From positions 1 to 41,420 of the forward strand of contig JBMYYT010000002.1 in NCBI GenBank assembly GCA_049609665.1: a stretch of 41,420 nt of DNA. The letters are read 5' to 3'. The position numbers and the translations under genes were made by a program. This document shows positions 1-41,420 of the stretch, piece after piece. Below the pieces are notes generated by a model. That model was given only the letters and a program-made list of their open reading frames with translations, was not told where the DNA came from and made no database searches. How positions within the stretch are numbered: position 1 is the stretch's first letter; each line of letters begins with the position of its first letter. The stretch is from Flavobacteriales bacterium (GTDB lineage: Bacteria; Bacteroidota; Bacteroidia; Flavobacteriales_D; CAJJDF01).

Positions 1-861
1 AAAGTAGTTAAACTTTTCTCTTTCGGTGGCAAATCGCTCTATAATTAATTCAAAAAGTGCTTGCTTGGCATGTCCATAACCATAACCTCCTGCCAAATAA
101 TTTTTTCTCATTTCAGCTTCTTGTTCCTGACTTGCAAGTAATTTATATAAGGTAAAACAATTACAAGTATCTGGGTCTTTTGGGTCTTCAAGTGGCGTGC
201 TATCCGTTTCGATAGACATAATTTGCTTTCTTAACTTTTTATCTGGCAAGAAAATATTAATAATATTTCCCTTTGATTTACTCATTTTAGTCCCATCAGT
301 TCCTGGAACAAGCATAGTATTTTCTTGAATTTTTGGTTCTGGTAACACCAAGGTTTCGCCCATCAAGTTATTGAATCTGCTTGCCACATCACGAGTCATT
401 TCAATATGTTGTAATTGATCTTTTCCAACAGGGATTATTTCAGAATCGTATAATAAAATATCGGCTGCCATGAGCATTGGATAATCAAACAACCCAGCAT
501 TTACATCCTGTAATCTATCAGCTTTATCCTTGAAAGAATGAGCTAAGGTTAATCGCTGATAAGGAAAAAAACAGTTTAAATACCAAGTCAATTCCGTTAC
601 TTGAGGAATATCACTTTGGCGATAAAAAACAGTTTTATTCACATCCAATCCAAAAGCTAACAAAGCTGATGCAGTATGTAACGTGTTGGTTTTTAATTCC
701 TCTGCATTTTTTATCTGTGTGAGAGTATGCAAGTTTGCAATGAACAAAAACGATTCGTTTTCTTCATTTTTGGAAATCTCAATAGCTGGAATTATTGCTC
801 CCAATAAGTTCCCTAAATGAGGTGTTCCTGTGCTTTGTATTCCTGTAAGTATTCGTGACAT
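1..861 (-). CDS. trpS: Tryptophanyl-tRNA synthetase (3' end outside window)
   Basis: Not in the ORF track because it runs off the edge. Read manually from ATG at 861: MSRILTGIQSTGTPHLGNLLGAI (class I HIGH-type HLGN motif), VPVGKDQLQHIEM-like segment and KMSKS motif near 275-289. Confidence 0.96.
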   Translation of the reverse strand, partial: MSRILTGIQSTGTPHLGNLLGAIIPAIEISKNEENESFLFIANLHTLTQIKNAEELKTNTLHTASALLAFGLDVNKTVFYRQSDIPQVTELTWYLNCFFPYQRLTLAHSFKDKADRLQDVNAGLFDYPMLMAADILLYDSEIIPVGKDQLQHIEMTRDVASRFNNLMGETLVLPEPKIQENTMLVPGTDGTKMSKSKGNIINIFLPDKKLRKQIMSIETDSTPLEDPKDPDTCNCFTLYKLLASQEQEAEMRKNYLAGGYGYGHAKQALFELIIERFATEREKFNYF

Positions 862-914
862 TAGTAAAATTATTTACTTCAAAGTAACTAATTTTTAAAG
901 GATTTGATAAATTA

Positions 915-1244
915 TTATTGAGCTAATTCAATTTCATATTCCTCTCTTATGAAATCTACCAATTTTTCATAAACCTCATTCGCCTCTTTTAAATTATTGG
1001 AATTAACGTATCTCTTTTTGAGATCTTCGTCCATTATCCTTAAGATTCTTGGTAATTTCTTAACCCCAATCGATTCGCAAGTGCCGATTAGTTTATGAGT
1101 CATACTTTTTGAATTGGTATAATCCTGCGATTCAATATATAAGTTAAGTAAGGTGAAATCTCTATCAGCATTATCTAAAAAAATAGCTAATGCTTGCGCA
1201 AAAATTTCTGGTCCCAATTCTTTGGCTATAGTTTTTTTAATCAC
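915..1244 (-). CDS. Stand-alone Hpt (histidine phosphotransfer) domain protein
   Basis: 109 aa, helical, with THKLIGTCESIG matching the Hpt H-x-L-x-G-x4-G phospho-His signature; overlaps the upstream receiver gene. Confidence 0.75.
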   Translation of the reverse strand: MIKKTIAKELGPEIFAQALAIFLDNADRDFTLLNLYIESQDYTNSKSMTHKLIGTCESIGVKKLPRILRIMDEDLKKRYVNSNNLKEANEVYEKLVDFIREEYEIELAQ

Positions 1245-1593
1245 TGGTTATGAGTTCAATAATTTCTTTAGTAAGCGGTTTTTTTAACACTTTATAGAGT
1301 TCATGTTTTTCTTTAAAATCATGATCAACCGCCTGTTCTACAAATAAAAATATTTTTTTTATTTGTTCCTCATCGGATAATTGAGAGTGGTTTTTTAAAA
1401 AATCAATTCCATTCATTACTGGCATATTCATATCCAGTAGTGCAATATCTATGTTGTTCCCTTCACTTAAATAATCCATAGCCTCCTTTCCATTGGCAAA
1501 GGTGAACACCTCGCAATGGTCTATCTCTCTCATTAACTTATTTTTGTTAATGAAATTAGTAGTAAAATCGTCATCTATCAGTGCTATTCTCAT
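1237..1593 (-). CDS. Single-domain response regulator (CheY-like receiver)
   Basis: IALIDDD acidic pocket, LLDMNMPVMNG phospho-Asp motif, C-terminal KPL. Confidence 0.88.
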   Translation of the reverse strand: MRIALIDDDFTTNFINKNKLMREIDHCEVFTFANGKEAMDYLSEGNNIDIALLDMNMPVMNGIDFLKNHSQLSDEEQIKKIFLFVEQAVDHDFKEKHELYKVLKKPLTKEIIELITSD

Positions 1594-2312
1594 TGATTGT
1601 TTTTGTTCTGCTCATCAAAAATTTGTTTGACTTCTTTCTTATATTTTCTTGATAATGGAATTGCACTATTCCTTACAAAAATCTCTTGAGAAGTCATTTT
1701 AGTTACCTTCTTAATGTTTACCAGATATGACCTGTGTACGCGAACGAAGACATTTGGTTTCAAAGTTTCTTCAACTTGTTTCAAAATCCCTGTTGTTGTT
1801 ATCTTACCATCAGTAGTACAATAAGTAATGTAACTACTCGAACCGATAATATAACCAATGTCTCGGTAAGGAATTTTTCTTGTTTCTCTATTTTTCTTTA
1901 TGAGTACAAATTCATCTTCATTTTCAAATTCAGCAGTTTGATTTTCACTGAAGAATCTTCTTTTTGCTTTGTCAACCGCCTCATTTAATCTTGATAAATC
2001 AACAGGTTTTACTATATAGTCAACTGCATCAAATTCAAAAGCTTTTATGGCATGTTTAGTTTGAGAAGTAATGAAAATAACATCCGGTCTCACCTCTAAT
2101 TTCGCTAACATATCAACCCCATTTTCATAAGGCATTTCAATGTCCAACAGCATAAGTTCAACCTCATTCTCCTCAATAGTTTGTCTTGCCTCAACGGCAT
2201 TTGAACAAGCTTTTAATAACTTCAAAGATTCATTCTTTTTGACCAAATTTGTAAGAATAAATCTGGACGTTTCATCATCATCAACAATAATACAGGATAT
2301 GGGACGCGACAT
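1590..2312 (-). CDS. LytTR-family response regulator
   Basis: Receiver domain (IIVDDD, LLDIEMP, AVDYIVKP) plus LytTR signature FVRVHRSYLVN. Confidence 0.93.
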   Translation of the reverse strand: MSRPISCIIVDDDETSRFILTNLVKKNESLKLLKACSNAVEARQTIEENEVELMLLDIEMPYENGVDMLAKLEVRPDVIFITSQTKHAIKAFEFDAVDYIVKPVDLSRLNEAVDKAKRRFFSENQTAEFENEDEFVLIKKNRETRKIPYRDIGYIIGSSSYITYCTTDGKITTTGILKQVEETLKPNVFVRVHRSYLVNIKKVTKMTSQEIFVRNSAIPLSRKYKKEVKQIFDEQNKNNQ

Positions 2313-2352
2313 TTAAATAGTTTTTGTATAAATTATTAAGCCTTAAATTTAA

Positions 2353-3804
2353 TTAAAATCTTGGGTTTTTGAACAAAATTAACTCAACTGTAACAGATTT
2401 TTTTTCAGATAAAATTGTCCAATCTGTAAACAGTTTATCTAATTCTGAATTTGTGAAGTCATTTACTACATTTGAATATAAAATATACTCTTGTTTATTT
2501 AAATCTGCCTCAGGAAAACACCAAGTTTCTTTCGATAAATCTAAGAATTTTTGTGGATAAGCTCCAGGAAAATCATAACCAACACTTTCTTTTTTAATTC
2601 CTTGTTCTTCAATGAAATCAATCATTTCTTTTCTCAATTTGTAATAGGGCAAATGAGCTAAAGTCGAATCCCACCCTTGCGCAACATCTCTGGGATAAAC
2701 CCAAAAACTTCCAGATATAAGACCTATCAACATAAATGAAACTAATATTTTTTTTACAATTGTCATTTCTATTGATTCCAATACTAAATATGAAACAAAA
2801 AGTGAAAAGGAAAAATAAATTGGCATGAAATAACGGTGTCCTTTTAAATCAAAATAAATAATTGCTGGGATGGAAAGAAAAATCAAAATCAATCCGAATA
2901 GAACTCCCAACTTTTTCGATTGTTTGGAGAACTTTATACGACCCATTTTCATATAAATCAATACTACCAGTGCAATAAGCCACACGAATACTCTGCCAAA
3001 ATCCAATAAACGCCATCCAAAAATTGCTGCGTTTTTTATCATTCCTTGAAAACCTACTTTCTGGAAAAATACTGCCCAGGGCGAGTTTTCGTGATATCCA
3101 ATCCATCCTTTTTGTTCAAAATGAAACCAACTAAAACCAATAAAAATTATTGCTGCTGGAATATAGGGTACTCCTGTTTTAAAAATCGAGATGAAAGAGT
3201 TCTTTAAGTTTTTTAAGTCAATATTTCCATTAAGATATAAATCAAAAAGAAACAACGGCACTGTTAAAATCATACCTCTTAAACTGATTAGAAACAAAAA
3301 GGAAAAGGCTATTGCTATCGCTATTTTGTTCTTTTTCAGGATAGAATTTAACCCAAAAAGGAAAAAGAAAAGCAGAGGTATATCTGGTGAAACTAAACTT
3401 ACTTGACTTAGGAAAGTAGTATCTAAAACAACTATTAACATTGCCCAGATTATATTTTTCTTTTTAAAAAATCGCTTGATTAAAGAATATAATTGCCAAG
3501 CGATTCCTATTGCAAATGGCAGTATATAAAGATGACTTACCAATAATGTTTTGCCAAAGATTTTCCATAAAACTGCTAAAACATATCCAAATGCAGGAAT
3601 ATGACCGCTATCAATTTCATTGGGAAGAAATTTTAATGCTAATTCATTATCGTAATAAAAAGTAGCGTGCTTTGACCCTAACTGAACTGTGTCCCAAAAA
3701 AATATATGGTCTTTTGAAAATAAGATTAGAACAGTTAACCCTAATGAAGTCAACATAAATTCCCAATTAGAAACAAAAAAATTATTTATTCTATTTTCTT
3801 TCAA
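2353..3804 (-). CDS. Polytopic membrane protein, GT-C fold glycosyltransferase-like (ArnT/PMT-like)
   Basis: About 11-12 hydrophobic segments; first loop FFWD...DSGHIP; SPD and RYFMP motifs typical of lipid-phosphate-sugar-dependent transferases; soluble C-terminal tail. Confidence 0.6.
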   Translation of the reverse strand: MKENRINNFFVSNWEFMLTSLGLTVLILFSKDHIFFWDTVQLGSKHATFYYDNELALKFLPNEIDSGHIPAFGYVLAVLWKIFGKTLLVSHLYILPFAIGIAWQLYSLIKRFFKKKNIIWAMLIVVLDTTFLSQVSLVSPDIPLLFFFLFGLNSILKKNKIAIAIAFSFLFLISLRGMILTVPLFLFDLYLNGNIDLKNLKNSFISIFKTGVPYIPAAIIFIGFSWFHFEQKGWIGYHENSPWAVFFQKVGFQGMIKNAAIFGWRLLDFGRVFVWLIALVVLIYMKMGRIKFSKQSKKLGVLFGLILIFLSIPAIIYFDLKGHRYFMPIYFSFSLFVSYLVLESIEMTIVKKILVSFMLIGLISGSFWVYPRDVAQGWDSTLAHLPYYKLRKEMIDFIEEQGIKKESVGYDFPGAYPQKFLDLSKETWCFPEADLNKQEYILYSNVVNDFTNSELDKLFTDWTILSEKKSVTVELILFKNPRF

Positions 3805-5596
3805 ATGCTTTGATAATTATTCTTTCGATTTCGAAATTGATCTTGTTCTTATTCCAAATATAAACTTTAATTCTATCTTCTAAGTTCCTCATATTGGGAG
3901 TTAGATAATCCAAATTAAATTCTTGAGTAGAGAAGAAAACATTATTAACCTGTAATTGCCTTGCATAATATCCATATTCTCCCTCTTCTCGTTGAATGGA
4001 AGTTACCAAAATTGGATAAGAAGTTGAATCTGACGCTAATCCTTTGTAAAAGACTCGAACTGTAATCCACAAATGATCTTTTTGCGAAATTTCATTAAAA
4101 GGAACTTCAAAAGTCTTGGAATAATCAATTTCAGGTGTGAATTGAAAACCTCCTTCTTCATTTTGGTCAAAATTATAAATAGTTTCGTGAACCAAATTAT
4201 AATTTTCTTGATCTACGAATTCATGCTCCCCGTCAAAATCTCTGTATATTTCAAGTTTACTTCTATCCTCATCGGTTACTGATGTTTTTAGAAAAGATGC
4301 CCAATAATATTCTTTGGTTGTTCTATAAGGTTCAAGAATTCCATTTCGGAGTTGCCACCACTGGAATTGATTTAAAAACAAACATAGCACTGCAAAAGAG
4401 CCAATAGAAATCTTCAATAATTTTGAACTCTTTTTTATTTCCATAAAAAAGAAACCTAATCCTAAAGCTAATATTGGATAAACTGTTATTAATGGTCTAT
4501 TTGAAAAACCTGCTCCGTACCACCACTCTGTCCAACTAATAATAATGTAAAAAGAAATTAAAAAATAGATTAAGAATGAAAATCGTGCTTCTTTAAATTT
4601 TTTGAGCATAAAAAAGAATCCGACTAAACTTAATATCATTAATGGAGTGTAAACCAACCAACCTTTTTTGTAACTAAAGAGGGATTCCAACAAATAGGGT
4701 GAGGTAAAGTCAAGTCCTACTCCAGGATTTTTGTAACTGTCATAAAAAAGATGTCCTGTTCTTATCCACCAATAACTCATTTGCGGGGAAGCTATAATGA
4801 GACAAACAAATATGGAAATTAAAAATTGAGTCCGATATTTAATGATTAATCTTAGTTTTTCAACAAAGGTGTCCCATGAATAAACTCCCCAAAACAGAGG
4901 GATGAAGACAACCATAATTTCGCTTGGCTTAACCATGGACATTAACGTAATGAATGATCCTATAACGATTAAGTTTTTTAATTTGTGAGATTCGTGCCAT
5001 CTAATTGTATTCCAGATTATTAAAGCAACAAACATGAAAAGCACATTGACAGTTTCTAAATTCTTAAGAGTTAAGTGGTGGGAGTAATTTGTTGCAAAAA
5101 CAATTAATATAATAACGATTGCTGAAGCTTTTTCAGGAATAAAACGGAGCAAAATTTTTCTTAAATAAACCAGCCCAATGATGGTATAAAAAATAGCACC
5201 TAAAACCATAGCATATTGATAGGGTAGACTAAATCCATCGGGTGGATAATCAAATAAATAGGCTCCTCCATGACCAATAAGAAAGAAAGGTAAGTAAAGA
5301 ATTGCCATGCCGAGTAAAAAGAAATAAATCGGCTCTCCTTCATCGTTCGAAGAGATTTGATACAAGGTACCTGTAAGATCCTTTTCTTTATTAATTTTCT
5401 CAATCCAGTCCCGATTTTCCATCAAGGGATCTTCATAAATAAAAGTAGCTGGTAAAGGAAGATAGTACCCCAAAACATCCCAAGAAGTTTCTTTATCAGA
5501 AACATTGGTCATTCGAAAAATTACGATAAACAATATTGCAAAGACAAGTGCTAACTTGGAAGGAGAAGAAGATGAAAAGAAGGATAGAAATTTCAT
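3791..5596 (-). CDS. Polytopic membrane protein, GT-C fold glycosyltransferase-like
   Basis: Multiple TM segments; SWDVLGYY in first loop; KGWLVYTP and WWYGAGFSNR motifs; soluble C-terminal domain; 14-bp overlap with the downstream gene. Confidence 0.6.
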   Translation of the reverse strand: MKFLSFFSSSSPSKLALVFAILFIVIFRMTNVSDKETSWDVLGYYLPLPATFIYEDPLMENRDWIEKINKEKDLTGTLYQISSNDEGEPIYFFLLGMAILYLPFFLIGHGGAYLFDYPPDGFSLPYQYAMVLGAIFYTIIGLVYLRKILLRFIPEKASAIVIILIVFATNYSHHLTLKNLETVNVLFMFVALIIWNTIRWHESHKLKNLIVIGSFITLMSMVKPSEIMVVFIPLFWGVYSWDTFVEKLRLIIKYRTQFLISIFVCLIIASPQMSYWWIRTGHLFYDSYKNPGVGLDFTSPYLLESLFSYKKGWLVYTPLMILSLVGFFFMLKKFKEARFSFLIYFLISFYIIISWTEWWYGAGFSNRPLITVYPILALGLGFFFMEIKKSSKLLKISIGSFAVLCLFLNQFQWWQLRNGILEPYRTTKEYYWASFLKTSVTDEDRSKLEIYRDFDGEHEFVDQENYNLVHETIYNFDQNEEGGFQFTPEIDYSKTFEVPFNEISQKDHLWITVRVFYKGLASDSTSYPILVTSIQREEGEYGYYARQLQVNNVFFSTQEFNLDYLTPNMRNLEDRIKVYIWNKNKINFEIERIIIKAFERK

Positions 5597-5646
5597 GACC
5601 CAAATAATTCATTGCTAACTTACAAGAATTTATTTGTTCTCAAGGA

Positions 5647-7986
5647 TTAATTCATAAAAAGTATTTTAGTCACTTGTTTGGAAGTACCTTCTGGCGAAGC
5701 CATAAAAACTAAATAAATTCCAGAACTAGCTCTTGTTCCATCCAATTTATTACCATCCCAAATGGCTTGACCACCAATGGAAACCGTATTAAAAACTACG
5801 TTGCCTGACACATCAGTAATTCTCACATCAGAATCAGCAACTAATCCTTTAATTGCAATTTTACCCGCATATCCAGGTTTTACTGGATTTGGGTAAGCAT
5901 ACACATCTACAAAAGCATCTTGAGGTGCTGTGGCTTCTCCTTTATAAGAAATAAGTCCTTTGTCAGTTGAAATAAAAACTTCTCCTGTTCTGTGGTCAAT
6001 TGCAATATCATTTATTTTATTGGAAAGCAAAGGGCTATTGTCTTCGTTAAATCTCAATTCCTGGGAAGTACCATCTGGTGCAAGTACAAATATTCCTGAT
6101 CCTTCTGTTCCTATCCATTTACGATTTCCACCATCAATTGCAATTGCGGTAACATTCTCATTTTCCAGCAATAACTCTACATTTCCTCCAAAAGTAACCT
6201 TGATTTTTTGAACTTGAGCAGAAGAACTAAAAACCTCTGAAGGATTGAACAACACGTAAATTCCTTCATTGGTACCAATCCAAATTTCCCCATCTCTATC
6301 CTCTGCCATTGAAACAGGAATTGCATCGAGTCCACCATTTGCAACTCCATTTGACAATACTCTATATGAATCATCAGTGGTATCCGAAATAGTTCCATTA
6401 TCATTATAGACAACAATTTTGTTGTCTTTGTAAATCATCCATTTGAATCCATTCTCTTCATCAATCATAATGCTTGCAATCAAAAAATTTTGATTTGCTG
6501 GACCACATGAAAAAGATTTCCAACTTCCGGAAGCAGTTTTTACAATTAGTGGTTTTTCTACCCAAGAATTTACTATCCACAAATTTCCATCTTCATCAAA
6601 GGTTCCGTCTTTTACAGCAAATCTATCATTGTGAGAGTTACTAATTTTTATTGGAGAGTTACTTGAATCAAAGGCTGCAATCACTTTGTTTTTACTAAGT
6701 TGAGCTACCCCTTTGGCAGAAAAAGAAAAGACATATCCCACCTCAGCATTTTTTGGATCTACCGCCATCCCTACAAAATCATTCATACACCCATTCGAAA
6801 AACAAAAATCTCCCGATTGCGCACCATTATTATAAATCGTCCAACTATTTTCATCAATATTATAATGAAATGCTCCATCGTTATTATAGGTTTTATTCCA
6901 ACCTCCCCCTACTAATGATCCAGTAGAGCCCCATAATTGTCCATCTTCTACTTCAATATCAAGGACATTATTACTATATAAAAAATTGGGTTGATCCCAT
7001 ACGGCATCAAAGTTTGTTTTCATCTTTACAATTGCATTCCCATCATCTCCAATATAGTAATTGCTTCCGTCATAAATTGCACAATGACTTCTTGGTTTCC
7101 AATAACCACTGTAGTCCGATAGTGTTTCGATAAGCGCAAAATTTGTATCACATACATACAATGTGTCAAACTGGCTTACCACTAACCTAGAGTTTCCAGC
7201 AAATATTGACCTGTTTGCCTTTGAGGGTATGGAAGTAATTCGAGTCCAATTTGTTCCATTTTTAACAAATAAAGAGTCTGAACTTGAAGAATTTGAAGAG
7301 CTAAAAATTACTTTTGAGTTTAATACCGATATATCTTTAATCTCGCTATTTGGATTAGGAATTGAAGTAGATTTTGTCCAAGAGTTAAAATCTGTAAGGA
7401 AAGTACTTGATTCATTCGCTGTGAACAATCCGTTTTCAGCTCCAGCGTAAATTACTCCATCTGAAACAAAAGTAACATTAATCCTTAATTGAGACCCCCC
7501 TGGGCCGATGATGTAGGTGTCTTTTACTTCTTTTTTTGTCAAATCAAAAACCACAATTCCAAATCCACATGAGAGATAAGCAAGATTGTCTTTACAAAAA
7601 ATATCATATATTTTTTTGTCTCCAATTATTGAGCTTTCCTTAATTTGAAATAAGTTGGTAGTAACATTTTCTTTGATTAAATCTACATTCCCATTATCAT
7701 ATCCAACTACCAGAAATTTTGTGTTTGGGCTATATTCTATTGAGGATAGTCCATTATCAGACAATGCGTTAACCTTTGTCAACCTTTCAACCGAATTATC
7801 ACCGTAATCTTTTATGATCACTGCATTTCTTGTAGCTCCGTAAACTATATTGCCATTTTTAGCAATATCAATTACACTTTTATAGGGAAAGTAACTTTTC
7901 CATTGACCTATTGCTGTTCCTTGGCTTAAGGAAGAACTTATTGTTGAAAAAACGAATAGAAATAAAAGAAATTTCTTTGTTGTCAT
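5647..7986 (-). CDS. porZ: T9SS component PorZ (beta-propeller protein with T9SS CTD)
   Basis: Signal peptide, GQWKSYFPY N-terminus, propeller repeats (IWIGT, IAIDGGNRKWIGT, NSPLLSN, GEVFISTDKGL) and CTD VYAYPNPV...WDG...SGIYLV...KIL; 779 aa. Confidence 0.88.
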   Translation of the reverse strand: MTTKKFLLFLFVFSTISSSLSQGTAIGQWKSYFPYKSVIDIAKNGNIVYGATRNAVIIKDYGDNSVERLTKVNALSDNGLSSIEYSPNTKFLVVGYDNGNVDLIKENVTTNLFQIKESSIIGDKKIYDIFCKDNLAYLSCGFGIVVFDLTKKEVKDTYIIGPGGSQLRINVTFVSDGVIYAGAENGLFTANESSTFLTDFNSWTKSTSIPNPNSEIKDISVLNSKVIFSSSNSSSSDSLFVKNGTNWTRITSIPSKANRSIFAGNSRLVVSQFDTLYVCDTNFALIETLSDYSGYWKPRSHCAIYDGSNYYIGDDGNAIVKMKTNFDAVWDQPNFLYSNNVLDIEVEDGQLWGSTGSLVGGGWNKTYNNDGAFHYNIDENSWTIYNNGAQSGDFCFSNGCMNDFVGMAVDPKNAEVGYVFSFSAKGVAQLSKNKVIAAFDSSNSPIKISNSHNDRFAVKDGTFDEDGNLWIVNSWVEKPLIVKTASGSWKSFSCGPANQNFLIASIMIDEENGFKWMIYKDNKIVVYNDNGTISDTTDDSYRVLSNGVANGGLDAIPVSMAEDRDGEIWIGTNEGIYVLFNPSEVFSSSAQVQKIKVTFGGNVELLLENENVTAIAIDGGNRKWIGTEGSGIFVLAPDGTSQELRFNEDNSPLLSNKINDIAIDHRTGEVFISTDKGLISYKGEATAPQDAFVDVYAYPNPVKPGYAGKIAIKGLVADSDVRITDVSGNVVFNTVSIGGQAIWDGNKLDGTRASSGIYLVFMASPEGTSKQVTKILFMN

Positions 7987-8027
7987 TGATTTTTAGTTTG
8001 ACCAAGAAAACGAACAAAATCCGTAAT

Positions 8028-9221
8028 CTATTGTTCATTTAACATGTTTATTGTAATCCAACTCATTAATCCCATCCCTATTTCAAGAGAGTCCTCATCT
8101 ACATTAAAAGTTGAAGTGTGTAATCCCGTGCTTTTGCCTGTTCCTAATCTGTAAAAACAACCAGGTATATTTTGCGTATAATATGAAAAATCTTCGGCTG
8201 TCATTCTTAGGTCTAAGTCAATCACATTTTCCTTTCCCAAATAATCAATAGAGAGATTTTTTGCTTGCTCAGTTGTTGATTCATCATTTTTCAAAAAAGG
8301 ATATCCTTTTCTTACTTCAAATTCACAAGTTCCTCCCATGCTTTTAGCAATGTTTTCGGCCATATCAACCATAAGATTGTGAGCTTCTGCTCTCCATTCC
8401 TCGTTCATGGTTCTAAAAGTACCTTCAATATTTATCTCATCTGGAATAATATTAGTTGCTCCTCCCACAGAGTTTATTTTACCAAAAGAAAGCACTGAAG
8501 GAATGTCTGGCTTTGCTTTTCTACTCACAATTTGTTGTAAAGAAGTTATAATTTGAGAGGCCATTAAAACCGTATCCACACATTTATGAGGAAGTGCAGC
8601 GTGACCTCCTTTTCCTCTAACTTTCAGGTATAATTCATCAGCGGATGCCATATACATTCCCCCTCTAAACCCTACTTTACCGCATGGAAGATCAGGAAAA
8701 ACATGTTGTCCAAAAATAACTTCTGGAGATGGATTTTTCAAAACTCCTTCTTCAATCATCAAAGAAGCTCCCCCTGGCAATTTCTCTTCTCCTGGTTGGA
8801 AAATTAATTTAACCGTTCCTTCAAATTCATCTTTACTTTCATTCAATATTTTTGCAACTCCAAGCAATGAAGAAGAATGAACATCATGTCCACATGCATG
8901 CATTACTCCTTCATTTTTAGACTTGTACTCAACTTCGTTTTCTTCCAATATTGGAAGAGCGTCCATGTCTGCTCGTAATGCAATGATTTTCTTATCAGGA
9001 TTTTTGCCTTTGACAAAAGCTACTATTCCAGTTTTTACAAAACCACTTTTAAACTCTATTCCGAATTCTGTTAATTTACTTTGAATAAACTCAGAGGTAT
9101 TGAATTCTTTAAAAGATAATTCAGGATTCTGATGAATGTGCCTTCTTATTGAGATAATTTCTGGCAAATTATCAGATGCTAATTTTTTTATATATTGAAT
9201 TAAGTCAGATTTCATAATCAT
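8028..9221 (-). CDS. M20D family amidohydrolase (N-acyl-L-amino acid amidohydrolase-like)
   Basis: RRHIHQNPELSF, ALRADMDALP, MHACGHD, FQPGEE, GKGGHAA, AEDF motifs. Confidence 0.93.
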   Translation of the reverse strand: MIMKSDLIQYIKKLASDNLPEIISIRRHIHQNPELSFKEFNTSEFIQSKLTEFGIEFKSGFVKTGIVAFVKGKNPDKKIIALRADMDALPILEENEVEYKSKNEGVMHACGHDVHSSSLLGVAKILNESKDEFEGTVKLIFQPGEEKLPGGASLMIEEGVLKNPSPEVIFGQHVFPDLPCGKVGFRGGMYMASADELYLKVRGKGGHAALPHKCVDTVLMASQIITSLQQIVSRKAKPDIPSVLSFGKINSVGGATNIIPDEINIEGTFRTMNEEWRAEAHNLMVDMAENIAKSMGGTCEFEVRKGYPFLKNDESTTEQAKNLSIDYLGKENVIDLDLRMTAEDFSYYTQNIPGCFYRLGTGKSTGLHTSTFNVDEDSLEIGMGLMSWITINMLNEQ

Positions 9222-9613
9222 TTACCTCCATAAAGTTTAAATCCGCTGTAAATCAATTTAAATGCTATTAATAACATAATAATTCCAAATATTATTTTAA
9301 CCAGATTTTCATCCACTTTATGAGCTAATTTTGCTCCAAAAAAACCTCCTACAATAAATGTAGCAGCAACAATTCCTGCAACTTTTAAGTCCACATTACC
9401 TTCTTTATAATAATGCATAAATGCCAATATTCCAATTGGAGGTAACATCAACGCCAAACTGGTTCCCTGCGCTTGCAATTGTGTTAATCCAATTAAATAG
9501 ATTAAACCGGGAACAATAATAATTCCTCCACCAATTCCAATGAATCCTGATAAAATTCCAGCGGTTATTCCAATTAGAATTAAATAAATAATAGTTTGAA
9601 AATCGAGTATCAT
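9218..9613 (-). CDS. TauE/SafE (TSUP) family membrane protein, short form
   Basis: GILSGFIGIGGGIIIVP and AQGTSL motifs; about 4 TM segments. Confidence 0.85.
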   Translation of the reverse strand: MILDFQTIIYLILIGITAGILSGFIGIGGGIIIVPGLIYLIGLTQLQAQGTSLALMLPPIGILAFMHYYKEGNVDLKVAGIVAATFIVGGFFGAKLAHKVDENLVKIIFGIIMLLIAFKLIYSGFKLYGGK

Positions 9614-9627
9614 GAGTTTGTTTTTTC

Positions 9628-12600
9628 TTAGAAATCCAAAGATAAAGAAAAGTAATTGATACGTCCTTGATTCACTCCGTCTTCAATTCCCCATGACCAA
9701 TCATAACGCACGAAATAACCAAAAAGCTCTGCACGTAATCCAAACCCATAACCAAAAATTATTGGTTCACGTTGATTTTCAAGTATCACGGTAATTGGCT
9801 TTTGGAATACTTCTCTTTTGTTAAATGAATTCTCAGGCGAATAAGGGTTTGGTCCAGTCCAAGCTGTTCCAACATCACCAAATCCCACAATCTGGAAAGA
9901 TCTTAAAAATTTACTTTGAACGGGATATTGACTGAAATATCTGAAAATTGGCCACCTAACCTCAGAATTAAGAACTGCAAAACTATTTCCAAATCTTGTG
10001 TTTTGGATAAATCCTCTCATTGGAGTAGCAATTGTTTGAAATGCAAAACCTTTATCTGTTGGAACTATAGTTTCTTCGTTGAACCTTGGCGCAAAACCTC
10101 CATCAACTCCTCCCATGTAATAAACCAGTTTTCGGTTCCCAAAAGAGGTGCTTGTTGCTAATCGTGATGCAAAAGTCAATTCCCTGTGGATTTTTATATA
10201 ATGTCTGACATCAGCACCTAAAACAAAAAAGTCCGTTTTTTCTTCAAATAATTCATGATAAAACTCTCCAAATAACTTTAATCGAGTTCCTTCAAAAAGG
10301 TTAATTCCTCTGTCAAATGTATTGTCATAAACATACTCTAATTTGGCACCTCCCATGTTTCTGAAAATATCTTCCGTCTCAAGACTTCTCCTATCAACCG
10401 AAGATGCAACGGTTAAATCATTTCTCAAATTAAATGTAAGACCTATTGAGGAAACCTCAGAGAAAGGATATTTAAGTCTATACTTTAATTCATGAATCAT
10501 TGTACGAACTGGAAAAATAGTCAAGTCGTTAGTATAAACCTGTCGAGAGAAAAGGTATTTCTTGTCAATCCTTTGTGATAAATCTTCATACACCACTAAA
10601 TAATCATTATCTCTTAAATTGAAGGATAAATTCACTCCTCCAATTAGCCTATAATCCTCCATCAAATCTTTCATTTGAATCAGATTGAAAATATTAATAT
10701 TTGGATTATTAAAGACAGGCTGGCTTGGGTTAAACACCTGATAACTATTGTTTATAAAGTTGTTATCCAGTTGGGTGGTTACACCGTCTAAAGTAAAATT
10801 GATGTTGTAAATTTTCCTTGTAGGCAACTCAAAATCATCATTGAATCCTGATTTCTTCTTTCCTCCTATTGAATTTTCAGGGTTCATAAAAACCATTTCA
10901 TTTTTATTCTTCTTAACCCCAGATTTCTTTTTCTTCTCGTTTAAAAATTTATAATTGGTAATGTTAATTGAAGAATCATTAACGGTTACTGGAGTCTTTT
11001 CAATAATTTCAACCGTACTTTTCTTTTCGTTAAAATTAATTGTATTGTTATTAATCTCCTGGAAATAGGAACTTGAAACATTACCCGAAATCATCTTGTC
11101 CAATCCAATATCACCTACAAAAACTTTATACTCATCATTATGATGCAACAACGTTCCAACATTTTTTGATTCTGGAGAGTAATCCAGTTTTATAATATTT
11201 CTTTTATAGTCGGTAAGTATGGATGATTTGGAATAGTATCGGTAAGAGATAACAGTATCTACTGAGCTTATTGTACTATCAAAAACTGCCACATACCTAT
11301 TCATTATTCCGTTTTCATCTGCCAAATAAGTGTATTTCCTTTTTGTGACTTCATAAGGAGAATATTCATTCACATTGGGAGTATTGGTTACTCTTTTTAG
11401 CGTTCTCTGGAATTTTTTCTCTAAATCATAAATGTAAATGTCATATAAATATGGAGTTGGTTTTCTTTCGGGAGTAAGAAATAATGAATCGTTTTTTCTA
11501 TTTGAAGAAAAAATAATTTTACTGGAATTTTCAATGAAAGATGGGTTTATTTCATCATAAAAGTCATTCGTTAATTTAAGATATCCGTTCCCAACTATGG
11601 TATACAAAAACAAATCAACGTTTCCTTTTTGCACCCCAGAAAACACAAACTGAGTTCCTGTATGGTTGTAATTAAAACTGGTGATTTTTGAAATTTTCTG
11701 AACCTGAACTTTATATTTCTTTTTAGATTCTAAATTGTAAAAATTAAAAAACACCGCTCCTTCTCTTTCCTCAACAAAGGCAAGTGTTTTTCCATCTGGA
11801 TGCCAATCAATTAATGGATAAGTTTCATCTGCTTTTCGTTCGATCTTGTAGCCCCTTCGCAGAACTCTTGTATACTTTTGAGTATTAATATCGTAAATCC
11901 AGATGTAATACTTCCCCAATTCATTGGTCACATAGGCTATTTTATTTCCATCTGAGCTTATTTTAAACTGCGTGATATTCCCTTTTTTCTTTCGGCTTTT
12001 CAACACAATTTCTTGCTGTAAAGGAAGTTTTTTAGTTTCCTCGTCTTTCTCGTATCGTTTTTTATAATAGGCTACGAAGTCATTATTGAGTGCTTTTGTA
12101 GTTTTTCCTAAAACAAAACGAAAACTGGATTCAAAGCTTTTTGATACACTTACTAAGTAGAGTATCTGAGGAATCACCTCTTCTCCGTAAACTTGCGAAA
12201 TGTAATTCCACATTGCATGACCTGCGTATTTAGCTTTACTTGCCTCAATTCTTCCCAATTTATCATAGTTCCCATTGAGGACATTGTCTTTTACAGCGTT
12301 ATCAATTTCGGGATTCCATTCCACTGATTTATAAGAATATAAACCTTGGGTAAACCATTCTGGCAATTGAACGGTTGCTGATCCTCGCACAACTTTTTTC
12401 CAACTTCCTTGAAACACCATTTTATTCACAATTACTTCAGAAAGTGCAGCCCGTATTTGTTCATCAAAACTGGTATGATCATCCTCAAAATAAACAAACA
12501 TCTTGTTTCCAACAATTCTATTCTTACCCCCTACATTGGATGTTATTTCATTTGTCAATCCAATATTACTCTGTCTAAAGTCAGATTGTTTGTTGAACAC

Positions 12601-12885
12601 CAATATATCTAATTTTGAATCCAACTCAGTTTCAAAATACAATTCTAATTCTTGAAGGCTTTGGTGTGCCGAACGAGCAACATATTGCGAATGTTCCATT
12701 CCGTTTCCGTAAAAGAAAATGCGGAATCTTTCAAAGTCATAATATTGCCAAAAGAAAGTAACTTCCTGCACACGATTTTTTCCAAACTCTTGGAACGAAC
12801 CAGTGTAAAACTGGGAATTAGCATTATTGGAAATAAACATTCCAATAAACACAAAATACAGAATATGTTTCTTGATGAAATTCAT
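9628..12885 (-). CDS. Omp85/BamA-superfamily outer membrane protein with N-terminal degenerate zincin-like domain and TolB/PD40-like propeller
   Basis: Signal peptide from ATG 12885 (track start 12912). FGKNRVQ N-terminus, LPEWFTQGL, propeller repeats (SSDGNKIAY, WHPDGKTLAF) and a C-terminal barrel with PMRGF and FGDVG Omp85 motifs ending in F. Confidence 0.72.
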   Translation of the reverse strand: MNFIKKHILYFVFIGMFISNNANSQFYTGSFQEFGKNRVQEVTFFWQYYDFERFRIFFYGNGMEHSQYVARSAHQSLQELELYFETELDSKLDILVFNKQSDFRQSNIGLTNEITSNVGGKNRIVGNKMFVYFEDDHTSFDEQIRAALSEVIVNKMVFQGSWKKVVRGSATVQLPEWFTQGLYSYKSVEWNPEIDNAVKDNVLNGNYDKLGRIEASKAKYAGHAMWNYISQVYGEEVIPQILYLVSVSKSFESSFRFVLGKTTKALNNDFVAYYKKRYEKDEETKKLPLQQEIVLKSRKKKGNITQFKISSDGNKIAYVTNELGKYYIWIYDINTQKYTRVLRRGYKIERKADETYPLIDWHPDGKTLAFVEEREGAVFFNFYNLESKKKYKVQVQKISKITSFNYNHTGTQFVFSGVQKGNVDLFLYTIVGNGYLKLTNDFYDEINPSFIENSSKIIFSSNRKNDSLFLTPERKPTPYLYDIYIYDLEKKFQRTLKRVTNTPNVNEYSPYEVTKRKYTYLADENGIMNRYVAVFDSTISSVDTVISYRYYSKSSILTDYKRNIIKLDYSPESKNVGTLLHHNDEYKVFVGDIGLDKMISGNVSSSYFQEINNNTINFNEKKSTVEIIEKTPVTVNDSSINITNYKFLNEKKKKSGVKKNKNEMVFMNPENSIGGKKKSGFNDDFELPTRKIYNINFTLDGVTTQLDNNFINNSYQVFNPSQPVFNNPNINIFNLIQMKDLMEDYRLIGGVNLSFNLRDNDYLVVYEDLSQRIDKKYLFSRQVYTNDLTIFPVRTMIHELKYRLKYPFSEVSSIGLTFNLRNDLTVASSVDRRSLETEDIFRNMGGAKLEYVYDNTFDRGINLFEGTRLKLFGEFYHELFEEKTDFFVLGADVRHYIKIHRELTFASRLATSTSFGNRKLVYYMGGVDGGFAPRFNEETIVPTDKGFAFQTIATPMRGFIQNTRFGNSFAVLNSEVRWPIFRYFSQYPVQSKFLRSFQIVGFGDVGTAWTGPNPYSPENSFNKREVFQKPITVILENQREPIIFGYGFGLRAELFGYFVRYDWSWGIEDGVNQGRINYFSLSLDF

Positions 12886-12918
12886 ACAGAATATAAATTT
12901 ACTAAAAAACAATGTGAG

Positions 12919-13440
12919 TTATTCTGTTTCATTTAAAGAAGTTGACTTAATTTCTTTAAATAAATTGTTTTTTTCGATTTCTGGGAGAATTTTATCCGAT
13001 GATTCAAGCAAAGGTTTGTAAAGCATAGAATTATCTTTTGTTTCTTTAGGAATAAAATTCAATTTACTGTCGTAGGATTCAATAATAGTAATGAGAACAC
13101 CCAGAGCCAACACCATTTTTAAAACTCCGAAAAGAGCACCTAACAACTTATTAATCATTTTAAGAGCTACCATGTTAATAATTTTTTCAACGACTTTTCC
13201 CGCCATAAAAACTAATAATAAAATCACTAAAAAAGTAACCGTAAAAGAAGCTATATTCAAATATTCTGAATCCACGTAAGAAGTTAAATATTCAGCAGTA
13301 GTATCTGAGAACTTGAGTCCTCCGTATACCCCGAGCATAAGTGCAACAATGCTCACCAATTCAAATACAAGTCCTTTTTTAAACCCTTTGTATCCAAACC
13401 AAATTAAAACTATAGCAATAAAAACATCTATAAAATTCAT
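12919..13440 (-). CDS. cvpA: CvpA family membrane protein
   Basis: MNFID...GFKKGLVFE; NKLLGALFG; SMLY motif. Confidence 0.9.
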   Translation of the reverse strand: MNFIDVFIAIVLIWFGYKGFKKGLVFELVSIVALMLGVYGGLKFSDTTAEYLTSYVDSEYLNIASFTVTFLVILLLVFMAGKVVEKIINMVALKMINKLLGALFGVLKMVLALGVLITIIESYDSKLNFIPKETKDNSMLYKPLLESSDKILPEIEKNNLFKEIKSTSLNETE

Positions 13441-13566
13441 CTATTATAAAGGTATAATTTTTATCAAGAATCTATATAAATAAGCTATTTTTGTTCTTAT
13501 AACTTGCTTTAAATTTATTCTAAAGTTACATTTACCATTACAATTAAGAAAAAACTATAATTAAAC

Positions 13567-14250
13567 ATGTCTAAATCAAAATTCACTACCATAGGCCGAA
13601 AAATTTTAATGGCTTTATCAGGATTCTTTTTAATGTTTTTCTTGTTACAGCATTTAACTATTAATATGCTTTCAGTAATAAGCCCTGATACTTTCAATGA
13701 AGTTTCTCAGTTTATGGGAACAAATCCAGTTGTTCAGTTTGCTCTCCAACCTGTTTTAATCTTCGCAGTGTTTTTTCATTTTATAATGGGAATCATTTTG
13801 GAACTTCAAAACCGAAACGCAAGAAGCATCAAGTATGCTTATAACAAACCAGGAACCAACTCTAACTGGATGTCAAGAAATATGATATACTCAGGATTAG
13901 TAGTATTAGCATTTTTAGGTTTACACTTTTACGATTTTTGGGTTCATGAAATAACAGTAAAATATGCTAATGGCGATATGACTGGATTAGTTGACCCAAA
14001 CGACCCAAATAGTGGATTCCGTTATTACGAAGAATTATCAGAAAAATTTAAAGACCCTACCAGAGTGATTCTTTACATCATTTCTTTTGTTCTCTTGGCT
14101 TTACATTTACTGCACGGATTTCAATCCTCTTTCCAGTCAGCTGGAATTACAAAAGGAAAAAACTTTATCAAAAAATTTGGAAACGTATTCGGGATAGCTG
14201 TTCCAGCTGGATTCGTTTTTATTGCAATTTTTCATTATTTACAACACTAA
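13567..14250 (+). CDS. sdhC: Succinate dehydrogenase cytochrome b558 subunit
   Basis: IGRKILMALSG, four conserved His in TM helices, HLLHGFQSSFQS; first gene of sdhCAB. Confidence 0.95.
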   Translation: MSKSKFTTIGRKILMALSGFFLMFFLLQHLTINMLSVISPDTFNEVSQFMGTNPVVQFALQPVLIFAVFFHFIMGIILELQNRNARSIKYAYNKPGTNSNWMSRNMIYSGLVVLAFLGLHFYDFWVHEITVKYANGDMTGLVDPNDPNSGFRYYEELSEKFKDPTRVILYIISFVLLALHLLHGFQSSFQSAGITKGKNFIKKFGNVFGIAVPAGFVFIAIFHYLQH

Positions 14251-14257
14251 TTAGAAT

Positions 14258-16273
14258 ATGAGCACACTTGATTCTAAAGTCCCAGAAGGTCCATTAAAAG
14301 ATAAATGGACAACTTATAAAGACAAGATTAATTTGGTAAACCCTGCCAACAAACGTCATATTGATGTTATTGTTATTGGTACAGGGTTAGCTGGAGGTTC
14401 TGCCTCTGCTACACTTGCTGAACTTGGTTATAATGTAAAAGCGTTTTGTTACCAAGATTCTCCACGAAGAGCCCATTCGATTGCCGCTCAAGGGGGAATA
14501 AATGCAGCCAAAAACTACCAAGGTGATGGAGATTCCAATTACAGATTATTTTATGATACTGTAAAAGGAGGTGATTACCGTTCAAGAGAATCAAACGTAT
14601 ATCGTTTGGCAGAAGTTTCTGCAAATATTATTGACCAATGTGTTGCTCAAGGAGTTCCTTTTGCCAGGGATTATGGAGGATTATTGGATAATCGTTCTTT
14701 TGGAGGAGTGTTAGTTTCAAGAACTTTTTATGCCAAAGGGCAAACTGGACAACAATTGCTATTAGGAGCTTACTCGGCAATGAACAGACAAATTGCAAGA
14801 GGAAAAATTGATATGTACAACAGACACGAAATGTTGGACATTGTAAAAGTAGATGGAAAAGCAAGAGGAATTATTGCTCGAAATTTAATTACGGGTGAAC
14901 TTGAAAGACATTCAGCTCATGCAGTTGTGATTGCCTCTGGAGGGTATGGAAATGTTTATTTCTTATCAACTAATGCTATGGGTAGTAATGTAACTGCTGC
15001 ATGGAAAACTCACAAAAAAGGAGCCTATTTTGCAAACCCTTGCTTTACGCAAATCCATCCAACATGTATTCCAAGATCTGGAGATTACCAATCGAAATTA
15101 ACATTGATGTCCGAGTCATTGAGAAATGATGGTAGAATTTGGGTTCCGAAAAACATGGATGATGTTATGGCAATCCGTGAAGGTAGAAAAAAGCCAACCG
15201 ATTTATCTGAAGACGAAAGAGACTATTACTTGGAAAGAAGATACCCAGCTTTTGGAAACTTAGTCCCAAGGGATGTTGCATCGAGAGCTGCAAAAGAGAG
15301 ATGTGATGCTGGTTATGGGGTCAATAAAACTGGAGAAGCAGTTTATCTTGATTTTAAATCTGCAATTGAAAGATACGGAAAAGAACAAGCTAAAATTCAC
15401 AATGAAACCAATGCCTCTGAATCAAGAATATATGATTTAGGAAAAGCTGTTGTTGAAGCGAAATACGGGAATTTATTCCAAATGTATGAGAAAATTGTAG
15501 ATGAGAATCCATACAAAACACCTATGATGATTTATCCAGCAACTCATTACACAATGGGAGGCTTATGGGTAGATTACAATTTAATGACAACAGTTGAAGG
15601 ATGTTACGCAATAGGAGAAGCTAATTTTTCTGATCACGGAGCAAACAGACTTGGAGCATCAGCCTTGATGCAAGGATTAGCAGATGGATATTTCGTACTT
15701 CCTTATACAATAGGAGATTATTTATCTCACGATATCAGAACAGGTAAAATTCCAACAGATACGGCTGAGTTTGAAGAAGCTGAAAATTCAGTGAAAGCAA
15801 CACTTGATAAACTTTTAAATACTGGTGGAACTAAATCTGTAGATTATTTCCACAAAAAGTTAGGGCTTATCATGTGGAATAAAGTAGGAATGTCAAGAAA
15901 TGAAAAAGGATTAAAAGAAGCAATTGCTGAAATTCAAGAATTAAGAGCACAGTTTTGGAAAGATGTTAGAGTTCCTGGTGGAATGAATGAAGTTAATCCT
16001 GAATTAGAAAAAGCTGGAAGAGTTGCTGATTTTCTTGAATTAGGAGAATTGTTTGCACAAGATGCATTGACAAGAAACGAGTCTTGCGGTGGACATTTTA
16101 GAGAAGAATCTGTTGAAATTGATGGAGAGCAAAAAGGTGAAGCAAAAAGAGATGATGAAAATTTCACATTTGTATCAGCTTGGGAATACAAAGGAACTCC
16201 TTCTGAAGCACAGCTTCACAAAGAGGAATTGAAATACGAGAATATTGAGTTAAAGCAGAGAAGTTACAAGTAA
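14258..16273 (+). CDS. sdhA: Succinate dehydrogenase/fumarate reductase flavoprotein subunit
   Basis: GTGLAG FAD-binding motif, [30 protein letters not shown]. Confidence 0.98.
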
Positions 16274-16372
16274 GGAGTCTCCAGTAATTAGTTTTAATAC
16301 TAATGAAAAGGCATTAAATAAGTCTTGAAACAAACAATTTTAGAGAAAATAAGTTAAATACAATTGGTAGTT

Positions 16373-16407
16373 ACTAATCACTAACGACTAATTACTAAGT
16401 ACTAAAA
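16373..16407 (+). repeat. Five tandem degenerate heptamers ACTAANN directly upstream of sdhB
   Basis: ACTAATC ACTAACG ACTAATT ACTAAGT ACTAAAA. AGTAATTAGT at 16283-16292 is the exact reverse complement of 16387-16396. Confidence 0.8.
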
Positions 16408-16409
16408 AA

Positions 16410-17150
16410 ATGAATTTAACACTAAAAATATGGCGTCAAAAAGACGCTAAGTCAAAAGGGAAAATGGTTACTTATCCAATATCCAATATAGAAGGACATA
16501 TGTCTTTTCTTGAAATGATGGATATTTTGAATGACCAACTAATTGAAAAAGGAGAAGAACCTGTTGCATTTGATCACGATTGTAGAGAAGGAATTTGCGG
16601 GATGTGTTCTATGTACATTAATGGTGAGGCTCATGGCCCAGATAGAGGAGTTACAACCTGTCAATTACACATGAGAATGTTTAAAGACGGAGAAACTATA
16701 CATATCGAACCATTCAGAGCAAATTCATTTCCGGTATTAAAAGATTTAATGATTGATAGAAGTGCATTTGATAGAATTCAGCAAGCTGGAGGATATATCT
16801 CTGTAAATACTTCTGGAAATACTCAAGATGCAAACTCTTTACCTATTCCTAAAGCAGATGCCGATTTAGCTATGGACGCAGCAACCTGTATCGGTTGTGG
16901 AGCATGTGTAGCTACTTGCAAAAATTCGTCTGCAATGTTGTTTGTTGGTGCCAAAGTGTCACAATATGCATTATTACCACAAGGACAAGTTGAAGCAAAT
17001 GAAAGAGTATTAAATATGGTAAATCAAATGGACATTGAGGGATTCGGAAACTGCACAAACACAGGAGCTTGCGAAGTGGAATGCCCTAAGGGAATTTCTT
17101 TAGATAATATTGCAAGAATGAACAGAGAGTTAATGAAAGCAAAGATTTAA
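16410..17150 (+). CDS. sdhB: Succinate dehydrogenase iron-sulfur subunit
   Basis: [20 protein letters not shown] and [12 protein letters not shown] Fe-S motifs. Confidence 0.98.
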
Positions 17151-17257
17151 AACCTTTTTGGAACGAACTTTGTTAAGAAAGTAGTGTGCGAATTTTTGTT
17201 TTATAGGAATTAATTATATTTATTTGCACAATCTAAACAATTAAAAATTAAAAGAAA

Positions 17258-17491
17258 ATGGCAGAAATACAAGATAAAGTAGTAGCGATTATAGTTGACA
17301 AATTAGGAGTTGATGCTTCTGAAGTAACTTTAGAGTCTAACTTTACAAACGATTTAGGAGCAGATTCATTGGATACTGTTGAACTAATCATGGAATTTGA
17401 AAAAGAATTCAACATTGCAATTCCAGACGATCAAGCAGAAAAAATTGCTACGGTTGGAGATGCAGTAACATTCATCAATGACGCTAAATAA
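17258..17491 (+). CDS. acpP: Acyl carrier protein
   Basis: [12 protein letters not shown] phosphopantetheine site; 77 aa, acidic. Confidence 0.98.
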
Positions 17492-17504
17492 AAATTAGCC
17501 ACTC

Positions 17505-18755
17505 ATGGAATTAAAAAGAGTTGTAATAACTGGAATCGGTGCACTAACCCCAATTGGGAATAGTGCGTCCGATTATTTTGATTCGCTTAAAAAAGGGGTG
17601 TCTGGCGGTGCACCAATCACAAAATTTAACGCTGAAAAATTTAAAACTCAATTTGCCTGTGAAGTTAAAGGCTTTGATGTAAATGAGTTTATCCATAGAA
17701 AAGATGCGAGAAAATTAGATGTATTTTCTCAATATGCTATGGTAACAGCTGATGAAGCTGTTTTAGATTCAGGAATGAATCTTGAAGAAATTGACACGGA
17801 TAGAATTGGTGTAATTTGGGGAGCAGGAATTGGAGGACTTAAAACTCTTCAAGACGAATGTCAAAATTTCTTTGAAGGAGATGGAACTCCAAAATTTAAT
17901 CCATTTTTTATTCCAAAAATGATTGCTGATATTGCAGCAGGCCATATTTCAATTAAATACGGTTTTAGAGGACCTAACTTTGCAACAGTATCTGCTTGTG
18001 CCTCTTCAACAAATGCATTAATTGATGCGTTTAATTATATCCGATTGGGTAAAGCAAATGCAATATTGGCTGGAGGTTCTGAAGCTGCAGTTACAGAAAC
18101 TGGAATAGGAGGATTTAATGCTTTACACGCACTTTCCCAAGACAATCATGCGCCAGAAAAAGCTTCAAGACCATTTGACAAAAACAGAAATGGATTTGTA
18201 TTAGGTGAAGGATCAGGAGCACTAATGCTTGAAGAATATGAGCACGCAATTGCTCGTGGAGCAAAAATATACGCTGAAGTTGTAGGTGGAGGAGCATCAG
18301 GTGATGCACACCACATTACTGCACCACATCCAGATGGATTGGGAGCTCGTAATGCAATGAAAGAAGCATTAAGAGATGCAGGAATTGAACCCTCTGCAAT
18401 TGATTACATCAATGTTCATGGAACATCAACTCCTCTTGGAGATATTGCTGAAGCTAAAGCAATTCAGCAAGTTTTTGGAGACCACGCCTATAATTTAAAT
18501 ATAAGCTCTACAAAATCCATGACAGGTCACTTATTAGGTGCTGCTGGAGTTATAGAAGCTCTTGCATGTATAATGGCCGTAACGGAAAATATTGTACCTC
18601 CTACAATCAATCATACAGAAGTTGATCCAGAATTGGACGAGAAATTGAATTTTACCTTCAACAAAGCCCAAGAAAGAGAAGTAAATTATGCATTATCAAA
18701 TACTTTTGGATTTGGAGGGCATAACGCGACTCTTATCATCAAGAAGCATAAATAA
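17505..18755 (+). CDS. fabF: 3-oxoacyl-ACP synthase II
   Basis: SACASS catalytic Cys, NVHGTST, KSMTGHLLG, NTFGFGGHN. Confidence 0.97.
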   Translation: MELKRVVITGIGALTPIGNSASDYFDSLKKGVSGGAPITKFNAEKFKTQFACEVKGFDVNEFIHRKDARKLDVFSQYAMVTADEAVLDSGMNLEEIDTDRIGVIWGAGIGGLKTLQDECQNFFEGDGTPKFNPFFIPKMIADIAAGHISIKYGFRGPNFATVSACASSTNALIDAFNYIRLGKANAILAGGSEAAVTETGIGGFNALHALSQDNHAPEKASRPFDKNRNGFVLGEGSGALMLEEYEHAIARGAKIYAEVVGGGASGDAHHITAPHPDGLGARNAMKEALRDAGIEPSAIDYINVHGTSTPLGDIAEAKAIQQVFGDHAYNLNISSTKSMTGHLLGAAGVIEALACIMAVTENIVPPTINHTEVDPELDEKLNFTFNKAQEREVNYALSNTFGFGGHNATLIIKKHK

Positions 18756-18825
18756 CTCTTATTTTATTCAAACACTTTAGTTCTAAAAGAAAATCAGATT
18801 TTTCTTAGAATAGGATTAATATTTC

Positions 18826-18855
18826 TTGAAAATATCAAAACAATGATTAAATTTG
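18826..18855 (+). promoter_or_regulatory. Bacteroidota sigma-A promoter for tRNA-Leu
   Basis: TTG (18826-18828), 19-nt spacer, TAAATTTG (18848-18855); matches the -33/-7 consensus TTG-N19-21-TAnnTTTG. Confidence 0.7.
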
Positions 18856-18911
18856 CATCCACTTGTTTAAATTCTATTTTGAAATGTTACCAGAAGTGGA
18901 GTTTAAAATAT

Positions 18912-18992
18912 GCCTGAGTGGCGGAACTGGTAGACGCGCACGACTCAAACTCGTGTATCTTTGATGTGTCGGTTCGATTCCGACCTCAGGTA
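18912..18992 (+). tRNA. tRNA-Leu (anticodon CAA)
   Basis: Acceptor stem GCCTGAG/CTCAGGT plus discriminator A; D-arm GGCGGAACTGGTAGACGC; anticodon arm CACGA-CTCAAAC-TCGTG; variable arm; T-loop GGTTCGATTCC. CCA is not encoded. Confidence 0.96.
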
Positions 18993-18994
18993 CT

Positions 18995-19032
18995 AAAAAG
19001 CCCTCTTAATCAAATGATTGAGAGGGCTTTTT
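18995..19032. terminator. Bidirectional intrinsic terminator between tRNA-Leu and eda
   Basis: AAAAAGCCCTCT-TAATCAAATGATTG-AGAGGGCTTTTT inverted repeat with A/T tails on both sides, between convergent genes. Confidence 0.85.
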
Positions 19033-19051
19033 AATTACAAAATTTGAACTA

Positions 19052-19618
19052 TTACTTCAATACCCAAGAACCACCGACACAAATCACATTGTTCAGATCC
19101 AAACATTCTTGAAAATTAGATTCATTTAGTCCTCCTGTTGGGCAAAATTTTACCTGTTCGAAAACTCCTCCATAAGTTTTTAAGGCTTTGATGCCTCCTG
19201 CTAAATTAAAAGGAAATAGCTTAAAAGTATCCCATCCTCTATTCAAGTTTGAAATAATTTCGGAGGGAGTCATTACTCCCGGGAGAAAAGGAATTTCTGC
19301 TTTATTAAAAGCTTCAGCAACTTCATCAGATACTCCTGGACTAACCATAAAATCCACTCCTAATTGAGCACATTCTTTAACTTGTGAGGCATTTACAATG
19401 GTTCCTACTCCTACTTTAAATCCTTTTGGCTTTAGTTCTATTGCTTTTGCAATAGCTTCCATAGCACATTCTGAACGTAAGGTAATTTCAATACAATTAA
19501 TCTCCTGTTGTATCAATCTATTCAAAATAGACTCCACCTCAGATAAATCAGTGATATTTACTACTGGGATTATTGAATGCTCTGCTAATAATTTTCTTAT
19601 TCCAAATTGTGATTCCAT
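19052..19618 (-). CDS. eda: KDPG/KHG aldolase
   Basis: IEITLR, GVGT, FMVSPG, PGVMTPSE, KLFP (Schiff-base Lys), FCPTGG, VGGSW. Confidence 0.96.
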   Translation of the reverse strand: MESQFGIRKLLAEHSIIPVVNITDLSEVESILNRLIQQEINCIEITLRSECAMEAIAKAIELKPKGFKVGVGTIVNASQVKECAQLGVDFMVSPGVSDEVAEAFNKAEIPFLPGVMTPSEIISNLNRGWDTFKLFPFNLAGGIKALKTYGGVFEQVKFCPTGGLNESNFQECLDLNNVICVGGSWVLK

Positions 19619-19621
19619 AGC

Positions 19622-21415
19622 TTAAAAAATTGTTGCTCCAGTTTCACTGGTGGAAATTAAAGCTCTTACATTATCAAATAATTCTCGTCCAGTACCATTT
19701 TTACGTTTCGGAATTTTAACTGGCTCTCTTTTCGTTACTTCCTCTTCATTCAAGCAATTCAACTCACCCGTGTTGCAATCTAATTTTAACTCATCTCCAT
19801 CTCTTAAAAAAGGCAATAAGCCTCCATCCAATGCTTCTGGAGAAACATGAATAGCCGAAGGAACTTTTCCTGAAGCTCCCGACATTCTTCCATCCGTAAC
19901 TAACGCTACTTTAAATCCATTGTGTTGAAGAATACTTAAGGTTGGTGTTAATTTATGTAGTTCCGGCATTCCAAGCGCTTTAGGCCCTTGAAATCTTACA
20001 ACCACAATGCAATCTTTATTAAGCTTACCTGCTTTAAAAGCCTCTATAACATCATCCTGATCGTCAAAAACCATTGCTGGGGCTTCCACCACTCTATTCT
20101 CTTTTTTTACTGCAGAAACCTTACAAACGGCTTTCCCAATGTTTCCTCTAATTAATTTTATTCCGCCTTCTTCATCGAATGGAGATTTTACAGAAGAAAT
20201 TACCTCTTTGTCCAGCGATTCTTTTGGACCTTCTTTAAAAAATAATTCATTTTCTTTTAAAAAAGGTTCATTGATATAATTCTTTAATCCTTTGCCCACA
20301 ACAGTTGTTACATCCTCATGAAGCAAGTCGTTTTCTAACAAAGTTCTCATTACGTAGGACATTCCTCCAGCAGCATGAAAGTGATTAATATCGGCCTTCC
20401 CATTAGGATATACTTTGGTAATGGAAGGAATTACTTTGGATAGGTCTGAAAAATCTTCCCAATCAATTAGTATTCCTGCAGATTTGGCAATAGCAACCAT
20501 GTGCATAGTGTGGTTAGTAGAACCACCTGTTGCTAACAAACCTATCAATCCATTTACAATACTCTTTTCGTCAATAATCTGATAAAGAGGGATTTTATTT
20601 TCCTCATCAATATTTCGTATCAATTGTTTTACTGCTTCATCAGTTAGTGCGTCTCTCAGAGGAGTTTTTGTGTTGACAAATGAAGAACCCGGCAAATGTA
20701 ATCCCATGATTTCCATGAGCATTTGATTGCTGTTTGCAGTACCATAAAAAGTACATGTTCCGGCTGAGTGGTAAGAGGCTGATTCTCCCTTTAATAATTC
20801 TTCTCGAGAAATTATACCATTGGCATAATCTTGTCTTATTCTTGCTTTCTCGTCATTGGAAATCCCTGTTTCCATAGGACCTCCTGGAACAAATACCGTG
20901 GGTAAATGACCAAACTTAAGTGCACCAATCAATAATCCAGGAACTATCTTATCACAAATCCCAAGGCATAGTGTCCCATCAAACATATTGTGAGAAAGAG
21001 CAATTACCGCAGACATAGCAATAACATCCCTACTCAATAATGACAATTCCATACCGGCTTGACCTTGAGTAACTCCATCACACATTGCCGGAACTCCTCC
21101 TGCAAATTGAGCTACAGCACCATTTTCTTGTGCTGTTTTTCTAATCTGATCCGGATAAGTCTCGTAGGTTTTGTGCGCAGATAACATATCATTGAAAGAA
21201 GAAATTATAGCCAAATTAGGCGTTTTAACTCCTGATAACTCTGTTTTTTCATGGTCATTGCATGCAGCAAAAGCATGAGCTAAATTCCCGCAAGATAGTG
21301 CTGCTCTTGAACGACCTTTTTCTTCCGCTTCTTTCATTTGAATTAAATAAGCCGAACGAGTCTTTGAACTCCTTTCGATAATTCGATTCGTAACCTCAAT
21401 AATCGTTTTATTCAT
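19622..21415 (-). CDS. edd: 6-phosphogluconate dehydratase
   Basis: VTNRIIERS, CGNLAHAFAAC, NDMLSAH, CDGVTQG, CDKIVPG, GMPELHKLTP, TDGRMSGASGKVP. Confidence 0.97.
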   Translation of the reverse strand: MNKTIIEVTNRIIERSSKTRSAYLIQMKEAEEKGRSRAALSCGNLAHAFAACNDHEKTELSGVKTPNLAIISSFNDMLSAHKTYETYPDQIRKTAQENGAVAQFAGGVPAMCDGVTQGQAGMELSLLSRDVIAMSAVIALSHNMFDGTLCLGICDKIVPGLLIGALKFGHLPTVFVPGGPMETGISNDEKARIRQDYANGIISREELLKGESASYHSAGTCTFYGTANSNQMLMEIMGLHLPGSSFVNTKTPLRDALTDEAVKQLIRNIDEENKIPLYQIIDEKSIVNGLIGLLATGGSTNHTMHMVAIAKSAGILIDWEDFSDLSKVIPSITKVYPNGKADINHFHAAGGMSYVMRTLLENDLLHEDVTTVVGKGLKNYINEPFLKENELFFKEGPKESLDKEVISSVKSPFDEEGGIKLIRGNIGKAVCKVSAVKKENRVVEAPAMVFDDQDDVIEAFKAGKLNKDCIVVVRFQGPKALGMPELHKLTPTLSILQHNGFKVALVTDGRMSGASGKVPSAIHVSPEALDGGLLPFLRDGDELKLDCNTGELNCLNEEEVTKREPVKIPKRKNGTGRELFDNVRALISTSETGATIF

Positions 21416-21425
21416 GTTTTATAAT

Positions 21426-22109
21426 TTAGGGTGCCCAATATAAAATTGGTTCAATTCCTCTATCATTCAATATTGTATCGATAGGAAGTTGATCATTTCG
21501 CTCTTCGTTTTTGATAATTTCAAGTTTGGATTCTCCTGTTATAAAAATAATCAAATGGTTTGCCTTTCTCAAATAATTCCAACTGTGTGAAATTCGTTTG
21601 TGAGGATAATCAGGTGCTTTAGTATAAATTAAATTTGAATCCGATATAAGTGATAACCCCAGAGCTGAATTTTTATCGTTTGGAAATAGTGAAGCGAAAT
21701 GTCCATCGCCTCCCATTCCAAGTATTACGATATCAGGATTGCCAATCGATTGAACTGATTCTAATGCATCATCCATATTTGATGACTCTTCTTCGGGATT
21801 GAAAACCAAAGGATAAAATGCTGGTGGAGTACTTTTAATATTTTTAATAAAAAAATTTCTTAGTAATAAAGCATTGGAATATTGGTCTTCATGATTTACC
21901 ATCCTGTCATCTACCAATCCTATTTTTACTTTGCTCCAATCTATGTTGGCTTTTGCTAATTTCGCAAAAAGTCCTTTTGGAGTTGAACCTCCTGACAACA
22001 ATATACTTGCAGAATCATTTTTTGATATACTGTAAGTTAAAGCATCAATTATATAAGCGGATAAATCAGCTTCTAAATTCTCTTTTGATTTAAATTTCAG
22101 AGTTTTCAT
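21426..22109 (-). CDS. pgl: 6-phosphogluconolactonase (DevB type)
   Basis: LSGGSTP, VDDR, LGMGGDGHFASLFP. Start placed at ATG 22109 because of the ATGA overlap with the zwf stop (track start 22136). Confidence 0.93.
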   Translation of the reverse strand: MKTLKFKSKENLEADLSAYIIDALTYSISKNDSASILLSGGSTPKGLFAKLAKANIDWSKVKIGLVDDRMVNHEDQYSNALLLRNFFIKNIKSTPPAFYPLVFNPEEESSNMDDALESVQSIGNPDIVILGMGGDGHFASLFPNDKNSALGLSLISDSNLIYTKAPDYPHKRISHSWNYLRKANHLIIFITGESKLEIIKNEERNDQLPIDTILNDRGIEPILYWAP

Positions 22110-23566
22110 AGCGAATCTTCTTTTGATTGATACCAACTATGTTCTGGATTTAAAACCTCATCTCCAGGCCCCCAAGATCCTGCTTTGTAGAGCTCAAGCT
22201 CTTGATTCGTTTTTTTCCAATTTTGAGTAATTGAATTAATCCATTTCCAAGATGCTCTCACTTCATCCTCACGCATAAATAGAGTTTGATTTCCTCTGAT
22301 TACATCCATCAATAATCTTTCATAAGCATCTGGAAAACGCTTCTCAAAAGAACCACCATAATCCAATTCCAGTGAAGTAGGCTTGTATCTATATCCTCCA
22401 GGCCCTGGAATTTTTGCCATTTGTACCAGCTCAATTCTTTCTTCGGGTTGAAGTCTTATAATTAGTTTATTTCGATCTATCTTTTTTCCAGAAGGGAAAA
22501 TATTATGAGGAACTCTTTTGAAGTTTATAATAATCTCCGAGAATCTTCTTTTCATTCTTTTTCCTGTTCTCAGGTAAAAAGGAACTCCTGTCCACCTCCA
22601 ATTGTCTACATAAGTTTTAAGAGCCACAAAAGTCTCCGTAGACGAATCATAAGTGTCTATATCTTCTTGGTAGGATTGGACGTGCTTATCGTCAATTTCT
22701 CCACGTGTATATTGACCTCTAACAGTTGATTTAACAATTGAATTTGAATCGAAAGGTCTAAGAGCTTTCAATACTTTTAATTTTTCATCTCTTACGTTGT
22801 CAGCGTTTAATTTTGCTGGTGGTTCCATTGCTACCAAACATAATAGTTGTAACAAATGGTTTTGAACCATATCTTTCAAAGCTCCGAATTTATCGTAGTA
22901 ACCTTTTCTGGAACCCACACCTAAAGATTCTGCAACGGTAATCTGGACATTATCTATATTTTTTGCGTCCCAAGCTAATTCAAATAAGTGATTGGCAAAT
23001 CGAAGAACCATTAAATTTTGAACTGTTTCTTTGCCTAAATAATGATCAATTCTGTATATCTGAGTTTCGTTAAAATATTCCCTAACTTCCGTATTCAGTT
23101 GTTCAAAAGATTTCAAATCTGAACCTAAAGGTTTTTCCAATACAACTTTCGATTCGCTATTGATAATATCGTTTTCGGAAAGAAATTTTGAAATAATACC
23201 GAAAAGGAAAGAAGGTGTGGAATAATAAAAAACGTTTTGGTTGGATTTACTTTTTGCTAATTCCTCTCCCAAGTTTATATAATCTTCATTTTGAGTTAAA
23301 TCCATTTTAAAATAGGACACCATTCCCTTGATTTTTTTCACAATTAAATCTTCTAATTCAGGAACATGAAGAGTTAAATGTTCTTTTAATTGGTTAAAAA
23401 AAGAAGGAGTATCCAATGGATTTTTTGAAACCACAATAATCTTTGTCTCAGTAGTGATTTGATTATCTTCGATCCGATAATAAAGTGCTGGGAAAATCTT
23501 TCTTAAAGCCAGATCACCATCACCACCAAAGATTACAATATTTGCGTTTTTTAAAGTTTTATTCAT
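22106..23566 (-). CDS. zwf: Glucose-6-phosphate 1-dehydrogenase
   Basis: IFGGDGDL, EKPLG, RIDHYLGKE, DMVQNH, RWTGVPFYLRTGK, AYERL. Likely start ATG 23566 (track start 23620 lies inside the promoter/operator). Confidence 0.97.
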   Translation of the reverse strand: MNKTLKNANIVIFGGDGDLALRKIFPALYYRIEDNQITTETKIIVVSKNPLDTPSFFNQLKEHLTLHVPELEDLIVKKIKGMVSYFKMDLTQNEDYINLGEELAKSKSNQNVFYYSTPSFLFGIISKFLSENDIINSESKVVLEKPLGSDLKSFEQLNTEVREYFNETQIYRIDHYLGKETVQNLMVLRFANHLFELAWDAKNIDNVQITVAESLGVGSRKGYYDKFGALKDMVQNHLLQLLCLVAMEPPAKLNADNVRDEKLKVLKALRPFDSNSIVKSTVRGQYTRGEIDDKHVQSYQEDIDTYDSSTETFVALKTYVDNWRWTGVPFYLRTGKRMKRRFSEIIINFKRVPHNIFPSGKKIDRNKLIIRLQPEERIELVQMAKIPGPGGYRYKPTSLELDYGGSFEKRFPDAYERLLMDVIRGNQTLFMREDEVRASWKWINSITQNWKKTNQELELYKAGSWGPGDEVLNPEHSWYQSKEDSL

Positions 23567-23577
23567 AACGGTTAAAA

Positions 23578-23585
23578 CAAATATA
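23578..23585 (-). promoter_or_regulatory. Putative sigma-A -7 element of the zwf-pgl-edd-eda operon
   Basis: Minus strand reads TATATTTG (TAnnTTTG); a TTG lies about 22 nt upstream, inside the operator palindrome. Confidence 0.55.
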
Positions 23586-23592
23586 CAAATAG

Positions 23593-23613
23593 TTATTGTA
23601 AAAAATACAATAA
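23593..23613. promoter_or_regulatory. NrtR/AraR-type operator upstream of zwf
   Basis: Palindrome with perfect 7-bp arms, TTATTGT-AAAAAAT-ACAATAA; GT-N7-AC core typical of NrtR-family sites. Confidence 0.8.
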
Positions 23614-23641
23614 GACACAAGAAATCACTGAAATTCGAACT

Positions 23642-24514
23642 CTACCCTAACTGCTTAACAGTTTGGTTGTCAGAATGAAATTCCGTTAACTCTTCAATAG
23701 GACAGCGTGTAATTTTTTTTATGCTCATACCGTATTCACTTGCTACTTCCTTTAGTATTTCATCATAATAAAAGGCTATAGATCCTACGAAGCCTAACTC
23801 ATAACTATTGAAGTTAGGGTAAGGTACGATTCTTACTTCAAAGAAATTCTTAAATCCTTTATAGATTATATCTCTAAGTACCTTATGATGAAGATTTGCA
23901 TGGTAGAAATAAGCAAAGCTTGCTAAGAAAACATTCGGGCTACTTTCTTTATAGGTGGTATTAAGAATTTGATCCTTTGACAATTTAAACTCATTTTCAA
24001 ATGACTTTTTTAACTCGTCATCCATTTTGTCACTTAAGTAGAGTTTTAATAATTCTATTCCCAAATGGGAACCACTTCCTTCGTCTCCAAAAATATATCC
24101 ATGAGAAGCAATATTGGCTTTCTCTTCAGAGTCCTCCCAAACACATGAGTTAGCTCCAGTACCTAAAATACAAGCTATTCCATCGCCATTGCCTAATGTA
24201 GCTCTTGCTGCTGCAATCATGTCATGATTTACATATATTCTTGCTTTTAAAAATTGAGGTTGCAGTCCATTTTTAACGACTGTGGTTCTTTCAGTAGAAG
24301 AACAACCTGCACCATAATAATGTATTTCAGTTACCTTATCCAAATCCAGTTTTGATTTAGAAAAAGATTTAAATATCTCGTTAAAGATAAATTCAGCTGT
24401 TTGAAAATATGGGTTAAATCCTATCGTCTTTATTTTTTCTACAATTTCAGAATTTGAATCAATAATTACCCAATCCGTTTTGGTAGAACCGCTATCTGCT
24501 ATTACTTTATACAT
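23642..24514 (-). CDS. BadF/BadG/BcrA/BcrD (ASKHA) family sugar kinase, N-acetylglucosamine-kinase-like; probable glucokinase in this context
   Basis: ADSGSTKTDW, YYGAGC, ACILGTGANS, GYIFGDEGSG, FVGSIA. Confidence 0.85.
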   Translation of the reverse strand: MYKVIADSGSTKTDWVIIDSNSEIVEKIKTIGFNPYFQTAEFIFNEIFKSFSKSKLDLDKVTEIHYYGAGCSSTERTTVVKNGLQPQFLKARIYVNHDMIAAARATLGNGDGIACILGTGANSCVWEDSEEKANIASHGYIFGDEGSGSHLGIELLKLYLSDKMDDELKKSFENEFKLSKDQILNTTYKESSPNVFLASFAYFYHANLHHKVLRDIIYKGFKNFFEVRIVPYPNFNSYELGFVGSIAFYYDEILKEVASEYGMSIKKITRCPIEELTEFHSDNQTVKQLG

Positions 24515-24516
24515 AG

Positions 24517-25780
24517 TTATATTACTTTAAATGGAATATTACCAGTGGCTACATTCCCATTTCCATCATGAACAAAAAGAAATAATCTATACTCCCCTTT
24601 ACCAGGAGTTTTAAAAGTTACTTTATTTTTGTTCTTATCCGTTTTATTAAAAATTCCTCTTACGGGTTTTGGAGACTTCTCTGCATCTCCACCTGTTTTT
24701 TTATCTGTACTTTCAGGAATAATCATCCATTCATAAATTAAGTTATCCTTGTCTTTATCTTCAATAATAACTGAAGCCTTCATTTCCGAATTCTCCTTGA
24801 TTTTAATATTATCCTTAGATGTCTTCTCGTTTATTCTAAACTTATCAATTGAAGGAGCAAAATTATTTGGATCTTTATTGCTCCAGTTTTTTATCAACAC
24901 ATCCATAACCTGAGTTTCATCTCCAGCCTCTGTAAACAAACCAAACCAAGTAGAGGTGTGTTCTTGCTTTTGTCCCCAAAGAAAAACATAAGAACCAAGA
25001 CAATTAACCGAATCGGAAGTAATTGCCTTGATGCTTTTTTCGTATGTTTCTGCTTTCTCGGTACTATTCTGTTCAATAGATGCTCCCCATTCTGTCTTTT
25101 GTACTTCCCACCAACCATAAGGTCCCCATTCAGCTACTACATAAGGTTTTTTTCCAACCATATACTTTTATAGCTTCAGGTAAATATGAAATATCCCCGT
25201 ATGTATTAACACCTAAAATATCCAGACTTGGCGTATGTTTATTGATTAATTTTACTTCTGCCACATCCAATCCTGCTGTTACAGCCATTGTAGGGTGATT
25301 AGGGTCCTCTTCGTGAATCATTTTGACTAATTCTTCCAAATACTTCCAAACATCGAAGTTGGTGTAATCCAAATCCATTTCATTTCCAACTCCCCAAAGT
25401 AGAATAGCTGGATGATTTTTGTATTTTCTCACCACTCTTCTAAACTCTTCAACTTGAGCCTTGATTGCTCCTTCATTGGAGTAATCAAATCCTTGTCGCT
25501 CCTGCCCCATCCAAATGCCAAATGTCACAGTAATTCCATTTTTATGAGCTTCTTCAAGAATCGCATCTGTTTCTGGACTTATTCCCCAAGTACGTATTGA
25601 ATTTCCGCCATAACTTTTCAACTTTTCAAGCTCCACTGTTCCTCCCGCTCCTTTGATGTAATAGGGCTTACCGTCCTTTAGCAATTGAAATCCATTCTCC
25701 GTAGTCTTTACTTCTACTTTTGAAGCAAAGGCACCTAAGAAAACAAGGTTTAATATAATATATGTAACTATTTTTTTCAT
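24517..25780 (-). pseudogene. Clan GH-A glycoside hydrolase (GH2 TIM-barrel/GH158-like), split by a +1 frameshift at an A7 tract (25147-25153)
   Basis: ORF 25130-25780 has a signal peptide, NSIRTWG and WGVGNEM (acid/base). ORF 24517-25161 has PYVVAEWGP (nucleophile), GSYVFLWG and an Ig-like tail. Deleting one A joins them as ...YGWKKPYVVAEWG... Confidence 0.8.
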
Positions 25781-26580
25781 TTATTCTGGTAAACTTTTAC
25801 GTAATCTACTTCCATAAATTTAGCTGTTCTTAACCCAGCATTATCTACGTTTCCACCTAAATTACCTCCTACTGCAACATTTAACAATAGATGAAATTCA
25901 GCATCAAAAGGCCAAGTAGCACTTACTTGTGAATTGGTTCTTAACACTTGAAAAGACTGAACATCATCCAAAAACCAAGTAATTTTATTTGCGTCCCATT
26001 CAATAGTATATTTATGAAACAAATTATCATACACAATGGGTTCCAAATCCCCTAATTGCCTTCTGTTTCCTAAATTATCAGCAAAATGAATCGTATTGAA
26101 TATTTCACTTGATCTGTTTCCTACAAACTCCATAATGTCGATTTCTCCACTTATTGGCCAGCCTTCACTTGGATTAGTTGGCAACATCCAGAAAGCATGC
26201 CATAGTCCTCCCGAGTTTGACATTCGCATAGAAGCTTCAATTTTTCCATATTTAAAGTCTCCCTTATTCAAAGATCTGATTCTGCCAGAAGTAAAATCCA
26301 AACCTCCAAAACTTTCGGCAATAGCTCCAATTTTTAAGGTACCAGAAGAAACAGATACATTGTTTTCTCTGTAATATTGTTCTTCGTTATTTCCCCATCT
26401 GTACAATCCATAACGAGATCCGTCCCCGATCATATGTTCCCATTTGGAGAGATCTAAACTTGTGCCATTAAAATTATCTTCCCATACCAAGTCATACTTA
26501 GTAACAAGTGGGTCGCTTTGCCTGCAATTATTAAAAAGAATAATTGCAAGTAAAACAGCAAATAATGATTTAATAGCCAT
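25777..26580 (-). CDS. GH16 endo-beta-1,3-glucanase (laminarinase-like) lipoprotein
   Basis: GEIDIME catalytic motif, WGNNEEQYY, FTSGRI, WHAFWML, LLNVAVGG, MEVDYVKVY. Lipoprotein signal ending FNNC from ATG 26580. Confidence 0.92.
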   Translation of the reverse strand: MAIKSLFAVLLAIILFNNCRQSDPLVTKYDLVWEDNFNGTSLDLSKWEHMIGDGSRYGLYRWGNNEEQYYRENNVSVSSGTLKIGAIAESFGGLDFTSGRIRSLNKGDFKYGKIEASMRMSNSGGLWHAFWMLPTNPSEGWPISGEIDIMEFVGNRSSEIFNTIHFADNLGNRRQLGDLEPIVYDNLFHKYTIEWDANKITWFLDDVQSFQVLRTNSQVSATWPFDAEFHLLLNVAVGGNLGGNVDNAGLRTAKFMEVDYVKVYQNK

Positions 26581-26606
26581 TGAAATAACTTTATTGAATA
26601 AGTAAT

Positions 26607-26623
26607 AGCCAACCTTGTTGGCC
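26607..26623 (-). terminator. Short intergenic hairpin (possible weak terminator or mRNA stabiliser)
   Basis: Minus strand GGCCAAC-AAG-GTTGGCT followed by ATTACTTATT. Confidence 0.35.
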
Positions 26624-26646
26624 ATCACTTAAATATAGGTTAAATA

Positions 26647-28983
26647 TTAATTTTTTACAATTCTTGAGGTTGCAACACCTTCTGTTGTCGTTGCTCTCAA
26701 CATATACATTCCAGGAGCTAAATTAGTTGCATCGATTTTAGTAATTCTTACGTTTGGAACTGATGAATACACCAAGTTACCTTTTAAGTCATAAACCTCA
26801 ATCTTAGTGATGTTGTTATCTTCAGATTTAACTGTCCATTGATTATTCGTTGGATTTGGATATACACTTAATTCCTCATTCTTTATCTCCTGTGTCCCAA
26901 CATAAGCTGGTCCCCATCTTACATCATCGAAATAGTAAGTTTTACCAGAACCAGTGTTTCCGAAATCAAAGAATATCGAAGCTTTGTCGTAAACCCATCC
27001 TGCAGCTAATCCTGCACTTAACTGTGCAGTCCCTGCTGCTTCATTTGAGAAATCAAATATTAAGATGTCCCATCCTCCATTTACAGTTGTGGTTGCTTCA
27101 GTTTCACAAGTATGGGTTGCATCGTTGTGATCTTCCACTTTTAGTCGAACTACAGTGTTCGAATCTGGTGACCAAACTCTTACACTCATAATATTATCAG
27201 TTAAAGTGAACGGAAGTAACGCATTAAATCCTAATGATGTACCAATTGTTGTTCCTGCCCAAGTCTGAGCACCAGCAGTTTTATCAACTTTCATCACATG
27301 ATTCGTAGTATCTGTTGGGTCTTTAACCAAAGTAGAAGAATTTCCTCCAAAATCAGTCATTGTGTAATCTACTGCTGTATCTTCAAAAGTTACAGTTAAG
27401 TGAATTTGCAGTTTTGATGGTGGTGGTGGCGGAGGTGATGTTGTGTCTCCTCCGAGCATTAAATTATCGAAATAGAAAGTATCCTGAGCTCCTGCTGTTC
27501 CAAAATCAAAGAACAAAGATGCCTTGTCATAAGTATTTGTCAAATTCAACGCTGGTGTTCCGGTTACTGGATTCTTAAAGTTAAATGTTAAAGTATCCCA
27601 ACCACCAGCAGTTACAGTCATGGCTTCAGTCTCACAACTAATAGCTGAATTTGATGCGTCTTCTACTTTTAATCTAATTGGAGTTCCTGCTGATGCCGAC
27701 CAAACCTTTACGGACATCAATGTATCGTTAACAGTAAATGGAATAGCTGTTGCAAAGCCACTTGGAGTTCCAACAGTCGTTCCTGACCAAGTTTGAGCCC
27801 CAGTTGGTTTTACCACACACATTACTGTATTTGTTGGGTCAGTCGGATCAGTAGCTATACTGTCCGTGTTTCCTCCAAAACTTGTCATCGTATAATCTAC
27901 CGTTGAATCTTCAAAAGTTACGGGCAAATCAATTTGTGAAAGAATTACCGGTATCCCTCCAAAGTAAACATCATCAAAATAAAAAGTATCTTGTGCTCCA
28001 GCTACATTGAAATCAAAGAAAATGGAAGCTTTGTCGTAAGTGTAAGTGAAATTCAAGGCTGCAGTTCCTGTTGCTGGAACTCCAAAATCAAAAGTTAAAG
28101 TATCCCATCCTCCGGTCATTGTGGTCATTGCATCCGTTTCGCAAGTTCGGGTTGCATCAGTTGCATCTTCCACTTTTAATCTAATTGTTTTTCCAGATGC
28201 TGGAGACCATACTCTTACCGTCATCTTTTGATCTGTTGCAGTAAATGGTAAAGCTGTTGCAAATCCTGTTGCAGTTCCAATAGTAGTCCCAGCCCATGTT
28301 TGTGCGCCTGTTGTCTTAATTGCACACATTACCTTGTTTCCTGACATTGTTGGATCTGCTGTCAATGCCGATGCATTTCCTCCAAAGTCTGTCATTGTGT
28401 AATCTACTGTTGTGTCTTCAAAGGTTACTGGCAAATTAATTTGTGATAGTGCTGCTGGTGGAGATACCGGTCCAGAAATTGAGACAGAATCTAATCCAAA
28501 ACCTAAAGTATTTGTATTTCTAAAAGAAATTATAAACTCTAAACTTGTACACCCTACCGGTGCAACAACTGAATCAACATACATCGTAACTGTGCTTCCT
28601 ATAACATCCTGATAAGATGTGTATGAAGTCCAAGAAGCATTTGAAAGATCATAAAGACTAACTCTCAAATCTGTTGTGTCACCTGGTACCGTTGCAGCCC
28701 ACATTTTAATAACATAGGTCGTTCCAGGAACAACAGTTATTGCTTTAGTTGTAAGTCTTTTATGTCCAGAGCCTATATTAATAATGTTAGCAAAGGAAGT
28801 TCCATAATTGGCTCCCATTGTTACTTCACTAACATTTGAGGCAGACACATTGGTTTTGGTGCCAAAAAAATCTGTTGGATTTCCTGAAGCATCCCAAGAT
28901 GATAAGTCACTTTGAAAAACGACCTGCGATATGGAAAAATTAGATAATAAACCTAACGCGATTAGAGTAAATATTCTTTTCAT
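26647..28983 (-). CDS. T9SS-secreted non-catalytic protein: N-terminal jelly-roll-like domain, three tandem CBM-like repeats, CTD
   Basis: Signal peptide; three ~165-170 aa repeats QI.LPVTFED..VDYTMT.FGGN...W.GTT.GT...V.VWS...RLKVED...GGWD.L.F...YDKAS.FFDF...YFD; poly-Pro linker; CTD LSVYPNPT...PGMYML...RIVKN. Confidence 0.8.
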   Translation of the reverse strand: MKRIFTLIALGLLSNFSISQVVFQSDLSSWDASGNPTDFFGTKTNVSASNVSEVTMGANYGTSFANIINIGSGHKRLTTKAITVVPGTTYVIKMWAATVPGDTTDLRVSLYDLSNASWTSYTSYQDVIGSTVTMYVDSVVAPVGCTSLEFIISFRNTNTLGFGLDSVSISGPVSPPAALSQINLPVTFEDTTVDYTMTDFGGNASALTADPTMSGNKVMCAIKTTGAQTWAGTTIGTATGFATALPFTATDQKMTVRVWSPASGKTIRLKVEDATDATRTCETDAMTTMTGGWDTLTFDFGVPATGTAALNFTYTYDKASIFFDFNVAGAQDTFYFDDVYFGGIPVILSQIDLPVTFEDSTVDYTMTSFGGNTDSIATDPTDPTNTVMCVVKPTGAQTWSGTTVGTPSGFATAIPFTVNDTLMSVKVWSASAGTPIRLKVEDASNSAISCETEAMTVTAGGWDTLTFNFKNPVTGTPALNLTNTYDKASLFFDFGTAGAQDTFYFDNLMLGGDTTSPPPPPPSKLQIHLTVTFEDTAVDYTMTDFGGNSSTLVKDPTDTTNHVMKVDKTAGAQTWAGTTIGTSLGFNALLPFTLTDNIMSVRVWSPDSNTVVRLKVEDHNDATHTCETEATTTVNGGWDILIFDFSNEAAGTAQLSAGLAAGWVYDKASIFFDFGNTGSGKTYYFDDVRWGPAYVGTQEIKNEELSVYPNPTNNQWTVKSEDNNITKIEVYDLKGNLVYSSVPNVRITKIDATNLAPGMYMLRATTTEGVATSRIVKN
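26911..28443 (-). repeat. Three intragenic domain repeats (starts 28443, 27936, 27408; periods 507 and 528 bp)
   Basis: Recognisable at protein and DNA level, e.g. recurring + strand TCTTCAAA(A/G)GTTAC and AAAGTATCCCA. Confidence 0.9.
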
Positions 28984-28995
28984 AATTATATTTTA

Positions 28996-30327
28996 TTAGT
29001 TGTTTTTAATTATTCTTTCTGTCGTGAAGTTTCCATTTACATCCAATATTTGGATGAGGTAGGAACCAGACAATAATGACTGAAGATCAACAACTGTTTT
29101 GTTATTATTTATTTCAGTTATATCGATAAGAGTCTTACCTGTTAAATCCATTACTCTAATCTGATCAATTTGAACTTTTGATTCAACTGTAATTTGGTTT
29201 GAAAATGGATTTGGAAAAAGTTTTAAAGTATTGATTGATTTGTTTTCATTAATTCCCACTGAATTATCAAATAAAAATCTAAAATTGTCAAGGAAAATTG
29301 AATCTGGAGTTGCCGTTGAAGAATTTACAAGAAATACAAATTTTTCAAAAGACGTTGATGCTGGCACACCAGATAAATCCATATTAAAAGTACTCCAGCC
29401 TGGAGTTGTAGAAGTTGTGAATAATGAATCTAAAATATCTGTACCGCTCGCATCTTGAAAAACCATTTTAAAATCATATGCTCCAGCTGGACTATATAAA
29501 TCAATGCTAGCAGTGTTGTATTTGGTTGAAACAAATGGGATTTTGATAGTTCCTCCAAAAGCTCCATCATTTGTTGGCGGAATAAATTTGATGAATTTTC
29601 CACATGTTGTTGAAGTGTTTATACCTGAGGTCAGAGGATTTACTTCATTTTGTAAGTGTGTTCCATTAGAAAAATCAAAACTAACATTACGTTGACATTC
29701 ATAATCTTCTCCTATAGCTGTATCAGTAGGAACACTTGCACAAGGATCAATTAGGGTTGGCCCCATTAAATCGTCAAACAAATAAGTGTCGGAATTAAAA
29801 GAATTTGGGTCGAAAAGTAAAACTAATGTTGTAACATTGGTATCAGAAACTGTTGTGTCTGGACTATTGACCAAACTAAAAGTCAAAGTTTCCCATGTGT
29901 TAACCGCAGTTGTCACTGCAGTATATTCACTGTGTCTTCCTGTAGGATAATTAGTAGGACCTGCTGAATTTTTATCTTCTAAAGTTATCTGTAAGGTTTT
30001 ACCAGCTGCTGGGCTGTATACTTTAATCGACATGCTTTTTGTACCTGCCTTAAAATCTGCAACACTTGCAATTTTAAACGTCCCTGTAGGCTCAATTAAT
30101 ATAACGTCATATTGTGAACCTCCATTCCTTGTATATTGAGCACATGTTGAACTTGTATTCACCCCGGTTGTTGAAGGGTTTGAGAATGACTGATTGAATG
30201 TAGTTCCGTTAAAGAAAGGATAGGCCACTTTACCAGGGTTGTCAAAATCATCCCAAGTTGATTGGGAATTTAAAATACATGCACCAAATAGAAAAGTGCC
30301 TAACAATAAAGAACTGAATAATTTCAT
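28996..30327 (-). CDS. T9SS-secreted protein with two divergent CBM-like domains and CTD
   Basis: Signal peptide from ATG 30327 (track start 30381). Domains share the pattern V(Y/W)SP..G...LED...TT...W.T.TF.L...YLFDD with the neighbour's repeats; CTD LKLFPNPF...SGSYLI...RIIKN. Confidence 0.75.
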   Translation of the reverse strand: MKLFSSLLLGTFLFGACILNSQSTWDDFDNPGKVAYPFFNGTTFNQSFSNPSTTGVNTSSTCAQYTRNGGSQYDVILIEPTGTFKIASVADFKAGTKSMSIKVYSPAAGKTLQITLEDKNSAGPTNYPTGRHSEYTAVTTAVNTWETLTFSLVNSPDTTVSDTNVTTLVLLFDPNSFNSDTYLFDDLMGPTLIDPCASVPTDTAIGEDYECQRNVSFDFSNGTHLQNEVNPLTSGINTSTTCGKFIKFIPPTNDGAFGGTIKIPFVSTKYNTASIDLYSPAGAYDFKMVFQDASGTDILDSLFTTSTTPGWSTFNMDLSGVPASTSFEKFVFLVNSSTATPDSIFLDNFRFLFDNSVGINENKSINTLKLFPNPFSNQITVESKVQIDQIRVMDLTGKTLIDITEINNNKTVVDLQSLLSGSYLIQILDVNGNFTTERIIKNN

Positions 30328-30349
30328 TATGAGAAAGTTACATTTATAC

Positions 30350-30392
30350 TTATTGTATTTTTGACTATTACTTATTGTCAAAACAACAATTA
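30350..30392. promoter_or_regulatory. Tandem pair of NrtR/AraR-type operators
   Basis: TTATTGT-ATTTTTG-ACTATTA (30350-30370) and TTATTGT-CAAAACA-ACAATTA (30372-30392), 1-bp spacer. Confidence 0.8.
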
Positions 30393-30432
30393 CTAAAAAC
30401 GAATCTAATGAATTCTTATCGAAAAGTCAAAA

Positions 30433-32697
30433 TTATTTGACTAAAAAATCTCTTTTTATCCCATTAATTTCAAGTTGAAACCCTCCAGTTTCGAGCTCCC
30501 AAGTATTGGATACTCCTACAAAAGCTAATTCTGAAACTGGAATCCTAAATTCAATTTTCTTTGTTGAATTTGCTGAAAGGTTAACTTTTCTGAAGCCTCT
30601 TAATCTTTTAACGCTCGGTGTTATAGAGGCTACTTTGTCACTAATATATACCTGAACAACCTCCTTACCTTCTCTATTAGATGTGTTTTTTATTTCCAAT
30701 GAAACTTTAATTGTATCGGATTTTGAATATTCAAGTTTATCAATATTTACTTCATCATAATTAAAATTTGAATAACTCATACCAAAACCAAATTCCCATT
30801 GTGGATTAAAAGCCTTCTTACCGAAATTGATATCAAAAACTTCAGTGTACTTATGGTCGTATTGGATAAATGAACCCGTAAACCTTGGATAGGTGAAAGG
30901 TATTTTCCCTGATGGATTAGACCCACCAAAAAGAATTTTAGCTAATGCTTCTCCTCCAAAATCTCCTGGCAGGTAACAATGAAGAATCGCATCCGCATTA
31001 GGTACAATCTCATTTATTATCCTTGGTCGGTTAAATGTCAATGTAAAAACTATTGGCTTATTTAATTTACTCAATTCCTTCACTAATCGTTGTTGAGCTT
31101 TTGGCAAAGTTAAATCTTCAATATTTCCTGGAATTTCTGTACATGGAAGTTCTCCCAAGCACACAATTATCACATCAGATTTTTTGGCTTTTTCAATAGT
31201 CTCCTCGAGATTTTTTAAACTATCTAAGCCTGAACCTAAAGAAAACTCTACTTTTCCTTTGGAAATTTGTTTAATAGCCTCATAATAAGTTTTTGCTCCC
31301 TTGGTATTGTAGGTTGGATCAACACCTTGCCAAGTATGAGTCCAAGCACCATTTTGAATGTTTAACGAATTAGCTGCTGGACCGCAAATTAGAATGTTAG
31401 CCTCTTTTTTAAGTGGCAAAACATTATTTTCATTCTTAAGGAGAGTAATTGATTCCAATGCAGTATTCAAAGCAGTTTCTTTGAATTCTTTGGAAGCAAA
31501 CTTCGTGTATCTTGCAAAATCTGGAATTGGATTTTTTAATAGACCCAATTGTTTTTTGACCCAAAGTATCCTTCTGCAAGATTCATCTAATCTACTTTCT
31601 TTGACCTCCCCGCTTTTGACTAAATCGATAAGCGCTTTATTAAAAGAATAATCATTTGGAGTCATACTCATATCAATTCCAGCATTAACCGCAAGCTTCA
31701 CTGCTTCTCGCATATCTTTTGCAACATTATGGTTTTTATACAATTTAATAATGTCTTCCCAATCCGTTACAGCAAGTCCTTTAAACCCTAATTCGTCTCT
31801 CAATAATTTTGTAAGAAGATCAGGATTTGCATGAACAGGAATTCCATTTATCTCTCCAGAATTAATCATTACCGTCAACGCATTTTCCTTAATTGCAGTT
31901 TCAAAAGTTGGTAGATAATATTCTCTAAGTTGTCTTTTTGGAATCCAAACTGGTGTTCTGTCTTTTCCAGACAACGGTGTGCTGTAGCCCAAAAAATGTT
32001 TCATACAAGAAGCTACTTTTTCAGGATTTGAAGGGTCATTACCCTGATACCCAATAATACAAGCCTCTGTCATTTGTTTTGCCAAATAAACATCTTCTCC
32101 ATACGTTTCAAAGAACCTTGACCAAAGCGGCTGACGCCCAATATCCAATACAGGTGAAAAGTTCCAAGGAATTCCTGAAGCTCTACATTCATAGGCTGTT
32201 ATCGAAGCTCCTTCTTTTACTAACTCTAGATTCCATGTTGCAGCCTGTCCTATTTGTTGTGGAAATAATGTTGCATCCACAGTATAATTTACTCCATGAA
32301 TAGCGTCAATCCCGTATATAATTGGAATTTTATTTCCTTCAGTAGTAGCTTTCGTTTGAATTTGAGTGATAATTTCTTGCCAATGTGCTCTGGTATAGGT
32401 GTGACCACCAACATTAAGTATTGATCCCACAAAGTAATGATTAATCGCAGAATCCAGCTTTTTTGAATCTAACTGATGGGGCTTTTCGAGGTTGTAAATT
32501 TCTCCTTTGGAAATAACATCAATATTAATTTGAGTCATCTGCCCAACCTTTTGCTCAATGGTCATTTTTGAAATAATCGCTTCAATTTCTGAATCAACTA
32601 TTTGAGGAATTGAGGTTGAATTTTTTATAGTATTACAAGAAAAAAAGAATAAAAATAATCCCAAGAACAGGGTTAATTGCTTTTTGATTTTCATCAT
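30433..32697 (-). CDS. GH3 beta-glucosidase (BglX-like) lipoprotein
   Basis: GIDAIHG, WSRFFETYGED, MKHF, VTDW nucleophile, NPSGKIP, Fn3 domain GKEVVQVY...LRGF; lipobox FFSC. Confidence 0.94.
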   Translation of the reverse strand: MMKIKKQLTLFLGLFLFFFSCNTIKNSTSIPQIVDSEIEAIISKMTIEQKVGQMTQINIDVISKGEIYNLEKPHQLDSKKLDSAINHYFVGSILNVGGHTYTRAHWQEIITQIQTKATTEGNKIPIIYGIDAIHGVNYTVDATLFPQQIGQAATWNLELVKEGASITAYECRASGIPWNFSPVLDIGRQPLWSRFFETYGEDVYLAKQMTEACIIGYQGNDPSNPEKVASCMKHFLGYSTPLSGKDRTPVWIPKRQLREYYLPTFETAIKENALTVMINSGEINGIPVHANPDLLTKLLRDELGFKGLAVTDWEDIIKLYKNHNVAKDMREAVKLAVNAGIDMSMTPNDYSFNKALIDLVKSGEVKESRLDESCRRILWVKKQLGLLKNPIPDFARYTKFASKEFKETALNTALESITLLKNENNVLPLKKEANILICGPAANSLNIQNGAWTHTWQGVDPTYNTKGAKTYYEAIKQISKGKVEFSLGSGLDSLKNLEETIEKAKKSDVIIVCLGELPCTEIPGNIEDLTLPKAQQRLVKELSKLNKPIVFTLTFNRPRIINEIVPNADAILHCYLPGDFGGEALAKILFGGSNPSGKIPFTYPRFTGSFIQYDHKYTEVFDINFGKKAFNPQWEFGFGMSYSNFNYDEVNIDKLEYSKSDTIKVSLEIKNTSNREGKEVVQVYISDKVASITPSVKRLRGFRKVNLSANSTKKIEFRIPVSELAFVGVSNTWELETGGFQLEINGIKRDFLVK

Positions 32698-33830
32698 TTA
32701 GTGATTTTAATTTCATCAATAAAAACTTCCCCTTTCGAGGTTCCTTCAAAATAAATTTGCTTAATTCTGTCTAAAGCAAATTTCTTATCTCCGAGATTTA
32801 GATTTTTAAGAGGAATAGATATTTTTGACCAGTCATCCGAATTAATTTTTTGAGATTTGTGCGAGAAAATTTCCGTTTTGTGCCCTAAATAGTCTTCAAG
32901 TATTACTTTAAATTGACTTCCTTTTTTGGCCTTCACATTAAACCTAATGGTAGACTCTTCAGAAACTCCTCGTAAATTTACGGCATACCATCCATTCCAA
33001 TTCATTCCCCATTTTGCCCAAGAGCAATCCTTTGCATCGTATTTCCAGTGAATATATTTGTCTCCTTCTCCATTTGCTTTTTCCGATAGTTCTTGACATC
33101 TGTTATTCTCATATCCCCATACATCTTCTTTGAAATTCCCTTCCCGATAAACAATTTGATTGAACTTTCCCTTTGGTCTCATTTTTTCAACCTCAGCTCG
33201 AGATTTAGCATATTCTTCTTTTGAATAACTTACTATTTCAATTTCATCCAAATAAAACGAACCTGCTCCTTCGAGTTGAAATTGCATTTGTTTTATGGAG
33301 TTAATATCTACCTCTTCTTCATCAATAGGGAAATGCCATAAAGGAACAACAATTCTTTTCCAAGTTGTATCTATTTCGAGTCCATATAAATATTTTCCCG
33401 CATCTATAAAATAGTAACTTCCTCCACCTCCAAAGTCTTCTAAATTAGCTACAATTGGAATTGCTTTTGCAGTTTTAGATTGAGTTCTTACATAAAAAGA
33501 CAATGCTTTTTTGAATCTTTCTTGAGATAAATCAACGGGTTGCCAGTTATTGAAACTATTTCCAAATCCAATCCATTCGCAATTTCCTTTGTTCCAAGAA
33601 AGCTTGATACTTGATTTTCCTTTAAAAGCTACTTTATCACTTATCTCAAAATCTCCACAATCAAATAAAGAATTCCACATCGTTCCTACTCCATCCGAAA
33701 ATACGACTTGATCACCCTGAACTGTTGGAGGATGAACTTCATATTTATCATACAAAACCTGTTCTTTGAATTTGACACTTTCGCAAGCAAATAAAGCAAC
33801 TAAAAATGTTATGAAAATTAAATTTTTCAA
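32694..33830 (-). CDS. Lipoprotein with two CBM-like (galactose-binding-like) domains; putative glycan-binding protein
   Basis: TTG start overlapping the upstream TGA; lipobox LFAC; internal duplication (W.G.G..FN.W..V.L ... W..I..PL ... I.Q..F.....G..(Y/F).DEI.I) seen twice. Confidence 0.65.
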   Translation of the reverse strand: MKNLIFITFLVALFACESVKFKEQVLYDKYEVHPPTVQGDQVVFSDGVGTMWNSLFDCGDFEISDKVAFKGKSSIKLSWNKGNCEWIGFGNSFNNWQPVDLSQERFKKALSFYVRTQSKTAKAIPIVANLEDFGGGGSYYFIDAGKYLYGLEIDTTWKRIVVPLWHFPIDEEEVDINSIKQMQFQLEGAGSFYLDEIEIVSYSKEEYAKSRAEVEKMRPKGKFNQIVYREGNFKEDVWGYENNRCQELSEKANGEGDKYIHWKYDAKDCSWAKWGMNWNGWYAVNLRGVSEESTIRFNVKAKKGSQFKVILEDYLGHKTEIFSHKSQKINSDDWSKISIPLKNLNLGDKKFALDRIKQIYFEGTSKGEVFIDEIKITK

Positions 33831-34831
33831 GGAGTGTAAGGAGTATTAGTAGTAAAAATTAAGTGATCTACGAAAGCCTTTGAATTCCCATTTGCCTTGT
33901 TAGCCAAATAAAATACGTTAATAGAAGCAAGCTTAGCAGGTTCAGGCAATCCATTTCCGTTTGTAGAAACTTGATTTCCATCCGCATCAAATTGAATATC
34001 AGAGTATTTGAAACTTACCAAGTTCCAACCCGTATCGGTGTACCAATATTCATAAATAAATCTATCTTCGGTTGCTTCGTCAAAAGTTCCGTCTCCATTT
34101 TCATCTTCATCAAACCAAAATTGGATAAATGCATTTCCTTCACCAATATTCTCAATAGGTTTAAATGCCATATTGAAAAATAAATTTGAAGCACTTGCTG
34201 GTAGTCCGAAATTACTTGAAGCGTTGGGTTGAATCATAACCGAACCAATTGCCCAGTCCCATGGTACATTTCCGTTCCAGCTATAATGACAATTCCCTTT
34301 GGCAGACTCACCGCTTCCACAATCAATTGCTCCTGCAACCGTAGTTTGGTTAAACTTTGACCAGTTCGCTCCTTCTCCATTTTCAAAACTCGTAATTAGG
34401 TAACCATTGTCAACTTTTATCCCAGAAATAGTAACGGTATCATAAAGAACAGGTGTTCCATCTTCATCAGGAAAATTGATTTCAATGTAGGCTTTTTCCA
34501 ATCCAAAACCAGGAAAAGAATTTGCTCCTCCATCCCAAGAAGAATTGTCAATTGAGATAATTCTATCCGTTCCAGAAATAAACCTTTTAGCACCCGTATT
34601 TGCTCCAACTATTGAAATATTCCATTTGGTGTTTTTTGACAATTCACCATTAAAATAAAGTTTATTATCAACTGGAAAATCAACCAGATTTTTATTGATT
34701 TCAACGTCTTTAATAATACTAAAAGGTCCGAATAAATCATTTAAGTCTGGACCATCAAATGTCGTGTCATCTTCTTTTCTACAGGATAGAATAAGTAAGA
34801 TTGAGATTAAAATAAAAACTGTCTTTTTCAT
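33827..34831 (-). CDS. Surface lipoprotein with C-terminal CBM-like domain; putative glycan-binding protein
   Basis: Lipobox ILSC followed by RKEDD (K-D/E-rich, like the Bacteroidota lipoprotein export signal); C-terminal LITSFE...GWNLVSFKY...VDHLIF jelly-roll-like pattern, Trp-rich. Confidence 0.6.
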   Translation of the reverse strand: MKKTVFILISILLILSCRKEDDTTFDGPDLNDLFGPFSIIKDVEINKNLVDFPVDNKLYFNGELSKNTKWNISIVGANTGAKRFISGTDRIISIDNSSWDGGANSFPGFGLEKAYIEINFPDEDGTPVLYDTVTISGIKVDNGYLITSFENGEGANWSKFNQTTVAGAIDCGSGESAKGNCHYSWNGNVPWDWAIGSVMIQPNASSNFGLPASASNLFFNMAFKPIENIGEGNAFIQFWFDEDENGDGTFDEATEDRFIYEYWYTDTGWNLVSFKYSDIQFDADGNQVSTNGNGLPEPAKLASINVFYLANKANGNSKAFVDHLIFTTNTPYTP

Positions 34832-34833
34832 AA

Positions 34834-36546
34834 TTAAAAGAATAAAGAATATAAAAATGTGAACTGAGAAATCCCATAATCCACTGAATTACTTGTTTGG
34901 TGTTTGATACTATTCACCTGATATTGTGCAGATAATATGTTCTTATCAGAGAATCTATACCTCAATCCTACTGCATAAGTATTTTCACTAAAATCATAAG
35001 AAACGATATCAAAATTTTCAATTGAGTTAAAAGCATTCCGTTCATTGATGTAAGCATTTCCATCAACTGCCCATAGCTTTGCTCCCAATAGAAAATCTAA
35101 TTTACGAAGAAATTCAATGGAAAGTCCAGCATCAATTAAAGTGCTATTTAGGTCAACGGTTTCGAACTCTTCCCCTTTTCTTGATGTGTTCTCGTACCTT
35201 ACTCCCAAATCTAATTTGAATTGTTTTTTCCAACCCAAAAAGTCACTAAAGTAGATGTCAGTTCCAGCCTCTACCAATATAAAATTCTTCTTGACATTGG
35301 TTCCCGTACCTCTGGATTGGGTCATGTAAGAGGCATTCAAAAAAGTATTTTTAAACTTAGTGGTATCCGATTTAATCATTTTTAAATAAACTCCTTTCCT
35401 ATTTGGAGTTGCAAGTCCATAAGGATTTATGTTGTCGTATGCTGGATTATAATCCATTAATTCTTCTGAGATTTTAAACGAATTTTCAGTGTTTCCGCTA
35501 ATAACATCTGAGTAACTGATAGGTCTTCCAGTAGCATTATTGGTTATTTGCTGATACAAACCTGGAAATTTACCATAGTTGATTCGTTTCGTTTGAGCAC
35601 CAGGTGATAAAAAATCTGCTCCTACATCCTTATATCCGATTTCAAAACTTAGTCGTTTATCCTTTAATTCTGTAACAAAAGAGACATCGTAAAACCAATC
35701 ATTTATGGATTCAGGAGCTCTTGAATCCTGATAATTGATATACTGAGTGCCTGATGTTCCTGCCTCAGATTTAAGACCAATTTTAAGATTATCGTTTAAT
35801 TCTCTGTTGTAAAAAAGGTTAACTGTGTGCACATTATTTTTGTACTGAATGCTATCTGGAATTGTTTCTTTAAGGTCAAACACATTAACACTATTAAAAG
35901 CCAAAGACAGATTTTCACTTTGGCGAATTGAAATTGTTCCCCCTCCATACAATCTTTCTGGCTCAGCAATTCCATCTGTAGGTCTTTGTCTTGTTATGAA
36001 TCCTTTAAAATCCATTCCTTCGATTACATTGCCGAATTCTAACCCAAAATTCATTTTTGCACCCTGCATTCGCCAGTTGTTGTCATTATAAAACATATCA
36101 TAATGAACAATATCTCTCCTCAAGGCAAATACATCTCCCTCATTTACAATTCCCTCTTCTTGTTGATTAAATAAAGTGTAAGGTGTCATTTTCAAATCAA
36201 TATCACCCACTTCGTAACGCACCAAATCTCCTGCAACACCTTTTACCGTTAATTGTCGAACATCAAATGAAACTCCACCTCCCCAAAATCCACCGAGCTC
36301 ATTTCGGATACGAAACATTCCTAATACCTCGGTGTTCTTGTTGGGAAAAATACTTACTCCTAAATCAAGTAAAGTATGACCATAATTAGCTTTTCTTGTT
36401 GTAATTGAATCCAACGATTCATCGATATTTAGCTCATTTGAGAACATATACGCCCTTGCAGCTCCATTGATTTGAAACTTTTTTTGTTGACCAAAAGCAA
36501 AATTCGTCAACACAACAATAAGTATGAATATAATTTTTTGTTTCAT
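34834..36546 (-). CDS. Uncharacterised outer-membrane beta-barrel-like protein (barrel B)
   Basis: Cleavable signal peptide, alternating amphipathic strands throughout (DLGVRYE, DAGLSIEF, AVGLRYRF), C-terminal FTFLYSLFF; no TonB plug motifs seen. Confidence 0.7.
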   Translation of the reverse strand: MKQKIIFILIVVLTNFAFGQQKKFQINGAARAYMFSNELNIDESLDSITTRKANYGHTLLDLGVSIFPNKNTEVLGMFRIRNELGGFWGGGVSFDVRQLTVKGVAGDLVRYEVGDIDLKMTPYTLFNQQEEGIVNEGDVFALRRDIVHYDMFYNDNNWRMQGAKMNFGLEFGNVIEGMDFKGFITRQRPTDGIAEPERLYGGGTISIRQSENLSLAFNSVNVFDLKETIPDSIQYKNNVHTVNLFYNRELNDNLKIGLKSEAGTSGTQYINYQDSRAPESINDWFYDVSFVTELKDKRLSFEIGYKDVGADFLSPGAQTKRINYGKFPGLYQQITNNATGRPISYSDVISGNTENSFKISEELMDYNPAYDNINPYGLATPNRKGVYLKMIKSDTTKFKNTFLNASYMTQSRGTGTNVKKNFILVEAGTDIYFSDFLGWKKQFKLDLGVRYENTSRKGEEFETVDLNSTLIDAGLSIEFLRKLDFLLGAKLWAVDGNAYINERNAFNSIENFDIVSYDFSENTYAVGLRYRFSDKNILSAQYQVNSIKHQTSNSVDYGISQFTFLYSLFF

Positions 36547-38471
36547 TAGAAAATGATTTTTATTTCAAGTGTGGTTTCATGCCCAGCGTACTTGTCAAGA
36601 GCAAAATTCCTGTCCTCAAATTTGAAGTATCGATGTCTCAAGTATAAAGCTGTGTTCTTAGACATCATATAGTCAAACCCTAATCCAAAGGCAATTCCTT
36701 CTTGATTTCTTGGTCTTTCTGTGAGAATATCAACTTCCGTGTCGTAGTTTGCGATAGCTCTTTCCCAACCTACATACTGGGATAAAACAACTTTTTTGTG
36801 AATTTTGTAATAACTCTCCAATTGGTGAGAATAATAGCGAATATATGCGTCTTCTGTAAACACCGTAATTGGAGAAAACTTGGTTTGAACTGAGTTATAG
36901 GAACCTAAATAAAACACATGCCATGGTTTTCCAAAAAAGTTAAACTTATACTTAACCTGAGCTTCAATGTTATTGAAATACTTATCATTTACAACCTCTC
37001 CCGTTTCCGATAAATCATTCAAATTCAATGTCTCAAAAACATTTCGAAACAATACCGATGTTCTGTCATACGGACCAACATTGGCAGGAAAACTCCACCT
37101 CCAAAACCTTGACATAGTTAATCCATTAATAGCATGTCCATAGGTAATTGAATTGTTTTTGTTTTCAATTTCCTTTGCTATTCCATTTCCTATTGAAATT
37201 ATTGCATCGTCAATTTTAAATTCCGTATTTATATTTAACCCTTGGCGGTTATTTGCCATTTGTCCCATGCCCAGCATGGCACTCCCGTTTTGTTGAAGAA
37301 CACCATTCGCTCCAATGATTGTTTGAGCTCCAGCCGCAGCTGATGTAGCTTCAATTACTGAGGTATTCACGAATTCCACGTTATTGTTCACCACATTTGG
37401 ATTTATTCTGAAATAATGTAATTCAATAGGGATTTTGGTTAATTTTTTATCCAAATTAACCTTTAATGAAACCATTTCGCCTATACCCAAATCTTTATAG
37501 ACATCTTTGTAATGACCTCCCCCTATTTCTCCAGAAATTTTCATTTTATCAAAAACAAAATTAAATTCCGTAGTCAATATTCTATTTTCAATGGGATCCA
37601 ATGCCAACTCATCAGAATAAGTTCTTCTGTTAAAAGAATTAAGACTTACAGAATGTTTCTTGAATACTTTTTTGATACTTCCCGCAACAACATTGTTGGG
37701 TATTGTATTATCATAAAACTTAATAAATGAGTTATTGGTTGAATCACTTGAAACGTTTGCCGGGTCAACAAATGCCGAACCTGCATTTTGAGTTTTTCCG
37801 TATAGCATGTTGAATGACAAACCAAATGGAAGTTCAGTGATATCCAAAATCAACCCTTGAACAGCTTGTTGAGCCCATCTTGTATCTTGAGATATTGCAC
37901 CGTTTTTGTAATAATCCTCGTAACGTTTATTGATATCCTTGAATTGAGGATCCCAAGGGTTTCTGTCAAAAACGCTGTATCTATTATATCCTGCAAACGA
38001 CCGCATTGTAAATGGCGTCATGCTGTGCCAATGTATTCCTCCCGCTTTTACTCCAATGTTAGCAACTTTTGTTTTGAAATTTCCATACAGATTAATCCCC
38101 AATTGTAAATTTCTGTAATAATTGAAATTTCCATCGTTTTGATTCCAAACAACCAAATCCGTTCCAAATGAAGTTCCTGGAGATGGATTTCCTCCCATAT
38201 TTAACGTTAATTCAGGAAGTTGTGAGGCATCTCCAATAAGGAGTGATCTATTACTCAAATAAACAGGCTCATCATTTACAATATCAAATGCAAAAGGGTC
38301 AGTAAACATCCTGTGTTGAGCAAAAAACCTGTAGTTTCCTCCGATATTGAAACCTTTGAGTGGTGCTTTTTTTACTAAAGAGTCTTGAGATATGCCGATT
38401 ACGGAGATTAGTGAAAATAAAATTGTCACTCCGAAATTTAAATTATTTCGTTTGCTTGATTTCTTTTTCAT
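36546..38471 (-). CDS. Uncharacterised outer-membrane beta-barrel-like protein (barrel A)
   Basis: Likely start ATG 38471 (track start 38525); signal peptide; amphipathic strands (GLGFDYMM, ALYLRHRYF); C-terminal TLEIKIIF; TAATG overlap with barrel B. Confidence 0.7.
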   Translation of the reverse strand: MKKKSSKRNNLNFGVTILFSLISVIGISQDSLVKKAPLKGFNIGGNYRFFAQHRMFTDPFAFDIVNDEPVYLSNRSLLIGDASQLPELTLNMGGNPSPGTSFGTDLVVWNQNDGNFNYYRNLQLGINLYGNFKTKVANIGVKAGGIHWHSMTPFTMRSFAGYNRYSVFDRNPWDPQFKDINKRYEDYYKNGAISQDTRWAQQAVQGLILDITELPFGLSFNMLYGKTQNAGSAFVDPANVSSDSTNNSFIKFYDNTIPNNVVAGSIKKVFKKHSVSLNSFNRRTYSDELALDPIENRILTTEFNFVFDKMKISGEIGGGHYKDVYKDLGIGEMVSLKVNLDKKLTKIPIELHYFRINPNVVNNNVEFVNTSVIEATSAAAGAQTIIGANGVLQQNGSAMLGMGQMANNRQGLNINTEFKIDDAIISIGNGIAKEIENKNNSITYGHAINGLTMSRFWRWSFPANVGPYDRTSVLFRNVFETLNLNDLSETGEVVNDKYFNNIEAQVKYKFNFFGKPWHVFYLGSYNSVQTKFSPITVFTEDAYIRYYSHQLESYYKIHKKVVLSQYVGWERAIANYDTEVDILTERPRNQEGIAFGLGFDYMMSKNTALYLRHRYFKFEDRNFALDKYAGHETTLEIKIIF

Positions 38472-38535
38472 TGCTAAAAGCAAGAAAAATAAACAAATAG
38501 TTATTAGGGCAAATGATAAAGTCAAAATCAGCTAA

Positions 38536-38578
38536 TTATTGTTGATATTACAATTAGTTATTGTAAAACTGACACTAA
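38536..38578. promoter_or_regulatory. Tandem pair of NrtR/AraR-type operators
   Basis: TTATTGT-TGATATT-ACAATTA (38536-38556) and TTATTGT-AAAACTG-ACACTAA (38558-38578), 1-bp spacer. Confidence 0.8.
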
Positions 38579-38592
38579 GTTAGCAAAAAAAT

Positions 38593-39285
38593 CTAAACTT
38601 CAAAGTTGAAGCCTCCTTTTTTGAGTATTTCATATCTCTTCTCGTCAAACTCATAAAGCTTCGCAGGACGATGAGAAACGTTTTCTTGAAGATTTCCAGT
38701 CTCTCTTAAAAACTTCATTTGAAGAATTTTTTTTCTAAAATTTCTAATGTCCATTTTTACTCCAAGAATAGCTTCATACAACATTTGCAATTCCGTGAGA
38801 GTAAAATGCGGAGGCAAAAGCTCAAAACCGATTGGCATTGTTCTTACTTTTCTTTTCAGCCTATTTACACAGGATAACAAAATTTTGTCGTGGTCAAAAG
38901 CTAAATCTTTTACATTGTTCACCTTAAACCATTTAGCTTTTGAAGCGAAAGAAGAAGGACTTAATTCATAATCATCTATTTTAACTAAAGTAAAATATCC
39001 TGTTGTAAGCACTCGTCCTAAAGGGTGTCTTTGAATTTCTCCAAAAGTTTCTACTTGCTCAAAATAAAGATTACTCAACCCTGTAAGATCTTTAAGAATT
39101 CTGTTGACAGAAGCATTTAAGTCTTCATCAGGGCTCATTAAATCTCCTGGCAAAGCCCAAAAATCCTTAAATGGAATTTCTCCTCTTTCAATTAAAAGAA
39201 CCTTCAAATCAACACCATCGAATCCAAAAACCACACAATCAATGGAAACTGCAAGAGTAAAATATTTTTTTAAACTATCCTTCAA
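38593..39285 (-). CDS. NrtR/AraR-family transcriptional regulator (Nudix domain plus winged helix)
   Basis: SIDCVVFGFD, WALPG, EQVETFG..RHP.GRV, LAFDH, FTLTELQ.LYEAILG, DIRNFRKK, HRPAKLY; TTG start. Confidence 0.93.
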   Translation of the reverse strand: MKDSLKKYFTLAVSIDCVVFGFDGVDLKVLLIERGEIPFKDFWALPGDLMSPDEDLNASVNRILKDLTGLSNLYFEQVETFGEIQRHPLGRVLTTGYFTLVKIDDYELSPSSFASKAKWFKVNNVKDLAFDHDKILLSCVNRLKRKVRTMPIGFELLPPHFTLTELQMLYEAILGVKMDIRNFRKKILQMKFLRETGNLQENVSHRPAKLYEFDEKRYEILKKGGFNFEV

Positions 39286-39417
39286 AAACTATCTGTTAAA
39301 ATTATGTTACAAACATACCTAAAAATATGAAAAAAGAAAATGGGAACTACAACTTTTACTTCTTAATAAATAGTAAATTCACACGTTGAATAGAGTCATC
39401 AACTAATTAAAAAAACT

Positions 39418-39960
39418 ATGAAAATATACACGAAAACGGGCGATAAAGGAGAAACTTCTTTACTTGGAGGGGCAAGAGTCCCAAAATTTCATTTACGAAT
39501 AGAAGCCTACGGAACTGTGGATGAATTAAATTCTCATTTAGGATTAATTCGAGATCAAGAAATTGATTCGATGACTCGAGAATTTATCATTCAAATACAA
39601 AATAATCTATTTGTAATTGGTTCTCATTTGGCTAAAGAACCCGGAAAAGATAAAGTTAAAATCCCTTCTATTTCTGAAGAGATGATTATAGAGTTGGAAA
39701 ATAAAATGGACGAAATGAATGAGGTTTTACCCGATATGAAATTTTTTGTTCTTCCTGGAGGACATCAAACTGTATCTCATTGTCATGTAGCTCGATGTGT
39801 TTGCAGAAGAGCAGAAAGAATTTGCGTCCACCTTTCTCAAAACAGTGAAGTGGATCCAATAATAACTAAATATTTGAATCGCCTTTCGGACTACTTATTT
39901 GTCTTGAGCCGTAAATTTACTCAAGATTTAAATGCAGAAGAAATTCCTTGGAAGAGTTAA
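39418..39960 (+). CDS. pduO: ATP:cob(I)alamin adenosyltransferase, PduO type
   Basis: MKIYTKTGDKGET, YGTVDELNS, FVLPGG, RCVCRRAER, YLNRLSDYLF. Confidence 0.95.
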   Translation: MKIYTKTGDKGETSLLGGARVPKFHLRIEAYGTVDELNSHLGLIRDQEIDSMTREFIIQIQNNLFVIGSHLAKEPGKDKVKIPSISEEMIIELENKMDEMNEVLPDMKFFVLPGGHQTVSHCHVARCVCRRAERICVHLSQNSEVDPIITKYLNRLSDYLFVLSRKFTQDLNAEEIPWKS

Positions 39961-40090
39961 AAGTTTATCCCTTTTAACATTATTTACAACCCTTTAACAA
40001 TTTTTGGCTGTTGAAGTTTCGATAAATATTTACTTTTATTTCACAAATTGTAACATTTAGAGCTATTAATAGTTATAGTTGAAACAAAGC

Positions 40091-41420
40091 ATGAAAAACT
40101 CTATTCTCCTCTTACTATTCTGTTTTTCTGGATTGATATATTCTCAATCCATTTCTGGCTTTGTTATGGATGAAAATAACGCGCCTGTTCCTTATGCAAA
40201 TATTTTCGTTAAGTCTACTCAACAAGGGACCTCAACTGATGGAAACGGACAATATACCTATCAGTTTAATAATCATGGAATATATACCATTGTAGTTACC
40301 GCAATTGGTTTCGAGACCCAGGAATTTACAGTTTCAATTGGTGGAAATAAAGAGGTTGTGAAAAACATTTGGCTAAAAACCGATGTAAAAAAATTAAAAG
40401 AATTTGAAATAAAAAGTAAAGGCCGTGATCCTGCTTATGGGATTATTAAAAATGCAATCAAAAATAAGGAAAGATGGAACACTCAGATTCAAAGCAGTAA
40501 ATGTGAGGTATATATAAAAGGAAAAGAAATTATCTCTGAAAAAGAACGCAAAAAAAGAGAAAGAAGAGAACGTCAAAGCAGAAGACAAGAAGAAATTCAA
40601 GAACAGGCAAAAGAAAAAACTGACGAAGAATTATTTGACGAAGCTGAGAAGAAACGGAAAAAAGAAATTTACAAATTAGCCAATAGCATCAATATGATGG
40701 AGGTGAAAATGGAGAGGCATTTTCAAGCTCCAAACAAAGTAAAAGAAATAAGAAGCGCCTATAAAAAGTATGGAAATACCTTTGGTTTGTTTTTTAAAAA
40801 CACGATCCAAAACGAATTCAATTTTTACGACAACTTGATGAATCTCTATAAACTGAATGAAGTACCGTTGGTTTCTCCATTGAACTCACTCTCAGTACTT
40901 ACCTATAAATTCAAATTGATTGAAACTAAGTTTGACGAAGGTATAATGGTTTTTAAAATTCAAGTTACTCCACGTAAAAAAGGAAATGCAACCTGGGAAG
41001 GACATATTTGGATAAGAGATAATTCTTATAATATTGACAAAGTTGATTTATCACTTCATAAAGGAGGATTGCTTAAATACACTGATTTTAGGATTCAACA
41101 AGAATATTCGTTTAATGAAGATTCTGTTTTATTGACGTACAAACAGGTTTTTGATTATGTAGAAAAATCAGGAAGAACAAGCTTTACCGGAAATACAACA
41201 GTTGTTTATTCGAATTATCAATTAGACGTAGAGTTTCCGAAAAGGTACTTCGGTAATGAAGTAGGTGTTACCACTGCCGAAGCTTACGAAAGAGATTCAA
41301 CCTATTGGGATAAAATTCGACCACAACCTTTAACTAAAAAGGAACAAAGATTTCAATTCATCAAAGACAGTATTCACGATTATGTCAATTCCCCAGCCTA
41401 TTTAGATTCAGTGGATTCGG
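40091..41420 (+). CDS. DUF5686 and carboxypeptidase-regulatory-like domain outer membrane protein (3' end outside window)
   Basis: Open frame read manually from ATG 40091: signal peptide, ISGFVMDENNAPVPYANI...GTSTDGNGQY, DPAYGIIKNAI, FNFYDN, VSPL, YKFKL, KIQVTPR, DSTYWDKIRPQPLT. Confidence 0.85.
   Translation, partial: MKNSILLLLFCFSGLIYSQSISGFVMDENNAPVPYANIFVKSTQQGTSTDGNGQYTYQFNNHGIYTIVVTAIGFETQEFTVSIGGNKEVVKNIWLKTDVKKLKEFEIKSKGRDPAYGIIKNAIKNKERWNTQIQSSKCEVYIKGKEIISEKERKKRERRERQSRRQEEIQEQAKEKTDEELFDEAEKKRKKEIYKLANSINMMEVKMERHFQAPNKVKEIRSAYKKYGNTFGLFFKNTIQNEFNFYDNLMNLYKLNEVPLVSPLNSLSVLTYKFKLIETKFDEGIMVFKIQVTPRKKGNATWEGHIWIRDNSYNIDKVDLSLHKGGLLKYTDFRIQQEYSFNEDSVLLTYKQVFDYVEKSGRTSFTGNTTVVYSNYQLDVEFPKRYFGNEVGVTTAEAYERDSTYWDKIRPQPLTKKEQRFQFIKDSIHDYVNSPAYLDSVDS

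Follow-up and report, generated by a model that had tools for sequence, protein, structure and literature searches.

A putative NrtR/AraR-family regulon joining beta-glucan use and Entner-Doudoroff genes in a Flavobacteriales genome

Gene content of the locus

The window (the whole stretch of DNA that was analysed, 41,420 nt) holds a row of genes that all lie on the minus strand, with a putative regulator gene at the upstream end.

38593-39285, minus strand: NrtR/AraR-family regulator, degenerate Nudix domain and winged helix, presumed operator binder
30433-38471, minus strand: operon 1, two predicted outer-membrane barrels, unknown 334-aa protein, CBM30-like protein, and GH3 beta-glucosidase-type enzyme
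36546-38471 and 34834-36546, minus strand: the predicted outer-membrane barrel protein genes of operon 1
23642-30327, minus strand: operon 2, two T9SS-tail proteins (one with CBM_4_9), GH16, GH2-TIM-like hydrolase, and BadF/NagK-type sugar kinase
19052-23566, minus strand: operon 3, zwf, pgl, edd, and eda, i.e., the Entner-Doudoroff pathway

The GH2-TIM-like hydrolase gene of operon 2 is split by a frameshift (24517-25780). Between 19052 and 39285, no regulator gene besides the NrtR-family gene and no araA/araB/araD-type genes were found, and the locus holds no SusC/SusD homologue. The order of operon 1 is syntenic in five relatives (G005, G003, G012, G027, and G001), where the barrel genes come after a gene for a Na+/solute symporter. 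For G003, this open reading frame was read and tested against Pfam; for the other four, the symporter was deduced from a matching gap of ~1.7 kb.

Operator-like sites

Five copies of a 21-bp palindromic pattern, TTATTGT-N7-AC(A/T)(A/C)T(A/T)A, lie in the intergenic gaps of this row (no strand is assigned to the sites).

38558-38578: pair before the barrel operon, distal site; pattern match, 14 bp past the regulator stop codon
38536-38556: pair before the barrel operon, proximal site; pattern match and matrix score of 21.3 bits, 22 bp from the distal site
30372-30392: tandem pair between the GH3 and T9SS-tail genes, first site; pattern and matrix match
30350-30370: the same tandem pair, second site; ends 22 nt before the ATG at 30327
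23593-23613: site before zwf; perfect palindrome TTATTGT-N7-ACAATAA, with a -7 box 7 nt beyond its end

An earlier note on this DNA had described the pattern at starts 23593, 30350, 30372, 38536, and 38558, with an invariant TTATTGT half, in the three longest gaps of the locus. The pattern matches at exactly these starts in the window, the TTATTGT half is identical in 5/5 sites, and the gaps concerned measure 121 bp (before the first barrel gene), 105 bp (before the first T9SS-tail gene), and 75 bp (before zwf), the remaining gaps being at most 18 bp. Read on the minus strand, the distal site at 38558-38578 is TTAGTGT-N7-ACAATAA. In both pairs the start-to-start distance is exactly 22 bp.

The window yielded six pattern matches for five sites because the perfect palindrome at 23593 is counted on both strands; the mean of 0.01 matches in 100 dinucleotide-preserving shuffles is a flattering comparison, since these sites were the source of the pattern. 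In the 2.61-Mb genome, the exact pattern occurs at eight distinct places versus two for the pattern read backwards. Genome scanning was done with a symmetrised matrix built from the five window sites, i.e., one trained on the sites to be explained. At ≥18 bits it gave 10 places, five of them outside the training set, versus 1, 0, 0, 0, and 0 in five third-order Markov genomes and 0 with the reversed matrix. The motif, which the earlier note allowed might be frequent at random, is thus rare (10 places versus 0-1 in simulated genomes) when the genome is scanned at this score. At ≥14 bits, the counts were 28 real, 9-20 simulated, and 19 reversed, and the signal merges with noise; matches below ~16 bits are indistinguishable from noise. 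The G+C content of the genome is 33%, and palindromes rich in A+T are easily over-read. A REP-like or purely structural repeat was ruled out, the half-sites being fixed, the spacers varying freely, and the copies lying solely before genes.

The regulator protein

The 230-aa product of 38593-39285, which had been assigned to the NrtR family, carries a Nudix domain (PF00293, residues 12-136), an NrtR_WHD domain (PF21906, residues 153-213, E of 6.6e-28), and an AraR_C domain (PF19368). It is similar over its full length to BtAraR (BT0354, the L-arabinose repressor of B. thetaiotaomicron; PDB 5BS6, 5DD4, 5DDG, and 5DEQ), with the same pairing of degenerate Nudix domain and winged helix; E was 8e-48 against the BtAraR structure and 1.7e-24 against the Shewanella oneidensis NrtR (SoNrtR, PDB 3GZ5). 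In the Nudix signature (residues 47-70), the first Glu is replaced by Asp and the expected REUxEE by N-R-I-L-K-D; the catalytic glutamates are therefore gone and the signature is impaired. In the NrtR family, an impaired GX5EX7REUXEEXGU signature denotes a ligand sensor, not a hydrolase (PMC4666351). The operators, too, have the form typical of the family, being 21-bp palindromes with a GT-N7-AC core that lie close to the gene of the regulator; this geometry, given as a family rule in the earlier note, is indeed reported for most NrtR groups (PMC2330246).

Within the ligand pocket, the sugar hydroxyl-binding triad of BtAraR (Arg34/Arg86/His131) is kept, as are Gly47, Val92, and Phe129. Phe36, Gly48, and Phe49 are replaced by Glu, Asp, and Leu, and these positions are Glu/Asp, Asp/Asn, and Leu in 10/10 orthologues. 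Among the DNA-contact residues of BtAraR, Lys179 is Ile and Lys204 is His, with Arg180, Asn181, Lys184, and Arg205 kept.

A classical ADP-ribose-responsive NrtR linking sugar catabolism to NAD status would belong to the same protein family, and the best NCBIfam match is in fact the ADPR-responsive repressor equivalog NF050029. That match reaches 159 bits versus a cut-off of 400, and position 89, which corresponds to the ADP-ribose-binding Arg98 of SoNrtR, is occupied by Leu in the window protein and by Leu, Met, or Gln in its orthologues; the four proteins of the paralogue group have Arg. The genome moreover has an NrtR of its own on contig C20, which heads a prs-Macro-KptA-Macro-NADAR operon and has distinct operators, TTAGCGT-N7-ACGCTAA. 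An ADP-ribose-sensing role for the window regulator is accordingly most improbable. The C20 paralogue was likewise ruled out as the binder of the window sites: its own palindromes are of the GCGT type, and G004, in which only that paralogue type was found, has neither a GH3/edd match nor a gap site. Judged by its sequence, the regulator belongs to the NrtR family and resembles AraR, but is not orthologous to AraR and is not an ADP-ribose-sensing NrtR.

Conservation in relatives

The regulator stop codon is followed by a site in 10/10 orthologous loci and also in L102, and the imperfect half of the distal site, TTAGTGT (or TTAGCGT), is retained in all of these; at the proximal position (38536-38556), relatives have a degenerate copy only. 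The GH3/T9SS-tail junction has at least one site in 7/7 aligned sequences and the 22-bp tandem in 5/7, the second junction site of C317 being taken from the matrix scan. Upstream of zwf, the site is kept in four of five loci (the window, G005, G003, and G027); the zwf gap of G012, of only 41 bp, has no site. Alignments of the three gaps (G000, C317, G005, G003, G012, G027, and G001; G000 is the genome of the window) show the half-sites kept and the N7 spacers and flanks diverged. A one-mismatch pattern scan of five relatives gave 14-32 matches per strand versus 9-20 in the backward control and served just to find clusters, which were then matrix-scored.

GH3 and edd had no match at E 1e-50 in the genus members in which no orthologue of the regulator was found (G004, G006, G010, and G011) or in G013 of the sister genus. 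The gap genes of G004, G006, and G010 have no site (≤8.8 bits); that of G011 lay without upstream DNA for site scoring. The co-occurrence of regulator and locus could reflect physical linkage alone.

Recognition helix and motif type

The residues at BtAraR Lys179-Arg180 were compared with nearby sites for 30 regulator homologues. TTATTGT sites go with the 10 orthologues that carry I/T/P-R, and half-sites of the GTGT or GCGT type lie near every one of the 13 homologues that carry [K/R]-R. The structure of BtAraR on DNA shows Lys179 reading that G, with Arg180 intercalated beside it (PMC4666351). The covariation is not one-to-one, as the K-A homologues for which a site was seen (G033, G022, and G036) all go with TTATTGT too, and the site adjoining the regulator keeps a GTGT half, against a strict rule. 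Across these homologues, motif type follows the recognition helix. The residue at the Lys179 position versus G or T in the half-site may be a simple specificity rule, checkable by mutagenesis.

These data bear on whether some other transcription factor encoded elsewhere (e.g., of the Crp, GntR, or LacI type) binds the palindromes, with the NrtR-like gene as a passenger. A Crp-family gene does adjoin one weak match (on C17), and at 33% G+C palindromes high in A+T invite over-reading. Against this stand the lack of any further regulator gene between 19052 and 39285, a site geometry that is the NrtR family's own (PMC2330246), the tie between site and regulator stop codon in 10/10 loci, the shift of the motif with the recognition helix, and the lack of a gap site where the regulator was not found; a passenger role is very unlikely.

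Members beyond the window

The regulon had been described as three operons. It proved wider, also taking in gap (contig C99) and a GluP-like MFS transporter gene (C26) in the same genome. The five non-training places at ≥18 bits are as follows; the first three cohere in function.

C99:7124: 110 nt ahead of gap
C26:11744: 50-30 nt ahead of a GluP/FucP-type MFS transporter gene
C317:1214: forms a 22-bp tandem with C317:1236 (15.4 bits) in a second, 70% identical copy of the GH3/T9SS junction
C91:8801: within an open reading frame, with a single good half; poor fit to the regulon
C17:12638: AC core broken, precedes a VWA/DUF1573 gene; poor fit to the regulon

Contig C317 has the appearance of a paralogue or of DNA from a second population. 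The genome was assembled as a bin of 410 contigs (88.65% completeness, 1.86% contamination), in which C26, C99, and C317 are not provably from the same cell as the window.

Regulon members in relatives additionally include genes for the Na+/solute symporter and for more T9SS proteins, a second paralogue of gap, and, in some species, pckA. In a GAPDH-site scan that left out G008, exactly one GAPDH gene per regulator-bearing genome carries the site, except in G005. This gene is gap2 in G001, G002, G003, G007, and G009, and gap1 in G000 and G012, in neither of which a gap2 was found. In G005, neither gap has a site of its own; gap2 follows a gene for a 33%-identical NrtR-like paralogue, which has a one-mismatch site upstream. 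For pckA, a site lies 121-151 nt upstream in 5/9 regulator-bearing genomes, and pckA of G000 has no site upstream.

The symporters differ between genomes. Relatives have the Na+/solute symporter directly behind the operator; G000 has no close homologue of it (best 24% identity) and has an operator before the MFS sugar symporter instead. That MFS occurs in 0/12 other genomes of the genus, and in G022, an MFS of 46% identity adjoins a regulator of 47% identity that has TTATTGT sites. The swapped symporters both lie behind predicted operators, i.e., the putative operator follows function.

Promoters and proposed mechanism

A sigma-70 scan gave 63 promoter-like sites versus 75.8 expected, with a consensus that is not the host's Bacteroidetes -33/-7 type. 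Because the organism uses the latter promoter type, TAnnTTTG was searched by script, with the -7 consensus and position (-12 to -5) from PMC9723704.

23578-23585, minus strand: predicted sigma-A -7 box TATATTTG of the zwf promoter, consensus match

This box is identical in G005 and G003 and places the zwf operator at about -40 to -20 of the predicted promoter. We infer an overlap with the -33 element; the clean consensus match is that of the -7 box only. Upstream of zwf and of the MFS transporter and T9SS-tail genes, a -7-like box follows the end of the operator after 1-7 nt, so that the operator spans about -40 to -15 of the promoter, where it would obstruct RNA polymerase. Terminator-like sites numbered 12 versus 10.7 expected, with none within the three operator gaps. 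At gap1, the operator lies at about -79 to -59 from the sole consensus -7 box. The predicted positions of the gap1 and pckA sites fit simple promoter occlusion poorly and leave room for activation or dual control.

The five palindromes are, with high probability given these comparisons, operators of the NrtR/AraR-family protein at 38593-39285, acting by sugar-released promoter occlusion. The co-regulation of uptake, hydrolysis, and Entner-Doudoroff genes that the earlier note proposed for this protein finds support in site position, co-occurrence, and helix covariation. We infer the binding, the sign of regulation (repression), the cooperativity, the effector, and the promoter positions. A regulator dimer would bind each 21-bp site through its winged helix, and the 22-bp spacing (about two helical turns) would put two dimers on the same face of the DNA, probably cooperatively. 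The pair behind the regulator gene would additionally halt transcription running on from the promoter of the regulator. A sugar that the pathway produces would fill the degenerate Nudix pocket and take the repressor off the DNA; this effector would be a neutral sugar, most likely free glucose, with a short beta-1,3-gluco-oligosaccharide as the second candidate. Joint induction would then cover the surface and secreted glucan-binding and GH16 proteins, the two barrels, the periplasmic GH3, the inner-membrane sugar symporter (MFS here, SSF in relatives), the kinase, zwf-pgl-edd-eda, and GAPDH, i.e., the whole route of beta-glucan uptake, cutting to glucose, and glucose catabolism.

The same regulator and sites might instead form a dual or activating central-carbon system that senses a phosphorylated intermediate (e.g., KDPG, 6-phosphogluconate, or glucose-6-phosphate), as HexR does in proteobacteria. 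Gap is reached in every regulator-bearing genome examined, directly or (G005) through the paralogous regulator gene upstream, and pckA in 5/9; both kinds of site lie upstream of the core promoter, and the regulator's sister clades adjoin a kinase or gap gene in 7/9 loci. In the pocket, however, the neutral-sugar triad of BtAraR is retained, and Glu36 and Asp48 are acidic additions that would repel phosphate or carboxylate ligands. The zwf, MFS, and T9SS operators sit where a repressor would, and G000 has no pckA site. This alternative is considered unlikely, and the neutral-sugar repressor is the preferred reading.

Relation to known systems

BtAraR is a repressor released by L-arabinose from tandem 21-bp sites, and shares with the system proposed here single and tandem semipalindromic 21-bp operators and a regulator gene inside the controlled sugar locus (PMC4666351). 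The present locus differs in having no ara genes, the predicted regulon being beta-glucan, glucose, Entner-Doudoroff, and gap genes. The half-site is TTATTGT versus the GTGT type in BtAraR, and the tandem spacing is 1 bp (22-bp period) versus 3 bp or 42 nt. The Phe36/Gly48/Phe49 pocket positions differ as given above, and the replaced Lys179 and Lys204 are described as absolutely conserved contacts in AraR orthologues (PMC4666351). Canonical NrtR (S. oneidensis) has the same domain pair and the same 21-bp GT-N7-AC palindrome; unlike it, the regulator falls below the equivalog cut-off, lacks the ADPR-binding Arg, and has no NAD genes in its regulon here. XylR (BT0791) and other predicted NrtR-like pentose regulators of Bacteroidetes are likewise family members at sugar loci (PMC2330246 and PMC3878776). 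Compared by description only, XylR has xylose genes where glucan and glucose genes are found here.

For NrtR/AraR regulators, the known range of sugars would widen beyond pentoses to take in a hexose pathway and reach central metabolism. In Pseudomonas and Shewanella, HexR (RpiR family) is one repressor that joins zwf-pgl-edd-eda, the glucose kinase step, and gap, with KDPG as effector. The fold and operator here are unrelated to those of HexR, and a neutral sugar is favoured. A broader proposal, offered tentatively and with the balance somewhat against it, is that the NrtR scaffold in Flavobacteriales is a HexR/CggR-like glucose-sensing master switch of central sugar catabolism. Under this proposal, the TTATTGT clade would drive beta-glucan uptake with no SusC/SusD in the locus, via two uncharacterised barrels; sister clades with GTGT operators would lie beside glucokinase-like and gap genes in many genera of the order; and the regulator would also reach gluconeogenic pckA in some species. 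Replacement of Lys179 by Ile/Thr/Pro or of Arg180 by Ala/Gly would separate its operators from those of co-resident ADP-ribose NrtRs.

The regulatory pathways of polysaccharide utilization loci (PULs) in marine Bacteroidetes were unknown according to the introduction of a 2020 paper (PMC7641319). In a literature search, with RegPrecise and subscription journals outside its scope, NrtR and laminarin came up together only in that paper, which cites AraR only, and no paper joined Nudix, transcriptional regulator, laminarin, and PUL. The locus offers a testable regulon for the use of beta-glucan (laminarin-type) by a marine lineage of Flavobacteriales that is uncultured. By their shared operators and conserved synteny, the two barrels, the unknown protein of 334 aa, and several proteins with T9SS tails belong to the pathway of GH16, GH3, symporter, kinase, and Entner-Doudoroff enzymes, which makes them candidates for a SusC/SusD-free glucan import route. 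The fold model of the 641-aa barrel has a mean pLDDT of 36.9, from an alignment of only six sequences. In the ESM Atlas, both barrels fall in unnamed Bacteroidota clusters, and their feature neighbours are DUF6029 clusters, which is taken as a lead only.

Predicted operator sites and gene order

A pattern scan of the window recovered all five sites of the 21-bp palindrome TTATTGT-N7-AC(A/T)(A/C)T(A/T)A that the earlier note had reported (23593, 30350, 30372, 38536, and 38558). The pattern was fitted to these sites, and 100 shuffles of the window gave a mean of 0.01 matches. Every gene from 19052 to 39285 lies on the minus strand and, with start codons read from the sequence, the intergenic gaps are ≤18 bp apart from three (121, 105, and 75 bp), each of which contains one or two sites and in none of which a terminator scan found a terminator-like site. 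The start-to-start distance is 22 bp in both site pairs, and the invariant half, ACAATAA on the gene strand, is the gene-proximal one. Gene products were assigned by Pfam and NCBIfam.

Genes of the locus in transcription order
38593-39285, minus, NrtR/AraR-type regulator, followed by the gap with an operator pair
36546-38471 and 34834-36546, minus, two proteins with weak OMP_b-brl matches (barrels)
33827-34831, minus, protein of unknown function, 334 aa
32694-33830, minus, CBM30-like protein
30433-32697, minus, GH3, followed by the gap with an operator pair
28996-30327 and 26647-28983, minus, two T9SS-tail proteins, one with CBM_4_9
25777-26628, minus, GH16
24517-25780, minus, GH2-TIM-like hydrolase in two overlapping frames
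23642-24514, minus, BadF/NagK-type kinase, followed by the gap with a single operator
19052-23566, minus, zwf, pgl, edd, and eda

This gene set matches the needs of a route from beta-1,3/1,4-glucan to pyruvate; the locus contains no SusC/SusD homologue. The GH2-TIM-like hydrolase is a single ORF of ~426-433 aa in three genomes of the genus (G005, G003, and G012) and in one of another family (G027). In the window (24517-25780) the frame switches at ~25100-25150, beside a seven-A run; the split reflects a genuine frameshift or else a mistake in the assembly. In the ESM Atlas each barrel (34834-38471, minus) belongs to a Bacteroidota cluster that has no name; one of these clusters counts 2198 members, and DUF6029 clusters are feature neighbours (0.97). 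The ESM Atlas model of the 641-aa barrel has a pTM of 0.77, and an AlphaFold model from 6 sequences was poor (pLDDT 36.9).

Genome-wide occurrence

The source genome (G000; 2.61 Mb, 410 contigs, 33% G+C), of which the window is contig C2, contains the exact pattern at 8 distinct places, versus 2 for the backward control. For the matrix (PWM) scan proposed in the earlier note, the matrix was symmetrised and trained on the five window sites, with five third-order Markov genomes and the reversed matrix as controls. Scores of ≥18 bits were obtained at 10 places in G000, versus 1, 0, 0, 0, and 0 in the Markov genomes and 0 with the reversed matrix; at this score the sites exceed chance. Only strong sites were usable because real and control counts overlap at ≥14 bits (28 real, 9-20 simulated, 19 reversed). 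Five of the 10 places were not used in training.

Non-training sites at ≥18 bits
C99:7124, 110 nt upstream of a GAPDH gene
C26:11744, 50-30 nt upstream of the gene for a 554-aa MFS protein
C317:1214, with a 15.4-bit partner at C317:1236, a 22-bp tandem
C91:8801, within an ORF, a single good half
C17:12638, AC core broken, upstream of a VWA/DUF1573 gene

The last two are probable noise. The best NCBIfam matches of the C26 MFS protein were gluP (178 bits; cut-off 202.55) and fucP. The 2.4-kb contig C317 (1-2427) is a second copy, 70% identical, of the GH3/tandem operator/T9SS junction; it could stem from a paralogous locus or from another, related population within the bin. Two copies of the regulator likewise occur in G002, another genome of the genus, and share 84% and 81% identity with the query.

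Conservation and co-occurrence

Regulator orthologues (65-84% identity) were found in 8 of the 12 other genus genomes and in G027. The orthologous loci of G005, G003, G012, G027, and G001 were compared with the window, and gene order was unchanged in all of them. A site lies directly 3' of the regulator stop codon in 5/5 fetched loci, in 10/10 orthologous loci once G002, G007, G008, and G009, each represented by a short locus, are counted in, and also in L102, a further locus; one half is invariably TTAGTGT-type (or TTAGCGT). The GH3/T9SS junction has at least one site in 7/7 aligned sequences and the 22-bp tandem in five (G000, C317, G005, G003, and G027). A site precedes zwf in 4/5 loci, the G001 contig stopping short of zwf; none was found upstream of zwf in G012, where the gap is 41 bp. 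In alignments of the gaps, the half-sites are kept and the N7 spacers and flanks have diverged, a pattern characteristic of palindromes bound by proteins. Further strong sites occur at L051 (G003:C34) and L052 (G001:C10) upstream of extra T9SS-tail proteins (one legume-lectin-like and ending in CHU_C, others with CBM_4_9) and of a T9SS-tailed GH16, so that the secreted part of the regulon differs among species.

Single-protein searches (E 1e-50) of genomes 81-100% complete gave no GH3 or edd match in the four genus members lacking a regulator orthologue (G004, G006, G010, and G011) or in G013 of the sister genus. The GAPDH gene gap1 is present in every genus member, and gap2, a 45-48% identical paralogue, in six regulator-bearing genomes. 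The site is upstream of gap2 (16.2-19.8 bits), not gap1, in G001, G002, G003, G007, and G009, and upstream of gap1 in G000 (110 nt, 22.1 bits) and G012 (104 nt, 22.8 bits), where gap2 was not found. Upstream of gap1 in the regulator-less G004, G006, and G010, the best score was ≤8.8 bits. Across the gap analysis as a whole, G008 lay outside the scan and G011 has no upstream DNA. In G005, gap2 lies downstream of a further NrtR-like paralogue, itself preceded by a one-mismatch site.

A gene for a 547-aa SSF-family Na+/solute symporter lies between operator and barrels in G003 (L046:17618-19261), and a matching 1.6-1.7-kb gap is found at this position in G005, G012, G027, and G001. The symporter is absent between operator and first barrel in L102 and from window positions 38472-38592, and G000 showed no close homologue (best 24% identity). 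Instead, G000 carries the operator-bearing GluP-like MFS gene on C26, within a GH92/GH20/glycosylasparaginase cluster; no homologue was found at E 1e-60 in the 12 other genus genomes.

Recognition helix and half-site

The recognition helix and nearby palindromes were read for 30 homologues of the regulator.

Helix residues (BtAraR 179-180) and half-sites by homologue group
Orthologues (n=10): I/T/P, then R; TTATTGT
47-54% homologues (n=7): K-A, K-G, or P-S; TTATTGT (G033, G022, G036), TTATAGT (G044), TTAAGGT (G051), none seen nearby in G023 and G017
41-51% homologues (n=9): K-R; AGTGT-N7-ACACT type in 9/9
Canonical-type paralogues (n=4): R-R; GCGT or GTGT in 4/4

In the DNA-bound crystal structure of BtAraR, the L-arabinose repressor of Bacteroides thetaiotaomicron, the G of GTGT is bonded by Lys179 and Arg180 intercalates beside it (PMC4666351). 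Taken with the homologue groups, these contacts place a G in the half-site exactly where both residues occur. In 5/7 of the 47-54% group the neighbouring genes include homologues of the MFS, GH3, T9SS, or split-hydrolase genes associated with the window, and in 7/9 of the 41-51% group a kinase or gap homologue. Beyond Flavobacteriales, homologues of 41-50% identity occur at L103 and L104 (Verrucomicrobiales MAGs), L115 (Lewinella), and L107 (Spirosoma), with GTGT-type palindromes nearby at L103 and L107 and none of the window's sugar genes found within 6 kb at any of the four.

The earlier note's proposal that the adjacent NrtR-family protein co-regulates uptake, hydrolysis, and Entner-Doudoroff (ED) genes is thus supported by conserved sites, co-occurrence, and helix-motif covariation, and is extended by sites beyond the window; most probably the five palindromes are operators of this regulator. 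The note's assignment of the barrels to sugar catabolism has good contextual evidence, which likewise ties the other unknowns of the locus to beta-glucan/glucose use.

Regulator identity and proposed effector

The regulator matches BtAraR (5BS6) at E 8e-48 across residues 9-219 and S. oneidensis NrtR (3GZ5) at E 1.7e-24, and in the alignment its Nudix box lacks the catalytic glutamates. Arg34, Arg86, and His131, which in BtAraR bond all four L-arabinose hydroxyls, are kept, whereas Phe36, Gly48, and Phe49, which line arabinose C4/C5, are replaced by Glu, Asp, and Leu (Glu/Asp, Asp/Asn, and Leu in 10/10 orthologues). The ADP-ribose-binding Arg of S. oneidensis NrtR is Leu. It is kept in a second, canonical-type family member in G000 (C20:4878-5567, 43% identical to the regulator), which heads an operon (C20:168-5567, locus L098) of prs-like, Macro, KptA/Tpt1, 2OG-oxygenase, Macro, metallophosphoesterase, and NADAR genes that looks like an ADP-ribose/NAD-turnover set. 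This paralogue has its own palindromes directly 3' of its stop, TTAGCGT-N7-ACGCTAA (C20:4866) and TTTGCGT-N7-ACACAAA (C20:4814). The residue and palindrome differences therefore indicate two NrtR-family systems with distinct operators in the cell, that of the window being the sugar type. The effector of this sugar-type regulator may be a neutral hexose, with glucose the leading candidate, or a short gluco-oligosaccharide. Acidic residues in its pocket would form bonds to an extra hydroxymethyl group and disfavour phosphate or carboxylate ligands.

BtAraR operators are also 21-bp semipalindromes, in tandem at araM with 3-bp or 42-nt separation, and DNA binding is abolished by L-arabinose (PMC4666351); the separation here differs, being 1 bp in 6/6 tandems (G000 twice, C317, G005, G003, and G027). 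Earlier work links NrtR-like regulators of Bacteroidetes with loci for arabinose and xylose (PMC2330246; PMC3878776). No paper tying such a member to glucan, glucose, or Entner-Doudoroff genes was found in the library searched, which did not extend to RegPrecise, supplements, or subscription journals. Overall, the analysis yields a sound and testable prediction of a regulon for a new specificity group within a known regulator family.

Predicted promoter geometry

Flavobacterial sigma-A promoters carry a -7 box, TAnnTTTG, located at -12 to -5, and the 5'UTR has a median length of 24 nt (PMC9723704). The zwf operator is followed after 7 nt by an exact match to this box, TATATTTG (23585-23578), which G005 and G003 share unchanged; the operator would accordingly span roughly -40 to -20, and the overlap with a predicted -33 element described in the earlier note is therefore a reasonable prediction. 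Near-consensus boxes follow the MFS operator by 4 nt (TATATTTA) and the second T9SS operator by 1 nt (TATAAATG). The sole exact -7 box at gap1 places its operator at -79 to -59, and a site lies 121-151 nt upstream of pckA in G005, G002, G007, G001, and G003. None was found there in the 4 other regulator-bearing genomes scanned or in the regulator-less G006, G010, and G011; G004, with too short an upstream stretch, was left out. Because the gap1 and pckA operators sit upstream, the regulator may be a dual one. A plain glucose-released repressor has roughly an even chance of being the right description. Also upstream of pckA, by ~65-100 nt, a direct repeat, GTGGAAAAC-N9-12-GTG(G/A)AAAAAC (L084-L095; in G000 on C33 just beyond 1521), was present in each of the 12 genus genomes whose upstream stretch is long enough; it does not depend on the NrtR-like regulator and is probably the site of a different transcription factor.

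What the first reader, a model, noticed from the sequence alone, without database searches (positions are those of the whole stretch)
34834..38471. Tandem distantly paralogous beta-barrel pair in the susCD position: candidate heterodimeric gluco-oligosaccharide channel
Seen: both proteins have signal peptides and a terminal Phe, are coupled by a TAATG overlap, and share colinear motifs despite low similarity. These are GGIHWHSMTPFTM (38004-38021 core) vs GDIDLKMTPYTL (36172-36189 core), WAQQAVQG vs NWRMQG, and GQMANNRQGL (37239-37250 core) vs GLATPNRKGV (35392-35403 core). Established from memory: Cytophaga hutchinsonii uses cellulose without needing SusCD and requires the adjacent outer-membrane proteins CHU_1276 and CHU_1277. 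Inference, not tested: this pair may be homologous to that module, redeployed for beta-1,3-glucan, and may act as a 1:1 complex.
Basis: partly seen in the sequence, partly recalled or inferred. Interest (0 to 1): 0.85.

Follow-up and report, generated by a model that had tools for sequence, protein, structure and literature searches.

The report
SusCD-free beta-glucan uptake barrel pair
Two related outer-membrane barrel proteins and two surface lipoproteins stand where SusC/SusD normally would in a marine bacterium's laminarin-degrading gene cluster, and they are relatives of the poorly understood cellulose-uptake genes of Cytophaga hutchinsonii.

Summary
A (36546-38471) and B (34834-36546) are coupled by a TAATG overlap. 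Both end in Phe, both are predicted beta-barrels, and the three motifs sit at the stated coordinates.

BLASTP and HMMER see no A-B similarity. Broad profiles do: hhalign gives 98.2% probability, E 4.6e-14 over 488 colinear columns, and aligns all three motifs. Reversed controls give P 0.17-0.5. A and B are therefore ancient paralogues.

- A matches a Cytophaga hutchinsonii ATCC 33406 protein at E 7e-61.
- B matches the next gene at E 1e-89.
- That cluster fits the published chu_1276-1280: two outer-membrane proteins, a 380-aa lipoprotein, a 375-aa protein with Y253/F256/F343, then GH9.

A-B-Lp1 is an obligate unit. B follows A in 45 of 51 and 38 of 41 loci, and the rest are cut by contig ends. 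It stands beside GH16/GH3, GH10 or GH9.

No SusD was found in this genome or its family (0 of 15 genomes); 9 of 15 carry A.

A complex model supports B binding the lipidated N-terminal segment of Lp1 (score 0.75, best control 0.00).

An A-B heterodimer and channel activity remain untested, because A+B exceeds the tool's size limit.

The parts
36546..38471 (-). A: 641-aa plug-less outer-membrane beta-barrel. Homologue of the first outer-membrane protein of the C. hutchinsonii chu_1276-1280-type cluster.
   Evidence: - ORF.
- AF2 model: pLDDT 77.8, pTM 0.77, all-beta.
- VIA best match Z 14.0 to the SusC BT1762 barrel part, with TBDT barrels at Z 12-13.
- No Plug domain; only OMP_b-brl at 24.2 bits, below the 28.7 cut-off.
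- BLASTP to L095:6242-8485: 28% identity over 591 residues, E 7e-61.
34834..36546 (-). B: 570-aa outer-membrane beta-barrel with 22 DSSP strands. Distant paralogue of A and homologue of the second outer-membrane protein of the C. hutchinsonii cluster.
   Evidence: - ORF.
- AF2 model: pLDDT 74.6, pTM 0.71.
- VIA Z 16.8 to OpdQ (partial match), and Z 13-14 to TBDT barrels over the whole length.
- BLASTP to L095:8501-10321: 34% identity over 544 residues, E 1e-89.
- hhalign A family vs B family: 98.2% probability.
36544..36548 (-). TAATG stop/start overlap coupling A to B.
   Evidence: Seen directly. The same 1-nt overlap occurs in 27 of 39 related loci where both genes are complete; the rest have gaps of 0-15 nt (start codons were chosen heuristically).
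38004..38021 (-). A motif MTPFTM (residues 151-156), at the start of long loop L3. It aligns with B MTPYTL (36172-36189).
37239..37250 (-). A motif NRQG (residues 408-411), at the end of long loop L7. It aligns with B NRKG (35392-35403).
   Evidence: N408/R409/G411 and N382/R383/G385 are invariant or nearly so.
33827..34831 (-). Lp1: 334-aa lipoprotein (LSC-RKEDD). Conserved third gene of the module and predicted partner of B.
   Evidence: - Follows B in every 20-kb locus.
- BLASTP to L095:10342-11484: E 1e-7 and 2e-6.
- Complex prediction with B: score 0.75, best control 0.00. Lp1 residues 17-36 contact B 307-310, 382-384, 411-417, 459-462 and 499-514.
32694..33830 (-). Lp2: 378-aa lipoprotein with two tandem CBM-like domains. 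Counterpart of the 375-aa CHU_1279-type protein.
   Evidence: - Pfam CBM30, E 7.9e-13.
- Internal repeat 36-201 vs 220-378, hhalign 98.8%.
- BLASTP to L095:11502-12629 is weak, E 0.003.
30433..32697 (-). GH3 beta-glucosidase-type lipoprotein.
   Evidence: Pfam GH3 N-terminal, C-terminal and Fn3-like domains. NCBIfam BglX and exo-beta-1,3/1,6-glucosidase models match below their cut-offs.
26647..30381 (-). Two T9SS-sorted surface proteins, 461 aa and 778 aa. The second carries CBM_4_9 and three internal repeats.
   Evidence: Por_Secre_tail and CBM_4_9 hits. The repeats are visible in the translation.
25777..26628 (-). GH16 endo-glucanase-type lipoprotein.
   Evidence: Pfam Glyco_hydro_16, E 1.1e-24. 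The N-terminus reads ...LFNNC-RQSD.
24517..25780 (-). GH2_C-like TIM-barrel glycosidase, split by a frameshift at an A7 run in this assembly.
   Evidence: Two frames in the window. It is a single 422-463-aa ORF in L062-L064, and a single frame in L009, L011 and L016.
19052..24514 (-). BadF-type sugar kinase, zwf, pgl, edd, eda: glucose into the Entner-Doudoroff pathway.
   Evidence: Pfam hits.
38593..39285 (-). Nudix/NrtR-type winged-helix regulator directly upstream of A.
   Evidence: NrtR_WHD E 6.6e-28, plus AraR_C and NUDIX. A homologue lies upstream of A in most related loci.

Best explanation
A and B are anciently duplicated outer-membrane beta-barrels of about 22 strands. They have no plug and no TonB box.

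With the surface lipoprotein Lp1 and the bimodular CBM-like lipoprotein Lp2, they form the outer-membrane capture-and-entry module of a SusCD-independent beta-1,3-glucan (laminarin) utilisation operon. The module is homologous to the first four genes of the Cytophaga hutchinsonii chu_1276-1280 cellulose cluster, fitted here with different enzymes.

**Proposed working (inferred)**
1. T9SS-anchored CBM proteins and Lp2 bind the glucan at the cell surface.
2. The lipoprotein GH16 cuts it.
3. Gluco-oligosaccharides and glucose cross the outer membrane passively through the A/B barrels. The long, highly conserved, aromatic-rich loops L3 and L7 would narrow the pore.
4. GH3 and the GH2_C-like enzyme finish hydrolysis.
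5. Glucose is phosphorylated and enters the Entner-Doudoroff pathway encoded downstream.
6. Lp1 sits on the extracellular rim of B through the segment that follows its lipidated Cys.
7. A and B most likely work as one assembly, a pseudo-symmetric pair comparable to the SusC dimer in SusC2D2.

**Shown here:** paralogy, barrel prediction, absence of a plug, synteny, homology to the C. hutchinsonii genes, and model support for a B-Lp1 complex.

**Inferred:** passive channel function, substrate, and A-B contact.
For: **Barrel models**
-. B has 22 strands, with short turns on one side and long loops on the other.
- The first strand begins about 10 residues (A) or about 4 residues (B) after the signal peptide.
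- No Plug or TonB-box domain was found in 47 of 47 A-family and 48 of 48 B-family members scanned.

**Paralogy:**

**Obligate pairing**
- B follows A in 45 of 51 genome-contig loci; the other 6 end at or within 330 nt after A.
- B follows A in 38 of 41 loci from the genome search; the other 3 are cut by contig ends.
- The 1-nt overlap is present in 27 of 39 loci.

**Homology to the C. hutchinsonii cluster:**, read against PMC12016534 (passages).

**Enzyme context**
- The window and 51 relatives carry GH3/GH16/GH2_C-like genes.
- Paralogous modules elsewhere stand beside GH16, GH10 (+CE2/esterase), GH9 or GH3.
- Four of 10 long A-family members carry an N-terminal CBM_4_9.

**SusD**
- None in the own genome and none in 0 of 15 family genomes.
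- By contrast, 9 of 15 family genomes carry A.

**B-Lp1 complex**
- ipSAE median 0.75, best of 3 controls 0.00. The runs agree in at least 95% of contacts, and partner pLDDT is at least 85.
- The mark was reached by 58 of 80 solved complexes and 2 of 110 mismatched pairs. These counts hold only roughly because my own alignments were used.
- Interface residues include conserved columns: B G413, G415, T416, E462, R503, N507; Lp1 C17, G27.
Against: - No direct evidence of transport, of substrate, or of A-B contact.
- Model coordinates could not be inspected, so I cannot say whether the loops occlude the lumen. The strand count of A (22-24) is uncertain.
- Titles cited in PMC12016534 give CHU_1276 a role in glucose uptake and CHU_1277 a role in cellulose and cello-oligosaccharide degradation. 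That could mean separate jobs rather than one channel.
- The similarity of Lp2 to the 375-aa protein is weak (E 0.003).
- No inner-membrane sugar transporter lies in the window's operon.
- No RNA or protein evidence of expression was obtained.
Confidence: 0.62

Rival explanations
1. A and B are two independent passive channels with different selectivity, for example A for glucose or small sugars and B for oligosaccharides. They are co-expressed but not physically associated.
For: - The two families keep separate sets of invariant residues.
- Reference titles in PMC12016534 assign glucose uptake to CHU_1276 and cello-oligosaccharide degradation to CHU_1277 (titles and the paper's summary only, the original papers are not held).
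- Complex prediction tested Lp1 with B only.
Against: - The pair is never seen apart in 83 loci with room downstream.
- The 1-nt stop/start overlap suggests matched production.
- The duplication predates the spread of the module to different glycans, as expected of an obligate heteromer. None of this is decisive.
Confidence: 0.22
2. The barrels are mainly platforms that anchor, export or stabilise the surface lipoproteins and enzymes (Lp1, Lp2, GH16). Sugars enter by other routes, such as general porins or TonB-dependent transporters.
For: - The model places the lipidated N-terminal segment of Lp1 on B's extracellular loops.
- The genome has 23 Plug-domain hits, so other transporters exist.
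- PMC12016534 reports that CHU_1279 variants with damaged cellulose binding still rescue growth, and speculates a stabilising or assembly role.
Against: - A 22-strand barrel without a plug is large for a mere anchor.
- The best-conserved parts are the long loops L3 and L7 rather than the rim.
- PMC12016534 states that the chu_1276 mutant has a growth defect on low glucose, which suggests transport.
Confidence: 0.12
3. A and B are degenerate SusC-type TonB-dependent transporters whose plug and energy coupling are supplied in trans.
For: The best whole-length structural matches are to TBDT/SusC barrels: Z 12-14, 365-400 residues aligned, rmsd about 4.3-4.7.
Against: - No Plug domain and no N-terminal extension.
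- No SusD in the genome.
- The Z-scores are flat across all large barrels, including ushers and porins, so they show fold class only.
- No sequence similarity to any PDB chain.
Confidence: 0.03

Closest known systems
Cytophaga hutchinsonii chu_1276-chu_1280 'atypical PUL' (PMC12016534)
   Same: - Same gene order and orientation: barrel, barrel, lipoprotein, bimodular CBM-like protein, glycoside hydrolase.
- A and B are sequence homologues of the first two genes (E 7e-61 and 1e-89).
- Lp1 matches the 380-aa third gene (E 1e-7).
- Lp2, like CHU_1279, has two CBM-like domains and nearly the same length, 378 vs 375 aa.
   Different: - The enzymes are GH3, GH16 and a GH2_C-like glycosidase (beta-1,3-glucan type) instead of GH9.
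- The host is an uncultured marine lineage labelled Flavobacteriales in related records, with no SusD found, rather than a soil cellulolytic Cytophaga.
- The regulator is NrtR/Nudix-type, whereas the paper reports an ECF sigma factor.
- A is about 100 residues shorter.
- Lp2 similarity is marginal.
SusC/SusD (SusC2D2) glycan importers of Bacteroidota
   Same: - Position at the head of a glycan-degrading operon.
- Large barrels of about 22 strands, with surface lipoproteins encoded next to them.
- A lipoprotein predicted to sit on the barrel's extracellular face.
- Two barrels per unit.
   Different: - No plug, no TonB box and no SusD-fold partner.
- The two barrels are different genes (paralogues) rather than a homodimer.
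- Transport would be passive.
Sugar-specific porins (LamB, ScrY, chitoporin, CymA)
   Same: The proposed mechanism is the same: TonB-independent, substrate-selective diffusion of oligosaccharides, with inward-folding loops.
   Different: - Those are barrels of 14-18 strands, as I recall it.
- No sequence relation was found.
- The structural matches are partial.
- Those porins have no dedicated lipoprotein partners.
Pfam DUF6029 (PF19494) outer-membrane barrels
   Same: It is the nearest named family for both A and B by language-model features (0.97). The own genome has one such gene followed by a lipoprotein gene.
   Different: No HMMER hit in any of the 47 + 48 members scanned. hhalign against the own-genome DUF6029 protein is no better than the reversed control.

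Membership tests
chu_1276-1280-type atypical PUL | First gene encodes a homologue of the CHU_1276 outer-membrane barrel | tested here: met
   - A vs L095:6242-8485: 28% identity over 591 residues, E 7e-61.
- That protein is 100% identical to a protein named by its source as C. hutchinsonii ATCC 33406.
- Its assignment to CHU_1276 rests on cluster position and on the paper's description.
chu_1276-1280-type atypical PUL | Second gene encodes a homologue of the CHU_1277 outer-membrane protein | tested here: met
   B vs L095:8501-10321: 34% identity over 544 residues, E 1e-89.
chu_1276-1280-type atypical PUL | Third gene encodes a CHU_1278-like beta-sandwich surface protein | tested here: met
   - Lp1 vs L095:10342-11484: two colinear segments, E 1e-7 and 2e-6.
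- The Lp1 HMM hits the third gene at E 2e-32.
- The fold itself was not modelled separately.
chu_1276-1280-type atypical PUL | Fourth gene encodes a CHU_1279-like bimodular CBM-like glycan binder | tested here: inconclusive
   - Lp2 has two tandem CBM-like domains and a CBM30 hit. Its length is 378 aa against 375 aa.
- BLASTP to L095:11502-12629 gives only E 0.003.
- The Lp2 HMM did not hit the fourth gene in L095.
chu_1276-1280-type atypical PUL | Cellulose specificity (GH9 endoglucanase in the cluster) | tested here: not met
   The window has GH3, GH16 and a GH2_C-like gene. GH9 is present in L095 and L100.
chu_1276-1280-type atypical PUL | Genes required for growth on the cognate glycan | not testable with these tools
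   This needs genetics, and all 51 close relatives are MAGs or SAGs.
SusC-type TonB-dependent transporter | N-terminal plug domain (PF07715) and TonB box | tested here: not met
   No Plug hit in A, B or any of the 95 family members. The barrel starts within about 10 residues of the signal peptide.
SusC-type TonB-dependent transporter | Adjacent SusD-family lipoprotein | tested here: not met
   - Lp1 and Lp2 have no SusD Pfam hit.
- PF07980 and PF14322 are absent from the own genome, which is 88.65% complete.
- PF07980 is absent from 0 of 15 family genomes.
SusC-type TonB-dependent transporter | 22-stranded barrel | tested here: inconclusive
   B has 22 DSSP strands. VIA gives Z 12-14 to TBDT barrels, but equally to ushers and porins.
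Pfam OMP_b-brl (PF13505) | Score at or above the gathering cut-off of 28.7 bits | tested here: not met
   A scores 24.2 bits and B 20.9 bits, over the C-terminal ~130-150 residues only. 24 of 47 and 28 of 48 family members match at E<=10.
Pfam DUF6029 (PF19494) | HMM match | tested here: not met
   No hit at E<=10. hhalign is no better than the reversed control.

The most novel reading that the evidence does not exclude
The A-B-Lp1 unit is a widespread, TonB-independent alternative to SusCD in Bacteroidota.
- It would be a pseudo-symmetric heterodimer of two paralogous plug-less barrels, each dressed with surface lipoproteins, functionally parallel to SusC2D2.
- It would be modular, re-equipped with GH16/GH3, GH10 or GH9 for laminarin, xylan or cellulose.
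- It would be the laminarin entry route of a marine family in which no SusD was found.

On this reading the C. hutchinsonii cellulose system, long treated as an oddity, is one specialised member of this class.
Probability: 0.3. Interest if true: 0.88.

Novelty: new variant of a known kind. Interest (0 to 1): 0.72.

Why it matters
**Glycan uptake in Bacteroidota.** Glycan use in this phylum is usually equated with SusC/SusD, and loci are found by searching for that pair. Here a complete-looking laminarin-type operon lacks it, in a family where no SusD was found (0 of 15 genomes). SusCD-based surveys would miss such loci.

**The C. hutchinsonii question.** The homology ties this operon to chu_1276-1280, whose role in SusCD-independent cellulose use is unresolved (PMC12016534).
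- The two outer-membrane proteins are paralogues of each other.
- The A-family reaches far beyond three cellulolytic species. It has 310 representative clusters at E<=1e-3 and occurs in 65 of 401 genomes of one order.
- Wherever fetched loci had room, B and Lp1 followed A. Among the few loci whose neighbours I scanned, the enzymes were GH16/GH3, GH10 or GH9.

**Practical consequence.** The mechanism could then be studied in the tractable C. hutchinsonii and carried over to abundant uncultured marine bacteria. It also gives a marker pair for finding non-SusCD glycan loci.

Tried and rejected
**Similarity searches that found nothing**
- BLASTP of A vs B: best E 0.53.
- HMM cross-searches in the own genome: nothing at E<=10.
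- Profile searches of PDB sequences: only chance-level hits.
- Foldseek against PDB: generic barrels with TM 0.13-0.42.

**DUF6029 lead.** The protein atlas suggested it, but it was not confirmed.

**Expression.** No RNA holder was listed for the stretch.

**Lipoprotein comparisons.** hhalign of Lp1 vs Lp2 gives 45.9% over 32 columns only. Lp1 or Lp2 against the two T9SS proteins gives nothing.

**A-B complex.** It could not be modelled because mature A+B is about 1160 residues, over the 1000-residue limit. I did not cut the barrels to fit, and used the one job for B+Lp1 instead.

**Model coordinates.** They were not available to scripts. Loop occlusion and the exact strand count of A were therefore not examined.

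**Papers**
- PMC12016534: I read the passages found by term, the abstract and outline, and part 1 of 2 of the reference list. Its supplements are closed, so primer and ortholog tables were not seen.
- PMC4784033, PMC4148786 and PMC6384103 are not held. What I say of CHU_1276 and CHU_1277 function comes from their titles and from the 2025 paper's summary.
- PMC6247017 has no mention of the four locus tags.
- PMC13543919 and PMC6794258: term passages only.

**Basis for the 'not in print' claim.** It rests on searches of the open-access library only. Subscription papers were not searched.

**Recalled labels.** The guess that the GH2_C-like gene may be GH158, the lipoprotein export signal reading of C-RKEDD, and the strand numbers of known porins come from memory, not from any call.

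Full report
**What is there**

On the minus strand the window carries a tight operon:
- a Nudix/NrtR-type regulator (38593-39285)
- A (36546-38471, 641 aa)
- B (34834-36546, 570 aa)
- lipoprotein Lp1 (33827-34831, 334 aa)
- lipoprotein Lp2 (32694-33830, 378 aa, CBM30 hit)
- GH3 (30433-32697)
- two T9SS-sorted surface proteins (26647-30381, one with CBM_4_9)
- GH16 (25777-26628)
- a GH2_C-like glycosidase (24517-25780)
- a BadF-type kinase, then zwf, pgl, edd and eda (19052-24514)

The A stop and the B start share one base, TAATG. The B/Lp1, Lp1/Lp2 and Lp2/GH3 junctions are also within a few bases or overlap. No SusC or SusD gene lies in the window.

**The observation**

Whether the motifs mean kinship needed profiles.
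- BLASTP sees nothing.
- Neither family HMM finds the other gene in the own genome, even at E<=10.
- With 47- and 48-sequence alignments built, hhalign gave 11.6%. With the first sequence as master it gave 34.6%, score 41.4.
- At low MAC threshold that alignment ran colinearly over 480 columns and placed all three motifs opposite each other.
- Fourteen optimised controls (2 reversed, 12 block-shuffled) scored 18.6-27.0. They paired 5-23 conserved identical columns, against 35 in the real alignment.
- I then widened both profiles with distant members, to 158 A-type and 84 B-type sequences. hhalign then gave 98.2%, E 4.6e-14, score 121.8 over 488 columns spanning A38-629 and B21-558. Against the reversed profiles every listed hit scored 16-21, P 0.18-0.5.
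- Neither set is contaminated with the other family.

A and B are therefore real, old paralogues over the whole barrel.

**Fold**

- The AF2 models are all-beta: A has pLDDT 77.8 and pTM 0.77; B has pLDDT 74.6 and pTM 0.71.
- B has 22 strands. Turns of 2-10 residues lie on one side and loops on the other, including a 45-residue L3 and a 74-residue L7. A is similar, with perhaps one extra hairpin.
These loops hold most of the invariant residues of A, many of them aromatic.
- Structure searches return only the class of large barrels. The best whole-length matches are TBDT/SusC barrels without their plugs, at Z 12-14, 365-400 residues aligned, rmsd 4.0-4.7. Ushers and porins score the same.
- There is no plug domain in any of the 95 family members scanned and no room for one at the N-terminus.

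**Relatives and context**

- The A profile found 51 loci in species genomes, all of them MAGs or single-cell genomes. Most are labelled Flavobacteriales, Crocinitomicaceae or Cryomorphaceae.
- B follows A in 45 of these. In the other six the contig ends at or just after A.
- Lp1 and Lp2 follow wherever there is room. GH3 and/or GH16 and the GH2_C-like gene come next.
- The 1-nt overlap recurs in 27 of 39 loci.
- Against 1.84 billion representatives the A profile has 310 hits at E<=1e-3 and 129 at E<=1e-30.
- In a phylum-wide sample only 3 of 400 other genomes carry it. Each has the A-B-Lp1-Lp2 order, with GH16 and the GH2_C-like gene, and GH3 in two of the three. One is a high-GC genome of another class.
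- In the order of a Cytophagales-labelled MAG, 65 of 401 genomes carry it, and many have two to five copies.
- In 41 loci from these searches, B follows A in 38; the other three are cut. Lp1-like genes follow B in all the 20-kb loci.
- The enzymes beside these paralogous modules differ:
  - GH16 in L096
  - GH10 with an esterase, a GH78-like gene and a CE2 in L098
  - GH10 plus GH3 in L099
  - GH9 in L095 and L100
  - GH3 in L101
- Four of ten longer A-family proteins start with a CBM_4_9 domain.

**The Cytophaga link**

One hit, G532:C1, lies in a single-contig genome. The region (L095) encodes, in one direction:
- a 747-aa A-type protein
- a 606-aa B-type protein
- a 380-aa lipoprotein
- a 375-aa protein
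- a GH9 with CelD_N

BLASTP results against the window's genes:
- A vs the first protein: 28% identity over 591 residues, E 7e-61
- B vs the second: 34% over 544, E 1e-89
- Lp1 vs the third: E 1e-7
- Lp2 vs the fourth: E 0.003

PMC12016534 describes chu_1276 and chu_1277 as outer-membrane proteins. It reports that CHU_1276 is predicted to be a barrel with hits to TBDTs, and that CHU_1278 is a bimodular beta-sandwich. It describes CHU_1279 as a 375-aa protein with two CBM-like domains whose Y253, F256 and F343 matter for binding, and chu_1280 as an endoglucanase.

The 375-aa protein of L095 has Y, F and F at exactly those positions. The first protein is 100% identical to one that a source names as Cytophaga hutchinsonii ATCC 33406. 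Lp2 is itself an internal duplication of a CBM-like domain.

**No SusD**

- The own genome (88.65% complete) has no match to SusD_RagB or SusD-like_3, but has 23 Plug-domain hits.
- None of the 15 genomes of its family has SusD_RagB, 13 of them of high quality.
- Nine of the 15 have A.

**Partner test**

A+B is too large for the complex tool. Lp1 is the lipoprotein conserved in all modules, so I tested B (20-570) with Lp1 (17-334), each with its alignment.
- The score was 0.71, 0.75 and 0.76 in three runs, against 0.00 for all three controls.
- The runs agree in at least 95% of contacts. Partner pLDDT was 85-87.
- The mark was reached by 58 of 80 solved complexes and 2 of 110 mismatched pairs. 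These counts hold only roughly, because my own alignments were used.
- The interface is Lp1 residues 17-36, the stretch right after the lipidated Cys. It meets B residues in L7-L10, on the long-loop (extracellular) side. Conserved residues lie on both sides of it.
- This fits a surface-exposed lipoprotein docked on the barrel rim. It supports binding but does not show it.

**Reading**

The best-supported account is an outer-membrane capture-and-entry module for beta-1,3-glucan that works without SusCD and without TonB. It would be built from two paralogous barrels and their lipoproteins, and it is homologous to the C. hutchinsonii cellulose module.

- Passive channel function, the substrate, and A-B contact are inferences from anatomy and context.
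- The main rival is two separate channels.
- A lesser rival is a display platform without transport.
- A cryptic TonB-dependent transporter is unlikely.

**Novelty**

The kind is known from one organism and is mechanistically open. I found none of the following in the open-access papers I could search:
- the A-B paralogy
- the spread of the module and its pairing with different enzyme sets
- its presence in a marine family where no SusD was found
- the B-Lp1 model

Subscription papers and supplements were not seen.

Noticed in passing
window 24517-25780 (-): The GH2_C-like glycosidase is split into two overlapping ORFs in different frames, at a run of seven A near 25150. In L062-L064 it is one ORF of 422-463 aa, and in L009, L011 and L016 one frame. 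This is either an assembly error or a real pseudogene.
   Followed up: yes
P0274, P0283, P0278; L097:6089-8464: Four of ten longer A-family proteins carry an N-terminal CBM_4_9 domain ahead of the barrel, where a TonB-dependent transporter would have its plug. By usual barrel topology this domain would be periplasmic or inside the lumen.
   Followed up: partly
G000 and G802-G815 (own family): No SusD_RagB match in any of the 15 genomes of the family, 13 of them of high quality. The family therefore seems to do without SusCD altogether.
   Followed up: partly
G000:C41:1343-3969 (L052): A DUF6029 outer-membrane barrel (562 aa, E 1.4e-175 to PF19494) is followed by a 299-aa lipoprotein gene. This is another barrel-plus-lipoprotein pair of unknown role. 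It is not detectably related to A or B.
   Followed up: partly
L064:13821-15512 (G103): A sodium:solute symporter gene (SSF, E 6.8e-91) lies directly upstream of A in this relative. It is a candidate inner-membrane partner, which the window's operon lacks.
   Followed up: no
window 26647-28983 (-): The 778-aa T9SS-sorted protein holds three near-identical internal modules of about 170 aa (each starting ...LPVTFED.TVDYTMT.FGGN...) after a CBM_4_9 domain. It is probably a multivalent glycan binder.
   Followed up: no
L096, L097, L098 (G439:C1): One genome has three A-B-Lp1 modules with different neighbours: GH16; a weak Glyco_hydro_cc hit plus a T9SS protein; and GH10/esterase/GH78-like/CE2. L098 has two Lp1-like genes in tandem.
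   Followed up: partly
L018, L028: Two loci with the module at 66-67% identity to A sit in MAGs labelled Gammaproteobacteria and Comamonadaceae. These are most likely binning errors rather than gene transfer.
   Followed up: no
L099:8509-10297 (G595): The B-type gene is split into two overlapping frames (8509-9954 and 9902-10297). This is a frameshift or a pseudogene in a GH10/GH3 module.
   Followed up: no
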